Positions 1 to 64,000 of a stretch of 64,000 bases of DNA are shown here, one piece after another. Position 1 is the first letter of the stretch. Each line of letters opens with the position of its first letter. The notes beneath the pieces are model-generated. The model was not told the origin of the DNA and did not search any database. It worked only from the letters and a program-made list of their open reading frames with translations. Made by a program: the position numbers and the translations under genes. The stretch covers positions 56,606,001 to 56,670,000 of the forward strand of contig OX597831.1 in NCBI GenBank assembly GCA_951406725.2, written 5' to 3'. This stretch comes from Octopus vulgaris. Lineage: Eukaryota.

Positions 1-59
1 ATCTAGCACATGGAGAAGACCTGTGAAAGAATACCATGCTCAGTAGTCTGGTGGTTGTT

Positions 60-480
60 AAGAAAACAAGTATAGACAAATGGTTTGTGAAGAACCATGC
101 AAGCCATTTTCTTTCATGGCTATACAGATGTTGTCAGCAAGGTGAAAATTAGCAAGGAGTCCAGCAAGGAATTTAGCATGGTTTTGTTCTCACCACCTCC
201 TATTTTTTTACAGTTCTCCAAGCAGGAAGGAAAGAGCACCGTCAATGGGCACTTTTGTATTATGCTGATGATTTAGTTTGCAAAGCTCAAAGAATTAGAG
301 AGGAAATTCTAAACATGTCAGCACAAGGCCTTTAAAGTAAAACTAGCAAAAACAAATATCTTAGCAAGAGAGAAGACTTTGTTGCCATCTGGAAAATGGT
401 CATGTTTGATATGCAGAAACAGACTAGGTAGGTATTCCATATAGTATAGTAAATATAAACTATGGCTGCACAAGAGAGAC
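60..480 (+). mobile_element. Degenerate RTE-type LINE reverse-transcriptase fragment
   Basis: Remnants WALLYYADDLV, KVKLAKT and PSGKWSCLICRN...KLWLHKR (Cys-rich insert following the YADD motif). Many frameshifts. Abuts the mariner insertion. Confidence 0.6.
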
Positions 481-491
481 CTTAAGATATA

Positions 492-1780
492 TTGGGTTAG
501 CAACTAAGTTCCTGCTGTTTTTTTTAACTTTGGAATTTATTGCATTTTTAAATGTTGGAATCTATTATTTTTGAGAATTCTATTTTTGAATCATTTTGGA
601 ATCAATTTTTTTTCTAGTTAATTTCAGTTAATTTTTGCTTATTTTCAGATCATTAAAATGGAATGTCAAGTTAACAAAAACGAGCATTTTTGACACCTTC
701 TTCTTTTTGCTTTTAATCACAGTTCTAAGGCCGCAAAAGCTGCTCACGACATTTGTGCCATGTATGGAGAGGGTGCCATAGCTGAAAGAACTGCTTGTGA
801 TTGGTATGCCAAGTTCAAAAATGGAAATTTTGACCTCAAAGACACACCTCATTCTGGCCATCCTGTTGAGTTCGATGAAGAGCAATTACACCAACTTTTG
901 CACGAAAATTCTCGTGAAACGACAAGGGAACTGGCAGAGAAAATGAAATGATGCCACACTGCTAGAGAGAAGCATCTTCATTCGATGGGAAAGGTTCAGA
1001 AGTATGGAGCATGGGTTCTGCATGCTTTAAGTGACAACAACAAAAATCAACGAGCCACAATCTGCACTGGTTTGTTTGCTCGTCACCGCTCAACTCATGG
1101 ACACAAACAATGATTTCTTTACCGAATCGTTACTGGTGATGAAAAATGGTGCCTCTACATCAATATGAAGCAGTGTAAGGAATGGCTTAGCCCCGGTAAG
1201 AAAGTGACACCGCATGTGAAACAAAATCTTCATCTGCGTAAAATGATGTTGTGCGTATGGTGGGAGTGGGAAGGGATTATCTATTATGAATTGCTTGAAT
1301 GGAACCAAACAGTCAATGCAGAACGCTATGTTCAACAGATGGAATGACTCAACACAGCTATTCAAGAGAAAAGACCTAATCGGCAGCATGGAGTGCTTCT
1401 GCTGCATGACAATGCCTGCCCTTACATTGCCAATATGACCAAGGAAGCCATTCAAACGCATGGCTTGGAGGTGCTGCCACACCTGCTGTACTCACCTGAT
1501 TTGGCACCAATGGATTTCCACCTCTTTCAATCTCTTTCAAATGCTATGCACAGAGTTTCATTCAATACTGATGCAGAATTGAGAGCTTGGTTGAATCAAT
1601 TTTTCGAGTCAAAATCGGGTGATTTCTACCAACGAGGTATTGAAAATTTTGTTGAACGTTGGGAAGAAGTTGTAAACAACAAGGGTGAATACATTATTGA
1701 TTAATTAGTTGTTATTTTTTTATTAAACCTTTTAAAAATTTAAATTTTAAAAAACGGTGGGAGCTTGGTTGCCAACCTAA
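492..1780 (+). mobile_element. Full-length mariner (DD34D) transposon, probably mellifera-like subfamily, inactive
   Basis: TIRs ttgggttagcaactaagttcctgctgttttt and its imperfect reverse complement ending at 1780. TA flanks at 490-491 and 1781-1782. Length 1289 bp. Confidence 0.95.
658..1704 (+). pseudogene. Mariner transposase, single frame of 348 codons with 4 internal TGA stops
   Basis: The track ORFs at 760, 1165 and 1393 are all in frame with ATG658. Motifs WVLH (WVPH), IVTGDEKW, LLLHDNA and YSPDLAPMDFHLF. Confidence 0.93.
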
Positions 1781-1872
1781 TACATAAACTAAATTCTTCA
1801 TAAATTAAAAAAAATTAATTGAAATAAAAGTAGTGATAACAACAGGCTAAACTACAACTTTACCTTTTCAGG

Positions 1873-2098
1873 GCTAGCCCTTTTCATATCAACCTGCCCG
1901 AGATCACTTCTGGGTTTTATAATACAAACTTTGTGTTTAAGTCATCTAAATTAAAATCTTCCATCAAAAATTCATGCTATTTTATGATCCAGACACCAGC
2001 TTAATAATAACAAAATTATTTTGTTAAATTCTTCATTATTTCTAAAATTAATTGAAACAAAGGTATTTCAACAGAAATATAGTAACAAAACAGCTAAG
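1873..2098. mobile_element. Degenerate piggyBac-type MITE (family of 43023-43239); another partial copy at ~9960-10141
   Basis: Internal similarity (aattaaaatcttcca, aaagttatttt, aattgaaa, gtaacaaaagggttaa) to the intact copy at 43023. Confidence 0.55.
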
Positions 2099-3120
2099 AA
2101 TTGCTATTTAGAAAATGAATTTTTTGATTACTTGGAAATTGACAAAAATACTTGAAAATGAACAAAGCAACATAATGCTGTCACTATTGAATAGTTTTCT
2201 TCATTAATAGTTGCAGACATTTTTCTGTACAATATATCACTTATTGATATGGTTTAGAAAACCATTTACATTCTGTAATAATGTTGCTATTGAAAAATCA
2301 GACTAATGTCTATACAGACATTCATCTAAGTGGGCCACTTCATTTCACCTTCACTGCTACTACTTCTTTCTTTTTTAATACAATTCAAAAGCATTACTAT
2401 AAATGATATTGTTCATTCCCAACAATAAATTCAAAAATATAATTAAAATAATTAAGGAGGTTACTTTTAGCAGAATACAGAGGAAAAATACTGAATAATA
2501 AAAGCATTAACAAAGGTAAGTAGCCAAATGTTAAATAAATGATTTACATTTTTTGTTTACTATTATTAAGGTCTACCTAAAGATGAAATAATTGAGAAAT
2601 TCATGTAAAATTCTGTCATTGAAATTTGAGACAAAATATTCATACTTATATATAAACTGAAGTAATATTTTATAAAAATCTTATGATATTTGTTGAGTGG
2701 TATTTTTCTAGAATTGATTCACCACTGAAAACATTATCTATAGCAAAATATTGTGTAATAAAATTGTCTTCATACATAACTTATATACACCTAAAGATAG
2801 GGACTCCCACAACACCCACCTCACTTACTCCCAATATCTTTACTATGTATCAGCTGAACCAACAATGAAAACTGACCTAGGTCTAAACCTCCCTTCCCAA
2901 TATTCCTAATGTGTATGCCATTTGAATCAACAAAGAAGACTGACCTAAGGATAAATTATAATGCTATGGGTATTGGATATGGGTAGGTCCCTAGTTACAT
3001 GGTTTGGTATGGGGAATAAATGAGAGAGGGTATCAGAAAGAAACGAGAGGGTTGGATAGATCCTATACCATCCCCAATAGCAACAATCAAAGTTGTTTAA
3101 TTCCTGGCAGAGCAGATATA

Positions 3121-3655
3121 CAAGGGGGTACTCAAAAGAAACTGGAATTTTGCAATATTATTTTATTCACTTAGTTTACATGTTTACACTTTTATCACTT
3201 TCAAGGTATTCTCCATATGAAGCAATGCATCAGTCCAGGCAGGTTTTCCACTGTTCGAAGCAGTGCTGGAACTCTTGTGAAGTGATGCCTTTTAACACCT
3301 CTGTCGTTTCTTTCTTCACCTCTTCCATATCTAAAAATTCCATAGCACCAGCTTTTGTCACCAGTGATGACCTTTGAAAAAAGGTCTAGATCAACTTCCA
3401 ACTGTTCTTTCAGTTCATGATCTTTTGATCTTCAATGACTTCTTTTGATCTTCCATGAGCAAGTGAGGTACAAATTTTGCTGCAACTCTTTTCATTCACA
3501 ATTCCTCACTCAAAATTCATTGGCAGAAGCTCCAGTCATGTCAACAAGTTCGTCAATTGTTCAGTGATGTCAACAAGTTTGTCAATTGTTCAGTGATGAT
3601 CCTCCAAGATCAGTTCATGAATTTTCAACGTTTTCATTTGTTCAAGAGGTCGACT
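3121..3655 (-). mobile_element. Internally deleted mariner remnant (irritans-like TIR)
   Basis: TA|caagggggtactcaaaagaaactgga terminus. Minus-strand peptides LFSKVITGDKSWCYG and IHELILEDHH*TIDKLVD. 29-bp tandem duplication at ~3539-3597. Confidence 0.75.
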
Positions 3656-5314
3656 TTACCTGCTGCTGCCAGTCGACAGACTGATGCCTGAGGGTTGCAT
3701 CAAATGGCTTCTAGCAGCAGAAGCCTGGACGACAATGGACCTGTTCTGTAGAGAATGTTTCTGGTTACTTTTAGGTATCTCCTTGCAATTTCATGTAGTT
3801 AAAGGTATTTAATTGGTAATTACAACATTTTTTAATGATATACTAATTGACAAAGGAAAAGTAGAGCAGTAAAGTGGTAGAAACAAAATGTCACAAGTTA
3901 TGGGTTGACTGATCGGTAGCTTTAGTAAGAGACACTTGCCCAGAATCTCACACACTAATCGTTGAATGAAACCGAATATCATTTGAATGAAATTCGATAG
4001 CATCACACCTTCTTTTCCAACATTTCAAGGTCACTAAAAATAAGTAGCAGTCAATAGAATTGGCTTTATTTCAATGCTAGAAATCATAATGATATCACCA
4101 ATAACTAAGTTATTGAATTCACTTGTGGCCACATTCATGGCAATAGCATAAATATATCATCATCAACATATTTCATGTTGACATGGGTTGTATAGTTGAC
4201 AGGATTTGACTAATCAGAGAGCTGTGTTGGGCTCCAATGTCTGCTTTGACAAGGTTTCGATGTTTGGATGCCCTACTTAACACCAATCACTTAACAGTGT
4301 ACTAGATATTTTTTCATGGTACCAGCACTAGTGATGTCACCAAGTAACTCACTGAAAATGACCCCTTGATGGAGTGAGGATACAGAATTGAGGGAAGTGG
4401 ATTTGTACCAGGTGTTCATAGGCTATAGCATAAAAAGGGAAACAAGGGCAGATGTGTTAGTGTACGAGAGATATATGGCTGCCCCAGCAGGAAAAGGAGA
4501 ATGGATGGTGGAAATGATGTGTTAGGGTATACCTTCAAGGTACAAGAAGGTGAATAAAGAGAGAGCACAGACAGAGAGTGGAAGATGGCTGAGTAGGTTG
4601 GTTATATAAAAACATATATAAATTAAAAAAATAAATGGACCTTGGTCAGAATTTCCAACTATGAATTTTCAGCTGTCCAATCAACTGAAATACCCAGCTC
4701 ATTGTATTAGTATGTATGTTGCTCAATATTCTATAGAGATATGTACCCTAAATGTGGCTCAATATTCTATAGATACATGTACCCATAGATAAATGTATCT
4801 TTGATCACAGTTAATGTGACATAGTGTGACAAGGCTGGACCTTTGAATTGTACATACAATCCATTTGGCAGGTTTCAACACAGTTTCTGTTCACCCACTC
4901 AATTCACTCATAAGGCCTGGATTGATTCAAGAAAATTGTCATTTTCTCTAGTCTCAGAATGACCTATACTTATGTGAGGGAAACTGGGTAGATAGAAACT
5001 GTACTGAAGCCTGCCAGGCAGACTGAGTTTAAAAGTCAAAAGGTACAGCCTTGTTACACACAGTATCAGGTTGATTTTGCTGGAGAATTAAGTTAAAAGG
5101 TACATATATCTGTGGAATACTCAACTACTTGCATACTAATTCAGGAGCAGATAACTCAGCTAATTAAGAAAATTGAATCCACATGGCCAAATGGCAGAGA
5201 TCCACCACCACCACCACCAATAATAGAAGACACCTTCTCAACAAATCAAAATATAACACAAGAATATGCAAATATCAAAGCAGTATCATATGATAATGGG
5301 TACACATGATGGAG

Positions 5315-5351
<37 letters not shown>

Positions 5352-6981
5352 CAAAGAAGTAAAAAGAAAAACTGGTACTTGGGTCAACTAATTTACTAAA
5401 GGTCAGATAATATGTAATTTAAATGGAATTAACAGGAAATAAATCAAGCAGATAGTACCATATAAAGTAAAATAAATCGCTTGAACAAGTGTTTTCTAAG
5501 TAAGAAAAATAAATTAAGAAGAATGTAATAAGTATTTCTACTTGACTTCTAAGTACAATGAACCGAAAGAGAAAAGATCATAGGTTTGGATATAAATGTA
5601 TATTGTAAAACCAGTATCTCAAAGTGAAAATATCATTTTCGAGGAATTGCATTGCGTGTATACATATGCATTGTGGGTGTGTATGATCTTTTTCTCTCTC
5701 TCACACACACTCACATTTGCATTTTGTTCATTTCAGTCTCATACAACATTAGCGTGTGTGTGTGTGTGTGTGTGTGTGTATGTTTGTGTGTGTGTGTATA
5801 TATATATATATCATCATTTAACATCTGTTTTCCATCCTGGGATGGGTTAGGTGGTTTGATGACAGGTAACATGGTCGGGAGTCATGCTGGGATCCATTGT
5901 CTGTTTTAGCATGGTTGCCACAGCCAAATGTCCTTCCTAATGCCAACCACTTTGCAGAGTATACTGAGCGCTTTTTACATGGCCTCAGCACCAGTGCTTT
6001 TTACATGGCACCAGCACAGATGCTTTTTACATGGCACCATCACCAACAATGTCACCAAGTACCTTACAGGACAAAAAAGAGCGGTTATGTGACTTTCTTA
6101 TCAATTAATTGTAAAGGTTTCATATAGTCTCTTACTAATTGATATCTGGATTGAAATCAAATACCTTAGTTGAGCAGTTTAACTATTTAACTATTTAACC
6201 ATCTCATTTCTAAAATATGAAAACAGAGAAGAAAAATATAAAAAAGAAATCAACTTTCAACACTATATACAGCTTTATGTCTGTTCTCCCACACAAGAAT
6301 AATTCTTCTGAAGTCCCAGATTTACATCTTTACCAACGCCCCATGTAGTTTAGTGGAAACCTTTTAATTAATTACAGCAACAAAGATTTCCTTTCAGTCT
6401 TTGCTTAATGGAATTGTTAGCAAAAGGAAAAAAAATAACACTCTGGTTAAAAACTATCACTAGAGATTTTTGTGGGAGGAAATGAGAATTTGTGGCTTTA
6501 TGCTTTTCTTAATATGGTGTTTAGGTATGGCTTGAGATTACTGAAATCAAAAACTGTGTCAAGTATTCCCGAGTGTGTTTAACTGGCTGGTGATGGAATC
6601 CATTCAGACAGTACCATTTGGGTGGTGGAGGTGGTTTCACTGAATGATCCTATTTTTACATCAGAGTTTTTTGTACTTTTCTTTGGTTCTTCTTTTTTCT
6701 CTTTCTTTATGGAGAAACTTTATAGCTGATCAAGTGAATTTAGTATATTAATTGATACTTATATTATCAACTCTAGGTGGAATGTTAACTTAGATATGCA
6801 TAACACTGAACTGGTTATGGCATTTAAGTCTGACTACCTTTTCTTGTGCTTTCTCCTATTACCATAATAAGGATGAAAGAATTAGCGGAGCTGAAAATTC
6901 CAGTTCAACAGTCTCTTCACCTCTAGAATTCTGAATTTAAACAAAATTCCTTAACATAAACAACACCCATAGTTATATATA

Positions 6982-7066
<85 letters not shown>

Positions 7067-8280
7067 TAAAGTACTACAACCACCACCACTACTACTACTA
7101 AAAAAACAAGAACCTCTATTCTTTAAATGATTATTAAAAACATCTGTCAAATCTTTCTGATGACAGATGAAGATAAATTGGAAATCATAAACCTATAAGT
7201 CTATTTTTCTTAAATTATTACAACCAACACACACACGTTTACCATGCCATTATATTCCTAAGTTAAGCCTCACTGAAAAAGTTTAACACCATGTGTGCAT
7301 GTGCTTGCATACTTTCACATATGTTCACATACACACATGTACACACACACACACAAGACTTAAGTCTTTTTGTTAGCTGACTATACTTAAACAGGATTGA
7401 ATTTAGAGTATTTCTGCTCTAGTTACCAAAATAAAACATAATCTAGCAGTTAACCAAAGAGGATTGACTATCAGCTGTAGTAAAACCTGAACTGTTACTG
7501 CTGTTGTGCATGAATGTCTGTGATATCAATGACAACTCAAACATACTTCAACTTGGGGAAATATTTCAGTATTATTTATGCTTAAAGGAAAACAAAACAA
7601 AATTATCGCAAATCATCCAGTTAACATGACTTATGTCAATAACTACGTAAATATTTTCACAACTTAAGGTGAGTACTATAACAAAAATATATTCAAAAAG
7701 AAACAAATGCACAATAGATTTTTTTTAAAAAGGCTTAGAGTAGTATTTGTACAGAGAAAACTTTGCACATGTGAACATCACATGAAAATGTACATAAGCT
7801 GACATACAAATGTATGATTACATGCACACCTATCTTTAGATTTTTGACTTATAACATTGTAGAAATGAAATGACAGCTTTTGAGCTGATAATTAAATGCT
7901 ATACTCATATAGCCGAGTTAAAATCTGCAGGTTTTATTGTGTTTGGTTAGTATAATTAATGCTTACATGCCTTAATACACCTAGCAGTTTCGTATAAGTA
8001 CCAGATCTTTTGGAAATATTATCCAACAATAGGTTTGTTATTGTTGCTCAACCTGCAAGAAATATCATCCATGCCTTCTTCAAAATATACCCCTATTATC
8101 TTGAGAGTAATAGGCACATTGGAGGACACAGTCATACACATACACACAATGGCTGAAAAAGAAAAACACAAAAAAAACAGAAAAGGAAAGAGGGGACAGA
8201 ATCAGCATGGTTGAAACATTATCATAAGTCTGGACTTTTATTTTACAATTTATTAGTTTTTGTCATATATATATATATCT

Positions 8281-8620
8281 GAGACCCCCTTCAGTCATGA
8301 CACAGACCATGGGATTGCACCTAGAAAGTTAGGTACTCCCAGGCACAAGTCCGGGCAAGGTTGTTTATGGAAGACCAGCAATCGCCTGAGCATACCGGAC
8401 TCCCCTCTCCACGCCACCAGTGTTATCCAAGGGAAAGGCAAAGGCTGATACAGCTTGGTACCAGTGATGTCGCAACTCATTTCTACAGTTGAGTGAACTG
8501 GAGCAACGTGAAATAAAGTGTCTTGCTCAAGAACACAACACGCAGCTCAGTCCGGGATTCGAGCTCACAACCTCATGATCGTAAGCTCGACAATTTAACC
8601 ACTGAGCCATGTGCCTTCAC
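8281..8620 (-). mobile_element. tRNA-derived SINE (head with A/B boxes, CORE/V-like central domain); partial copy at ~30745-30875
   Basis: Minus strand gtgaaggcacaTGGCTCAGTGG...GCTCGAATCC...ttcttgagcaagacactttatttcacgttgctccagttcactc. Flanked by (TA)n. Confidence 0.85.
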
Positions 8621-8661
<41 letters not shown>

Positions 8662-9753
8662 TTAATAAGAGGTCATGAACTTAAATGCATTGCAAAAGGA
8701 ACATATTGTGTTACAATAAGAAACAACACCCTAAATGAATACCTAATTCTTAGGTTTTGTCATATATTCATATTTAGTAGAGAGTCACAAGTTTGAATGC
8801 ATTGCAAAAGGAACATATTGTGCTACAGTAAGAAAACAACATACTAAACTAATACCTAATTCCCTGCAGTGATGTCTAACAAGTTTGTCCAAAGACGTCA
8901 CATATCTGGAGGAAAATTTTGAAGTTTTCACACTTTGCTCATGGATACATAAGTCCATCTTATCCAGTTGTGATAATTCCTTTAAATAGGTTTCTCATAT
9001 TTTCATACATATGGTTTGCTTATATATGTGTATATACACACATATATGTATGAGAGCAAATATCAGAAAGCAGTACTATAATAAATAGCAGCAGCAGTAG
9101 TAGTAGTAGTAGTAATAGCACAAAGTGAGTAATTGAAATGTTGGCTACTTTCCTGGCCAATCTGTGTACAAATAAATAGCTCTTCATTGTTATCTTTTAT
9201 CTTTTACTTGTTTTAATTTTAGTGATTGGACTGTGGCCATACTGGAGTGCCTCCTTGACAGGTTTAGTCAAACAAATCAACTCCAATTTTTTTAAAATCT
9301 GGTATTTATTTTATTGGTCATCCCCATTATGCAGTGGGTGGGGGAATAAGCAGACAAAATGCACACACATGCGCATGTGCGTGCACACACACACACACAC
9401 ACACACACACGATAGGCTTCCACACAGTTTCTGTCTACTAAATTCACTTACAAAGCATTGTCAGTCTGGAGTTATATATAGTAGAAGACACTTACCAAAG
9501 ATGACATGCAGTGGGACTGAACCTGAAGCTAAGTAGTTGGGATACAAGCTTCTCAACTAGACCCCCTAGATTAATATCATCCATCAATCTTGGGAAGTTA
9601 TTTGAGTAGCCATAAAGTGACTGACTTTTTTGGATGTCTGTCTAGAAAGTAAATTTTATTCAAAAAATCTTATAAAGAATAAAATGTTTTGAATGGTACA
9701 ACAATGCACTATAATATGGACAATGGGCTATTTACCTGTTGTAATTTAGTTAT

Positions 9754-9810
9754 CCATAGTCTGATATGATATTTCGAAATTATATTCCTTCTTCAGATAT
9801 TCTTAGATGG
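9754..9810 (-). ncRNA. Candidate minimal type-I hammerhead ribozyme (Penelope-type), stem I degraded
   Basis: Minus strand CUGAAGA-A-GGAAU(aua)AUUUC-GAAA-UAU(c)AUAU-C. 5-bp stem II, palindromic stem III with a 1-nt loop, AUC cleavage triplet (C17 at 9763). Confidence 0.5.
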
Positions 9811-10877
9811 AGTCGCTGTTATAATCAGTTTTTTTTCATTACTTAAGTGACATATTTCACATATGTCTTTTACAGTATTTTATGTTATCCTCCTTTAAAT
9901 ATATCATTAAAAAGAATCACTGAGTAAAATTTACCTCCTAGGTATTATCTAGACTTTGCAATTCCATTTTTCAAAGACATCTAAATTCAAACCTTCAATT
10001 AAATTTACATGTTAATTTATATTCCAAAGGAACACAAATTACTAAGAACAAAGTTATTTTTGTAATTTTTCCATTATTTTCGCAATTAATTGAAAGACAA
10101 GGTAGTGTATTTTAACCTAAATATGGTAACAAAAGGGTTAAATATAAATTCAAATTGCTGAAGATCAATAAAATAGTTTGATTATATATTTATTATAGAG
10201 AAAATGCTTCCCACAAGAATAGTTAGACAACAATGGACACTCAGCTGGTGTAAGGATGTTATTGGTTGATTCATGATGGCACATCAAAGAAGACTTAAAA
10301 TAGTTTGCCATTTTCTTGATTCTTCTGAGAAATCAATCTACCAGAAAATTGTCAAATGACTAAAATAGCTTGAGAGAATTTAGTACACCAGATTCAGCCA
10401 ACTAATGCTGGCACTGAAAGTGCATCTCACAATTCATTAGGTTATAGAACCATGACTTCTACCTTCATATAGTGAATCCATTCTGGGTAACATTCATGTA
10501 AGAATTTCAACTTAATATCACAAATAACAAAAAACTCTCCAACTATATAATTCCTCAACAATTAAAAAAAAAAAATTGTAATTTACACTGTCTACCAAGC
10601 TTATTTAACAATACACAGTACTGCATCTATGGCTGTGGTGCTAACAGAAGGGCTCTTAATTAGAGTCCACCTTCTTAAAAATTTAGCCAGCTGCCACTCT
10701 CAATAAATAATAATAGACTGATTATAAAAGATTGTAATATAATAGCATTCATTGTTTGTTCAATTGTTTAAGATCTGTTTTATCGTGCTAGCAGGAGTTG
10801 AAAGAATACTTATTACTGCAGTATTGTTTTAAATCTAAATACTCTTCCTACTACTAACCCATAGCCATTTTTTCATT

Positions 10878-11104
10878 TAACCCATTAGCATTTGAACCAA
10901 TCATATCAGGCCCAAATATTCAATGTGTTTTAGGTTCAAACTTGTCAGATCTAACCTCTTGCACCTCCCCTACAAAGTCATTCTAAAAATAAACAAGCAC
11001 ATCACTGAAATCTTGAAGCTGCAAGATAATGCATAATTAATTCAAAACAATATGAATAAATAAGCATTACATTTGACAGAATAATCTGAATGCCAAACAG
11101 CTAA
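10878..11104. mobile_element. piggyBac-type MITE family 2; other copies at ~30527-30745 and ~43243-43443
   Basis: Ends resemble TTAA|CCCtttagcatt...aatgctaaaGGG|TTAA. The three copies share internal sequence (gtcattctaaa, gagataatgcatgattaattcaaaacaat). Confidence 0.7.
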
Positions 11105-12497
11105 GGGGTTTTATATTTCAATCATCTTTAAAAATGTTGAGCAACAAGGGCGATTTGTTGACAGGGAATAGTCAAAATAATGCTGCCACTTTTGCTTGAG
11201 TGATTTCATGTAGACATTGCTGAATGTAAACATTCATACACATACACACATGGCAGGCTTCCATACAGTTTCTATCTATAAATTGCACCCACAAACCTAG
11301 GATTGGCTTGGGGTTTTAGTTAAAGGAACATGTCCAGTATGCTACATAGTGGGACAAAACCTGGTTGTAAAGTGAACTTATTAAAGTCACAACCATGCTT
11401 GTGCCTGTAATATAAACAATATATATATATATAGAAATGTCTATTTATATTCACATTGCCTAACACTGATCTGTAACTTAGTAGTTTAATGAACAGTTTG
11501 TTAAAATAAGTACCAGATTTTAAAATAAGTGCAAGGATTGGTATGATCTACTAAATATTTGAAGCCAGTAACCCAGCATAGTTACAGCTCATTGACTAAA
11601 AACCAGTAAAAGAACAAAAGTAGACATCAGATTTAATTTAAAATAATTATTTATCAGTCATTTATCTTACAAAGTAAATAAATGTTGTTTGTAAAAATAC
11701 TTTATATATTTGATTTCATTCCATAGTTCTTGAGTTACATAAAAAAACATTAGGAGAAAATTACATATGTCAATAACAATGTATTTGAATGATCTTCATC
11801 CTTCATTAGGCTGTAGAAGTCTTCAAAATATAAAATCTTGTACAGCTTGGTGTCCAGTATGGTAACAGTGGTCAGCAAAACCTATCCTGCACTGAGCAAC
11901 AGTAGTAGAGATGAGTGAAATGTCTTTGGACTTGTGCTAATGGGGGACAGATTCCCAGCATGGTATAGCAAAACACAACTCAGTTGTGGTCATTTGGATG
12001 AATATATGTATGTACAGATGAAATACATATACATACATAATTCCTTAATTTCTTTAATATTTGTTTCTCCTTCCTAGCAAGGGTCAGATGAAAAGCTACT
12101 TGAGGCAGGATTTTTAAAGTTAGACACCCTTCTTGTTGCCAGCTTTTATCTGTTTTTACAAATAAGGAAATTTAGTTTCAAAGGATTTAAAAAGTGTGGA
12201 GTTAACACATGATTTGTTAACAGATGTAAACAAATATCACTATTTGCAACTAAAACAGTGACATCACAACCTGCAGCACAGCTACAAATGATATCACTGT
12301 TTGTAGTGTAGCTGACCATAGATTGTAAATATTTGTACATGTCTTACCCATAGAAAGGGGTGAGACCAAGGGAATGCAGTGAATTCCTACAGCTAGTGGA
12401 CACTTACCATCCCAAGAAATTTTTGAAATTTAACAAATTTCTGAGGCATTTTGAAACTGAATGTAATGGGTATTTGGACACATTTATTTTTCTGAGA

Positions 12498-12776
12498 GGC
12501 AATATTTAGTTTTTAGCATTAAAAACTGGTAATAGTAATTCATTTACCAATGACTAACCATTCATTACCATAACTCATCAAGAAATATATAATAATTTTC
12601 AACTTTTGATTAAATTGAATAATTAACTTAATTCTGGCAATATTTAGTTTTTAGCATTAAAAACTGGTAATAGTAATTCATTTACCAATGACTAACCATT
12701 CATTACCATAACTCATCAAGAAATATATAATAATTTTCAACTTTTGATTAAATTGAATAATTAACTTAATTCTGGC
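12498..12776. repeat. Perfect tandem duplication, period 138 bp
   Basis: ggcaatatttagttttt...ttaattct occurs twice identically, starting at 12498 and 12636, with a GGC microhomology at the junctions. Confidence 0.92.
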
Positions 12777-12780
12777 TTCA

Positions 12781-12981
12781 CGAGAGGGGACTGAAAACTT
12801 CCTGGCTTTGGGTAAGAGAAAATACAGGAAGATTTTATTCAACATATTCCCCTCTCAGATTCACACACTTATTGCAGCAGTCCTTCAGTTTTTCTAAGCC
12901 CTGTAAAAGAATATGGAAAGTTGGGCCTCCAACCAGGCCTTTTATGATGCCCTTAAAGCCAGGAACTTTTCAGCAGCCCCG
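12781..12981. mobile_element. Mariner-derived MITE
   Basis: Imperfect TIRs cgagaggggactgaaaacttcctggcttt and aaagccaggaacttttcagcagccccg|TA. Confidence 0.75.
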
Positions 12982-13600
12982 TATATATGTAAACAAACAA
13001 GTTTGGAATTACACAAAACAACTGTACTACATCATTATCCTTTACTGAGCAAACTGTCAAAAATAAATATAACAAAACATACTTAAATCTTACCCATAGC
13101 CTACATAGATTACATCATGATTATCAGCCTGATATCATAGTAATTAAAATTACATTTGTAAAAACATGTGTAGATGGTAAGTCTCACACTTGAACGATGG
13201 CACAGTGTACAAAGTTGTCATTGTTGTACACTTTTAAGCTTATCTTAAAATTTTAATTACAATTTGTTTGTTTTCTTCCAGTAAAATTCAGATTAAATTG
13301 GGTTCACTGTATCTATTAAATTTAAGATCTACGGTAGTGGTGATACAATAATGTTGTAATATTGAAAACTATTGCGTTCAATGTCTTGAAAATACATTCA
13401 AAGTAATACAAAACTGAATTTAGTGTTATATACAGAAGACAAAATTCATTTCATTAACACAGAAAACAGCAGTAACCTTTATAAACATTAATAAGTAATA
13501 TTCTTGGTTTTGAGAATTATGAAACTAAACAATAATATTAATTATGGTTATGTATTTGTTTTGCAAGATTCCTGATATGAAATCATATGTTAAAACAGAT

Positions 13601-13878
13601 ATTGTTATACTTGGGAATGGTTATATTTTTGCCAATTAAACACACGCATTATATACTCAGTCTTCTCTTCAGATCACTATTATTATTTTAGTGTCTTGGT
13701 CTAAGCTCTTTCATCACACATCATGTGATTGCATCAGTGACTCTTTATCTCAGGATGTGTGATGAAAGAGCTTAGACAAGGACACTAAAATAATAATGAT
13801 AAAGCTGAAGTAAAGACAAAGTATATAGTGCATGTGTTTAATTGGCAAAAAAATATGACCATCCCCAATTATAACAAT
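13601..13878. repeat. Imperfect fold-back inverted repeat (~130-bp arms, ~17-nt loop)
   Basis: For example ttttagtgtcttggtctaagctctttcatcacacatc pairs with gatgtgtgatgaaagagcttagacaaggacactaaaa. Confidence 0.88.
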
Positions 13879-13966
13879 AATATCAATATTTTTTATATGA
13901 ATCAGGCTACAAGATGACTTAAAATCACTTTTTGAAATCCCAAATAACACAAAGAAAACCCCACTA

Positions 13967-14012
<46 letters not shown>

Positions 14013-14088
14013 ATAATATTAGGGAATAAATCCAAATTTACAGGGAAAAATCAGATTTAGGATTGAATCCAATTTTATAGTAAAATAT

Positions 14089-14241
14089 TATATTATATAA
14101 ATTAGAGACAAAACCACTATTATGCAAATCAAACAAAGAAAGACTTAAGCCAATACATAAAATAATTTATATAAATTATTTTATGTATTGGCTTAAGTCT
14201 TTCTTTGTTTGATTTGCATAATAGTGGTTTTGTCTCTAATT

Positions 14242-14252
<11 letters not shown>
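14089..14252. repeat. Perfect 164-bp palindrome (82-bp arms, no loop)
   Basis: Centre at 14170/14171. Arms are exact reverse complements. Lies between two (TA)n tracts. Confidence 0.95.
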
Positions 14253-14283
<31 letters not shown>

Positions 14284-15973
14284 AGAGAGAGAGGGGGAAG
14301 AGAGATAAACACATCCTGGTTATTGACAAAAGTATTATATTTGACATAATAGGGTTGAAACTAGAAACCTTGGATTGAAGTTAATATATGAAAGATAACA
14401 CTACTGTTGAATTCAGGAATACTGAGCGATTCATAAAAAAACATATATGTTAATATCTTACTGATCCCTGTGTGTAAATCAAAAGAAATGTATTACATAA
14501 TTAACAGTAGAAGTAATATTCATGAACAGAGTGCTCTATAGGCCTTCAGAGATTAAGACTGAAGAAATTCTAGTTTTTTAAACTAGTACCCTAAATCTTT
14601 AGAAGCAATTTTCTTTTTCTTTTCTTTTTTTTTTTTGTCATGCTAAGTGTGCTTAAATATTAAGTATCTACAGCTGTCTCTAAAAGAGTACACATGATGA
14701 CAAATCATTGTGCATGCAAGGCTACAGTTCATATCAATAGTTCTTAAAAGTAATTAAAAGTAGATAAAGAAATACAAATGGTAGTTTCTAAAATTTGCAA
14801 TTATTTAATTTGAAGCTTGTCTTTTCAACTTAACAAAAATATATACCAGAATAATAATTTTCCTTCAAATTTATTTATTTCAGAAGGCCATAGATCCCCC
14901 CACCACTGATCTAAAATCACAAAATTGTGAAAATAAAAGTTTGATATAAAATCATGGCATCATGACACTAGTATACTTATCTAAAACAGTGGTGGAGAAA
15001 TATATTTTTATACTGGAAGTTAATGCCATAAGTTAATGCCATAAGCCATTCCTTTTCATGTGCTCTGTTCATTTTCAAAATCAACCACGTTTCTATCATT
15101 TAGTTTTTTGCTGTCTTCTTTATCTTCATTCAAGGGCTAACATAAAATTATCTATTTTTTCTTCAGTGTTATGTACATGTCCTCGCATCGTCTGTTCTGT
15201 TATACTTTAGTTGAAAGAGTTTTGCTGTATGTTTAATACTTTGTTATGCTCTACTTTGTCTTAGTAAAAGTTCAAAAAAGTATTATTTTCCGGTTGCATA
15301 TCATTTAAGTTAAGCTTTGATACACTTAAGTATGTCATACATAGTTTTTTTCATTTATTCTCATACTTATTGTAGTCTTATCTTGTGATATTGTAAATGC
15401 ATTGTCCTATGTCTGTTGTCCCAATCCTTTATTATTGTCCTATTTTAACTACACCTTTCCCTAGTAGAATTTTTCTTTAAATCTACAGGTACACTGAAGT
15501 TAGCAGTACTGTTGTTAAGTATCAAAACTGTAGAACTTCAGTCAACAGCTAATGAGGAAAAATATGTGTCCTTGTTCATCCTTTTTTAATGTTCTATTTA
15601 TTTGATTTGCTCTCTCTCTTTCTTTCTTTCTCTCGCTTTCTCTCTTTCTTTCTCTTTATCCCACTAAAACTCTATCCCACTATCTCACTCTCCCTACCTC
15701 TCTCACTCTCTCTATCTCTATCACACATTCTCTCTCTCTCTCTCACTCTGTGAGTATGTAGCTGTTTGGAAGACCGTTGGATGGATTGCATTTGTAATAA
15801 AAAAAGATCTAGGCTAGCTATGCACATTGCATCACACCGATTCTGACTCAGGATTGCATTGAAAGTACACATGCTTGAGGAACATTCAACTACTTACTCA
15901 CAAATACAATGAGTAGGTAGCTAAATTGGTTGATTAACTGAACACTAATAATTGAAAATGAGGAAAATCCATT

Positions 15974-16015
<42 letters not shown>

Positions 16016-19000
16016 AAATATGTGTATTTATGTAAATACCTATCTATATATCAATTTATTTATCTATCTCTATATATATATATTACATTATAGAAACACA
16101 TGTATGTATGTGTGGGTGTGTGTGTTTACACACTAAAAAGACCTCAGGCAGATGCAACAACTTAACATGTTAGTAAATTACATAGTATCACCGAGACAAT
16201 GATATTCATTTATAAAAGTAAAATAACTCAATACCAATACAATACATAGTGTAAAAACATGAATGGTAGAGTAAACTATAAAAAAAACTGAACAACATAT
16301 TGCATGAAACAAAAAGTAAAAAAAGGAACATATAATTGATTGTTGTTGGCGAAACATGTCTGAGCCTAGAATAATCAATATTTTATTAGTTTTGGGTAAT
16401 AAACTAATGTATTTCTAATCAATATTTACATGATATTAAAAACAAAGAGTGTAAACTTTCGTATTGAAGTAAAATTAATGATAATAAATTGCAACAAAAT
16501 TCCCTTCTGTTCCATTTTGTCCTCTTTTTTTAATATCAAATTTTGCCTTTTCCCCACTTTTTCTTTTAAGAATATATGGACTTCACAGAATTTTATGGAG
16601 AGCAAGAGGGCGAATGAATGGTAAAATATGCTAAGTCAGGGAATCACAAAGCTCTTATATAAAATTAAACTGGGGTAGGGCCAATGAATTTCAAGAAGAA
16701 AGGGCACTTAACAAAATTGATAAAATAGAAAGAAAATTTATCATGGGGTTTAAATTTTTCATTATTATCATCATTTAACATAATCATTTTTGAAAACAAT
16801 CAACTATGTCAATTAAATCTTACTACTATCTTTAACTACATGCTGATGACTTGTTTCATTCAAACATTACCAAAATCAGTGTAACATTTTTTTCTCTTCT
16901 TTATAGATGAGTGGGATCAAGGATGCTGGACTTGGGACACACCAACTCAGATGTGAAAGCAACATTCTCAGATATGACAAACAGCTTCTCTTTGTCAAGT
17001 ATACAACACTGGAAGCTGATGGCAAATAAGTAATATAATATTTTAGATATGATAGTCAAAAGGCAACCCTAACAGCAAACATCCACTTCACAGACATGAT
17101 TGCTCAGGTGTTAGCAATAAGTCAAGAAAGGACAGCTATAACTGGAACACCTTTGATCATAGGTCTGCTTGATCAGAGTCGAGAGCTAAACAACAGAGTA
17201 ATCATTAAAGGAAATATTTTTTATGTTTTTATGTATCTATAATTTTATTTAATTATGTTTTGCTGTTATAAAAGTAGCACTTGGCTCTTTTTAATTCATG
17301 TATGCCAGCAATATCTTGAATTTCACCTAAAGCAATAATTCTAAACACTAGGATCTAGAACAAGCAATAACTAAATCTTCCTTGTATTGCTTTTCCATGA
17401 AACTGCATATACAGAAGTTAGTCATGAAAACTAATCCCAGTATTGCTGGATTCAAAAATTTGTTTAGAAATTCAGCCAAATTGTTGATAATTAGCAGATT
17501 TCAGTAGCAAATATAAATTTTGAATTTTATTTTTGTAACTTATTTCATTAAGCCTGACAATACATGGAACAAAACCAAGTAGTATGTGAAGTAAAATCTT
17601 TTAATATATGAAATAAAATTTGGCAATATATGAAAGACTCATAGTATACGAAATTAAATCAGACAGTATTTGAAAAGAAATCTTGCAACATACAAAATGA
17701 CATTAGTGAAAGTTAGTTTGTACTGTCTCTTTGCCTTGACTTTATATGATAATTGTAAATGAAAGTCACTGTCATCCTTCAATTCCAACCTTTTGTGAAA
17801 ACATATCTGGTCATAGGGAAATATTTGTTTAATTTTGACAAAAGGCAAGCAGTTTTGGGGGAGTCATTTTATTGACTCAGAAAGGATGAAATACAAAGTC
17901 AGTCATGGCAGAATTTGAACTCAGAACATAGATCTATGATAATTTTCTACCATCAGGTAATACTGTAAAAATCTGACACAAAACTTCCTTGATTTTGTAT
18001 CTCCTTTAAAAAGTCATTTATAAAACTGACTTTATTTAACATGCTATATTAAGTTTCAAATTATTGCAGATATCAACTATATTTTGAAAGAAATCCCCCT
18101 GAACTTCCAACATATTAAGATGAGGTTATATTCAAACTAAATTTGTTATGGTTTAATTTGAAATTGTTGAGACCAAGCCTTATTTTTTCTAACAGCATAT
18201 ATAACAACACTGATAAGAGATTAAAGGTGAACAACAGTAAAATTCAGATAATACCAAGTGCTTATGATATATTTGCTTTACCCTTTTAACTGCGGAATTA
18301 AATTTCATGGTTGTCCTAGTAATGATGTTAAATATTTACCAAAAAATAAAAATTGGTATTTTCTGCAAGTTAGTTGCCTCAATAAACTTGACATATACTA
18401 GTGAAAATAGTTTTAAACATAACATTCTGCAAAAGATAGATAGATATATAAAATTACTCTCTGCAGTTAAAGGTAATAAAATTTTGAGTGGATATATCTT
18501 TCTGCAGTAAAAGGGTTGATTTATCTAGCTAAAATTATGTTTAAAATTCTGAAAGTAAAATAAATAAAATTAATGCCAAAAACAACAAGAAATTCAGAGA
18601 AATCTATGGGGTGAATCTTTCTTTATAATTAAAGGAGGCCATTTATTTGCATATAAAACAGCATGTCTATCCAGTTACACATGCTCCTCATAATTTACAT
18701 CATTAGCATAACGAAACAAAGTTATTTAACATCACACAAGACAGAAGTTCACAAAAAAAGTCTAGATATAAAACCTGTTCCTAAGACTTGTAAAATTCTA
18801 AATATCTACAGAATCATTTCAACCTTACTTAAGATTATTTTTTTTAACCACAATCACATAAAAGCAATGATAATAAAAAAATCACTTTGTAAATAAATTT
18901 GAATTTTCACCACTATTTTCTTTTTCATACTTACATTTAGTTATTTTAAACTATGACAAGAACTGGTATTTTATATAACTTCATAGGTCAGTAACCTTTA

Positions 19001-19622
19001 TAGGTCAATATATATAGTAACTAACAGGAACAGAAACTGAGGTGACTAGCATACAAAACAAAGTACCATGTGCTCATACACACCTGTAAACCTGGCAATA
19101 TGAGTTCTTTGGAAGCATAACAAAGCTTCATAAGGCAGGTGTACTATCTGGGAAAGTAAGTGACATGTACTTGATCAATATGTATGTGTAGTTGTCGTTA
19201 TTATTAAGGTGGCAAGCTGGCAGAATTATTACTGCACTGGGCAAAATGCTTAGCAGTATTTTCCCAGCTTTATATTCCAACTTCAAATGCTGCTGAGATT
19301 GACTTTATCTTTCATCCTTTCGGGTCAATGAAATAAGTACCAGTTGAATACTGGGGTTGATATAATTGACTTACCCGCCTTCCACTGTAGTAGAAAGGAT
19401 TATCATTATTATTAAGATGGGGAAATATTACCTCACTTGAAAGCAGGTGAAGGTTGGTGACAGGAAGGACATCTGGGTGTAGAAAAATCTACCTCAACAA
19501 ATTTCATCTGACCCATGTGAGCATGAAAAAGTGGACATTAAGATGATGATGACTATATCATTGTACCATTGGGAGGATCATTTTGCCAACAGAAACACAC
19601 ACACACAGACAAACACACACTA

Positions 19623-19940
19623 GTTATATTTCAGGTTTTATTTTTATCAGCCAATTAGTCAACTAATTAACTAATCAATTATTTGATCAATTAATCAGTT
19701 GATTTATTAGAATTCCTTTGTCACAATCTGCAACCTCATCAATGACATGCCCTCATTGGCACCATTTTGCAACTGAAGCAGAAGAGATGAGAGCATTTTC
19801 ATTGATAAGGTTGCAGATGAAAATGAAAGGATCCTGATAAATCAAACCAACTGACTAAGTAAATGATTGATCAAATAATTGACGATTAGTTAATTAGCTA
19901 ATAATAACTGACTGATAATAACAAAGAAGCAAAATATAAC
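19623..19940. repeat. Imperfect fold-back inverted repeat (~320 bp)
   Basis: ctaattaactaatcaattatttgatcaat pairs with attgatcaaataattgacgattagttaattag. atctgcaacctcatcaatga pairs with tcattgataaggttgcagat. Confidence 0.85.
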
Positions 19941-21964
19941 CAATGTGTGCATGTTTTTATTGGCAAAATTACCCTCCCAAAAAACAACCTCTGTTTTAAC
20001 CCATAATTTTACATTAGGGGCTAAAAAGCAAAGCAAGTCAACCCAGACTGAGAAGACCCATGACATAAATATCCATCGTTTTGGTTTTTTTTCTTTCAAA
20101 AGCAGTGTATTTAAGTCTACATTATTCATTATGTTTTATTCTTTTTAAACACCAAGACGTAACTTTAGAGATATTTGGTTGCTTTTGACCAATACTCTAA
20201 CAATTCTGCCAATCTACCTGCCTAATAATAGCTAATAATACAGCTGTGTGTATTCTGGTATGTAGAGCAGGTAACCTGTACCCCTCTGTGCTGTAAGAGT
20301 CAACTAAAAAGGGTGCCATCAGCAGGGGAACATCCAGCAATAAAACACTGCCTTGTAAAGCTCTGTCCAACCCATGTCAATACAGAAAAGCAGATGTTAA
20401 AGTGATGATGATAAAATATTACAATGTAGCTGTGTTTTTAAAAGCAAAAAATAGGTGAATGCTTAGGATGACTGACTTCTGGCTTTACATACCATAATCT
20501 CAAATACCTACAAGAGGCATTATATTTCCTAGATACTCCCAACCATGTTGAATGCTGGATCATGCAGAGAAACAATGCAGATGATTTCAATGACATTCAG
20601 GTTATGGAACAAGACGGTGGAAAATATTAAAGAAAGATATTTTCTTGCATCAAACGGAAGAGACTACTTTTACAAAATCCCCACCCAAGAAATGTGAAGA
20701 TTAGCTTAAGAACTGTATAGTTTCTTTCAAGGTTGGTACTAGGAAAATCTTCTAACCTAATTATTATATATTTATCAACATCACAATCATCTGCATCACC
20801 ACCACCACCACCATTATTAAGGTGGTGCGCTGGAAGAATTGTTTGCATGCAAGACAAAATGCTTTGCGGCATTTCTTCTAGCTCTCTAAATTCTGACTTC
20901 AAATTCCACCAAGGTTGGCTGTGCCTTTCAAAGTCAATAAAATAAGTACTAATTGAGCAATGAGGTAAATGTAATCAACTAGCTCCTCCCCTAAAGTTTC
21001 AGGCCTTGTGCCTATAGTAGAAAAGATTATTATTATTATTATTCAGGTGGTGAGCTGGCAGAATCATTAGCATGTCGGATGAAATGCTTAGCTGTATTTT
21101 GCCTATCACTACATTCTGAGTTCAAATTCTGCCGAGGTTGACCTTAGTCTTCATCCTTTCAAAGTCAATAAAATAAGTACCAGTTGAACACTGGGGTCGA
21201 TGTAATTGACTCATCCCCTCCCCCCAAAATGCTGCACTTGTGGCAAAATTGAAACCATTATTATTACTATTATTATTGCAATTATTGTCATTATCATTGT
21301 TATCATCATCATCATCATTATTATTTTTAGCACTCTGGTATTATTGCAGACCGCCATTGGAACTGCAAACTCCTAATTAAATGAATTGTGTTAATTTCTC
21401 CTTAAGGCTATCCTTTAATCACAGATATAAGAGAAACGAAAGAAATTTTATGCCAGAATATGAAAAACAATGCAACTGAGATATATTAGCCATCTCAAAC
21501 AACCAATTGCTTTATTTCACAAAACAATTCAAATGCATCTTGGGGAACCAGACAGAATCAAGCCTCTATGCAGTAAAATAAATCTGCTTAGAAACAGCAA
21601 CTAAATCTCCCCTCAAAATAAACCTTATTATCTTGTAAAACAGTGAAGGAAACACTGAATAATGTAAGTCTAGAAACATTATATTTAAAAGAAAATAAGA
21701 CAGGATGATCACAATATGTAACTCATTTGATCACAAGTTTGCTTGACCTAGTATGATTAAAAGGAAAAGAACTTCCACCGGTTTACTTGATCTAAATTAC
21801 AACCTACTGTTTTATTACAAAGCAAGACACATAGGATAATGTAGTGTCAGATACATGACATCTTATTGTTTAATTGTTTAACATTCACTTTTAAATGCTT
21901 GCAATTTTGGGTGTGTTTTCTGAGGCCAAATGTCCTTCCCCTTGCTAATCTTTTTAGTCACTTT

Positions 21965-21999
<35 letters not shown>

Positions 22000-22301
22000 T
22001 CTTTTACTCTTTTACTTGTTTCAGTCATTTGACTGCGGCCATGCTGGAGCACCGCCTTTAATCGAGCAAATCGACCCCGGGACTTATTCTTTGTAAGCCC
22101 AGTACTTATTCTATCGATCTCTTTTGCCGAACCGCTAAGTAACGGGGACGTAAACACACCAGCATCGGTTGTCAAGCAATGCTAGGGGGACAAACACAGA
22201 CACACAAACATACACACACATACATATATATATATACATATATACGACAGGCTTCTTTCAGTTTCCGTCTACCAAATCCACTCACAAGGCATTATATTTT
22301 T

Positions 22302-22694
22302 TTTTACTTGTTTCAGTCATTTGATTGCGGCCATGCTGGAGCACTGCCTTTAGTCGAGCAAATCTCTCCCAGAACTTATTTTTTGTAAGCCTAGTACTTA
22401 TTCTATCGGTCTCTTTTGCCAAACCACTAAGTTATGGGGATGTAAACACACCAGCATCGGTTGTCAAGTGATGTTGTGGGACAAAAACAAACACACAAAC
22501 ACACACACATACACATATATATATATACATATAATGGGCTTCTTTCAGTTTCCGTCTACCAAATCCACTCACAAGGCTTTGGTCGGCCTGAGGCTATAGT
22601 AGAAGACACTTGCCCAAAGTGCCACACAGTGGGACTGAACCCGGAACCATGTGGTTGGTAAGCAAGCTACTTACCACACAGCCACTCCTGCGCC
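22302..22694 (-). mobile_element. Full-length tRNA-derived CORE-like SINE with internal (TA/TG)n microsatellite (octopus-type)
   Basis: Head ggcgcaggagTGGCTGTGTGG...GGTTCAGTCC, core ggcactttgggcaagtgtc, tail gactgaaacaagtaaaa. Approximate other copies: 9192-, 21999-, 23705-, 24576+, 25480-, 31620+, 32918-, 38100+, 41178+, 61353-, 61744+, 62030+. Confidence 0.9.
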
Positions 22695-23923
22695 TATTGC
22701 TAACTTTTTTTTTTTAACTATCACTCACTTTTTCACTACCACTCCAGCAATGCTCCTTTGCTACAGTTCAATACAAATATACCACCAAAAAAAAAATTGC
22801 TACAAAAAAGATTGATAGCCATTAAATGACTACTTGTATAGAAGTCATCAATGCAATATGGAATGTCAAAACAATATTTGAACCTCTAATATTGTGCCAA
22901 AATTTGTTTGGCACAAGGCCAGCAACTTTGGGAGAGGGGGTAAGTTGATTACATTGACTTCAGTATTCAAGTGATACTTATTTTATTGATTCCAAAAGGA
23001 TGAAAGGCAAAATTGACCTCAATGAGATTTGAACTAAGAATGTAAAGACAGACAAAAGTATTTTGTCCAGCATGCTAATGATTCTGCCAGCTCACTGACT
23101 TATTTCAACCTTTAATATTGATTTCAAATTTTGGTACAAAGCCAGCAATTTCAGGGGAGGTGAGCCAGTTAATTACATCAACCTCAGTGCTCAACCAGTA
23201 CTTATACTATTGAACCTGAATTGATGAAAGGCAAAGTTGACCTCAGCAGAATTTGAACACAGAACATAAAGATGGATGAAATGCCACTAAGCATTTTGCC
23301 TGGCATGCTAATGGTTCTGTCAGCTTGCCGCCTTTTTTCAATCTCTAACATTACTAGATGATTTGTACACAGAATAAAAACTGAAAATATTTTTAAAAAT
23401 TAGAATAATTAAAGGTGTATTCATTCTTCCTGCTACTGTCACCTCCTTATGTTGCTAGCACTCATATAAGAAAAGTTCCCATTCCTCTGTCTCTTCAGTG
23501 GGGTACCACTCACTCTGACAAGCACTGTTCTACAACACACAACATCAAAGTCCTATTGAAAAACTGGGATAAATACACTATATATGATAATGCAAAAATA
23601 TGATGCACACAGCTGGAATGAGTTCATTGTAGGTTGCTTGATCAAAGCTGAACCCGAGAACATCTGTAACCAGTACTTGACAACCAAAGTTTGCCCAGAT
23701 GTAGTCTTTATCTTCTACATGTGTCAGTCATTAGACTGTGGACATGTCGGGGCACCAGCTTGAAGAGTTTTCAGTCAAATGAATCAACACCAGTACTTTT
23801 TTAAAGCCTGATACTTATTCTATTGGTCTCTTTTACCACACTGTTAAGTTATGGGAATGTAAATACACCAAAATCAGTTGTCAAGTGGTGGAGAGAGGAA
23901 CAAACACAAATACAAAGAAACAC

Positions 23924-23968
<45 letters not shown>

Positions 23969-24737
23969 ATGGGCTTCTTTCACTTTCTACCTTCCAAATC
24001 CACTCACAAGGCTTTGGTCAGCCCAAGGCTGTAGTAGAAGACACTTGCCCAAAGTGCCATGCAGTGGGACAACTTCTTATCAGAGTTTTTTTCCCCTTTT
24101 TTTTAGTGTAACATCTCAATGTTTCTTTAATGCTTTCTCGTTACACTGTCCCTTTTTAAACCAAATCCATGCACTCATTCCTCTTACATATTTCAGATAT
24201 GTCTCACCCACCAGACTGTACTAAATACTTTCCAAAACTTTTTTTCCTCAGACACACATACTATTGGAACTCCTCCAAGTTTATGTTTCCTCCCATCTAC
24301 TCCACTAACCAACAACAGTCACTATGTGACCTTTCAAAAAGCTAGAAATAGCAACTAAATCCACCTCAAATCACAACCTGCCCAAAGAAAGACATCAAAT
24401 AACAGTTTTAAATAGACTATGTCCAAATAAAAGACTGGGCAAGGGGGAATGGTCAGTGTTATAGTCTGATTACCCACCCAATGTCACAGATGACCATGAG
24501 CTAATGACTACAAACTAACAAATAATTGTATTCAAACTGAGCATCTATTTCACCCGGTTGATCTTATCTCCATATAGGTGCAACCATGGCCATATGGTAA
24601 GAAACTTGCTTCCCAACCACATAGTTCTGGGTTCAGTCCCACTGCATGGCACCTTGGGTAAGTGTCTTCTACTATAGCCTCAAGCTGATCAAAACCTTGT
24701 AAGTGGCTTTGGCAGATGGAAACTAAAAGAAGCCTTC

Positions 24738-24829
<92 letters not shown>

Positions 24830-27774
24830 CTGTGTTTGTCCCCCACCACTGCTTGACAACCGATGTTGGTTACCTTTCTGTAACTTAGTGGTTCAGCAAA
24901 AAGAGAATGATAGAATAAGTACCAGGCTTGATAAAAATCATGTACTGGTGTTGATTTATTCTACTAAAAATTCTTCAAGGCAAGGCTGCAGGCTAATGAT
25001 AAAAGATAATTGAAGAGGGTCTGAACAGTCTACGGACACTGACTCTTTTCTCATAAGAAAATGTAATATAAATAAACACTACATGTGCATTGACTTTGTA
25101 AATATAACCCCATGGGAACAGGCAGAGCTGTGTGGTTAAAAGACCTGCAACTCAATATGGTCTCAAGTTCAACCAACTGCTCACATCGACCAAAACCTAA
25201 TGTGAGAAATTTAATAGGTGAAAACTGTGTGGAAGCTTTTGGAAGATGGTAGGCTAGAAGCATTACTCAGTTTAACACCACCATTTGGCCCCTGATGAGG
25301 AGGGGTTGCCTTTAGCAGAATTCATACTGTTTGAAAGCAGGTCTCTGGTTGGAGGGTAACTTCCTCCCTTCTTGAGGCCCTGGAAAGAGCTGTAAGAGCT
25401 GACTTTCTTTCTTTGAGTGAGCTATTAAAAAAAGAAACAGAAAGCAACATAACTTTTGAAAGCTCCAGTTCATTTTATTTTGACAACTCATTTCAATCAT
25501 TGGACTGTAGTCTTGCTGGGCCACTGACTTGAAGGGTTCATAGTCAAATAAATAAAGCCAAGTACTTATTTTTTAAAGTTTGGTACTTAGTCTAATGGTC
25601 TCTTTTGCTGAACCACTTAGAAGAATGAAAACAAACCAACACCAGTTATCAAGCAAAGGGGATGGGTACACACACACACACACATATAACAGGCTTTCAC
25701 ACAGTTCTGCCTACCAGATTCACTTACTCAAGGTATCACACATGGTTACAAAGAAATCTTAAAATACATTGCCATGCCTTTTTTCTTCTTTTTCTAGGGC
25801 CTCTGAGACTGGTGGAAGGAAGTTATAGTCAAACTGGAGTCTTAGCCCAAATACTTGCAAAAGAGTAAACTCTGTTAAGGGTACCCAAGGACTAGGAAGT
25901 GGTGTTAAACTGGGGCAGCAAATTGAGTCTCCCACTCAAGAACTCAATATGTAAAATAACAGAATAAATAGCTCAAGGCATCTCATCTAATACTAACAAT
26001 TATACCAGCCTACTGCCCTGGGTTGTACTTTGAGGATGAAAAGCAAAACTGATTTTAACAGGATTTGAACTCAGGCCACAGAAAGCCAGTATAAGTACTA
26101 CATGTATTTTGCTCTATGTTCTAATGATTGTCTAAATTCACAGCCTATTCATGGAAATAGTAAATATGTAGAAAGACACCTGTTACCTACATCCATTTAA
26201 CTCTTGGTTCACTAGCTTTTGTTTAGCCCAGGGTTCAGACTTGGTCTAGTGCACTTATGATCAAAGTATTTCCAACAAAAATCCGCTTAACTTTTTGTAT
26301 ATCAGAGACAACATTGCCTAATATATCCTTCTTTGTTTACACAAGTATGGTGTGATTTGAAAGCAATTTCATTGTCATTTCTGCAAGTCAATTTACCAGT
26401 TTATCAATTGAGTGGATAATATATTACCTGCTTTAGTACTGACAACCTATATCTATAACAGATAGAGAGTAGGGGGAGTGAGAAAGCAGGAAAGAGAGAA
26501 AAAGTGAAGAAGACCAAGAGAGAGTGAAAAAGAGGAGAAAGAATGAAAATAGAATTAATAGGGGAAAACAGAATGAGAAAGAAAGAGAAGGGGAGGAAGA
26601 TAACAAGGGTTGGCTAGAAAAGACCAGTAGTTGTGAAGTACTTTATTGGAACAACAAAGATTGAACAAGCACAAAAATTCCCATACATATTCACAGTAAT
26701 AGTTTCAAATTTTGGCACAAGGTCAGCAGGTTTGCAGGAGGGGCTTAGTCAATTAAATTGACCCCAGTGTTCAACTGGTGCTTATTTTATCAACCTTGGC
26801 AGAATTTCAACACAGAACGTAAAGATGGATGAAATGCTGCTAAACATTTTGCCTGGCATGCTAATGATTCTACCAGCTTACCACTTTCATGCATATTCAT
26901 TATCACCATAATGATAATTATAGTAATCATAATAATACTAATATTTTTCAAGCAGGTATAGATATGGTTTTCATAAACTAGTGAGGTACTTTGTTTTTAT
27001 TTCACACCTCCCAAAAAAACAAAAACCCAAAAAAGATTTGAGCTAAGAAACTAACTATAGTAAAGCATATAAAAAATAACACTATAAAAAACAGAAGTTT
27101 TCTCATCTGTGTACGAGATGACAAAAAGATTATCAATATAGAGAAAAAAAATGCATAAAATATGGTGATGTCTAGTCTAATGGTCTACCAATTTAACCAT
27201 CTCTAAAAATAATTCTTTATAATTTTGGCACAAGGCCAGCAATTTTGAAGGGAGTGGGCAAGTTGACTTTGTCCAATGTGCTAACGATTCTGCTAGCTCA
27301 TTGCCTTTCTAGTAATAATAATTCTTTCTGCTATAAGCACATGGCCTCATGTTAGAGGAAAGAGATAGTTGATTACATCAACCCTAGCACTCAACTGGTA
27401 CTTATTTTATTGACCTTGAAAGGATTAAAAGGTGAAGTCAACCTTGGTAGCTTTTGAACCCAAAACAAAGTTGGAAGAAATGCTACAAAGCATTTTGTCC
27501 AGTGCAGTAACAAGTCTGCCAGTTTGCCACTTTGATGATGATGATGATAATAAATCTTGTTTCTACTAAAGGCATTTTGGGGGAAGGGGCAAGTAGATTA
27601 TATCGATTCCAGTTCTTGACAGGAAGTTATTTTATCGACCCCTAAAGGATGCAAAGCAAAGTTGACCATGGCTGAATTTGAACTCTAAATGTAAAGACAA
27701 ATGAAAAATGCTATTAAGCATTTTGTCCTATGGTCCTACATGCTAATGATTCTGCCAGCTTGCCACCTTAATAA

Positions 27775-28337
27775 TCTGTATATATAAAAGACAGGATGTG
27801 TGTATGTGTGTGTGTGTGTGAATGTAATTTATGTATGTCCACAAATTAGCACGCATATCGCTCCAATTTTAGGAGGACATTTCGTTATGACCCTAGCTGT
27901 ATTTTCGTCAACTTATTTAATCCCAGAGGCACCAGCGAATAGCAGTAAAAATAAATTTTCAACCAAAACTTTTAACAATTTTCAAGTCGGAGAAATCACC
28001 TTTGTTTGCAAACAGGAGTTACGTCACCTTCTAGTGACGAGTGAGTTTTTGTTAAGACTTTTGTTGTTTTTTCCCATTGATGAAAAAAGTGCTTTGTTGA
28101 TATATGGGCAAAACACAAACATGTATGTGTACAAAAAACATATATGCAATAGGTGTACATACGTACGTGTGTGTGTGCGTTGCCCATTATATATATATAT
28201 ATATATATATATAACCCAATTTCAATGGATTTCGCCCAAATTTGACGTGGATGTTACTTAGTTTAATTTGAAATAAAGAACTTGATTAGCTTAATAATCC
28301 TAACTTAATCCTGGGCAATGCCAGGTTATACTGCTAG
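27775..28337 (+). mobile_element. Non-autonomous Helitron
   Basis: 5' end A|TCtgtatatataaaag. 3' hairpin cctgggcaatgccagg followed by CTAG|T. No TSD. Internal microsatellites. CpG-richer than its flanks. Confidence 0.85.
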
Positions 28338-28420
28338 TAATTACTAATATAGACACAAGGTTTAATGTGGTGAGCTAGCAGAATCGTAAGCACAGCAAGC
28401 AAAATACATAGTGGCATCTT

Positions 28421-29155
28421 ATCTGTTTTTATGTTCTGAGTTCAAATTCCGCCAAGATTGACTTTGCCTTTCATTCTTTTGGGGTCGATAAAATGAGTAC
28501 CAGTTGAGCACTGGGGTCAATGTAATCAACTTATCCCCTCCCTCGAATTTGCTGGCCTTGTGCCAGAATTTGGAATGAAGGTCGCAAGGTCACAAATTTG
28601 GGGGAATGGATAGTCAATCATATCAATCACAGTACTTTATTGGTTCATTATTTAATCAAATCCAGAAAGATGGGAGACAAAATTGACATCAGCAATACTT
28701 AGAGTCAGAAGATAAAAGGATGCAACAAATATACCACAAAGCATTTTGTCTGCTGCTTTAGCATTCTGCCAATCCAGCCCCTTCTAATATCAACAATAAT
28801 GATGTCTGACATAAGCACAAGGCCACTCATTTGCAACCTCCAGTACATATTCTTTATATCAACCACAGTATTTGTTCTTTCGGTCTCTTTAGCTGAACTG
28901 CTAAGTTACAGGGATGTAAACAATCAGTAGTCAAGTGATGTGGTGGGGATAAACACAAACACACACACACACACATGTTCCCCCAAATTTGTGACCTTCA
29001 TTCCAAATTTTGGCTCAAGGCCAGCAAATTCGAGGGAGGGGATAAGTTGATTACATTGACCCCAGTGCTCAACTGGTACTCATTTTATCGACCCCAAAAG
29101 AATGAAAGGCAAAGTCAATCTCAGCAGAATTTCAACTCAGAACATAAAAACAGAT
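28421..29155. repeat. Local inverted duplication: 28421-28606 vs 28978-29155
   Basis: Near-identical reverse complement that includes copy-specific SINE variants and the junction sequence ggaatgaaggtc...acaaatttggggga. Confidence 0.88.
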
Positions 29156-30886
29156 GTGTGTGTGTAGTCTTTGATATACTATGTCTAAAAATATGTTGTT
29201 GAATAATAAAAGACATATTGAATAATGTAGTCTTTGATTACTCTTTCTAAAAATATGGCAGGATGTTCACAGCTGGAAGACCTGTTGAGGTCAATTATGA
29301 TTTTTCCAACAGGAAGTTACAATAAAAACTTCATTTAAGAATGCCATTTTATTAATGAAAGAAATGTTAAAAAGTTAAAAACAGCAGACTACACATACAC
29401 AGGTGTTCAGATACATATCTCTCCGTCTGCCCCCTGCCTCTTTATCTGTCTCTCTATGGCACACTCACACACACACACAAACACTGGCAAACCAGCGCAG
29501 GATTTACATACACACTCACAGACAAAAATACACATAAAGACATACACAAACAGTGATTCATATATGCAGACATATATCTACAGACATGCAGATGTACAAA
29601 CATGAAGACAAAAAAAAAGAGTCAAAACAAATCAATAAGTAAGCCAGGTAATCTATATAGATGAATTACTGGAAATATCTGTTAAAAGCTAGGTGTGAAG
29701 TTGGCTAACGTTATATAGTACAACTGTGCAATTGTATGTGAACACAGGGAAAGGGAGAGAGCAAGGAGAGATAGGAACGAAGAAAATATGGGGAATGGAG
29801 ATATGTGAAAAATAGAGGGAAAAGATAGGAGAGGATGGGAAAGAGATATAGATAAGGAGGGAAAGACAGACTGAGGAAAGTGAGAGAGATATAGATAAGG
29901 AGAGAGAGACAGATTGAGGAAAGTGAGGGGCACGGACAGAGTTGCAAGAGTTGGGTCTTTTCATTTTCTGCAAATATAAATATTTGTATATGGTTTGATT
30001 GGAGCCAAATGTTTTTTGAAAAGGTTACTCTTCCTACTGCTAAATATTCAATTGTATTTTCATCTAAGCAGATTGAACGAAGCAGATTAATCGATTTTCT
30101 CTGGTGGACACAAGATAATAGCTGCGACTAACTTTGAACTTGTATATTCTTTTCTTCAACAGTTTAGCATCATAACCCCATATACTACATTGAAGTTTGA
30201 ACTTGTTTTCAATGGTTTAGCACTGTAACCCCAGATACTACATCTTAATGACATATTATGGCTTGCTGATATAAAAGATAACATGTCTATAGTTATTAGT
30301 AAAACAAAGTTCACATCAGCAAGTCAAGAATTGTTGAAGATTCAATCAGTCTGCCTACACAGTTGATAGAGTACCAATACAATGTTAGTCATGTTTAAAT
30401 AACTCACTGTTTCAACCGGATTATTGGATGTTGTTTTACACCACTGGTCACAATGTGCTTCATTGCATTGTTGTAGCTTTTGAATGATGCCATTGCTGGT
30501 TAGGCAGGCAGGCCAACATTCCCCGTAACCATTTAGCATTTAAGCAGGCCATATCCAGCCTAAATATGCCTCCTGTTTTATGTTGAAATTGGCCAGATCT
30601 AACCTCTCACACCTACTCTAAAATGTCATTCTAAAAAGAGCATCATTGAAATCTCAAAGCTATGAGATAATACATGATTAATTAAAAACAGTATGAATAA
30701 AAAAGCTTTACATTTGGCAGAGTAATTTGAATACTAACAGGTTAAAGAGTGAACCAGAGCAACATTATATGTAGTGTTTTGCTCAAGAACACAATGCACC
30801 CCTGGTCTGCAAATCGAAACCATGAACTTGTGATTGCGAGTGCAACACCCTAACCACTAAACCACACACTTTCACATAAACAAATA

Positions 30887-31100
30887 CATGGACTTATATC
30901 CATTTGTATTTATTCTCAATGTAAAATTAGGCCCAAGAAGGCCTTTTTAGCAGTTTGGGCCATGTACTAAACCAGCTGGTCCCATTGTTAATTAACAATC
31001 CATCAGGACTTGCTTCTCTTTCCTCATCCCAATCTGTCAAAAGGGCCATTATGGGCCTAATTTTACAGCAAGGCTAAATACATATGAAAGTGAGTCTATG
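30887..31100. repeat. Imperfect fold-back inverted repeat
   Basis: tgtaaaattaggcccaagaaggcctttttagcagtttggg pairs with cccaatctgtcaaaagggccattatgggcctaattttaca, and pairing extends outward. Confidence 0.8.
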
Positions 31101-34100
31101 GATATATTTATATATTGAATATGCATCCATTACTGTCTAAGCTATGTCATCATTGATAACAATTACATAACTAGCTCAAAATGTAGAGTATTTTGTCCTC
31201 ATTTCTTCAGAATCCTGTTCACAATTTGGTTTGGTTTTGATCCAACAGAAGCTGAAATCTAAATGTTAAGATAAAAATCAATCTACTCTTTCAGTAGCTT
31301 TTTATAAACTTCCACTATCTTTATGTCAAATATATTCAGTGCTTTCACCCCAACTCTGCATCTCTTCTCTCTTAATCAATACAATAGGAAGAGCTACTTA
31401 ATAATACAAGCTTCAAATGAGAAAAAAAAAATACTTTCCTTATTCCTTTACTTAAAAAAAGTTTCATGGGTGGGCAGGAGGACACAGTCACAAAACTATC
31501 TAAAGTTTATGTTACATTACAGATAAACTCAAGATAATTTTTAACCAGTAAAGAAGAAAGTGGGGGTCTTCAAAGAAAACTTTAAATAAATTTAATTCAG
31601 TTTATTGCCTGTTTTCCATGCACAGGCATGTCTATGCTAAGAAGCATGCTTCCCAACAAAATGATTTTGAGTACAATCACATTGCATGGCACCTTCTTTT
31701 ATGGCCCAGGGCCAAATAAACCCTGGTGAGTGGATTTGGTAGACAGAAATTGAAAGAAGCCTAAGCACACACACACACACGTCTTTGTGTTTGTTCATCA
31801 CTCTCAAATGCTTGATAACTGGCGTTGGTTTGTTTACATACCCTTAACTTAGCAATTCAGCAAAAGAGAATGCTAGAATAAGTACCAGGCTTAAAAAACA
31901 AGCACTGGGGTTAATTTTTTCGATTAAACCCTTCAAGGCGGTACCCCAGCATTGCTGCAGTCCAATGACTGAAACGAGTAAGTAAAAGATAAGAAAGAGT
32001 ATAACAAAGAGCCATCAAACTTATGATGTCTTGAAATCTAGATTCAGTCATGTTGTTGTCCATAACTGATAATCTTTGATTGAAATAGGAAAATGTGAAA
32101 CTGGAACTTTAAGCATCTGCTGGTTTTATTTAGGTAATGGGCAGGTAACAAGAACATCTGTTCTAACAAAGGTGTTAATTATAGGAATTGAGTCTTCTAT
32201 TTCACAGGCAAAGGTTTAATTAGTTAGTTGTTATTGAGTTGATTTGCTTGCCTTTGCTTTATATACATACATATTAATTAATAGGACCAATTCACAGTGC
32301 CTCTTTTTTTTTAAGCTTCAATGTGTTTAAACCATGTATTGTTCTTTCTAAGTAGGAAGCTTCAAACAAACAGATGTCACCATTGTCACCAACACTATTA
32401 CTGTTTGAAATTCACTTTTCTAAGCTGGATTGGGTGAGATAGGTTTTCAAAGGGAGTACTTTACAACTGGATTGCTTTCCTGCTGCCAAGCCTCGTAGTT
32501 GCTTCTTGTGACATAGGGACATAATATACCTCTGATATAGAAATCAACCTGACTAGTTTCACCAGAGATCAGTTATTCATTTTTCTGACCAGAGGACTTA
32601 CCATTCACCTTGCAGTAATACTGCTTGCTTTCCACATTTAAACATTCCACAATTAAATGTCTCTACATCACAATCAGAAATCTAAGTGTCTTTCTACCCT
32701 GACAATGGAGGCTCGATTTACCCAATGTTTATTTGCTTCCATCACTGGCTGCATATTATGGTGAACTACATCTACCAACATTATGATGGATCTCCAAGCC
32801 CCAGAAACAGCTGTTGGACTTGTAAAGCCTTACCTCCTCCCTTTAATTTTTTCTGTCATTTGTACTCTGTGTAAGTTTGATCTATTCATATAATAATATC
32901 TCTCTTTTTTTTTTTTTTACTCTCTTTTACTTGTTTCAGTCATTTGACTGCAGCCATGCTGGAGCACTGCCTTTAGCCGAGCAAATTGACCCCCAGGACT
33001 TATTCTTTGTAAGCTTAGTACTTATTCTATCGGACTCTTTTGCTGAATCGCTAAGTTACAGGGACATAAACACCAGCATCAGTTGTCAAGTGATGTCGGG
33101 GGGACAAACACAGACACACAAACATATACACTGACACATACATATATATATATACGGGCTTATTTCAGTTTCCATCTACCAAATCCACTCACAAGGCTTT
33201 GGTCAGCCCAAGGCTATAGTAGAAGACACTTGCCCAAGGTGCCACGCAGTGGGAATGAACCTGTAACCATGTGGTTGGTAAGCAAGCTACTTACCACGCA
33301 GCTATTCCTGCGCCTATATATTTATCCTTAAATATTCATCATCTGAAAATTTTCAGTCTATGCTTTCTTTCTGTTTGCATATATATATATACACATGACA
33401 TGTGTCTTTCAGTTTCTTGCTACCAAATCCACTTACAGAGCTTTGGTCACCCTGAGCCTACAGCAGAAGCCCAAGGCACCACAGAGTAGGACTGAACCCA
33501 GAACCATGTGATTGGGAAGCAAACATACCACACAACCATGCCTATACCTATGAATACTAATTTTCAAAAGAAAAATATTTAGTACCTTTAAATAAAATTA
33601 GATGAAACAAATTACTCATTTATACTTTTGTGATAAATATATGCCATTGTTTTCTAAATTTTATCAACATCATCACAATCTACTCCATCATAAATCTATT
33701 TCTGCAAAATTTCATCTCCTCCTCTGCCGCAGTAATTTTTTTCATTCTTACTACATGTGCCACCAAGCTGAGCACATGCACTCATCCTGTACCTCCTACG
33801 TTGGCACTCTCTCTATCTCTTTTACTATGTCCCCATCTCTCTAGATAATGCAAACAATGACATGAGAAATCAACCAACCAACATTTATATCAGCTATTAT
33901 TAAGTAGAGACATATATGTATGCATGTACATACATGCAAGTACATGCACACACAGTGGCATCACTTAGTTTAATGACAACATTATGCTGATAATTATTTC
34001 ATTTACATATTCGCTTATGAATCAAGCTATATATAAATAACAAAAAAAAAACAATTATGAAATCTTTTAAATAATATAAGTTTAAATATGAAAATTTTAA

Positions 34101-34719
34101 TTACAATTATGCAATTATTGACAGCATTAAGAAAAAAAAATCACAAATGAATTTCACTTAATTTAAGAACATTTAAAAAAAAAAAAAATTAAAGTATTTT
34201 AATATTCGATATTATACTATTTAATTAAAATAAATGCAAGGCTGAAACACCTACAGAGCTGTTTCACTGCCTGATCAGACACGGACCCCTGCTTTCAGAG
34301 ATGGGGTACAATAGCAACTTCAGCACACAAATATTACCCTAAATATTGGTTTCAAATTTTGGCACAAGGCCAGCAATTATGGGAAGGGGGTAAGTCGATT
34401 CCATTGACCCCAGTGCTCAACTGGTACTTATTTCCTCAACCCAGAAAGGATGAAAGGTAAAATCGACCCAAGTGGAATTTGAACTCAGAACATAAAGACG
34501 GATCAAATGCTGCTTAGCATTTTGCTTGGTGTGCTCACCATTTTGCCAGTTTGCTGCCTTCTTTATGCTAAAAATTAATAACTGTTTGATTGTATCATCC
34601 TAAGATGGATGTAAAAGCTTGTCATCAAAGACATGATTGAGTGATAACCAACTGCATAAGCTCAAATGGACTTTTTGAGCCAGGATGCTTAGTAACTTGT
34701 TCACTATGCAGTGGACATT

Positions 34720-34876
34720 TTAAATGAAACTGGAGGCTATTCTGGCACTCCTTCAATAAAATAACAAAAAGGAAAAAAAAACAACTGTTACTGTTAAATG
34801 AAACTGGAGGCAATTCTGGCACTCCTTCAATAAAATAAAATAACAAAAAGGAAAAAAAAATACAACTGTTACTGTT
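34720..34876. repeat. Tandem duplication (~75-80 bp x2)
   Basis: ttaaatgaaactggaggc.attctggcactccttcaataaaataa...caactgttactgtt occurs twice. Confidence 0.85.
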
Positions 34877-36086
34877 TGTAGGTAAAAACAGCAAAGTGAC
34901 CACTTTTGGTAATTTGAATGAAGTTTAGAAATATCACATATATGATTATATGGCCAAAACATGGGTTGAAATTCTTAGTAATATGATTGTCAAACCTGTA
35001 AATTCAATGTTTCATTAATGTGATTCTGTTTAAAAGACACTGAGTACCTAGCCAAATATTAGTTCCATATGATTTATATTCTTTACAATTTTTCATTGTC
35101 ATCTGGTCGAGCTTGCTATAGTATTTATTTATTGACAGCAAACCACAGCATACACAGATCATAATTGGGACCCTAGACGCATGAGGGCTCTGGACAACTT
35201 CTCAGTGTGACCTTGCCTTATGGTGGCACTGTCCTTAAGTATTTGTAACTTTCATCTTCTGTTGGAGACACTGATGGCTATGTTGCTATATTGGCTTGTT
35301 GTTTTTCCTCATTACACAATCAGGTAAGATTATCATTATACAATCAGGTAAGAAATTTCATCCTTATCTTATGAGAATGTTGTAACCAATTTGGTTTCTT
35401 GGAGTGGTTGGTGTTAGAAAAGGCATCCAGCTATAGAAACCATGCAAAATCAGACTGGAATCTGGTGCAGCTATCCGGCTTACCAGTTCCAGTCAAACCT
35501 TTTAACCCATGCCAGCATCGAAAGTGGATGTTAAAAGATGATGATGAATGCATGCATACATGTTTGTATGTGTGTGTATGTTTGTGTGTATCATTTGCCA
35601 ATGTATGTAAACAAAGATTATAAGTACCAGTGGAAAAAAAAAAAAAATTACCACTTTACAGACAAAGTCCTTTGACATATTTGTTCTGCATCAACTTATA
35701 AAATCCCTTATCACTCTCACTGTTAGAAATGCAGTGACCTACTAATTGTCCCTTTGGAAACCTGTAACCAACGAGGCTATATGGTATAATTTTTTTTAAA
35801 ATAAATAAGTTTGCACCAAAGATCCAAAATAGTTATATAATGAAGAAAGGGCAGCAATATCTCAATGACTAATATTTTAAGTATGGGAAACAACAATATT
35901 TTGGTAAGTATGGGAAACAACTCTGGACATGTTTCCATATCATTAAACCTCCTCAGTAAAGCATAGATTTCACTGTACTTGTCAAAGTAGTGATAAGACA
36001 ATCAGTACTTAGCATAAATATAAATTAGAGACAAATCAACAATGGAAGATAGAGGAGAGGTCTTTAGAATATTGATTTTAATAATG

Positions 36087-36156
<70 letters not shown>

Positions 36157-36181
36157 AAGTGAGAAAGATAGATAGATAGAA

Positions 36182-36212
<31 letters not shown>

Positions 36213-39050
36213 AAGAGAGAGACTAATTGTATGAAGGAGAAAGGCAGACACACATCGGCTATAGCAGTTAATGAAAGAGTGGAAGAGACCATCAGCTGTA
36301 GACGTCTAAATATAGACCAGAGATATACCAATGAAAAGAAGAAGAGAACATCAGCTACAAGAATCTAAATATAGATTGAAAGTTGAAAGACATACAAAAG
36401 AGATATGATAATGATGCCAGGTGTCAAAAGGGATGGATTTAAGAAAGTTAGCTGTTAGATGCAGAGTTTAACTCCATCTAGTCTGGTTGTAATTTCAATT
36501 TCAAACCTGTAGAATTGTCTTCTTTCCACTAATAATTTTAAAAATTACAACAAACATATTCCAGGTTTCATTCATCTTCTCCACCTTACTCCACCTGAAT
36601 CAATCATGATTGAAGAGATCTATATTCAGAGATGATCTGTCCATGGTTATTCTACTTTTTTTTTTTTTGCATGCTTCTAACACTGCCCAGTATGTGCTTC
36701 CATTTTTAAGGTGGTAGAGTGTGACTGAGAGAAAAATGGCTGTTATTTCTAGCAGGTTCTGTAACTACACAGAGCATCCCTAGTTGGCTTGATATATACT
36801 GTAGTAAATCTTCAAAGAAAAATAATAACTTGAATTATTTGCATTTTGGAGGTGAGAAAAAAAAAAAAAAAAAAAGAGAATTATGCATTATAGAAATTAA
36901 ATATATTTTTTTTAAAATAATTCAGATGAAATAATTGATAAAATTCTGAACAACTTCTTGATTTGATTTAATCATATTAAAAGAAATGGTTCTATACCAA
37001 ATATTTCAGTGATACTAAAGTTATTATCGACACCTCAGATTGGAATGAGGAAGGGAAGGAAGACTTCAGGTGAAATATATGTAGTAATATGTATTAATAT
37101 CTATTGTGATAAAGCACATTCTTGTAATTCACGAACTGACAAAGTAAAAATAGAAATCAGATTTATTATGATAAACCAGGAGACAGAATTAAAGAGTTAG
37201 CAGGGAAGGAGATAGATAGATGTTTAGAGAGAGAGAGAGAGGAGGAGGAGGAGAGGGAGAAAAAGAATAGCAGAAATGAGGTAACAAGTCTATTAATAGT
37301 GGTAGGAGGAATTTGCCAAATCTTAATATTATTTGCCATTAGGAAAGAAATATAACTAAGTAAAGAGATGGCATAAATCCAAAATGTAGACAATGTGATT
37401 TCCATTTTAAGTGAATCAGAAGATGATATTCTATGATTATTGAGATTATTTAATTAGCACCTGGATGATTTTCTAAAAATTTAGATATCACAAATCTGTT
37501 AATTTGCTCTCAGAATTTGAGAATTTTTGGATATAAAACAGTTTGGACAGTGATCATAAACGTGAAAAAAAATTTAGAAGATCCTCTAACCTGTTATAAT
37601 TATCACAATAGCCAGGCTAAACATTCCAATAAGATCTATTTATTTATGCATTATCATCATTTTTATTATTTAAGGCAGTGAGCTGGTAGAATCATTGGCA
37701 AGTCAAACGAAATGCTTAGTGGCACTTCTGGTTCTTTATGTACTGAGGTCACATTCCACCAAAATCAACTTTGCCTTCAAATCCTTACAGGTTTGATAAA
37801 AGGGTAACAGTTGAACACTGGGGTTAGTGTAATTGACTTACCCCTACAGTTCAAATTGCTGGCCTTGAGTCAATGAAATAAGTACTAAGGTGGTGAGCTT
37901 GCAGAATTGTTAGCACACCAGGCAAAATGGTTAGCAGCAGTTTGTCCATTTTTACATTCTGGGTTCAAATTCTGCTGAGGTTAGCTTTGCTTTTCATCCT
38001 TAGGGTCAATAAAATAAGTACCAGTTGAATCCACACTTCTATAATTCCTGGCCATGTACCAAAATTTGAAACCAATAGAATTATTACTGGGAGAGAGTTT
38101 GTCCACCCCACCACCATTGCTTGACAACTGATGTTGGTGTGTTTATGTCCCCTTAACTTGGCAGTTCGGCAAAAATAATAAGTCCTGGGGTCGATTTGTT
38201 TGACTAAAGGCGGTGCTCCAGCATGACCGCAGTCAAGTGACTAAAACAAATAAAAGAATAAAATAAAAATACAACTAGCATAACTTAACAGCATTCTTTA
38301 TATAACAACACCAACAACCTTTTAAATCAGCTGTAGCTACTATCATTACTAAATATCAAAAATCACGGAGTGGTTGGCATTAGGAAGGGCATCCAGCTGT
38401 AGAAACACTGCCAGATCAGACTGGAGCCTGGTGCAGTCTCCTGGCTTCCCAGACTCCAGTTGAACCGTCCAATCCATGCCAGCAAGGAAAACGGACGTTA
38501 AACAATGATGATGATGATGATGATGATGATAGGTTCTGTTTAACAAGTTAAAAAAAAAAAGTTCAAACAAAATATTTTAAAGAACTTAATAACACATGTT
38601 GCAAGTTCAGATTACTCAAGCAATGAGTCATATTCAAATTCATTTTGAACATTATAAATTCCCTGCTGTGAAACCAAATCTAGAAACAAAACTCAGTTAT
38701 TGTAAACATGTCCCTGGTACCCTCTGAAGAAATTCTAAGAAAGTGAAACTCATTCACTCCTACTTCCTATGCCAATCACGTGAGAGTAGCAGCTGCTGCA
38801 TTAAAGTGGTTAAAGTGTCTAACTAGAATTCCACTTCAGTACTAGTACAAATATTAGTTGCACCACCCATATAGGATTGAATTTCTATTTATTTATTTTT
38901 TTTTTTTTGCAAACCATTAAAAAAGAAAAAGTGAACCATTTCCTGGTTTTTAAAGATTGTAACTGCCCCCATCCAATATATTAGTATTTGCCAACAGTAA
39001 CTATACATACACAGACACACGCCCACACATTAAATATTTAGAAAAAGCTG

Positions 39051-39100
39051 CAGAGTGACTCAAAGTTCAAGAGTTTCGTGTGTTAGCAATTATCAAAGTA
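39051..39100 (-). ncRNA. Degenerate hammerhead-like motif (same family as both arms of 53765-53895)
   Basis: Minus strand UUGAUAA-uugc(uaac)acac-GAAA-CUC(uugaacuuu)GAGU-C-acucug. Stem II is damaged and the 5' strand of stem I is not evident. Confidence 0.4.
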
Positions 39101-39125
39101 GTTACAGGTTGAAGGGCTATATATA

Positions 39126-39660
39126 CAGAGTGTCCCAGGGTTTCAATTTTTAATAACTTCCTTAACTTTACAAATAAATGCATGCAATTTTGATACAATA
39201 TAAAGGACATAATGGAAATTAATATGCACAAGTCACTACATCACATATGAAAAATGACATCGCTTAAATGGCAGCCATTTTTGGCTTCGCATGCCCATGC
39301 TCTTTCCAAAACTTGCACCATATTTCAAATGGCGGTGCCCCAGCATGGCCACAGCTCGTGAGCTGAAACTAGAATCAATCAATCATAACATTCTCAAGAG
39401 TTTCAGACCCCTGTTCTCTGATCTCTACTGATGTTTGCATTCAGCAGCACCAGGGTCTGTGGTTTGCTGATGTAAACTCTCTCTTTCAGGTGTCCCCACA
39501 AGAAAAAATCCAGGCTAGTCAAGTCTAGGGAATGTGAAGGTCAGTTGACATTGCCATAGCAGGGGATAATTCTCTCTCCAAAGCACTGCGGTAGCAACTG
39601 CATTGTTTCTCTTGCAGTATGAGCAGTTGTCTCATCATGTGTGAAATCTACTTTGAATGG
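39126..39660 (-). mobile_element. 3' part of a DD41D (rosa-like) Tc1/mariner element with a SINE-tail insertion (~39331-39385)
   Basis: TA|cagagtgtccca terminus. Peptide remnants HDETTAHTARETMQLL...GNVN*PSHSLDLTSLDFFLWGHLKERVY (about 41 residues between the 2nd and 3rd D, allowing for a frameshift) and C-terminal ACEAKNGCHLSDVIFHM*. Confidence 0.8.
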
Positions 39661-40444
39661 CCGGGCACAAAAAGATCTCAATCATGGATATCTGAAAGAG
39701 AAGGTTTACGTCAACAAACTGGAGTTCCTAGTATAACTGGAGTACAACCACAGACTTACAATATAGAAAGAATGATGAACTATAACCTCGGATCCTGCCA
39801 CAAGAATACACAGAGTTCTTTACTAATCTAAACAATATTCTTAGTCTCGTGTACTAACAGAGAGCTTACAAAGCATTTTGCCCAGATTGATATGATGTAT
39901 GAATGTTCAGCAAGAAGACAAGAAAAAGAAATCTAGCTAGATAGACAATCAACCAACACACTCACATTACTATTATTACCATTCACCCATGTTTACAATT
40001 CACTCATTTTACCTGGTGACTCCTCATGTGAGTTCTCAGGCAACCAAAAGCAATATGGCTATGAGAATAAGCATGGCTTATTAAACCAGCATGTGATCTC
40101 ACTGAAGAATCGCAATGTGGACGATGGTGGTTTGTGGGCGGGCTGTTGTTCTGTTGGTTTCTTTCCCTGTTTTCCCGTAACTGCTCTTGAATGTTGTACC
40201 TTTTGGGTTTGGGAATTTTGAAGCTGGAAAAAAAGCACTCTCTCCTTCACTCTGCACAGTTTCTTGCTAGATTCTCAAAGTTTTCTTTCCAAATACTAAT
40301 TTTTATATATATATATATATACATATACACACATATATGTGTATGTATGTACATATTATATATATATATATACAAGATAAGAAAATGGAGAAATACATCT
40401 ATATATATATGTGTGTGTATGTATGTATATATGCATGTATATAT

Positions 40445-40631
40445 ATACACATACATACACAAATGTATATATATATATACACAAATGTATACATACATAC
40501 ATACACAAATGTATATATACATACATACACAAATGTATATATACATACATACACAAATGTATATATACATACATACACAAATGTATATATACATACATAC
40601 ACAAATGTATATATACATACATACACAAATG

Positions 40632-40640
<9 letters not shown>
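40445..40640. repeat. 24-bp minisatellite (acatacatacacaaatgtatatat) ~8 copies within low-complexity DNA
   Basis: Unit is directly visible and produces the YIHTQMYI repeats in the ORF track. Confidence 0.9.
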
Positions 40641-40662
<22 letters not shown>

Positions 40663-42024
40663 ACACACATATATCCATATATGCATAAGCACATACAAAC
40701 ATACATACATACATGTAAATACATATACATGCACACATATACATACACACACACATTCACATTATACATACATTTATACTCTATATAAGAGAGAAAGTAT
40801 CAGAGTTTGTAGAAAAACAAAGGAAGAAAACAAAATTACTATGAAAAAATATTTGTGGTGTAATAACAATGAAGTAAATATTGTTATGGCTGACTTCAAT
40901 TAACATTTTTCCTTGAAAAAATAAAAAAATAAATAAATATAGTAACTCCCAAAGCTCAATTGTATTTTTACAATGACTTATTGTAAAGTCAACAATGTAT
41001 TAACAATTTTCATGACAATGGTTAGTCTTTTATATTAAAATAGTAATGTGGTTGGTAAAGCAGTTGAGGCTCATTTCTCAAATTGAATTTAAGTATTATA
41101 AAAAATATTTAGATATATTGTACTTTTACCAACATCAGAACAATACTAGGATCATTGCTTGACAAAATCTCAAACTAGGTGCAGGTATGGCTGTGTGGAT
41201 GAGAAGATTACTTCCAAACTTTGTGGTTTGGGGTTCAGTCTCACTGTGTGGCACCTTGGGCAAGTGTCTTCTTTAGCTCTGGACTGACCAAAACTTTGCG
41301 AGTGGATTTAGTAGATGGAAACTGAAAGAAGCCTGCCGTATAAATGTGTGTGTGTTTTCCCTCTTCAACACTTGATAACTGGTAATGTCTTGTTAACATC
41401 CCTGTAAGCTAGCAAAAGAGACTGATAGAATAAGTAACAGGTTTTATAAAAGTAAAAAAAAAACAGTATTGGAGTCTATTTGTTCCACTAAAATCACCAA
41501 GGTAGTGCCACAGCGTGGCCACAACCCAATGACTGAAACAAGTAAAAGATAAATTGAAGCAACAAGGGAATCATATTAATGGCTAAAAAAGGGAAACATT
41601 TAAGCAAATAAAAAAAATATTGGGGTATTTCATTGGGCAGATATCATAATAGTACCATTAAGTAGTCAAACAAGTAAGTGTTTATCCACACACCATGACT
41701 GGAGTGTGGATTGACTTGGATTTCCAGTTAGATAAATAAAAAGAACACAATGAAATATTCTTAACAATGCCCTTTCTATATGAGTCATGAATTCATCAGC
41801 TCTTGCCACTAACACCTTTGTATAAAGTTGAAAGAATGGACATGCAGGCTTATATCCATGGGATATATTGATTCAAGCCCTGCTTATATAAAACCAGTAA
41901 TTCCCAAACTTTCCTCTAGTAGCTTATTCATTCTTTTGAGAAGTTAAGGTGAAGCCACAAAGAAATAAAAAAAAAAGACAAAATTTATTCATAATCAATT
42001 ATTGAATAAATATAAATTTATATG

Positions 42025-42076
<52 letters not shown>

Positions 42077-43022
42077 CACACATGGTACACACACACACGC
42101 ATGTGTTGGAGACTGTATGTGTGTATGCATATGAGTGTGTCTGTGCGTATGCATGAGTGTGTATGTGTATGCATATGAGTGTGTGTGTGCATGCATATGA
42201 GTGTGTATGTGCATTCATATGAGTGTGTGTGTATATGTATGCATGAGTGTGTGTGTGTATGCATGAGAGTGTGTATGTGCATTCATATGAGTGTGTGTGT
42301 ATGCATATGAGTGTGTGTGTATGCATGTATCCGTAGAAAAAAAGTAACATAGAGATGACCTCATATTCTGTATGCTTTTGTGTGATAAACAATAAGCTGG
42401 CTGAACCTAAGAGGGAGGATTTTTTTTATCAACATTAGTGAAGTAAGGAAGATCTAAATGGCCAATGCTAGAAACCATTTTATTTTTTTTTTGCATATAT
42501 ACATATATCATCCCCATCATCATCATCATTTAAACATCTATTTTTTATGCTCATGTGAGTGTATGTGCCTCCTTCTCTTGACATCACATGATAGTTGTAA
42601 AATAGTGTCCCTATCATACAAGTGGCGTCATTCATTGTTAATCTTCCATGAAAACAATGTTTTGGTCTTTGTGAAAATATTATCTTGCTTGGAAATAAGT
42701 GAGAGTTATCAACAGGGCAGGCATCTGTCCATAGAAAATTTGCCTCACTGAATTCTGCCTGACTCATGCAAGCATGGAAGAGTAAACATTAAAACAACGA
42801 TGATGATGATGATGATGGTGGTGACAATGATTTTCTCATTTGTCATATAACCATATGGTTAATTTTTCTCCCATGTCATTTTTGGGAAAATACCTTTGTA
42901 AAATTTGCTATTTAAGCTCGTAAAATTCAATTCCTTCCAAAATTGTTGATTTTTATATCTTTAGTGGAAGAAACAGTAGAGGTTCAGACTAGATATTTTG
43001 TAGTATATACTTACATCTTTAA

Positions 43023-43239
43023 CCCTTTCGTTACCAACATGGCTGAAACCGGCTCTGGCTCTGAGTACAAATGTCTTTTTTTCATAAGTTTTGAATTAAA
43101 ATCTTCCAAACTTTAGTCACAATTTATGTTCCTAACACTAGCTGAATGATAACTAAGTTATTTTATTAAATTCTTTGTTATATTTAAAGTAATTGAAAGA
43201 AACACAGAGCATCTCAAAATAAATACAGGAACAAAAGGG
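43023..43239. mobile_element. piggyBac-type MITE
   Basis: TTAA|CCCTTTcgtt...aacaAAAGGG|TTAA, with TTAA on both sides. Confidence 0.85.
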
Positions 43240-43889
43240 TTAAAATGACCATATCTGGCCCAAATATTCAACTTGTTTTATCTTCAAACCAGCTAGACCT
43301 GGTCTCTCACTCTTACCATACTATGTCATTCTAAACATAACCCCATCACATCATCAAAATCTTGAAGCTATGAGATAATGCATGATTAATTCAAAACAAT
43401 GTGAATATATAAGCGTTACATTTGACAATGCCAAAGGGTTTAACAAACAAAAGTGATAAAAACAGAAGCACCTAAATTATTAGTGATTTGATTGATATGT
43501 CAGCTAAATAAAAGACATGTAGCAATTCACAAAACAATTCTAATCCCACCAAAGTCAAATTCACTGTTCATCATTCTGGCATTGATAAAGTAAATATCAG
43601 CTATGTACTAGAGTTTATTTAATTGGGTATTGATTTTTTCCAAAACTTGCAACCTTGCTCCAAAATTACAAATTATGATAATTATTTTTATATACAAGGA
43701 TGTGCAACTTTTCAGTAGCAAATTACAATGTTTTCCCATTTGATATTCTTCCCAAAGCAGCGCATATTTCTGGCTGAATCAATGTGTTCTGCCTAAGAAT
43801 GCTTCCATGATGTCTAAACAACTGACTATAGAGTTTATGATATATGTATGCGCATACACAGAGGATATATGGAACTTAGAAGTGTGTGT

Positions 43890-44039
43890 ATTTTGTTGGG
43901 TCTTGGGAGAGTAATTATGCCAATAATAAATAACACAAGCGCACAGGTTCAATTCTATTGACTAACAATAAAAAAGTGGAATTGAACCTGCGCAGGTCTT
44001 TTTATTATTGATGTAATGACTCTCCCAAGACAACAAAAT
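43890..44039. repeat. Imperfect fold-back inverted repeat (~150 bp)
   Basis: attttgttg..gtcttgggagagtaattatgccaataataaa...caggttcaattc pairs with gaattgaacctg...tttattattgatgtaatgactctcccaagacaacaaaat. Confidence 0.85.
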
Positions 44040-44599
44040 TTGTTTCAATACACAAATTCACATCAAGTATCTTGCGATATATATATATTGCAAAATATAT
44101 ATTTATACATATATATATATATATATATTTCTCAAACTGTCAATATAATTGCATCCAATATTTAGAATGCTATATAACTGTTATATCCTTAAGAATAAAA
44201 GAATACACTGCAACAGTGTAATAATATAATTGAAACAAATGGCAGTAACCACGCGGAATGTAACAATCTTTTAAGAACCAACAATCCAACATGCTAACTT
44301 GAAAACTTTGAACTCCAGTTTTGAACTGTTAACACACAAACTGTGGAACTAGCACGAACTACCTCACTTACTCAGACTGCTATGTAGTAGTCCAGTTCAT
44401 TCTCACCAGGGGACGTCATACTCTTACACATCTCCCTTTTGAGATTTTGTGTTCCAAAGGAATAAAGAAATTTTTTATTTATTTATTTTTTTTAGTATCT
44501 CTTTTGCTTGGGCATTATCTCAATGTGTTCAGTCTGCTTTCTTTTCTCATACTGGTTCTACAGGACTGTATTACTTTTGGTACCAGTACATCAAATATT

Positions 44600-46100
44600 T
44601 CACAGAATACTTCCATGCAGAAACCTGTGGAATTTTTTAACTGCAAAAATAATTGCTAGGGTCTCCTTTTCAATTTCACTACATCTTTTCTCTGCAGCTT
44701 TTAGCGAGCACGAAACATGAACCACTGGTTTTGTACTTCCGTCTTCATATTTATGAAGTAGAACTGCACCTAATCTGTGCTTGGAAGCATCAGATGCTAC
44801 AATGATGTCCAAGAACAGGTCTGGGATTAGAATTCTTTTCTATTTCTTCAAAAGTGTTCTGCCATTTAGTGGACCAATTCCACTTTACTCCTTTTTTTTA
44901 ATAAGTTGTTCAATGGAGCTCTTAATTTGTGCATATTAGGAATGTAGTTTTGGTAGTAGTTTGCCAGCCCAAGAAATGCTTATAAATTTAGAATATTTGT
45001 CGGCGCAGGCATATTCCTTATTGCATCTGCCCTCGACGGGTCAAGATGTCTACCACTGTTATCAATCATTTGCCCTAAGTACTTAATTTGGGATAGAAAG
45101 AATTCCCATTTTTCTTCACTCAAAGTGAAACTGAAAACTTTAATTTTCTTAAACAAAGCTTTTATGAGTTCCACATGCTGTTCGTGAGAATTACTCTTGA
45201 TAAAAAAATATTGCCCAAGTATGAGATTGCAAATTCACAATCACATAACATAGTATCCATGATTTGCTAGAATATTTTTTCTGGTGCCACTTTTAATCCA
45301 AAAGGTAATCGTGTGTATCTGTATAATCCTCTGCATGTATTTATTGTCAAATACTTTGAGCATTTTTCATTTGCTTTTATCTGCAAATGGGCTTCAGACA
45401 GATCTAATTCAGAAAAGACTTTTCCATCATTTAACTTTGAAAAAAAGTCCTCTGCAGTTGGGAGTGGATGGTGGTATGTTTTTAAATAGTCATTCAATCC
45501 TGTAGAGAAATCAGCATGCAGCCTAATCTTTTTTTTTTTTTTTTAATACATACTGTGGGTACTGTCCACTTTGAGTAATCCACCTTTTTGAGGACTCCAC
45601 TCTTTTTGAGTCTGTCTAACACCTCATTTACGGTTTCATTTTCTGCAAACAGTACTTTTCTGTTTGCTTCAAATACAGGTACAGCATTATAACTTACTTG
45701 GAAATAGGCTTTCATCTTTCTGCAAAAACCTAAATCCTTTGATAACACTTGTAGGAATATTTTTTTAAATATTTTCTTCAGTTCCTCCGAAGACTTGTTT
45801 TTAATGGGACAACCATTTATGTTATTGCAGTAAAGATTTATGGGGAGGTGCCATAAATCAAATAGTTCTAACCAATCTGTGCCAAACAGATTAATTGTAT
45901 TATCCACAACGAATAATTTTGCTTCAAATGTCTCTCCTCAAAATGTGATATCGATACACATTCTGTCCATGAAATGTAATTTATCGTTCGTTACACCACA
46001 TGCTATGTTTTATGTAATCTCAGTTCACCAATTTTTTCCCCAATATCCACATTTATAATCAAGTATTATTACCTGTGTCTAACTGTAATTTGGTATTCAC
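44600..46100 (-). pseudogene. Gypsy pol remnant (protease-RT-RNase H)
   Basis: HPLPTAEDFFSKLNDGKVFSELDLSEAHLQI, GLYRYTRLPFGLK, IKYLGQMID and IVASDASKHRLGAVL...EKETLAIIFAVKKFHRFLHG. Frameshifted. Confidence 0.9.
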
Positions 46101-46268
46101 ATCATTTATTTTTACGTGCATGAATTTTCTTGTTTTTCCATTGCAATCACTCTCCACTGAAAACACCTTAGAACTTTTTAGGTTTGAGCCATGTTAGTCT
46201 TGTTCTACATGAGAACTCTTGTGTCCCAGCTTCTGACAACATTAGCACTTTTTGCTTTAAAATTAATT

Positions 46269-48570
46269 ATTAGTGTCACTACTGAAGAACCTTTAGGTCA
46301 CTCTGATCGTTCCTTGATCATGGCCGACTTGTCTCTGATTGGTTGTAACAAAATTCACAACCATCTTCAAACTGCCCACTTTGATTGAAATAAAGCAGAC
46401 TGGAACTCTTATTGTACCGAGGTGCAATGCCCAAACTAGCTTGAATTTTATGTCTATGGAGATGTGAACACTATACTTCAAAACATTCTGAATTCAATAT
46501 GGACGGCATGTGCAGCATCGGTACCACGCAAGCACAAAAACCTCCTAATAGTGCAATTTGGGAGACTGCAGCAGTCCGACGTGCCAGGAAAGAATGCTGT
46601 AATGCTGAACAGGAATACAAAATGCACAAATCAGAGATTAACAGGAAAAAGTGCAATAGATCATCCAACCGTCTCAAGCAGATGACAAAAAAGGCAGTGC
46701 TTGAATTCGAACAGCGCATAGCAACCAACCCTGACAGCAAAGTGTTCTGGAAGTATGCACATTCAAAGCAGAGACCTACTCTCCAGTTGGTCCCTTTCGC
46801 AATCTCCACACAGGCCAGATTACTGACAATCCCAAAGAAAGTGCAGAAATTATTGCTGGATGCTATGCAGGCATCTTTACTGTCAAAGATAAAAATGTTC
46901 CATCTCCATCACCTCTGACACTGGACTCTATAACTACTATGAAATTTACACCAGCAATGCTACAATGCCACCTTAAGAATAAACATAACTATGCCTCTCC
47001 TGGTCTTGAGGGTGTTATATACCTACTTCTCAAATGCTGTGGGTACTTTCTTCTGAACCAACTTTCACTATTCTTTCTATTCTGTCTTGACAATGGTGTT
47101 ACTCCAGAGCAGTGGAAAACTGCCAGTGTTATCCCTCTATTCAAAAAAGGTGACCGCACATCGCCTGTCAACTATCACCCTGTTAGTCTTACTAGCTGCA
47201 TCGCTAAACTGATGGAATCCTGTGTCAGAGAAACCCTCTGGAACTTCTGGAAGTCTCACAGCCTCATCCAGCTGTCACAATTTGGATTTATTCCTAACTC
47301 CAGATGCTGTAATCAACTCATCGAGTTTCTTGAGGACATTACCTGAATCACTGATGGCAGCTTCTGGGTGGATGTTGTTTACCTGGACTTTGCTAAGATT
47401 TTTAATTCTGTGCCACACAAAAGACTTATGGTGAAACTCTCTGTAATGGGTGTAAGAGATGATCTCTATAACTGGTTGAAGTCCTTCATTATTGGCCGAA
47501 AAGAGGTTGTCACAGTTCTAGGACAGCACTCTTCACCCTATGAGATGACATCTGGTGTACTATAGGGATCTGTTCTTGGTCCCCTTTTATTTGTTGCATA
47601 TATTAATGACATAGATGCCAACTTAAAGAATGCCACAATGCTGAAATATGCTGATGACATCAAGCTGTACCTCGAAATAAAGAAGACAGATCCTGTACAC
47701 TATAGATCTTTATTGCAATCTGACCTGGACACAATGCAGCAATGGATCATGGACTGGCAACTCAAGCTGGCCGTGGACAAATGTACCACCATGCATTTTG
47801 GGAGGAAAAACCCAGCGTCTACTTACTCCCTGCATAACCCTAATCTCAAAAAGTCTTCTTGTGAACATGACCTGGGCATTATTGTCGACAGCGATTTGTG
47901 TTGGACAAAACACATTGCTAAAATTGCCAAGAAGGCTGAGAGTGTCTTGGCATCACTTACCAAGTCCTTTGTGAGCTGCTCTCCTGTGTGGCCTCACCGG
48001 TCTGGAACCCCTATCTTGCCCAGGATATTAATCATCTGGAAACTATTCAGCAACATGCAACCAAGAGAATACCCTCCATCAGGCATTTGCCATATTCTGA
48101 ATGCCTTACTTCCCTGGGCAGGGATACATTGAAACTCCAACATCTGGCAACTGACTTGGCAGACACCCATAAAATTATTAACCATCTTACTAACAATAAC
48201 TCTGAGCACCTTTTCAAACTCCACCTGACTAACACCTGTGGACATGTTTACAAAGTCAGAAAACAGTACAGCTCCCATGACTTTCGGAAACATTTTTTTC
48301 ATGCTAAGAGTTGCTGAAGCATGGAACAGACTGCTGGCATGAGTTGTTAGTTGTCGGAGCACTGCATCCTTCAAAACTTCCATGCTTCCTAAGATGCGCC
48401 AACATTACACCCGATTTTCTCCCCTCCATACGCATGCAAGCATATATCTGACTCATACACTGTTCACTTTCCAGACATTTGTACATTACTGCATATACTT
48501 TATACGCTCTTTTGACAAGTTATAGTGCACCAGAGCACTGTATACAATAATTTCATTATTATTATTATTA
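46269..48570 (+). mobile_element. 5'-truncated CR1-clade LINE (end of APE + RT), (ATT)n tail
   Basis: PLGHSD (APE end), FKKGDRTSPVNYHPVSLTSCIAKLME, VYLDFAK, GSVLGPLLF, KYADDIKL and RVAEAWNRL. Stops and frameshifts present. Possible attaatt TSD at 46262-46268 and 48567-48573. Confidence 0.93.
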
Positions 48571-51500
48571 ATTGTTGTAGTTGTTCCTTTTGCTTCTCTT
48601 AAAGCTGTACTACAGCAGCTAATAGATTTTCCATGACACAGAAATTGTCAAATAACCAATGTGAGTTTCGAACGATCTTTGTTACCAGATATTATATCCT
48701 TAAAGATAAACGAATACACTGCAAAAGTGTAATAACGAAACGAACGGCAGTAACCACATGGAACCTAACAGCAATCTTTTAAGAACCAACAATCCAACAC
48801 ACTAACTTGTATCCAATGTGTACTGTTAGAGGCAACTAAAATAGTTGGCATCCAACCATCAAAAAACACTGCTTGGAAAAGTCCTATCCAACTCATAATG
48901 GCCTGAAAATGAGGACATAAAACGATGATGGTGATGATTATATAATCACTATTAATCCAAGATTCCAAAGATGCTGCCAGCTGACCTAGCTATAACAACA
49001 TTTTCATATGTAAAATTAATGCAGCATCAGCTGCAGTTTAGATATCTTGTAGAGATGTAAGGAATTAACTAAAATCCTGGGATTCATTAGAGCTTAATAT
49101 ATATATTGTAAGCTTGAACACTGGACTTTTGTATCCTTTGGTACCTTCAGAATATAAACAATTTTACATTCACTGAAATTAACCAGAAGCTTATTAATTA
49201 GAATGATTTTAACACAGGGAGAAGAAAATTAAACTGTATCTATATAATAATGAATATATTAATAATTCCTATAAAAAAAAAATAATTTTCCTGACATTTG
49301 TTTTTAAACATAATTTTGTTTCAAAAATCAATAAAATGGATTGGAAACTAATACCAGATGTTCTAGAAATAACATTTATACAAGCAACCTAAACAACTAT
49401 TCAATATGTATGTAATCGTGAAATATATAATAAAATAAAATCTATTTTTCCAATAGAAATATGTAATTGTGAAAAGAGGTGCAGGAAACTGAAGATGATA
49501 TTGTAATAATACAATTTAGCTCATTATCCTTTTCACACCAAGCTACCAGTCAATATAGTGAACAGAAATAATGCATAGATGCATGTATGCACACATACAC
49601 ACACATCTGTGTGTATATGTTAACAGTGACAAAGCATAAAAAATGACTAATGAGAGAGACATCAATAATAAAAAATCAATGACAGAAAGTGATCGAGTAT
49701 ATATTTGCTACTTCCCACCTCTACACACACTTTCAAACTAAAGTGAAAGTTTTAAGATACTAACTATGGTTATTATACCATCATTAAAAAGAAACCAAAC
49801 TTTTCAGTAGAGTAATCAAAATATAAAAGAAAGAAAATCTGAGAAATAAACATCTATTATTGCAAGTAATATTTTCAAAAGAACAAATTCATTTTTTTTT
49901 TTTTTCGCATTGCACAAAAGAATGCTAAGATGCGACATTGTTGATGAATGACCAAACAGCATCAGAACTAAAAAAAAAAAAAAAAAACCAATATGGGTAA
50001 CAGCTACATGAAATTAACTGATCATAAAATATTTAGTTTACAAATATAAATAATAATTCCGAAATTAAAAATAGAAAAAAAAAAACTAATGGGACATGTT
50101 AGTGGTTAAGATATACGATATGGTGGGTTTCATCGAGGATGGGGCGAGCTTGGTCAAACCAGATCGAGTCGCTCTTATGATCAAAGGCAGGTCTGATCAT
50201 TTTGAATTTCAAGGACTATGTTGTCTAAGATGGTATGGTGTGATTTAAAATAGATGAGAATGTTATTTTTAAAGCAGCGGTTCCCAAACCTATGCATTAC
50301 GAATACAGACTCTTTCACTTCGAAATATTGGATAAAATGCTAAGATGTTCATGAATTTTATACAATATGCCATAGGTATAAGGCCTAACAATAATGACTA
50401 CAAAAAAAAAAATTAGGAATATTTGCAATAAAAGTGTCAGATATTGATTTATTAAGTTTATAGATTTTTTTTTTCTATTTTAGCATTTAAAAAGATATGG
50501 TCGTGTAAGATTAAAGTCACGGAGTAGAAAAAAAAAAGCTGTGACCCGCTGCTGAAAAAAATCACCGGTGTTAACTCAGCAACCGCATAGTGGTTCCCCA
50601 TAATCACATTAGCATATGCTTTACAGACGAAGAACCGGTAGTTAGTGATCTGTGACCTGTGCTGTATACTGACTGTATCCATGGCCAACGCTTAACAGAC
50701 AATTGCACCCGGCTGTAAAAGAGTGGAATCGGGGTGGATAGAGTTCACTGCGGCAGCCTGCAGCAAACATTGTGCAACTGACTAATATTTTCTTCGCTAG
50801 CATGCCGAATTGAATGAAAGCCTCCTACGAGTATGGAAGGGCGATCAGAGTGGTTTAGCTTAAATATACTGCATAAAGATTAAATATTCATTGATATCCC
50901 ACAACTAAATTGTTTAACCAACTCGCCGCTATAATCACCACCATCATTATGTGCTTTACCAAATTAGTTGAGGACAAATTTACCTTTTCATTTATTTATT
51001 TAATACAACCGGCATCATGTGCAGGATAGTTGGGTCTTCTTGCATAATAGTCCGATGGTAAAAAGAAATGAATGTCTGAATATATCTTGAAATTTGAGGG
51101 TTAAGAATTAGTGTCAAAGATGCAGGAAATAACTTAATTTAGACTGCAGAAGAAGCAACTTTTTTTTCTTTTTAATCTTAAAAGAAAAGTGAATTAGCCG
51201 GCAACTTCGGAGTGCAAAACAAACAAATTTTTCGCCTAGTTTTATAGTGAAAACAACTACAATAGTTGTAGCTTGAAAAGAAATTATATATAAGCCGGGA
51301 GTAAAGAATTTGTCTGCTTGTAGGTGCTTCTTTAGACAAGTTTGGGAATTATAATAGACAATTCTTCTTTAATCGAGTTATTAACCGACATTAAGCAAAA
51401 GTTTGTTGGGTGGAAAATGAATGATAAAACTATTAAATAATATCGTACAACACACACATAAGTGTGTGTGTGTGAATAGTGCGTGCAAATAGGTATAATA

Positions 51501-53764
51501 TTAGCAATTGATGGCTTGCAACGAAAAGAGATTTTTTTTTTAAGCAATCAGAAAGTTTTCACCAACTTCCAGTGTTTGTGTGCGTGTGTATATATATATA
51601 TAAATGAGCTATTTTAGTAAGGAAGTGTGTAACCGGCAGCTAAACGTGTAATAAGAGAAATAAAACTCATTCGGGGTGAAGAAAGAGAAAAGAAGAAAGC
51701 GGTCAGATACAAGAAAGTGATAATGGAAACAAACAAGATAGTTTATTTAGTATGGGGTGGGCTAAACAAACATTGGACAAACAGATAATTGCTTCAAGGA
51801 CAGAAATATCAGCAATAACAACAGCCAAGGCAGAAACCTCCAATGCTGGCGTTCGATCTGCTAGAAATAGCAGTCAAATCTGCTTCAAACCATACCTTAA
51901 AATGTTGAATAAGCAAAAATTAGATAAAGTAACCCTACATGGTCCTAACATGGTGACGTAAATATAACTAAGATACTTCTGATCACAGGTCTGCTCAGGT
52001 AGTGTTGACCCAGAGTTAAACAACAGGCAATAAACTATCAATTACTGACGCTTGACAGATTTATTGACAACAAACTGCAGTCAAAATGCAATTATATATT
52101 TGGTGGAAGAGGTAGTAGGGAATTTTCAATGAATGTCTAAAATGTATGTAAATGAAATTAGAGACAAGTATTACAATTGTGCGACACATGCATAACGAAC
52201 AATTTATTGAATTTTTTTCTTTTTTCATATTTTGTGGGAAAATAAAGGATTCTTGTTACCCATTCCCATATTACCTATCTCATAAATCTGAAATGTTGTG
52301 CCCATATAAGAAATCAATATAAAATCACTATAATGATGTTATTGTAATATAAAATAATGTTCACACTAATGTATGTCTTTGGCAAATATAGAAAATGATG
52401 TACATTATTATATTCACTTATATAAGCACACAAATGCATGCAACCAAACATGTACAACCAACACACACACACACACACAATAGCGCATTGCAGTAGTTAG
52501 TAGAAAACAATATGTAGTATGAAGTTAAATAATATACTGTTAAGGTATATAATAATTAGGTGGCAGAGAAAAAGGACCTATAAAGTGTACCACGATAGTG
52601 CATGCATCTAACATTACCTTACACAAATACTGTCATACACTTAGTGATGTGTGTGTGTGTGTCACAGTGCATACATTACATACACACACACACACATATA
52701 TATACATACACATATATGCACATACATATATACATCTATACACATATATGCACATACATATATACATGCACACATATACATCTATACACATATGCACATA
52801 TATACATGCACACATATACATCTATGCACATACATATATACATGCACACATATACACGTACATATATACATGCATATGCAAGCATATATATATATATACA
52901 TGCATGCATATGAATGTACACATATGCATGCATATGTGTATGCATGTATATATATATATACGTATATAAATATATACATACATATATGCAAACATATGCA
53001 TACACATGTATAGACATATACGCACACATGCATACACACATGCACATAAGTATATATATATATTTTCATACATAGGTGTATATAACCTTTACATTTTCAT
53101 ACATATATACATATGCATACACACAATTTATATATATACACACACACACACCTATATATCATCTTATCATTTACATCTTTCTATGCTCACATGGATTAGA
53201 CAAGTCATCACAACTCGTGTCACTTCTTATTCAAGAGCTACTGTCCTCCTGGAAAGGTTGGAGGACCACACACTTCATTTCTTTCTTTTGACTTCCTTTC
53301 CATGGCTGGATGCCCCTCCTGTCACCAACCACTTTACAGAATGTCTGGGTTTATTTTATTATGGCACCAGTACTAGAAGGATTGGCATGTCGACAACAAG
53401 ACTAGAAGGATCTTACGACACTGATGTTTCATTTCCACTTTTACAGAGAATATTCAGTGGATTTTATCATGGTACCAACTTGAGTGCAGTCGCCTTGTAT
53501 CACGAAATATTAAAGTCTTCACACTCTACGATGTATTCATTCATATATATATATAAACGATGATGATGATGATATATATATATATATATACATACATACG
53601 CACATATATCTACACATGTTCATAGACATATGTGTGGCTTGACCATGTTCCTATAAACTGGTACCCCAAGACCATATATAGTCACACATAATATGCATAT
53701 ATTGGTATGGTAATGCAAATAGGCAAAATATTGCTCAAAATATAAGTATATGTATATTTCTTTA

Positions 53765-53895
53765 TTAATATTTAGCAGAACAGAGTTACTCAAGGTCTCA
53801 GAGTTTCGTGTATTGGCACTTACCAAAGTTGATAAGCGCTAAGGCACGAAAACTCTTGGAACTTTAATCACCTTGTTACTTCTGCTAAATATTAA
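53765..53895. ncRNA. Fold-back of two head-to-head hammerhead-like motifs
   Basis: + arm: caaag-UUGAUAA-gcgc(uaag)gcac-GAAA-acuc...aauc-accuug. - arm: UUGGUAA-gugc(caau)acac-GAAA-CUC(ugagaccuu)GAGU-A-acucug. The outer ends ttaatatttagcagaa are identical inverted copies. Confidence 0.5.
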
Positions 53896-54929
53896 CATAT
53901 ATAACAAAAGTATGGAGATATATATATATATATATATATTATAGGTTCACACACAGACGTACAGACATGCATATACAGAGTGAGAGAATTTGTCTGTGCG
54001 TGAGTATGTGTGGGTACCAGCAGCAATTAGGGGGTTAATCTTGCTACGGGCTTGTATCCTGATCAGCAGAGATTCTTATATTTCGAATCGCTTAAACATT
54101 GGAAACTAGGGATAGACCTCCAGCCTAATAAGCCTTTAGACTCAAGACAGATGTTAACTTTGATATATACATAGATACATATAGATACATACATATATAT
54201 ATACATATAGATATATACATATAGATATATACATATAAATAGATAGATATATAGATAGATAGATATACACACACACTATGTATATATATGTGTATATACC
54301 TATTATATATATAAACGAAAGTAGTGAAATAGTGAAAGCGAATCATTGTCAAGTAGACGAAAAGGGGGAGGTTCTCTAATAAAATAAACAAGACTCCGGC
54401 ATATTTTCAGTTTTCTTCTATGAATATTCAATATATTTAGATTATATTTTTTAGGCAGGTGACTCAAAACAATAACAATATTATTAATATCGCTATTATT
54501 ATCATTATTATTATTACTATTAACTCATACAAGCCAAAATGTTTTCCATACACTTTCTTATAATAATAAATAAACGAAAAAGAGCCATAAATTCATGAAA
54601 TCTAGATGATACGAGGATTTTTTCGAAACAACAACAGAGATACTCTTAAGACAAATAAATGCAAGGGAATAGTAAAAAAAAAAAATATGGGGTTAGGATA
54701 GGGAAATGAGTAGAAGAGCTGCAGAATCGCAGAACGTATTGTTATTTTCGAAAATGGAACCCTATGTATGTTGATAGTTGAGCCTAGAAACACGATAATA
54801 TGCATACCGACTACAATCCGTACTGTGTGTATATTTATATATACACACACAATGCGTATGTGTGTATACAAAATGAAAGCCCGCAAAGGGTTAAATTAAA
54901 AAAGAAAGTAAGGTTTTGTCTTCACTTAC

Positions 54930-55029
54930 CGCCCCATATTCCAAGTTGTAACTGCGATCTATCCAGATTTTCGACATAATCGCCGAGAAATTTGTTCATT
55001 AACTCAACAACAAACGATTCGAACACCAT
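54930..55029 (-). CDS. VPS13: VPS13A/C-like (chorein N-terminal) gene, first coding exon
   Basis: Minus strand reads caaccATGG (good Kozak context), then [33 protein letters not shown](G), then donor G|GTAAGT. This matches the remembered N-terminus of VPS13A/C ([34 protein letters not shown]). The 100-nt phase-1 exon length is as I recall for vertebrate orthologues. Too short for the ORF track. Confidence 0.93.
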
Positions 55030-55480
55030 GGTTGCTGGCTGGTTTTCTTCACCTCCACACTTAACAGTCTACTCAGCCAAAGTGTCCGTCCCTCCTCTCA
55101 GGACTTCACTATATATGTATATATATATTATATTATAAATTTATGTACGCGCTCCTGCTCACTAGTTCGCTTTCTCTTTCTCCCTCCCCCTCTCTCTCTA
55201 TCTTCTCTCTGTTTCTCTCACTCTCTCTCTCTCTCTCCTACTCTGGTAAAACGTGTGTGCTCGACATCATGTACTTACTTATATTATTACTACATGATGC
55301 GGCCGAACTAAAGCCAGCCAGCTAGACATCTGAAGAAGACAACTACGTGATATTACTAACAAAGGTTTAGACGATGACAGATAATATTAATTATACTACT
55401 ACTACTAATTATAATGATAATGCTATCAGTTTGCCCAGCCGAAAGATATGATGGCGGAGAAGGTGCTGCCGTTTACGCAT
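55030..55480. promoter_or_regulatory. Probable VPS13 5'UTR/promoter; CpG-retaining, with (CT/GA)n tract and a YY1-like ATGGCGG motif on the + strand (~55451)
   Basis: Directly upstream of the VPS13 ATG. CpGs are frequent compared with the intron. CT-rich tract at ~55170-55240. Confidence 0.5.
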
Positions 55481-57077
55481 CCAGTGACGATTATTAATAT
55501 TTTTATTTCTTGTCCCTGGGCAAAACACTTCGTGACTTTGTGCTTGTTTATAAAAGATATAATAAAACTATTATGATTTATATTTTATCTTTTAACATCT
55601 GCTTAATACTTCAATTTTTGAATTTTTCCCTTTTTTTAAATGATTTTCTTTTTTATTCTTTTTTTTTCTCACTACAAATGCTCCGGCTTACCAGCGGTTG
55701 AACATTATCAGTTTTTTTGCCAACTAGCATCAATATCTTGGATTAAGTCAGCCCTCGTTTGTCTTGGAGAGGTGCACATGTATGTGCAAAGGCTGCCGAG
55801 CGAAAATTCTAAGATCCAACAGCATCAGTCTCTTTTATTGTTTACCTGTCATAAGAGTAAAAAAAAAAAGAAAAGAAAAGAAAGCATCGCCAAGCCAACA
55901 CCCGAGGCAACTACTTAGTTTGTTCTTTTATTTATTTATTTCACAACAGACAGTCATCCAATCTACCTTCCTTTGCAGCTATCAACCAGACATCACCTTT
56001 AAACCAACGTTACAAACGCTTACTAATCTCTCCACCACTACTACTGCTGCTACTACTTCTTTAATTCTAACTTTAAACGTCACAACCCACTCACTGGTAT
56101 TCTATATCACCCCAAAAGATAGTTACTTTGGCAACAGCTGTTGGCTTTTAGTATTTTTACAAGAAAAAATTCTAATGCGAACGTGCACCAATTTTATGCA
56201 GCCGACATAACTAAATGCCACACCCCTATTTAATGACAAACCAAAACACTGATGCAATTCGAACAATGAAACAATACATTATACATATGTCAGATGTTTT
56301 TCTGTCTCTATAGTTAGCCAACATAACATTTAGCTTGTGGGGCTCAGAAGTTACATTCTTGAGATGCTTCATATGACCCATAGTTAATTTGCAAATAAAA
56401 CTACAGAACAATGTTTAAGTGTAATTATTTCAACTATTTCACTGTTTCTGCTTCAAATTTACTGTAATTGACTTTTGCATTTTTCACTCCTTGCAGCAGA
56501 TGGTATAAAATATGGACCAGTGATTCATAGAGGGTTAAATTTAATCAACAAATTCTAAGCATAGAGATGTGGTTAAGAAGCTTGTTTTGCAACCACATGG
56601 TTTTGGTTCAATCCCACTGCATGCCTTGTAAATGAATTTACAGACAGAAACTGTGTGGAAGCCTGTTGTGTGTGTGTGTGTGTGTGTATGTATATCATCA
56701 TCATTTAATGTCCATTTTACATGTTGGCATGAGTTGGACAACTTGACAGGAACTGGCAAGGCCAGGGCCCACACCCAATTCCACAGTCTGTTTTGGCTTG
56801 GTTTCTACAGATGGATGCCGTTCCTAATGCCAACCACTCTACAGAGTGTACTTGGTGCTTTTCACACGACACCATCACCAGTGCATTTTCAGTGGCACCA
56901 GCACCAGTGCGTTTTACGTGGCACCAGCACCCATACCAAATCTTTTCTCATGGCACCTTGGTTTTTAGGATCTTAATTTGGTTGTGGTGGGCAGGTCTTC
57001 TTGAGTACAGCAATGTGCCACGTATCTCAGTCCTCTGTCATCTCCTTCATAAGGTTCAGTCTTTTGAGATCAGCCTT

Positions 57078-57110
<33 letters not shown>

Positions 57111-57399
57111 AGGTTCCCTACTTACTCAGCATGGAAAACGCTTACAGCCATTGGAATGAAAGGAAAGGAGTGAAGGGTGGCTGTGCACAGGATGGGAGAG
57201 GCAGCTGAAAGGGCCTCTTGTTGGCTTTGGAGCAAGAGAGAGGAGTTAAGCTGGAAGCCAGGAGATGTACAGCAGTGATTTGGCCACCTCTGCTGACCCA
57301 CCGACAGCACCTGATGAACTTTAGATATCATCTGATGACATCAATTCCTCCTGGCCACTTTGGTGAATGGAAAAAGCACCTCCTAGGTGTTATTAACAC

Positions 57400-57760
57400 A
57401 CACACACTAGATAAGGTTTGGCCAGAATTGACCTAGGCCATGACTAACTTATAAGCACCACTGGAAAAGATATTTAATGATGTTTTCATATTACAGTCAT
57501 TCTTTGGACTGCTTATTTGAGTAAAGAGTTATTGTTTGCAGAAGTACATCCGGTGTAGGTGGTTTCTCTGGAATTTATTAGAGATATTCATCCTGGAACT
57601 GTTTGAATGTTATGAGATCTTTTTCTTCTTTTATGTGTCTTGATCTGATGTTAAGGAGAGCAGGGCCAACTGAGGTGAAATAGTTCTGTCTTAGTGTTGT
57701 GATATGACATGGGCATGGTTTTCAAAGAGGACAGATGGCATGGATGTAACATGTAGAGTA
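57400..57760 (-). mobile_element. 3' end of a CR1/L2-type LINE
   Basis: Minus-strand remnant ITTLRQNYFTSVGPALLNI...TFKQFQDEYL..IPEKP...NNNSLL, resembling CR1 ORF2 C-termini. Confidence 0.65.
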
Positions 57761-57839
57761 ATTTATTATACACTAAAATAAATACTTTTTGCATGATGTT
57801 GACTGCAAAACGGCAGTCATCTTGACTTTCTTTGCCTTC

Positions 57840-57922
<83 letters not shown>

Positions 57923-57949
57923 TTTATTTAAAGCAGCAGAAAATTCAAC

Positions 57950-57996
57950 AAAACATGTTACTCTGAGTTTCCCGTTGCCGTTCATCAGACAGTTTT
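57950..57996 (-). ncRNA. Minimal type-I hammerhead ribozyme candidate in a short Penelope-like terminal fragment (57921-57996)
   Basis: Minus strand AAAACUGU-CUGAUGA-A-CG(GCAA)CG-G-GAAA-CUC(A)GAGU-A|ACA(u)GUUUU. Intact core, GNRA-capped stem II with an A.G mismatch at its base, palindromic stem III, GUA site, 8-bp stem I. AATAAA at 57923-57928, then (TA)n. Confidence 0.72.
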
Positions 57997-58351
57997 ACGC
58001 TACTGGCATAAATAAACTTGTTTCGCATTGGCAAAAGTGTGTTGATTCTAATGGTGTGTATTTTGATTAATAAAGTTTGGTTTAAGCCGAGATATGTGCA
58101 TCTGAATTTAAAGGTTAAAAACCTCAAGAACTTTCTTGACAACCTATTTATGTGTTTACTCCGGTATATATATATAAATATATATATATATATTTTTTAG
58201 GTTGTCAAGAAAGTTCTTGAGGTTTTTAACCTTTAAATTCAGATGCACATATCTCGGCTTAAACCAAACTTTATTAATCAAAATACACACCATTAGAATC
58301 AACACACTTTTGCCAATGCGAAACAAGTTTATTTATGCCAGTAGCGTAAAA
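57993..58351. repeat. Perfect inverted duplication: 57993-58146 vs 58198-58351 (154-bp arms, 51-bp spacer)
   Basis: Exact reverse complement of the mariner 3' end including its TIR. It produces the duplicated FYATGINKLVSHWQKCVDSNGVYFD peptide in the track. Confidence 0.95.
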
Positions 58352-59470
58352 ATGCTGCATTCTGGTGGCAATGAAGTCGTTGAAGGTGTGTTTGGCATCA
58401 TCTTGGTTTTTGAAGCATTTCTCATGCAGAAAGTTGTTGATGTGCTTGAAAAAGTGGTAGTCAGTAGACGAGAGGTATGGTGAGTATGGTGGATGAGATA
58501 GAGTTTCATAGCCCAATTTGTTCAAATTCTGCAGGCTCAGTTGTGCAACGTGTGGCCGAGTGTTGTCATGGAGAATTGGTCCTTTTCTATTGACCAATGC
58601 TGGCTGTTGTTGTCAGAGTTTCTTATGCACTTTATCCATTTGTTGACAGTACTTCTCTCCCATAATAATTTCGCCTGGATCCAAAAAACTGTGATGGATG
58701 AGACTGGCTGCAGACCACCAAACAGTCACCGTGACCTTCTTTTTGTGCAAATTTGGCTTTGGGAAGTGCCGTGGAGCTTCATTGGCATCCAACCACTGAG
58801 CTGAGTGTCACCTGTTGTCGTAAAGAACCCACTTTTCATCACAAGTCACAATCCAGTCGAGAAATGGATTGTTCTTGTTGTGTAAAATAAGGGAAGACGA
58901 CACTTCGAAATGGCGTTTTTTTTTGGTTGTCATTCAATTCATGCGGCACCCATTTCTCAAGTATTTTTGTTTTTCCAATCTCTTTCAAGTGGTTGGAAAT
59001 TGTCGTATATATTATGTCTAATTCAGAAGCAAGCTCTCAAACAGTTGTGCATGGACTGGCTTCCACTAAGGCTCTTAGTTGAGTGTTGTCAACATCCGAT
59101 GGCCAACCACCACGCTTATCATCTTCAAGACTCTTGTCATGGTTACGGAATTTCTTGAACCACCATTGTGCTGTACGTTCACTAGTGGTTCCTGGGCCAA
59201 ATGCATTGTTGATATTGCAAGCTGTTTCAGCAGCTTTTCGGCCTAGCTTGAACTGGAATAAGAAAATTGTGCGAATTGGCTTTTTGCCCATGTTGTATTC
59301 AACGTTCTGGAAAAAATGGCCTAATTATTCAAAAAGAAAAAGACTAACATGATTAGATAGAGCGAAAAACAGGCTTTAAAATGATATATAAAGTTAAAGT
59401 AATTTAACGAAAATTAATTTGAAAATACATCTTTTAAAACCAAAATTAAATATTCTGCAAGAACTTTCTT
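58197..59470 (-). mobile_element. Near full-length cecropia-subfamily (Hsmar1-like) mariner, inactive
   Basis: TIR ttaggttgtcaagaaagttcttgagg, with a truncated partner ctgcaagaactttctt ending at 59470. Transposase remnants at 59291-58274: IRTIFLFQFKLGRKAAETA...WWFKKFR, VTCDEKW, ILHDNTRPH and HPPYSPYLSSTDYHFF. Confidence 0.93.
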
Positions 59471-59485
59471 ATACATATATATATA

Positions 59486-60864
59486 TCTTATATCTTAAAA
59501 GGCAAGTTGTCTATCTGTGTGTGTTATGTGATCCACTTCTACTCCTACAATTTCCAACCAAATTTGACATGTGTGCTCTCTTTGACTCAGGATGGTTTTT
59601 CTTATAATTTTTTCCTCGAAATTCTGTGCCCCCAACATAAATAGACTACTCTCAATTCACCTAGGATTTGGCTTGAGCCAGCAAAAAATCGTGACACACA
59701 CCTAGCTTGAAAAAAATCAATATTTTACTTTAACTGCGGTGAGCTCTTATTGACTGCTTGCACAGTACTGCCAGCACTATTCATTTGCAAATTACGATTT
59801 GCATCTATTTTCACGTGAGCGCTCTTTTTCATATAATTATTCCAACTTAAACTAGCCACTTCAAAACTCTTACCTAAAATTAAAAATCCTTAATTTGGTC
59901 AGTTTGATTAACATTTTTGCCAACTACAATTTACTATTTTTTGGGTACTACACATTCACCGCTTTTTCCTGAGGACTTTTTCTATTGTTCAAATTGGTAA
60001 TTCTCCACCATTCCTTGACACAAAAGATCCAATATAGGTCAGCTGCAAAGAAAAGTAAACATATACATACAAATGAATCTGCCAAGGATGCCACCAGGAG
60101 GAACCCTCTCAATGCACTTAGGATGGCTTCAGCACAAAGAAGGGAAAGTGAAGAGCAGCGTTGTGATTGGTTAGCATGTATTGTTGTGCAACGAGCTTCC
60201 CAGAGGAACAAGCAACGTTCAGCATGCCAAACAAGAAATGCTTCCTCTACTGCTGCTGCACCATCTTCAGAGACTGCAGTACAACATGCAGTTTGACTTA
60301 CAAGAGATGCTGCAGCAACTGCTGCTGTGCACGCTACGGAAACTACAGGGGTAAGACAACAACTGGAGGCTACAACTCAGTGAAGGGTTACACGACATTC
60401 CTACTCAAGGCCATGCTCCTCGCGGTAGTCAAAGACAGCATTCAACTATGATCCTACAATTGACTACAGTAATCACCCTGACATTCAAATATGCTGCATG
60501 TCCACAATCTGCCAATTATGCGGAGTTTAAAAGTGGCCAGGAGAAACACCCGGCATGTGCTGCTCCAGCGGTAAGATTACAGTACTTCTTCTACAAGATC
60601 CTCCACTCCTTTTGACTGATCTTTTGACAGAGGTGCCTCCTTATTCTCATGACTTTCTCAAGCGGATACGTGCTGACGACTGCATATGAGATGGGTATTT
60701 CATGCCTTCCTTTAAAGTGCAGGGGAAGATTTACCATAGAATTGGTTCCCTGCAGGCACATGACGCTGCCTCACCTCAGTTTCTTCAGATCTACTTCGTG
60801 GAAGACTACACTGACCAGGTATACTTAACAAACAGCCCCGGGCCACACCGGGTATGCCTGCTAG
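59486..60864 (+). mobile_element. Internally deleted Helitron with Rep/Hel N-terminal remnants
   Basis: Start A|TCttatatcttaaaag. Zn-finger-like AFNYDPTIDY...CQLCGV*KWPGETPGMCCSSGKI...QDPP. MPSFKVQGKIYHRIGSL...PQFLQIYF. 3' hairpin cccgggccacaccggg followed by CTAG. Confidence 0.9.
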
Positions 60865-60865
60865 C

Positions 60866-61200
60866 ATATATTATGAGGCAACAGGACCTAATGAACAACC
60901 AAGCATGCAGAAGTATGTGAGGGCTTTAATAACTACAAATCCTCATTCAACATCCCAGAGAGACGTAACACCACAACCCTAGCCATGCACATCTGGATTT
61001 TGAAAGAAAGTGTCACAAAGTACAGCATAAAGTGGAACATCCTAGAAAAATGCAAACCTTACTCCAATAGCAGCAGGATGTGCAGATTATGTCTGGCTGA
61101 GAAGAGAGCAAGTTTAAAAGGTACCCAACACCTGGGTGTTTACTTGAATAGCAAGATTGAGGTGTTTAATCCTTGCCCGCATTAAAGGAAGTGTATTCTA
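60866..61200 (+). mobile_element. Penelope-like element GIY-YIG endonuclease C-terminal fragment (possibly Naiad-type)
   Basis: IYYEAT...KYV (GIY/YIG-like), then FNNYKSSF...TTLAMHIWILKE...YSIKWNILEKCKPYSNSSRMCRLCLAEK...LNSKIEVFNPCPH. Confidence 0.8.
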
Positions 61201-62992
61201 TTGTACCAGAATGCCCCACCATGACTGTAATCACAGGTCCCTTGCCTTGACCTTCGGCAAACAACCTTCCACCAATGCCCTTGATCCTAGCAAAAAGAGT
61301 TTGACCACAGCATGCACCAAAGCATCCATGTACATACACACACACACCCCCTATAGTCATTTGACTGTAGCTATGCTGGAGCACTGCCTTTAGTTGAGAA
61401 ATTGAACCCAGGACTTATTCTTTGTAAGCCTAGTACTTATTCTATCAGTCTCTTTTGCCGAACCGCTAAGTTACAGGGACGTAAACACACCAGCATCGGT
61501 TGTCAAGCGATGTTGGAGGGACAAACACAGACACACAAACGTACACACACACACACACATATATACATATATACGACGGGTTTCTTTCAGTTTCCGTTTA
61601 CCAAATCCACTCACAAGGCTTTGGTCGGCTCAAGGCTACAGTAGAAGGCACTTGCCCTAGGTGCCACACAGTGGGACTGAACCCGGAACCATGTAATTCA
61701 TAGGCAATTTACTTACTACACAGCCACTCCTACGCCTATATATTTTTGTCCCCCTAGCATTGCTTGACAACCGATGCTGGTGTGTTTACGTCCCCGTCAC
61801 TTAGCAGTTCGGCAAAAGAGACCGATAGAATAAGTACTGGGCTTACAAAGAATAACTCCCGGGGTCGATTTGCTCGACTAAAGGTGGGGCTCCAGCATGG
61901 CCGCAGTCAAATGACTGAAACAAGTAAAAGAGTAAAAGAGTAATATATATTGTTATATTTCGGAATGGTCATTTTGCCAGTTTGTATATATGTATGTATG
62001 CATATTTGTACACATGCACATATATATACATATATATGTGTGTTTGTGTTTTCATGTCTGTTTTTTTGCCTACCCCACCCATCACTTAACAACTGATGTT
62101 GGCTTGTTTTCATCCTCCATAATTAGTGGTTTGGCAAAAGCAACTGATAGAATAAGCACCAGGCTTTTTAAAAATAAAAGTACTAGAGTTGATTTGTCTC
62201 ACTAAAACCCTTCAAGACAGTGCCACAACCTAGCCACAGTCCAATGACCGAAACGAATAAAAGATAAAATAAGAAAAAATTGGCCTTGTACCTTGTCTAA
62301 AAGGAAATCAATATTATTGATAAGAGAAGTAATCTGAATCATATAACCTGCTGCTCACCAGCATTACAGCATTTGACTTTGACTTGTCTTTGACATCAGA
62401 AGATTTCACTCGTGTCTGACATCAGAGCTATTAAGCAAAGCTTCAACTTAGAAGCTCCAACTGACTCTACTTCCTTCCCCCACTCCACACTCTTTAGGCC
62501 AATGAGGGAGCCTTTACACAGTTGTCCTACCTGCTAAAAAAAGTAGCCGAATTTCCATTAGATAACACCCTACTTTCTTAGAAAAGGACATACAAAATAA
62601 TGTGCTACTTGATTTCCTACCATATAGACAGGATAATAACTGCTGGGAATGCCTTTGGTCATAGATCTGCTTGGTCAAGGCTGACCTACAGGTAAACAAT
62701 AATCTGACTCCATCAAAGCTCTTTTCACCAATCTTGCAGACACACCTGTCTAGCATTCCACTATTCAGTTATACCTTCCATACTCCTCAATCTGTACGTT
62801 AATGACCTGATTCCCACTAACTCTAAACACACACATGTACACACAACACACACGCATACACACATATGCATGCGCACACATGCACACACATGCACGTGCA
62901 CCCCACCCCTCCACACACACACACACATACAGACAATACCATTCTTTACCTTAACCTTCTACACATAGACTTCATCCATACACAACATCACA

Positions 62993-63295
62993 TGATCACG
63001 TGACCGACCAGGCTACCAGATGTTGCTACACATCGCTGGTCACAATGCGCTTCACATTGTTTTAGCCTTCAAATGATGCCATCCCGCTGGCAAAACGAGC
63101 AGGCCAACAGAAGCATAAGTGAGAGAAAGTTGCAGCAAAAGAGTACAGCAGGGATCGCCACCACCCCCTGTCGGAGCCTCGTGGTGCTTTAGGTATTTTC
63201 GCTCAATAAACACTCACAATGCTCGGTCTGGGAATCGAAACCGCAATCCTACGACTATGAGTCCACTGCCGTAACCACTGGGCCATTGCGCCTCC
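62993..63295 (-). mobile_element. tRNA(Arg-like)-derived SINE, octopus OR-type
   Basis: Minus strand ggaggcgcaaTGGCCCAGTGG...GTTTCGATTCC (A and B boxes) followed by a ~220-bp non-tRNA body. Confidence 0.8.
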
Positions 63296-63483
63296 ATATA
63301 CACAACATAGACCTACCATAAAACATCAATGAACAGAGATATTGAAAATTTCTGCAGTGGAGTTATAACAACCATTCTTCCTTTGACGGAACCCAAACAC
63401 AGTCATGCGAATCTAAAGAAGGAAGACCTTTCATACAACAAAGCCAAAGGGAAGTTTTATGTGGCCACTTTACCTGTTAGGAA

Positions 63484-63514
<31 letters not shown>

Positions 63515-64000
63515 GTTTAACGTCCGTTCTCCATGCTAGCATGGGTTGGACGGTTCGACCGGGGATCTGGGAAGCCAGAAGGCTGCACCAGGCTCCGGTC
63601 TTATCTGGCAACGTTTCTACAGCTGGATGCCCTTCCTAACGCCAACCACTCTGTGAGTGTAGTGGGTGCTTTTTATGTGCCACCTGCACTGGTGCCACGC
63701 GACACTGGCATCGGCCACGGTCGGATTGGTGCATTTTATTGAAGCCAGTCGAGGCGGCACTGGCTTCGGCTATGATTCGGATGGTGCTTTTTACGTGCCA
63801 CCGACACGGAAGCCAGTCGAGGCGGCGCTGGCATCGGTCACAATTCGGATGGTGCATTTTATGGAAGCCAGTCGAGGCAGCACTAGCTTCGGCTACGATT
63901 CGGATGGTGCTTTTTATGTGCCACCGACATGGAAGCCATTGAGGCGGCGCTGGCATCGGCCACAATTCAGATAGTGCTTTTTACGTACCACCAGTCCCAG
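63484..64000 (-). mobile_element. (GAT)n-tailed interspersed retroposon with internal tandem array
   Basis: Motif ggcgttaggaagggcatccagctgtagaaac and a (GAT)n tail. Related copies at ~4155, 5812, 19430, 35400, 38365, 42690, 53160 and 56695. Confidence 0.75.

Follow-up and report, generated by a model that had tools for sequence, protein, structure and literature searches.

EN+ Penelope-like elements (PLEs) leave inverted, 5′-truncated copies with tails and target (TA)n, and the families in which this is described include ones from Octopus (PMC8557442). When pseudo-LTRs (pLTRs) of such elements lie head to head, their junctions are palindromic (PMC3846280). In vitro, a PLE protein cuts and then extends both DNA strands, with identical start sites on each (PMC11167929). 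Passages of PMC4209133 describe opposite-strand pairs of minimal hammerhead ribozymes (min-HHR) placed 100–700 bp apart, as well as a U3-A8 variant of the hammerhead core in Cercyon PLEs. Octopus is extreme in near-perfect dsRNA and hyper-editing, and was omitted from the repeat analysis of the same study because annotation was lacking; in lizard, Penelope is the most edited LINE-type repeat (PMC5625713).

The window considered here, i.e., the whole 64,000-nt stretch of Octopus vulgaris DNA that was analysed, contains six hairpins (H1–H6). On an evenly balanced judgment, most of them would be head-to-head pairs of short, 5′-truncated PLE 3′ ends (pseudo-LTR stumps) with the 3′ ends facing outward, an orientation read from the hammerhead motifs in H1, H4, and H6.

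Fold-backs and shared outer ends

The fold-back scan covered the entire window and used 100 locally shuffled windows as its null. Nine sites score at least 35 (null mean 0.03) and seven score at least 50, while the top score among the shuffled windows is 38. H1–H5 score 63–161, above all 100 shuffles; H6, with a score of 36, is borderline on its own. All six are thus genuine inverted repeats; none is overlain by a tandem array. Each was found where the original prediction placed it, with two amendments: H3 is larger (19569–19980 instead of 19623–19940), and the arms, said to reach nearly to the centre, stop short in H4. The scan also returned two further fold-backs, H0 (4824–5059) and H7 (57990–58354). 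No strand is assigned to the fold-backs, to the extension of H2, or to the solo end at 61946.

The hairpins had been thought to share no sequence, which was not confirmed. H1 (13600–13879), H3, and H5 (43890–44039) have an outer end of ~60 nt in common, a piece of which recurs as a solo 40-nt end at 61946–61985, flanked by TA-rich tracts and with no partner arm downstream. In H1, the arms (13600–13729 and 13747–13879) are identical at 113 of 133 alignment columns and enclose a 17-nt loop. H3 has a CA tract within its left arm, 147 of 212 identical columns (42 being gap columns), and a 30-nt loop, and H5 has short arms of 66 and 61 nt (54/66 identical) around a 23-nt loop. Profiles each built without the tested element recover this family A outer end in 4/4 cases, with best-arm E values from 3.5e-8 to 9.6e-4; the best unrelated match has E 0.65 or worse, and the right arm of H5 reaches just E 1.4. 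Alignment of the H1 and H3 interiors is not significant (P 0.10 and 0.47). H6 (53765–53895), which consists of a degenerate U3-A8 hammerhead plus 22–26 nt per arm (49/67 identical, 2-nt loop), matches a solo one-armed copy on the minus strand at 39030–39099 (E 1e-9; z 16). This second member of family B abuts a CA/TG tract with its 3′ end and has no partner arm within 3.4 kb.

A fold point that varies among related copies, which the original prediction proposed to look for, is present within the window. Family A arms measure ~130, ~190, and ~65 nt, next to the unfolded 40-nt solo, and H6 compares in the same manner with its solo arm. The family A hairpins are not uniform in length within the window (150, 280, and 412 nt), and their common outer ends constitute terminal inverted repeats of ~60 nt, a MITE criterion.

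The two remaining hairpins belong to neither family A nor family B. H2 (14089–14252) is a perfect palindrome of 164 nt (arms 82 + 82 nt) whose right end runs into (TA)n. On its other side, a one-sided extension of ~75 nt (14010–14088) separates the left arm from a TA tract and is a candidate PLE “tail”; it has no convincing second copy in the window, and its assignment to element or flank would need other copies. H4 (30876–31111) has 84-nt arms, identical at 63 of 84 positions, and a 68-nt loop; no relatives of it were found in the window.

Hammerhead-like motifs, insertion sites, and neighbouring elements

The hammerhead cores predicted in H6 are present, though degenerate, and begin 0–2 nt from the fold point. 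The right arm and the solo at 39030 carry the U3-A8 core, and the left arm has one more change. H1 harbors a decayed type I hammerhead-like motif on the minus strand (13703–13737), spanning the loop and the left arm, with one core irregularity, a 7-bp helix II, and a short helix III. It is the best match of the window scan (P 0.004 against window background) and is also found by a literature-based descriptor. The loop of H4 contains a weak motif (30970–31006, minus strand) in which three core A are read as G and helix I is missing; its P of 0.011 was obtained under a descriptor loosened after the motif was seen. Helix I is likewise absent or weak in H6 and 39030. The analysis' own descriptors were tuned after H1 and H4 had been seen. 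The literature-based descriptor yields 14 matches in total, near chance (mean 10.8, max 17). Two of these fall no farther than 40 nt from one of the six hairpin centres, against an expectation of 0.11 (P 0.005). Taken jointly against window background, the six hairpins give a Fisher P of 0.004 for hammerhead-like motifs. The motifs of H1, H6, and, weakly, H4 sit at the fold point and read outward from the centre.

H2, H3, and H5 have no supported motif (P 0.93, 0.14, and 0.85, respectively), and a hammerhead seen by eye in H3 was unsupported on testing. Searched against Rfam, neither the whole window (E ≤ 5) nor two short stretches (E ≤ 10) yielded a hammerhead family; the output consisted of sub-threshold microRNA-like and snoRNA matches only. 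Energy folding of isolated hammerhead candidates placed 0/6 above shuffles.

The adjacency to microsatellites claimed for several hairpins depends on the distance allowed: an RY tract is found no more than 50 nt from a true end in five of six hairpins (P 0.03) and no more than 10 nt from one in three of six (P 0.10), and H4 lies at least 650 nt away. The three solo ends (39030, 57922, and 61946) all abut TA or CA tracts. As predicted, no flanking direct repeat stands above chance at 10 boundary sets, a result that covers target site duplications (TSDs) of at least 5 bp. Because the DNA is AT-rich, TSDs of 2–4 bp (TA, TTAA) are not judgeable; H1 is flanked by TA at both ends, which is compatible with a TA target duplication. 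A TSD alone would not identify a MITE, since PLE inserts with 8–10 bp TSDs are on record (PMC3846280).

A GIY-YIG endonuclease fragment of a PLE is present in the window, as the original prediction had it, without a link to any hairpin. This frameshifted C-terminal fragment of a Hydra-clade PLE (60866–61216, plus strand) carries CRLC and CPH, i.e., the CxxC and CxH motifs. Its matches are the C-termini of RT-like proteins of 458–604 aa; an exhaustive protein search found 2166, and in a word-index search 0/82 candidates passed. Sub-threshold GIY-YIG Pfam matches occur in two of seven scanned homologues and not in the fragment itself. The long homologue P0126 has a DKT motif, and the RT part is absent from the window. 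No DNA common to the fragment and the hairpins was detected, and the DNA downstream of it, considered as a possible link, matched no hairpin.

A further solo PLE-like 3′ end (57922–57992, minus strand) has an intact hammerhead core and a damaged helix II. It abuts (TA)n on one side and H7 on the other. H7 is an inverted copy, 157 nt long and 99% identical, of one end of the mariner element next to it, and its 51-nt loop includes a TA tract. Elsewhere, a CA/TG tract contains a reversed copy of positions 28421–28612, which lie ~400 nt from it; the copy runs across the junction of two repeat copies. Template switching near microsatellites is the likely source of H7 and of this pair at 28.4–29.2 kb, rather than of the six hairpins.

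Origin of the hairpins

H6 and H1 have support for a PLE origin, which extends to H3 and H5 solely through the shared outer end. For H4 the case is weak, and H2 may be a PLE product in view of its context. The PLE reading draws on outer ends shared at differing arm lengths, on unpaired solo ends, on the outward-pointing hammerhead-like motifs with the U3-A8 core of family B, and on the lack of a TSD above chance; the Hydra-clade endonuclease fragment and the further PLE-like end on (TA)n, both in the window, also count in its favor. The interpretation first proposed, a mechanism common to several PLE families, is partly supported; the hairpins are not all unrelated, and the endonuclease fragment is linked to none of them. 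In limited comparisons, no hairpin was paired with a known PLE: five short window motifs gave no match in the Craig supplement, in a type of search that misses words split across FASTA lines, and a Naiad 3′-end motif has no match in the window. Octopus Naiad elements were also considered as parents, and the end snippets of their consensus sequences that were compared showed no motif match.

It is hypothesized that the GIY-YIG nuclease of the element would cut each strand at a microsatellite or AT-rich site, such that both free 3′ ends could prime reverse transcription at the internal start site of the element. Each cDNA would halt after ~60–190 nt, in many cases close to where the hammerhead has its 5′ edge. 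Repair would then join the two cDNAs, the loop representing the surplus length of the longer one. One-ended events would account for the solos. Two families at the least (A: H1, H3, H5, and 61946; B: H6 and 39030), and perhaps four, may have inserted at different times, with H2 as the presumably youngest insertion. After insertion, the elements were likely dead, and their ribozymes would have decayed.

Snap-back, which had been offered beside inverted pseudo-LTR insertion, is not distinguishable here from two-ended priming. In this unlikely variant of the same PLE origin, a short cDNA or antisense template folds on a small palindrome and self-primes the second arm. Self-priming is how PMC3846280 interprets palindromic head-to-head junctions, and it would suit the loop-free H2 at its AT palindrome and the 2-nt loop of H6. 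However, the loops of H1 and H4 are one-sided extensions (17 and 68 nt) with no priming homology shown, priming from both strands is backed by in vitro work (PMC11167929), and the parent sequence in which microhomology could be seen is absent from the window. A rather unlikely reading, in which the PLE origin itself is given up, holds the hairpins to be palindromic non-autonomous DNA transposons from several families, of MITE or fold-back type and possibly Crypton-like, with the outer ends of H1, H3, and H5 as transposase-binding ends and the hammerhead-like motifs as chance or inherited debris. Common ~60-nt ends with unalignable interiors are a MITE pattern too, TA occurs at both ends of H1, single hammerhead matches are near chance frequency, and Xenopus offers a precedent for palindromic DNA-transposon repeats, which undergo heavy editing there (PMC5625713). 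Such transposons do not account for two one-ended solos without partner arms, for the clustering of outward-pointing motifs at fold points, or for the lack of a TSD of at least 5 bp above chance. The Crypton families of PMC3212892 are without terminal inverted repeats, and a Crypton origin found no support in passages of the Crypton literature.

Two further possibilities invoke no element. Polymerase template switching at breaks near microsatellites could copy nearby DNA into local inverted duplications, and the window displays its products in H7 and in the reverse copy of 28421–28612; as an account of the six hairpins it is very improbable, leaving unexplained the same family end in three hairpins and the motifs at fold points. 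For H2 alone, an assembly or library artefact is conceivable, if quite improbable: its arms are 100% identical with a loop of 0 nt, and 1.3 kb from it there is a tandem duplication of 138 bp, also perfect, but its flanks are asymmetric (75-nt extension versus TA tract). The five other hairpins are not such artefacts because their arms have diverged.

Predicted dsRNA and comparison with known systems

An octopus VPS13 gene likely harbors the six hairpins in its first intron, a giant one. The first coding exon of this gene (VPS13A/C type; 54928–55029, minus strand) is followed by a GT donor; later VPS13 exons were not detected in the window. The pre-mRNA setting that had been proposed is therefore plausible, in that exon 1 lies upstream on the minus strand, and it is from this position that we infer transcription of the hairpins. 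Their predicted minus-strand folds comprise 51–167 bp (z −13 to −35), and dispersed ordinary inverted repeats span more of the region than the fold-backs do. If transcribed, the stems of 50–170 bp could plausibly serve as passive ADAR substrates. An edited-template signature, i.e., an A/G excess between arms, was considered and discarded (29 A/G versus 18 C/T; P 0.21 after composition).

Since the inverted pseudo-LTR architecture is already published, the hairpins chiefly add octopod examples and a correction to annotation, in that some apparent MITEs may in fact be the ends of retrotransposons. No paper on such fold-backs in cephalopods was found in literature whose coverage leaves out most subscription journals. 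Whether inverted PLE ends arise by self-priming or by both-strand priming could be decided from a large set of short fold-backs whose fold points can be mapped. A bolder and decidedly unlikely proposal is that octopods carry about one ORF-less, head-to-head PLE stump per 10 kb, produced by RT stalling at its own hammerhead. The self-folding stumps would be the counterpart of the palindromic Harbinger of the frog and a main, as yet unannotated source of the near-perfect dsRNA and hyper-editing of Octopus. If true, they would in addition preserve, across the genome, a fossil record of PLE priming from two ends.

Among the closest systems are the EN+ PLE inverted pseudo-LTRs (PMC3846280, Adineta; PMC8557442), with unequal head-to-head 5′-truncated copies, palindromic junctions, an optional one-sided tail (30–40 bp there), and microsatellite or AT-rich sites. 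In contrast, the octopus pairs are minimal (130–410 bp), ORF-less, and decayed, and no 8–10 bp TSD is seen. Within the Hydra clade, the endonuclease fragment has, by eye, the same PERRNTTTLA stretch and CxxC/CxH motifs as Hydra-1_Obim (PMC8557442), whose 3′ end, also by eye, resembles no hairpin. The hammerhead of Hydra-2_Amil is, on by-eye comparison, very like both the motif at 57922 and helices II and III of the left arm of H6, and (TA)n targeting is a further likely parallel with this clade. The listed Hydra motifs have C3-G8 and loops of 1–3 nt, whereas in H6 the core is U3-A8 and loop 3 is 9 nt long.

Metazoan PLE minimal hammerheads, as presented in passages of PMC4209133, share with the octopus motifs a long helix II, an unpaired base after A9, a short palindromic helix III, the U3-A8 variant, and close opposite-strand pairing. 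Those pairs, at their 100–700 bp spacing, are not described as hairpins in these passages, and the octopus motifs are decayed and known from sequence. The palindromic Harbinger of Xenopus tropicalis (PMC5625713) similarly consists of ~200-bp self-folding repeats that form dsRNA without a neighbouring inverted copy. It is a DNA transposon with a palindromic consensus and demonstrated editing, in contrast to the likely retrotransposition and variable fold point here. Non-LTR retrozymes (PMC7229834; bioRxiv 10.64898/2026.07.22.740005) are likewise related to PLEs, short, and non-coding, and they too carry type I hammerheads; they form direct tandem repeats, whereas the octopus units are inverted pairs or solos.

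Position and setting of the fold-backs

All six fold-back hairpins of the original prediction are confirmed in place. The arms of H1 (13600–13879) are identical in 113 of 133 columns around a 17-nt loop, and H2 (14089–14252) is a perfect palindrome (82+82). H4 (30876–31111), H5 (43890–44039), and H6 (53765–53895) have arms identical at 63/84, 54/66, and 49/67 positions with loops of 68, 23, and 2 nt, respectively. H3 (147/212 identical; 30-nt loop) was correctly placed but wrongly delimited, its true span being 19569–19980. In the microsatellite-masked window, nine fold-backs score at least 35, compared with a mean of 0.03 per window and a top score of 38 in 100 locally shuffled windows. H1–H5 outscore all shuffles, and H6 taken alone is borderline. 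The scan adds H0 (4824–5059; 68/94 identical, 54-nt loop), partly built of a dispersed SINE-like repeat, and H7 (57990–58354).

The window is AT-rich (35% G+C), with abundant microsatellites and dispersed repeats. On the minus strand, a 34-codon exon at 54928–55029, a VPS13A/C-type first coding exon followed by a GT donor, matches the beginning of a VPS13-family protein of Argonauta hians at 97% identity, which marks the DNA as octopod-like. The remaining 562 residues of that protein have no convincing mapping in the window, and no second VPS13A/C exon was found in the next 54.9 kb. Because exon 1 lies there in minus orientation, H1–H6 are all 1–41 kb downstream of it, presumably within a first intron of >54 kb.

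Decayed transposons are present at 694–1701, 39120–39700, 44600–45940, 46445–48448, and 58198–59477; these five comprise two mariners (one with an HTH_48 match), a Tc1-like element, gypsy-like RT/RNase H, and LINE RT pieces (RVT_1 Pfam matches). Apart from Pfam matches, the SINE, Tc1, gypsy, and CR1/L2 labels of bystander repeats are presumptive. Another decayed element (~59480–60865), which we take to be Helitron-like from its translation, 3′ hairpin, and CTAG, gave no Pfam match in the single ORF scanned; a Penelope-like element (PLE) nuclease fragment begins directly after it. A perfect 138-bp tandem duplication at 12498–12776 is either very recent or an assembly artefact.

Shared ends and hammerhead-like motifs

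The hairpins had been described as sharing no sequence, which is incorrect: the same ~60-nt end opens H1, H3, and H5 and recurs as a 40-nt one-armed piece (solo) at 61946–61985, flanked by TA-rich tracts. A leave-one-out profile recovered the omitted element in 4/4 cases (best-arm E 3.5e-8 to 9.6e-4; top unrelated match E 0.65). The interiors of H1, H3, and H5 do not align significantly to one another. A one-armed H6 relative at 39030–39099 adjoins a CA tract; a partner arm was sought for both solos, and neither has one. H2 and H4 are without convincing relatives within the window. The proposed abutment of microsatellites is modest, within 50 nt for 5/6 hairpins (P 0.03) and within 10 nt for 3/6 (P 0.10).

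Hammerhead cores had been assigned to one hairpin, and both arms of H6, as well as the 39030 solo, can indeed be read as a U3 and A8 core with a short helix II; two of these three have a 4-bp helix III followed by a UH triplet. The highest-scoring motif of the window runs from the centre outward across the H1 loop and left arm; it resembles a type I hammerhead, with a helix II of 7 bp and an irregularity at a single core position. A (TA)n tract lies 67 nt from the second-ranked match (57988; intact core), and the H4 loop harbors a weaker match. For Cercyon PLEs, U3–A8 covariation has been reported along with opposite-strand pairs, an additional base following A9, and long helix II (PMC4209133).

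Statistical support for the motifs is mixed. Scored against a background of 531 tiled segments, P is 0.004 for H1, 0.011 for H4, 0.10 for H6, 0.14 for H3, 0.85 for H5, and 0.93 for H2, and the combined Fisher P is 0.004 with a descriptor loosened after H1 and H4 had been seen; with the insertion option off, the best H1 placement shifts and P becomes 0.046. A second descriptor, built on published features with the candidates already known, gives 14 matches in the window, against an average of 10.8 after shuffling. Of these, two are at the H1 and H6 fold points (0.11 expected, P 0.005); H4, H6 right, 39030, and 57988 are all missed. Rfam and energy folding recognize no hammerhead candidate. At best, the motifs are decayed ribozymes, informative through position and orientation. 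With the inner boundary fixed independently of the motif, the element end is upstream of the core by 9 (H1), 21 (H4), 2 (H6 left), 0 (H6 right), and 4 nt (the PLE-like 3′ end at 57922–57992).

The H4 loop motif (30970–31006, minus) carries G in place of three normally invariant core adenosines, resembling an edited template. Outside the hairpins, a minimal hammerhead-like motif at ~9755–9796 (minus) has a perfect core, a G–C closing pair, and a palindromic helix III with no adjoining TA tract; ~0.4 such matches are expected per shuffled window.

Predicted duplexes and editing

H1–H6 are all predicted to fold into stems of 51–167 pairs, with the longest unbroken helix being 14–24 bp (80 bp in H2). 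Short loops would favor folding. Over 1–54927, however, H0–H6 arms cover 1415 nt and dispersed inverted repeats 2517 nt (gaps ≤2 kb) or 5490 nt (gaps ≤10 kb); thus, in this region predicted duplexes do not arise chiefly from the hairpins. Many copies of at least three SINE-like families, in both orientations across 9176–63656, provide greater potential for inverted pairing than do the fold-backs. The longest predicted helix in the presumed intron (117 bp unbroken) belongs to a near-identical inverted duplication, 28421–28612/28978–29155.

The study that found Octopus to be extreme in hyper-editing and in near-perfect dsRNA had no annotation of its repeats (PMC5625713), and ubiquitous editing in squid is located on repeats of introns and UTRs (PMC9068888). 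The A/G excess between hairpin arms is not significant (P 0.21). That PLE stumps, at about one per 10 kb of octopod genomes, are a main source of this dsRNA and hyper-editing is improbable.

Origin of the hairpins

A PLE GIY-YIG fragment, as originally proposed, is present at 60866–61216; of the 2166 proteins that it matches, the long ones align to it through their C-terminus. Pfam gives no match on the fragment itself and weak GIY-YIG matches in 2/7 homologues. In a by-eye comparison, it has a 10-residue stretch and CxxC/CxH motifs in common with Hydra-1_Obim (PMC8557442). The fragment shows Hydra-clade PLEs to be present in this genome. No DNA common to the fragment and any hairpin was detected.

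Local inversion of flanking DNA does operate in the window. In H7, the end of the adjacent mariner has been copied at 99% identity and fused to the 57922 PLE-like end, and 28421–28612 was reverse-copied into a CA/TG tract, the duplication spanning a junction of two repeat copies and being inserted at the CA/TG switch. As the sole source of H1–H6, it is very unlikely. At 57874–58354, the PLE-like 3′ end joined to H7, its hammerhead core intact, lies on a TA tract; 4 nt upstream of that core it meets the 157-nt inverted mariner-end copy, a junction suggestive of a template switch to flanking DNA in the course of a PLE insertion. MITE-type elements are a rather unlikely origin; as first reported, no target-site duplication (TSD) is recognizable, flanking direct repeats never exceeding chance in 10 boundary sets, with 2–4 bp duplications beyond resolution. 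Snap-back, part of the original prediction, is also unlikely; self-priming has been proposed for head-to-head pseudo-LTRs with palindromic junctions (PMC3846280).

In the preferred PLE reading, the two ends of a single cut would each prime a short cDNA, the cDNAs would be joined head to head, and the loop would be the overhang of the longer one, a scheme to which we assign an even chance. A purified PLE protein cleaves AT-rich DNA and extends both strands, using one set of internal start sites (PMC11167929). Support for the PLE reading is strongest for H6 and H1; H3 and H5 come under it only through their common end, H4 weakly, and H2 by context.

The observed pattern comprises inverted pairs, common ends, differing arm lengths, and solos, and it includes no long TSD. 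PLE insertions often include an inverted 5′-truncated copy and a tail on one side, and they favor (TA)n sites (PMC8557442). The hairpins are real, were in part wrongly described, and most likely represent a compact form of this known PLE insertion pattern.

Follow-up and report, generated by a model that had tools for sequence, protein, structure and literature searches.

Insertions of EN+ Penelope-like elements (PLEs) are described, in the available text of PMC8557442 and PMC3846280, as having an inverted, 5′-truncated partner copy, a tail at one end and a (TA)n target. In vitro, PAc, a Poseidon element of Anolis, cuts and extends both strands of an AT-rich target, uses uncleaved RNA as template and starts reverse transcription at two internal sites bounding the tail (PMC11167929, in the portion available). 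Resolution of the insertion is still an open step according to the accessible parts of PMC8557442 and PMC11167929. For L1, the accessible sections of three reports describe foldback inversions of 52 to 220 bp at 4 insertions (0.3% and 0.1%; PMC10191854), 22 templated insertions (10.1101/2024.08.27.596794) and three inversions plus three templated pieces (PMC11702581), with templates shorter than 250 bp and close to the site. Local fold-back inversions, mostly of 5 to 34 bp, are also reported at DNA breaks in yeast with no retroelement involved (PMC11724301, available text). The minimal hammerheads of PLEs are expected to work as dimers with low activity, the monomers being inactive (Cervera and de la Pena 2014, PMC4209133, as far as its available text goes). 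Inverted partner copies, tails, TA targeting and host-DNA capture are already published for PLEs, as are target-site inverted duplications for L1. No description of an inverted flank copy acting as filler inside a two-ended PLE copy (a twin) was found in the open-licence literature, supplements aside, and the available text of PMC9977147, PMC12016303 and 10.64898/2026.07.22.740005 held nothing on flank copies.

Such a filler is present in a window of 64,000 nt of the Octopus vulgaris genome (contig OX597831.1), the window being the whole stretch of DNA that was analyzed. Genome searches were performed on its home assembly of 2.8 Gb and 227 contigs. The locus shares with published EN+ PLE insertions the hammerhead-bearing pseudo-LTR (pLTR), the inverted partner copy, the tail at one end, the (TA)n target and microhomology at the junctions. 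It is unlike those in the available text of PMC8557442 and PMC3846280 in having a tail of 70 nt rather than 30 to 40 nt and in its centre, an inverted copy of adjacent DNA that is undescribed there. Two internal starts bounding the tail, cutting and extension of both strands, an AT-rich target and uncleaved RNA as template would be shared with PAc, for which the available portion of PMC11167929 reports no flank copying. The resemblance to the L1 foldback inversions, as far as these are described in the available texts, lies in a rare, short inverted duplication of adjacent DNA apparently made during resolution (0.3% for L1, 2/189 twins here), and the size of 154 bp and the distance of 34 nt from the tail end are those of an L1-type target-site foldback inversion; the class of retroelement is different, and here two cDNA arms facing outward enclose the filler. 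A microhomology-led inverted duplication next to a break is shared with the yeast inversions (PMC11724301, in part).

Layout of the insertion and its parent family

The locus is a two-ended PLE insertion made up of a short end, an inverted flank filler and a tail end. From left to right, the order is (TA)n, arm A on the minus strand with its short end outward, the filler, arm B on the plus strand with its tail end outward, and (TA)n again:

57874..57921, no strand: left half of the (TA)n target microsatellite, with (CT)n upstream (from the sequence)
57922..57996, minus strand: PLE arm A, a piece of pLTR; its 3′ terminus, AATAAAG adjoining TA, is the short end (best relatives 99%)
57950..57996, minus strand: minimal type-I hammerhead motif (motif reading and fold prediction)
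57993..57996, no strand: 4-nt A/T microhomology between arm A and filler (five A/T in both parents, four at the junction)
57993..58146, minus strand: filler between the PLE arms, a 154-bp exact inverted copy of 58198-58351 (arm alignment and genome search)
58147..58164, plus strand: PLE arm B, the final 18 nt of the tail, with the long end adjoining TA (pLTR reference 277-299 matches 58146-58168)
58165..58197, no strand: right half of the (TA)n target and a T run (from the sequence)
58198..58351, plus strand: filler template, the end of a decayed mariner, its first base one inside the terminal inverted repeat (genome matches and family alignment)
58197..59477 (right end approximate), minus strand: decayed mariner-type DNA transposon, the transposase having stops and frameshifts (from the sequence)

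The last of these was presumed to be a mariner from its transposase motifs. The segments 57993-58146 and 58198-58351 are reverse complements over 154 bp with 0/154 mismatches and a 51-nt spacer, and the template begins 34 nt from the tail end (58198 versus 58164). A preliminary description of this DNA had already recorded the mismatch-free inverted copy of the neighbouring mariner end and the TTTT overlap at 57993-57996, and both were confirmed. Its picture of an insert of ~75 bp plus the copy was incomplete, as 58147-58164 proved to be a second, 18-nt piece of the same element on the plus strand, joined to the filler through a 1-nt microhomology at 58146. The 5′ end of arm A falls at an A5 run within a truncation hot spot of the family. 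Elsewhere in the window, an inverted pair of repeat pieces (61355-61916; 90% identical, arms of 127 nt) probably represents two SINE-like copies, and the sole stop-free stretch of at least 200 codons (46735-47343, plus strand) is presumably a LINE-type ORF fragment.

A genome search placed the arm A piece (~75 to 76 bp) in a large and abundant family. Intact copies run for 70 nt beyond AATAAAG to a second fixed end and, in loci L074 and L089, then into an ORF; the final 18 nt of this extension are those found at 58147-58164 on the plus strand of the window. AATAAA is, therefore, the first of two fixed ends and has no terminal-signal role here: the motif does follow the hammerhead (57928-57923), as initially noted, but the element continues past it. 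Tail ends number at least 4,678 in the genome by an exact 28-letter pattern (control, 0), and a shorter pattern occurred 5,058 times.

Upstream of the pLTR, L087 and L090 encode an RT (YRDD) followed by an endonuclease domain, while the order in L089 and L074 is pLTR, tail and ORF start. The pLTR is linked in this way to a single ORF with RT and C-terminal GIY-YIG, as is required of an EN+ PLE; absence of any link to PLE ORFs had been named beforehand as an outcome that would count against the PLE assignment. Atlas neighbours of the protein were PLE-like clusters, part of whose members carried HTH_animal, RVT_1 and GIY-YIG, while the ORF protein itself gave no significant Pfam match and no recognition from PDB sequences. 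Translations of L089, L090 and L087 contain RWK, DKT, a CxCX5C linker and CxxC plus CxH near the end, with the second Cys changed in L087, and lack CCHH. The ORF with RWK, DKT and CxCX5C but no CCHH is shared with the Hydra clade in the available text of PMC8557442, and these motifs, together with the (TA)n target, match that description such that the family would be classed as a Hydra-type PLE. The Neptune clade, which needs a CX2-5CxxC linker and CCHH between GIY and YIG, was rejected, there being no cysteines between those motifs; a non-LTR retrozyme, consisting of non-coding tandem units without an ORF, was likewise rejected, as the repeat here forms the pLTR of an element that has an ORF. 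The link to the RT and GIY-YIG ORF and the 99% identity of arm A to its nearest relatives support the reading of the insertion as a recent PLE pLTR fragment, in line with the original proposal. A second, asparagine-rich PLE-like ORF of another family is nested beside the studied element in L090 (1682-3444, minus strand).

Two-ended copies and flank copying across the genome

Among 189 distinct twins, 188 had one short end and one tail end, a figure that describes the partner end, since most loci were chosen by one end. This set was drawn from fetched loci of up to 4 kb; it excludes twins with less than 300 nt of flank and misses L266 and L230. A stricter end rule, which misses L161, gave 139 of 141 twins with one short and one tail end. 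The pairing agrees with published PLE data on two internal RT starts, although use of one start per end, as here, is unlike PAc (both as given in the available part of PMC11167929). Both arms commonly stopped just 5′ of the hammerhead at reference positions 141-150 (26/90 tail arms and 29/57 short arms). This stop zone (L089 4361-4370, minus strand) lies just 5′ of hammerhead stem I and contains a CTAG palindrome and a possible splice acceptor; a 12-bp hairpin is predicted immediately upstream, with its base at the zone. The stops there may come from run-off where the RNA has its 5′ end or from a block to the RT. Many other inverted repeats that are nearly perfect lie between TA tracts, in L006, L022, L052, L074, L099, L113 and L119 and also in L128, L139, L155, L157, L171, L209 and L245, and appear to be twins from different repeat families; structures of this kind abound in the genome.

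Non-element filler of at least 18 nt was carried by 16/189 twins, and an inverted copy of local flank by two, the window and L161. In an unselected sample consisting of the first 90 tail ends on contig C1, inverted filler was detected in 0/59 twins and 0/90 loci, giving 95% upper bounds of about 5% and about 3%, respectively. L161 (G000:C22, about 2,813,450-2,814,800, near 2,814,131) has the layout of the window insertion. Its arm A stops in the shared zone and is followed by roughly 520 bp of tail-side flank in inverted orientation; a direct piece of 82 nt and a tail of 15 nt complete the structure. The non-satellite part of its filler was identical to the neighbour in 330/340 columns, the arms being 3% diverged. 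As this filler also matched 5/20 control loci through its SINE part, a separate genome-wide match check was made, and only partial matches of at most 90% were found elsewhere. Arm A ended in the hot spot in both cases (reference 150 and 144-145).

Inverted filler was present in 2/39 short-tail twins and 0/149 others (Fisher p = 0.04, a post hoc comparison that includes the discovery case; 1/38 short-tail twins without it). The other 37 of the 39 had tail arms of ≤24 nt with no local filler. Three fillers were direct copies of local flank (L109, 286 bp; L374; L379), and two more, L266 and L230, were found by hand; in L379, L374, L266 and L230, these are 24 to 51 nt long, lie between the arms and were copied from flank no more than about 1 kb distant. 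Direct flank duplications beside family insertions (L109, 286 bp; L258, 102 bp; L218, 29 bp; L158, about 290 bp) resemble long target-site duplications or tandem re-duplications. The remaining fillers had no local match, some looking like later insertions; those of L271, L387 and L145 (70 to 262 nt, between or inside arms) had no match within 1.5 kb. Targeted searches for a third inverted filler found none. Many further near-perfect inverted repeats were inspected among the fetched loci but left uncounted: L024 resembles a pair of separate LINE ends, the repeats of L154 and L150 look like repeat-family similarity, and most of the others look like twins of different families.

Inverted flank filler is real but rare. 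The preliminary description had suggested that PLE integration itself may generate inverted duplications of host sequence and had proposed a genome search for inverted copies beside other hits. That search produced a second case with the same layout, but the frequencies of 2/189 twins and 0/59 unselected twins indicated that integration is not a routine source. The single locus is of little weight, consisting of 154 bp of dead transposon duplicated in a rare scar already known from L1; there is no sign of function for the inverted copy, which is probably a scar of resolution, seldom seen in this abundant PLE, at an insertion that is otherwise ordinary. The asymmetry seen across the family is the more useful result, as the 188/189 pairing, the shared stop zone and the flank fillers with very short tail arms provide a sharp genomic readout that can be tested in the existing in vitro PLE system.

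Origin of the inverted copy

A search of the genome with the filler gave 100% identity only for the two arms, with the next best match at 95% (40 scored of 636 candidates). At four positions, the filler arm differed from 7/7 ungapped nearest mariner copies (8 nearest copies compared, one left out for an indel). The 95% ceiling for other copies and these four private substitutions indicated that the filler was copied from the adjacent decayed mariner. No matches to the fillers of L001, L374 and L379 were found in 20 random control loci.

The outer ends of the insertion are the two fixed 3′ ends of the family, facing outward, and the filler is local. We consider it probable (about 0.68) that this was a two-ended Hydra-type PLE insertion into (TA)n and that the inverted flank copy arose during closure of the insertion break. 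The steps suggested below draw on the family pattern and on in vitro work with another PLE (PMC11167929, in part). The element protein would cleave the TA tract on both strands, and the two 3′ ends would each prime a cDNA, using one of a pair of internal starts separated by 70 nt. In the usual case, cDNAs of about 85 and 155 nt would anneal head to head near the CTAG palindrome. Here the tail-side cDNA would have reached only 18 to 19 nt and, for that reason, could not have overlapped its partner; a free 3′ end may then have copied 154 nt of tail-side flank before the ends were joined via the 4-nt A/T run and a single base.

Two routes to the copy may be envisaged. The tail-side end could have folded back on its own strand over a TA hairpin, which suits the geometry: resection would leave that strand unpaired, a 12-bp hairpin is predicted for the TA tract and the copy begins at the tract edge. 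Alternatively, the hammerhead-side end (arm A) could have jumped onto the flank, which suits the normal length of arm A in both cases. As the junction homologies are symmetric, either direction of copying fits, and the polymerase may have been the RT or a host repair enzyme. The initial idea of a cDNA switching template onto flanking DNA holds in that the filler arm was copied from the adjacent mariner, but the event was two-ended rather than the work of a single cDNA, and the sequence is compatible with both directions and both polymerases.

A bolder version of this scheme is possible but doubtful. PLE integration would be obligately two-ended and asymmetric, with one protein dimer and one start per strand, and, upon early abortion of the tail-side cDNA, the telomerase-like RT itself would jump from RNA to chromosomal DNA and copy the flank. 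If this were true, microsatellite-targeting PLEs would write small inverted duplications, ready-made templates for hairpin RNA, into genomes, and the affected genomes hold thousands of such insertions from many families.

The main rival to copying during closure of the insertion break places the copying later. An ordinary twin would have formed first, most of the tail arm would have been lost to a subsequent double-strand break in the twin or TA tract, and fold-back repair by the host would have copied the flank in inverted orientation, the PLE being a fragile site rather than the maker of the scar. Such a break, or a host polymerase, could leave the same scar, and the sequence is compatible with a filler younger than the insertion. 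At yeast breaks, local fold-back inversions arise without any retroelement (PMC11724301, available text), a twin is a near-perfect, hairpin-prone palindrome and the homology at the tail junction is only 1 nt. A later break is nevertheless unlikely, given that arm A looks untrimmed, stopping in either case at the truncation hot spot usual for the family, and that arm A and the filler look young (99% identity to nearest relatives and 0/154 mismatches, respectively). Nor does the short tail call for a later deletion, since tails of ≤24 nt without local filler are common (37/39).

The remaining explanations are all much less probable than a later break. Capture at the RNA level, with a mariner-end transcript serving as second template for the PLE RT, has precedents in host DNA captured between pLTRs (PMC3846280, available text) and in template switches of the L1 RT between RNAs (PMC11702581, in part), yet the filler was templated by a copy just 34 bp away from the insertion rather than by any of the hundreds of family members, and there is no gene or long ORF nearby; we regard it as improbable. 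A fold-back chimera arising in assembly or sequencing appears slightly less probable still. It would account for arms that are 100% identical, and contigs from five public runs had no piece across either junction, while three raw-read runs gave no aligned reads. Four of the contig runs also lacked coverage, at 99% identity, of parts of the mariner allele itself, so that they say little about the junctions. Against an artefact are the second element end, in the place and orientation expected from the family, and the diverged arms (3%) of L161, which has the same layout; the asymmetric 51-nt spacer and the return to the left flank also argue against it. Least credible is aberrant local transposition, in which a mariner transposase moved its own end into a PLE stub. 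This is disfavoured because, while the filler starts at the mariner terminal repeat, it does so one base inside the terminus and without the TA duplication shown by mariner family copies, the local mariner is decayed and no mariner is involved at L161.

The hammerhead motif

The motifs of a minimal type-I hammerhead were located on the minus strand, where the preliminary description had placed them along with the cut site: CUGAUGA (57988-57982), a GCAA loop (57978-57975), GAAA (57971-57968), ACUC-A-GAGU forming a palindromic stem III (57968-57960) and GUA with a predicted cut at 57959/57958, followed by AATAAA (57928-57923). The CUGANGA, GAAA and UH boxes are all present, as are a palindromic helix III and an additional base following A9, and these features are shared with the minimal PLE hammerheads of the available text of PMC4209133. 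The term 'complete' was, however, too strong. Stem II consists of 2 bp (CG/CG) with a GNRA loop and an A.G mismatch and lacks the G10.1-C11.1 pair, such that there is no stable helix II, while stem I has 8 bp and one bulge. The 2-bp helix II with its GNRA loop, the missing G10.1-C11.1 pair and the change of U4 to C in 155/262 family copies are unlike the minimal PLE hammerheads as far as that text describes them. The base preceding GAAA varied among the 262 copies (A, 96; G, 86; T, 64; C, 16), and no compensatory pairs were found in the stems, the family being too uniform. A search with Rfam, as initially proposed, gave no hammerhead match in window 56000-60000 at E≤1 or in L087 3000-3200 at E≤10; matches to miRNA precursors in window 56000-60000 were below gathering scores and were discarded as reflecting the long hairpin.

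The computed energy of the helix III self-duplex was −7.4 kcal/mol, while the monomeric hammerhead fold reached −0.4 kcal/mol against a predicted minimum of −5.6 kcal/mol. Cleavage by the lone copy in the stub would, on these fold energies and the inactivity of published monomers (PMC4209133, in part), not be expected. Arm 5′ ends showed no peak at the predicted cut (positions 188-189, 2/90 tail arms and 1/57 short arms); as they do not pile up there, the hammerhead has no visible part in filler formation and, on this reading of the arm ends, is an ordinary passenger of the pLTR. Near position 2011 of L312 (minus strand), another repeat family carries its own minimal hammerhead motif, which differs in its palindromic helix III.
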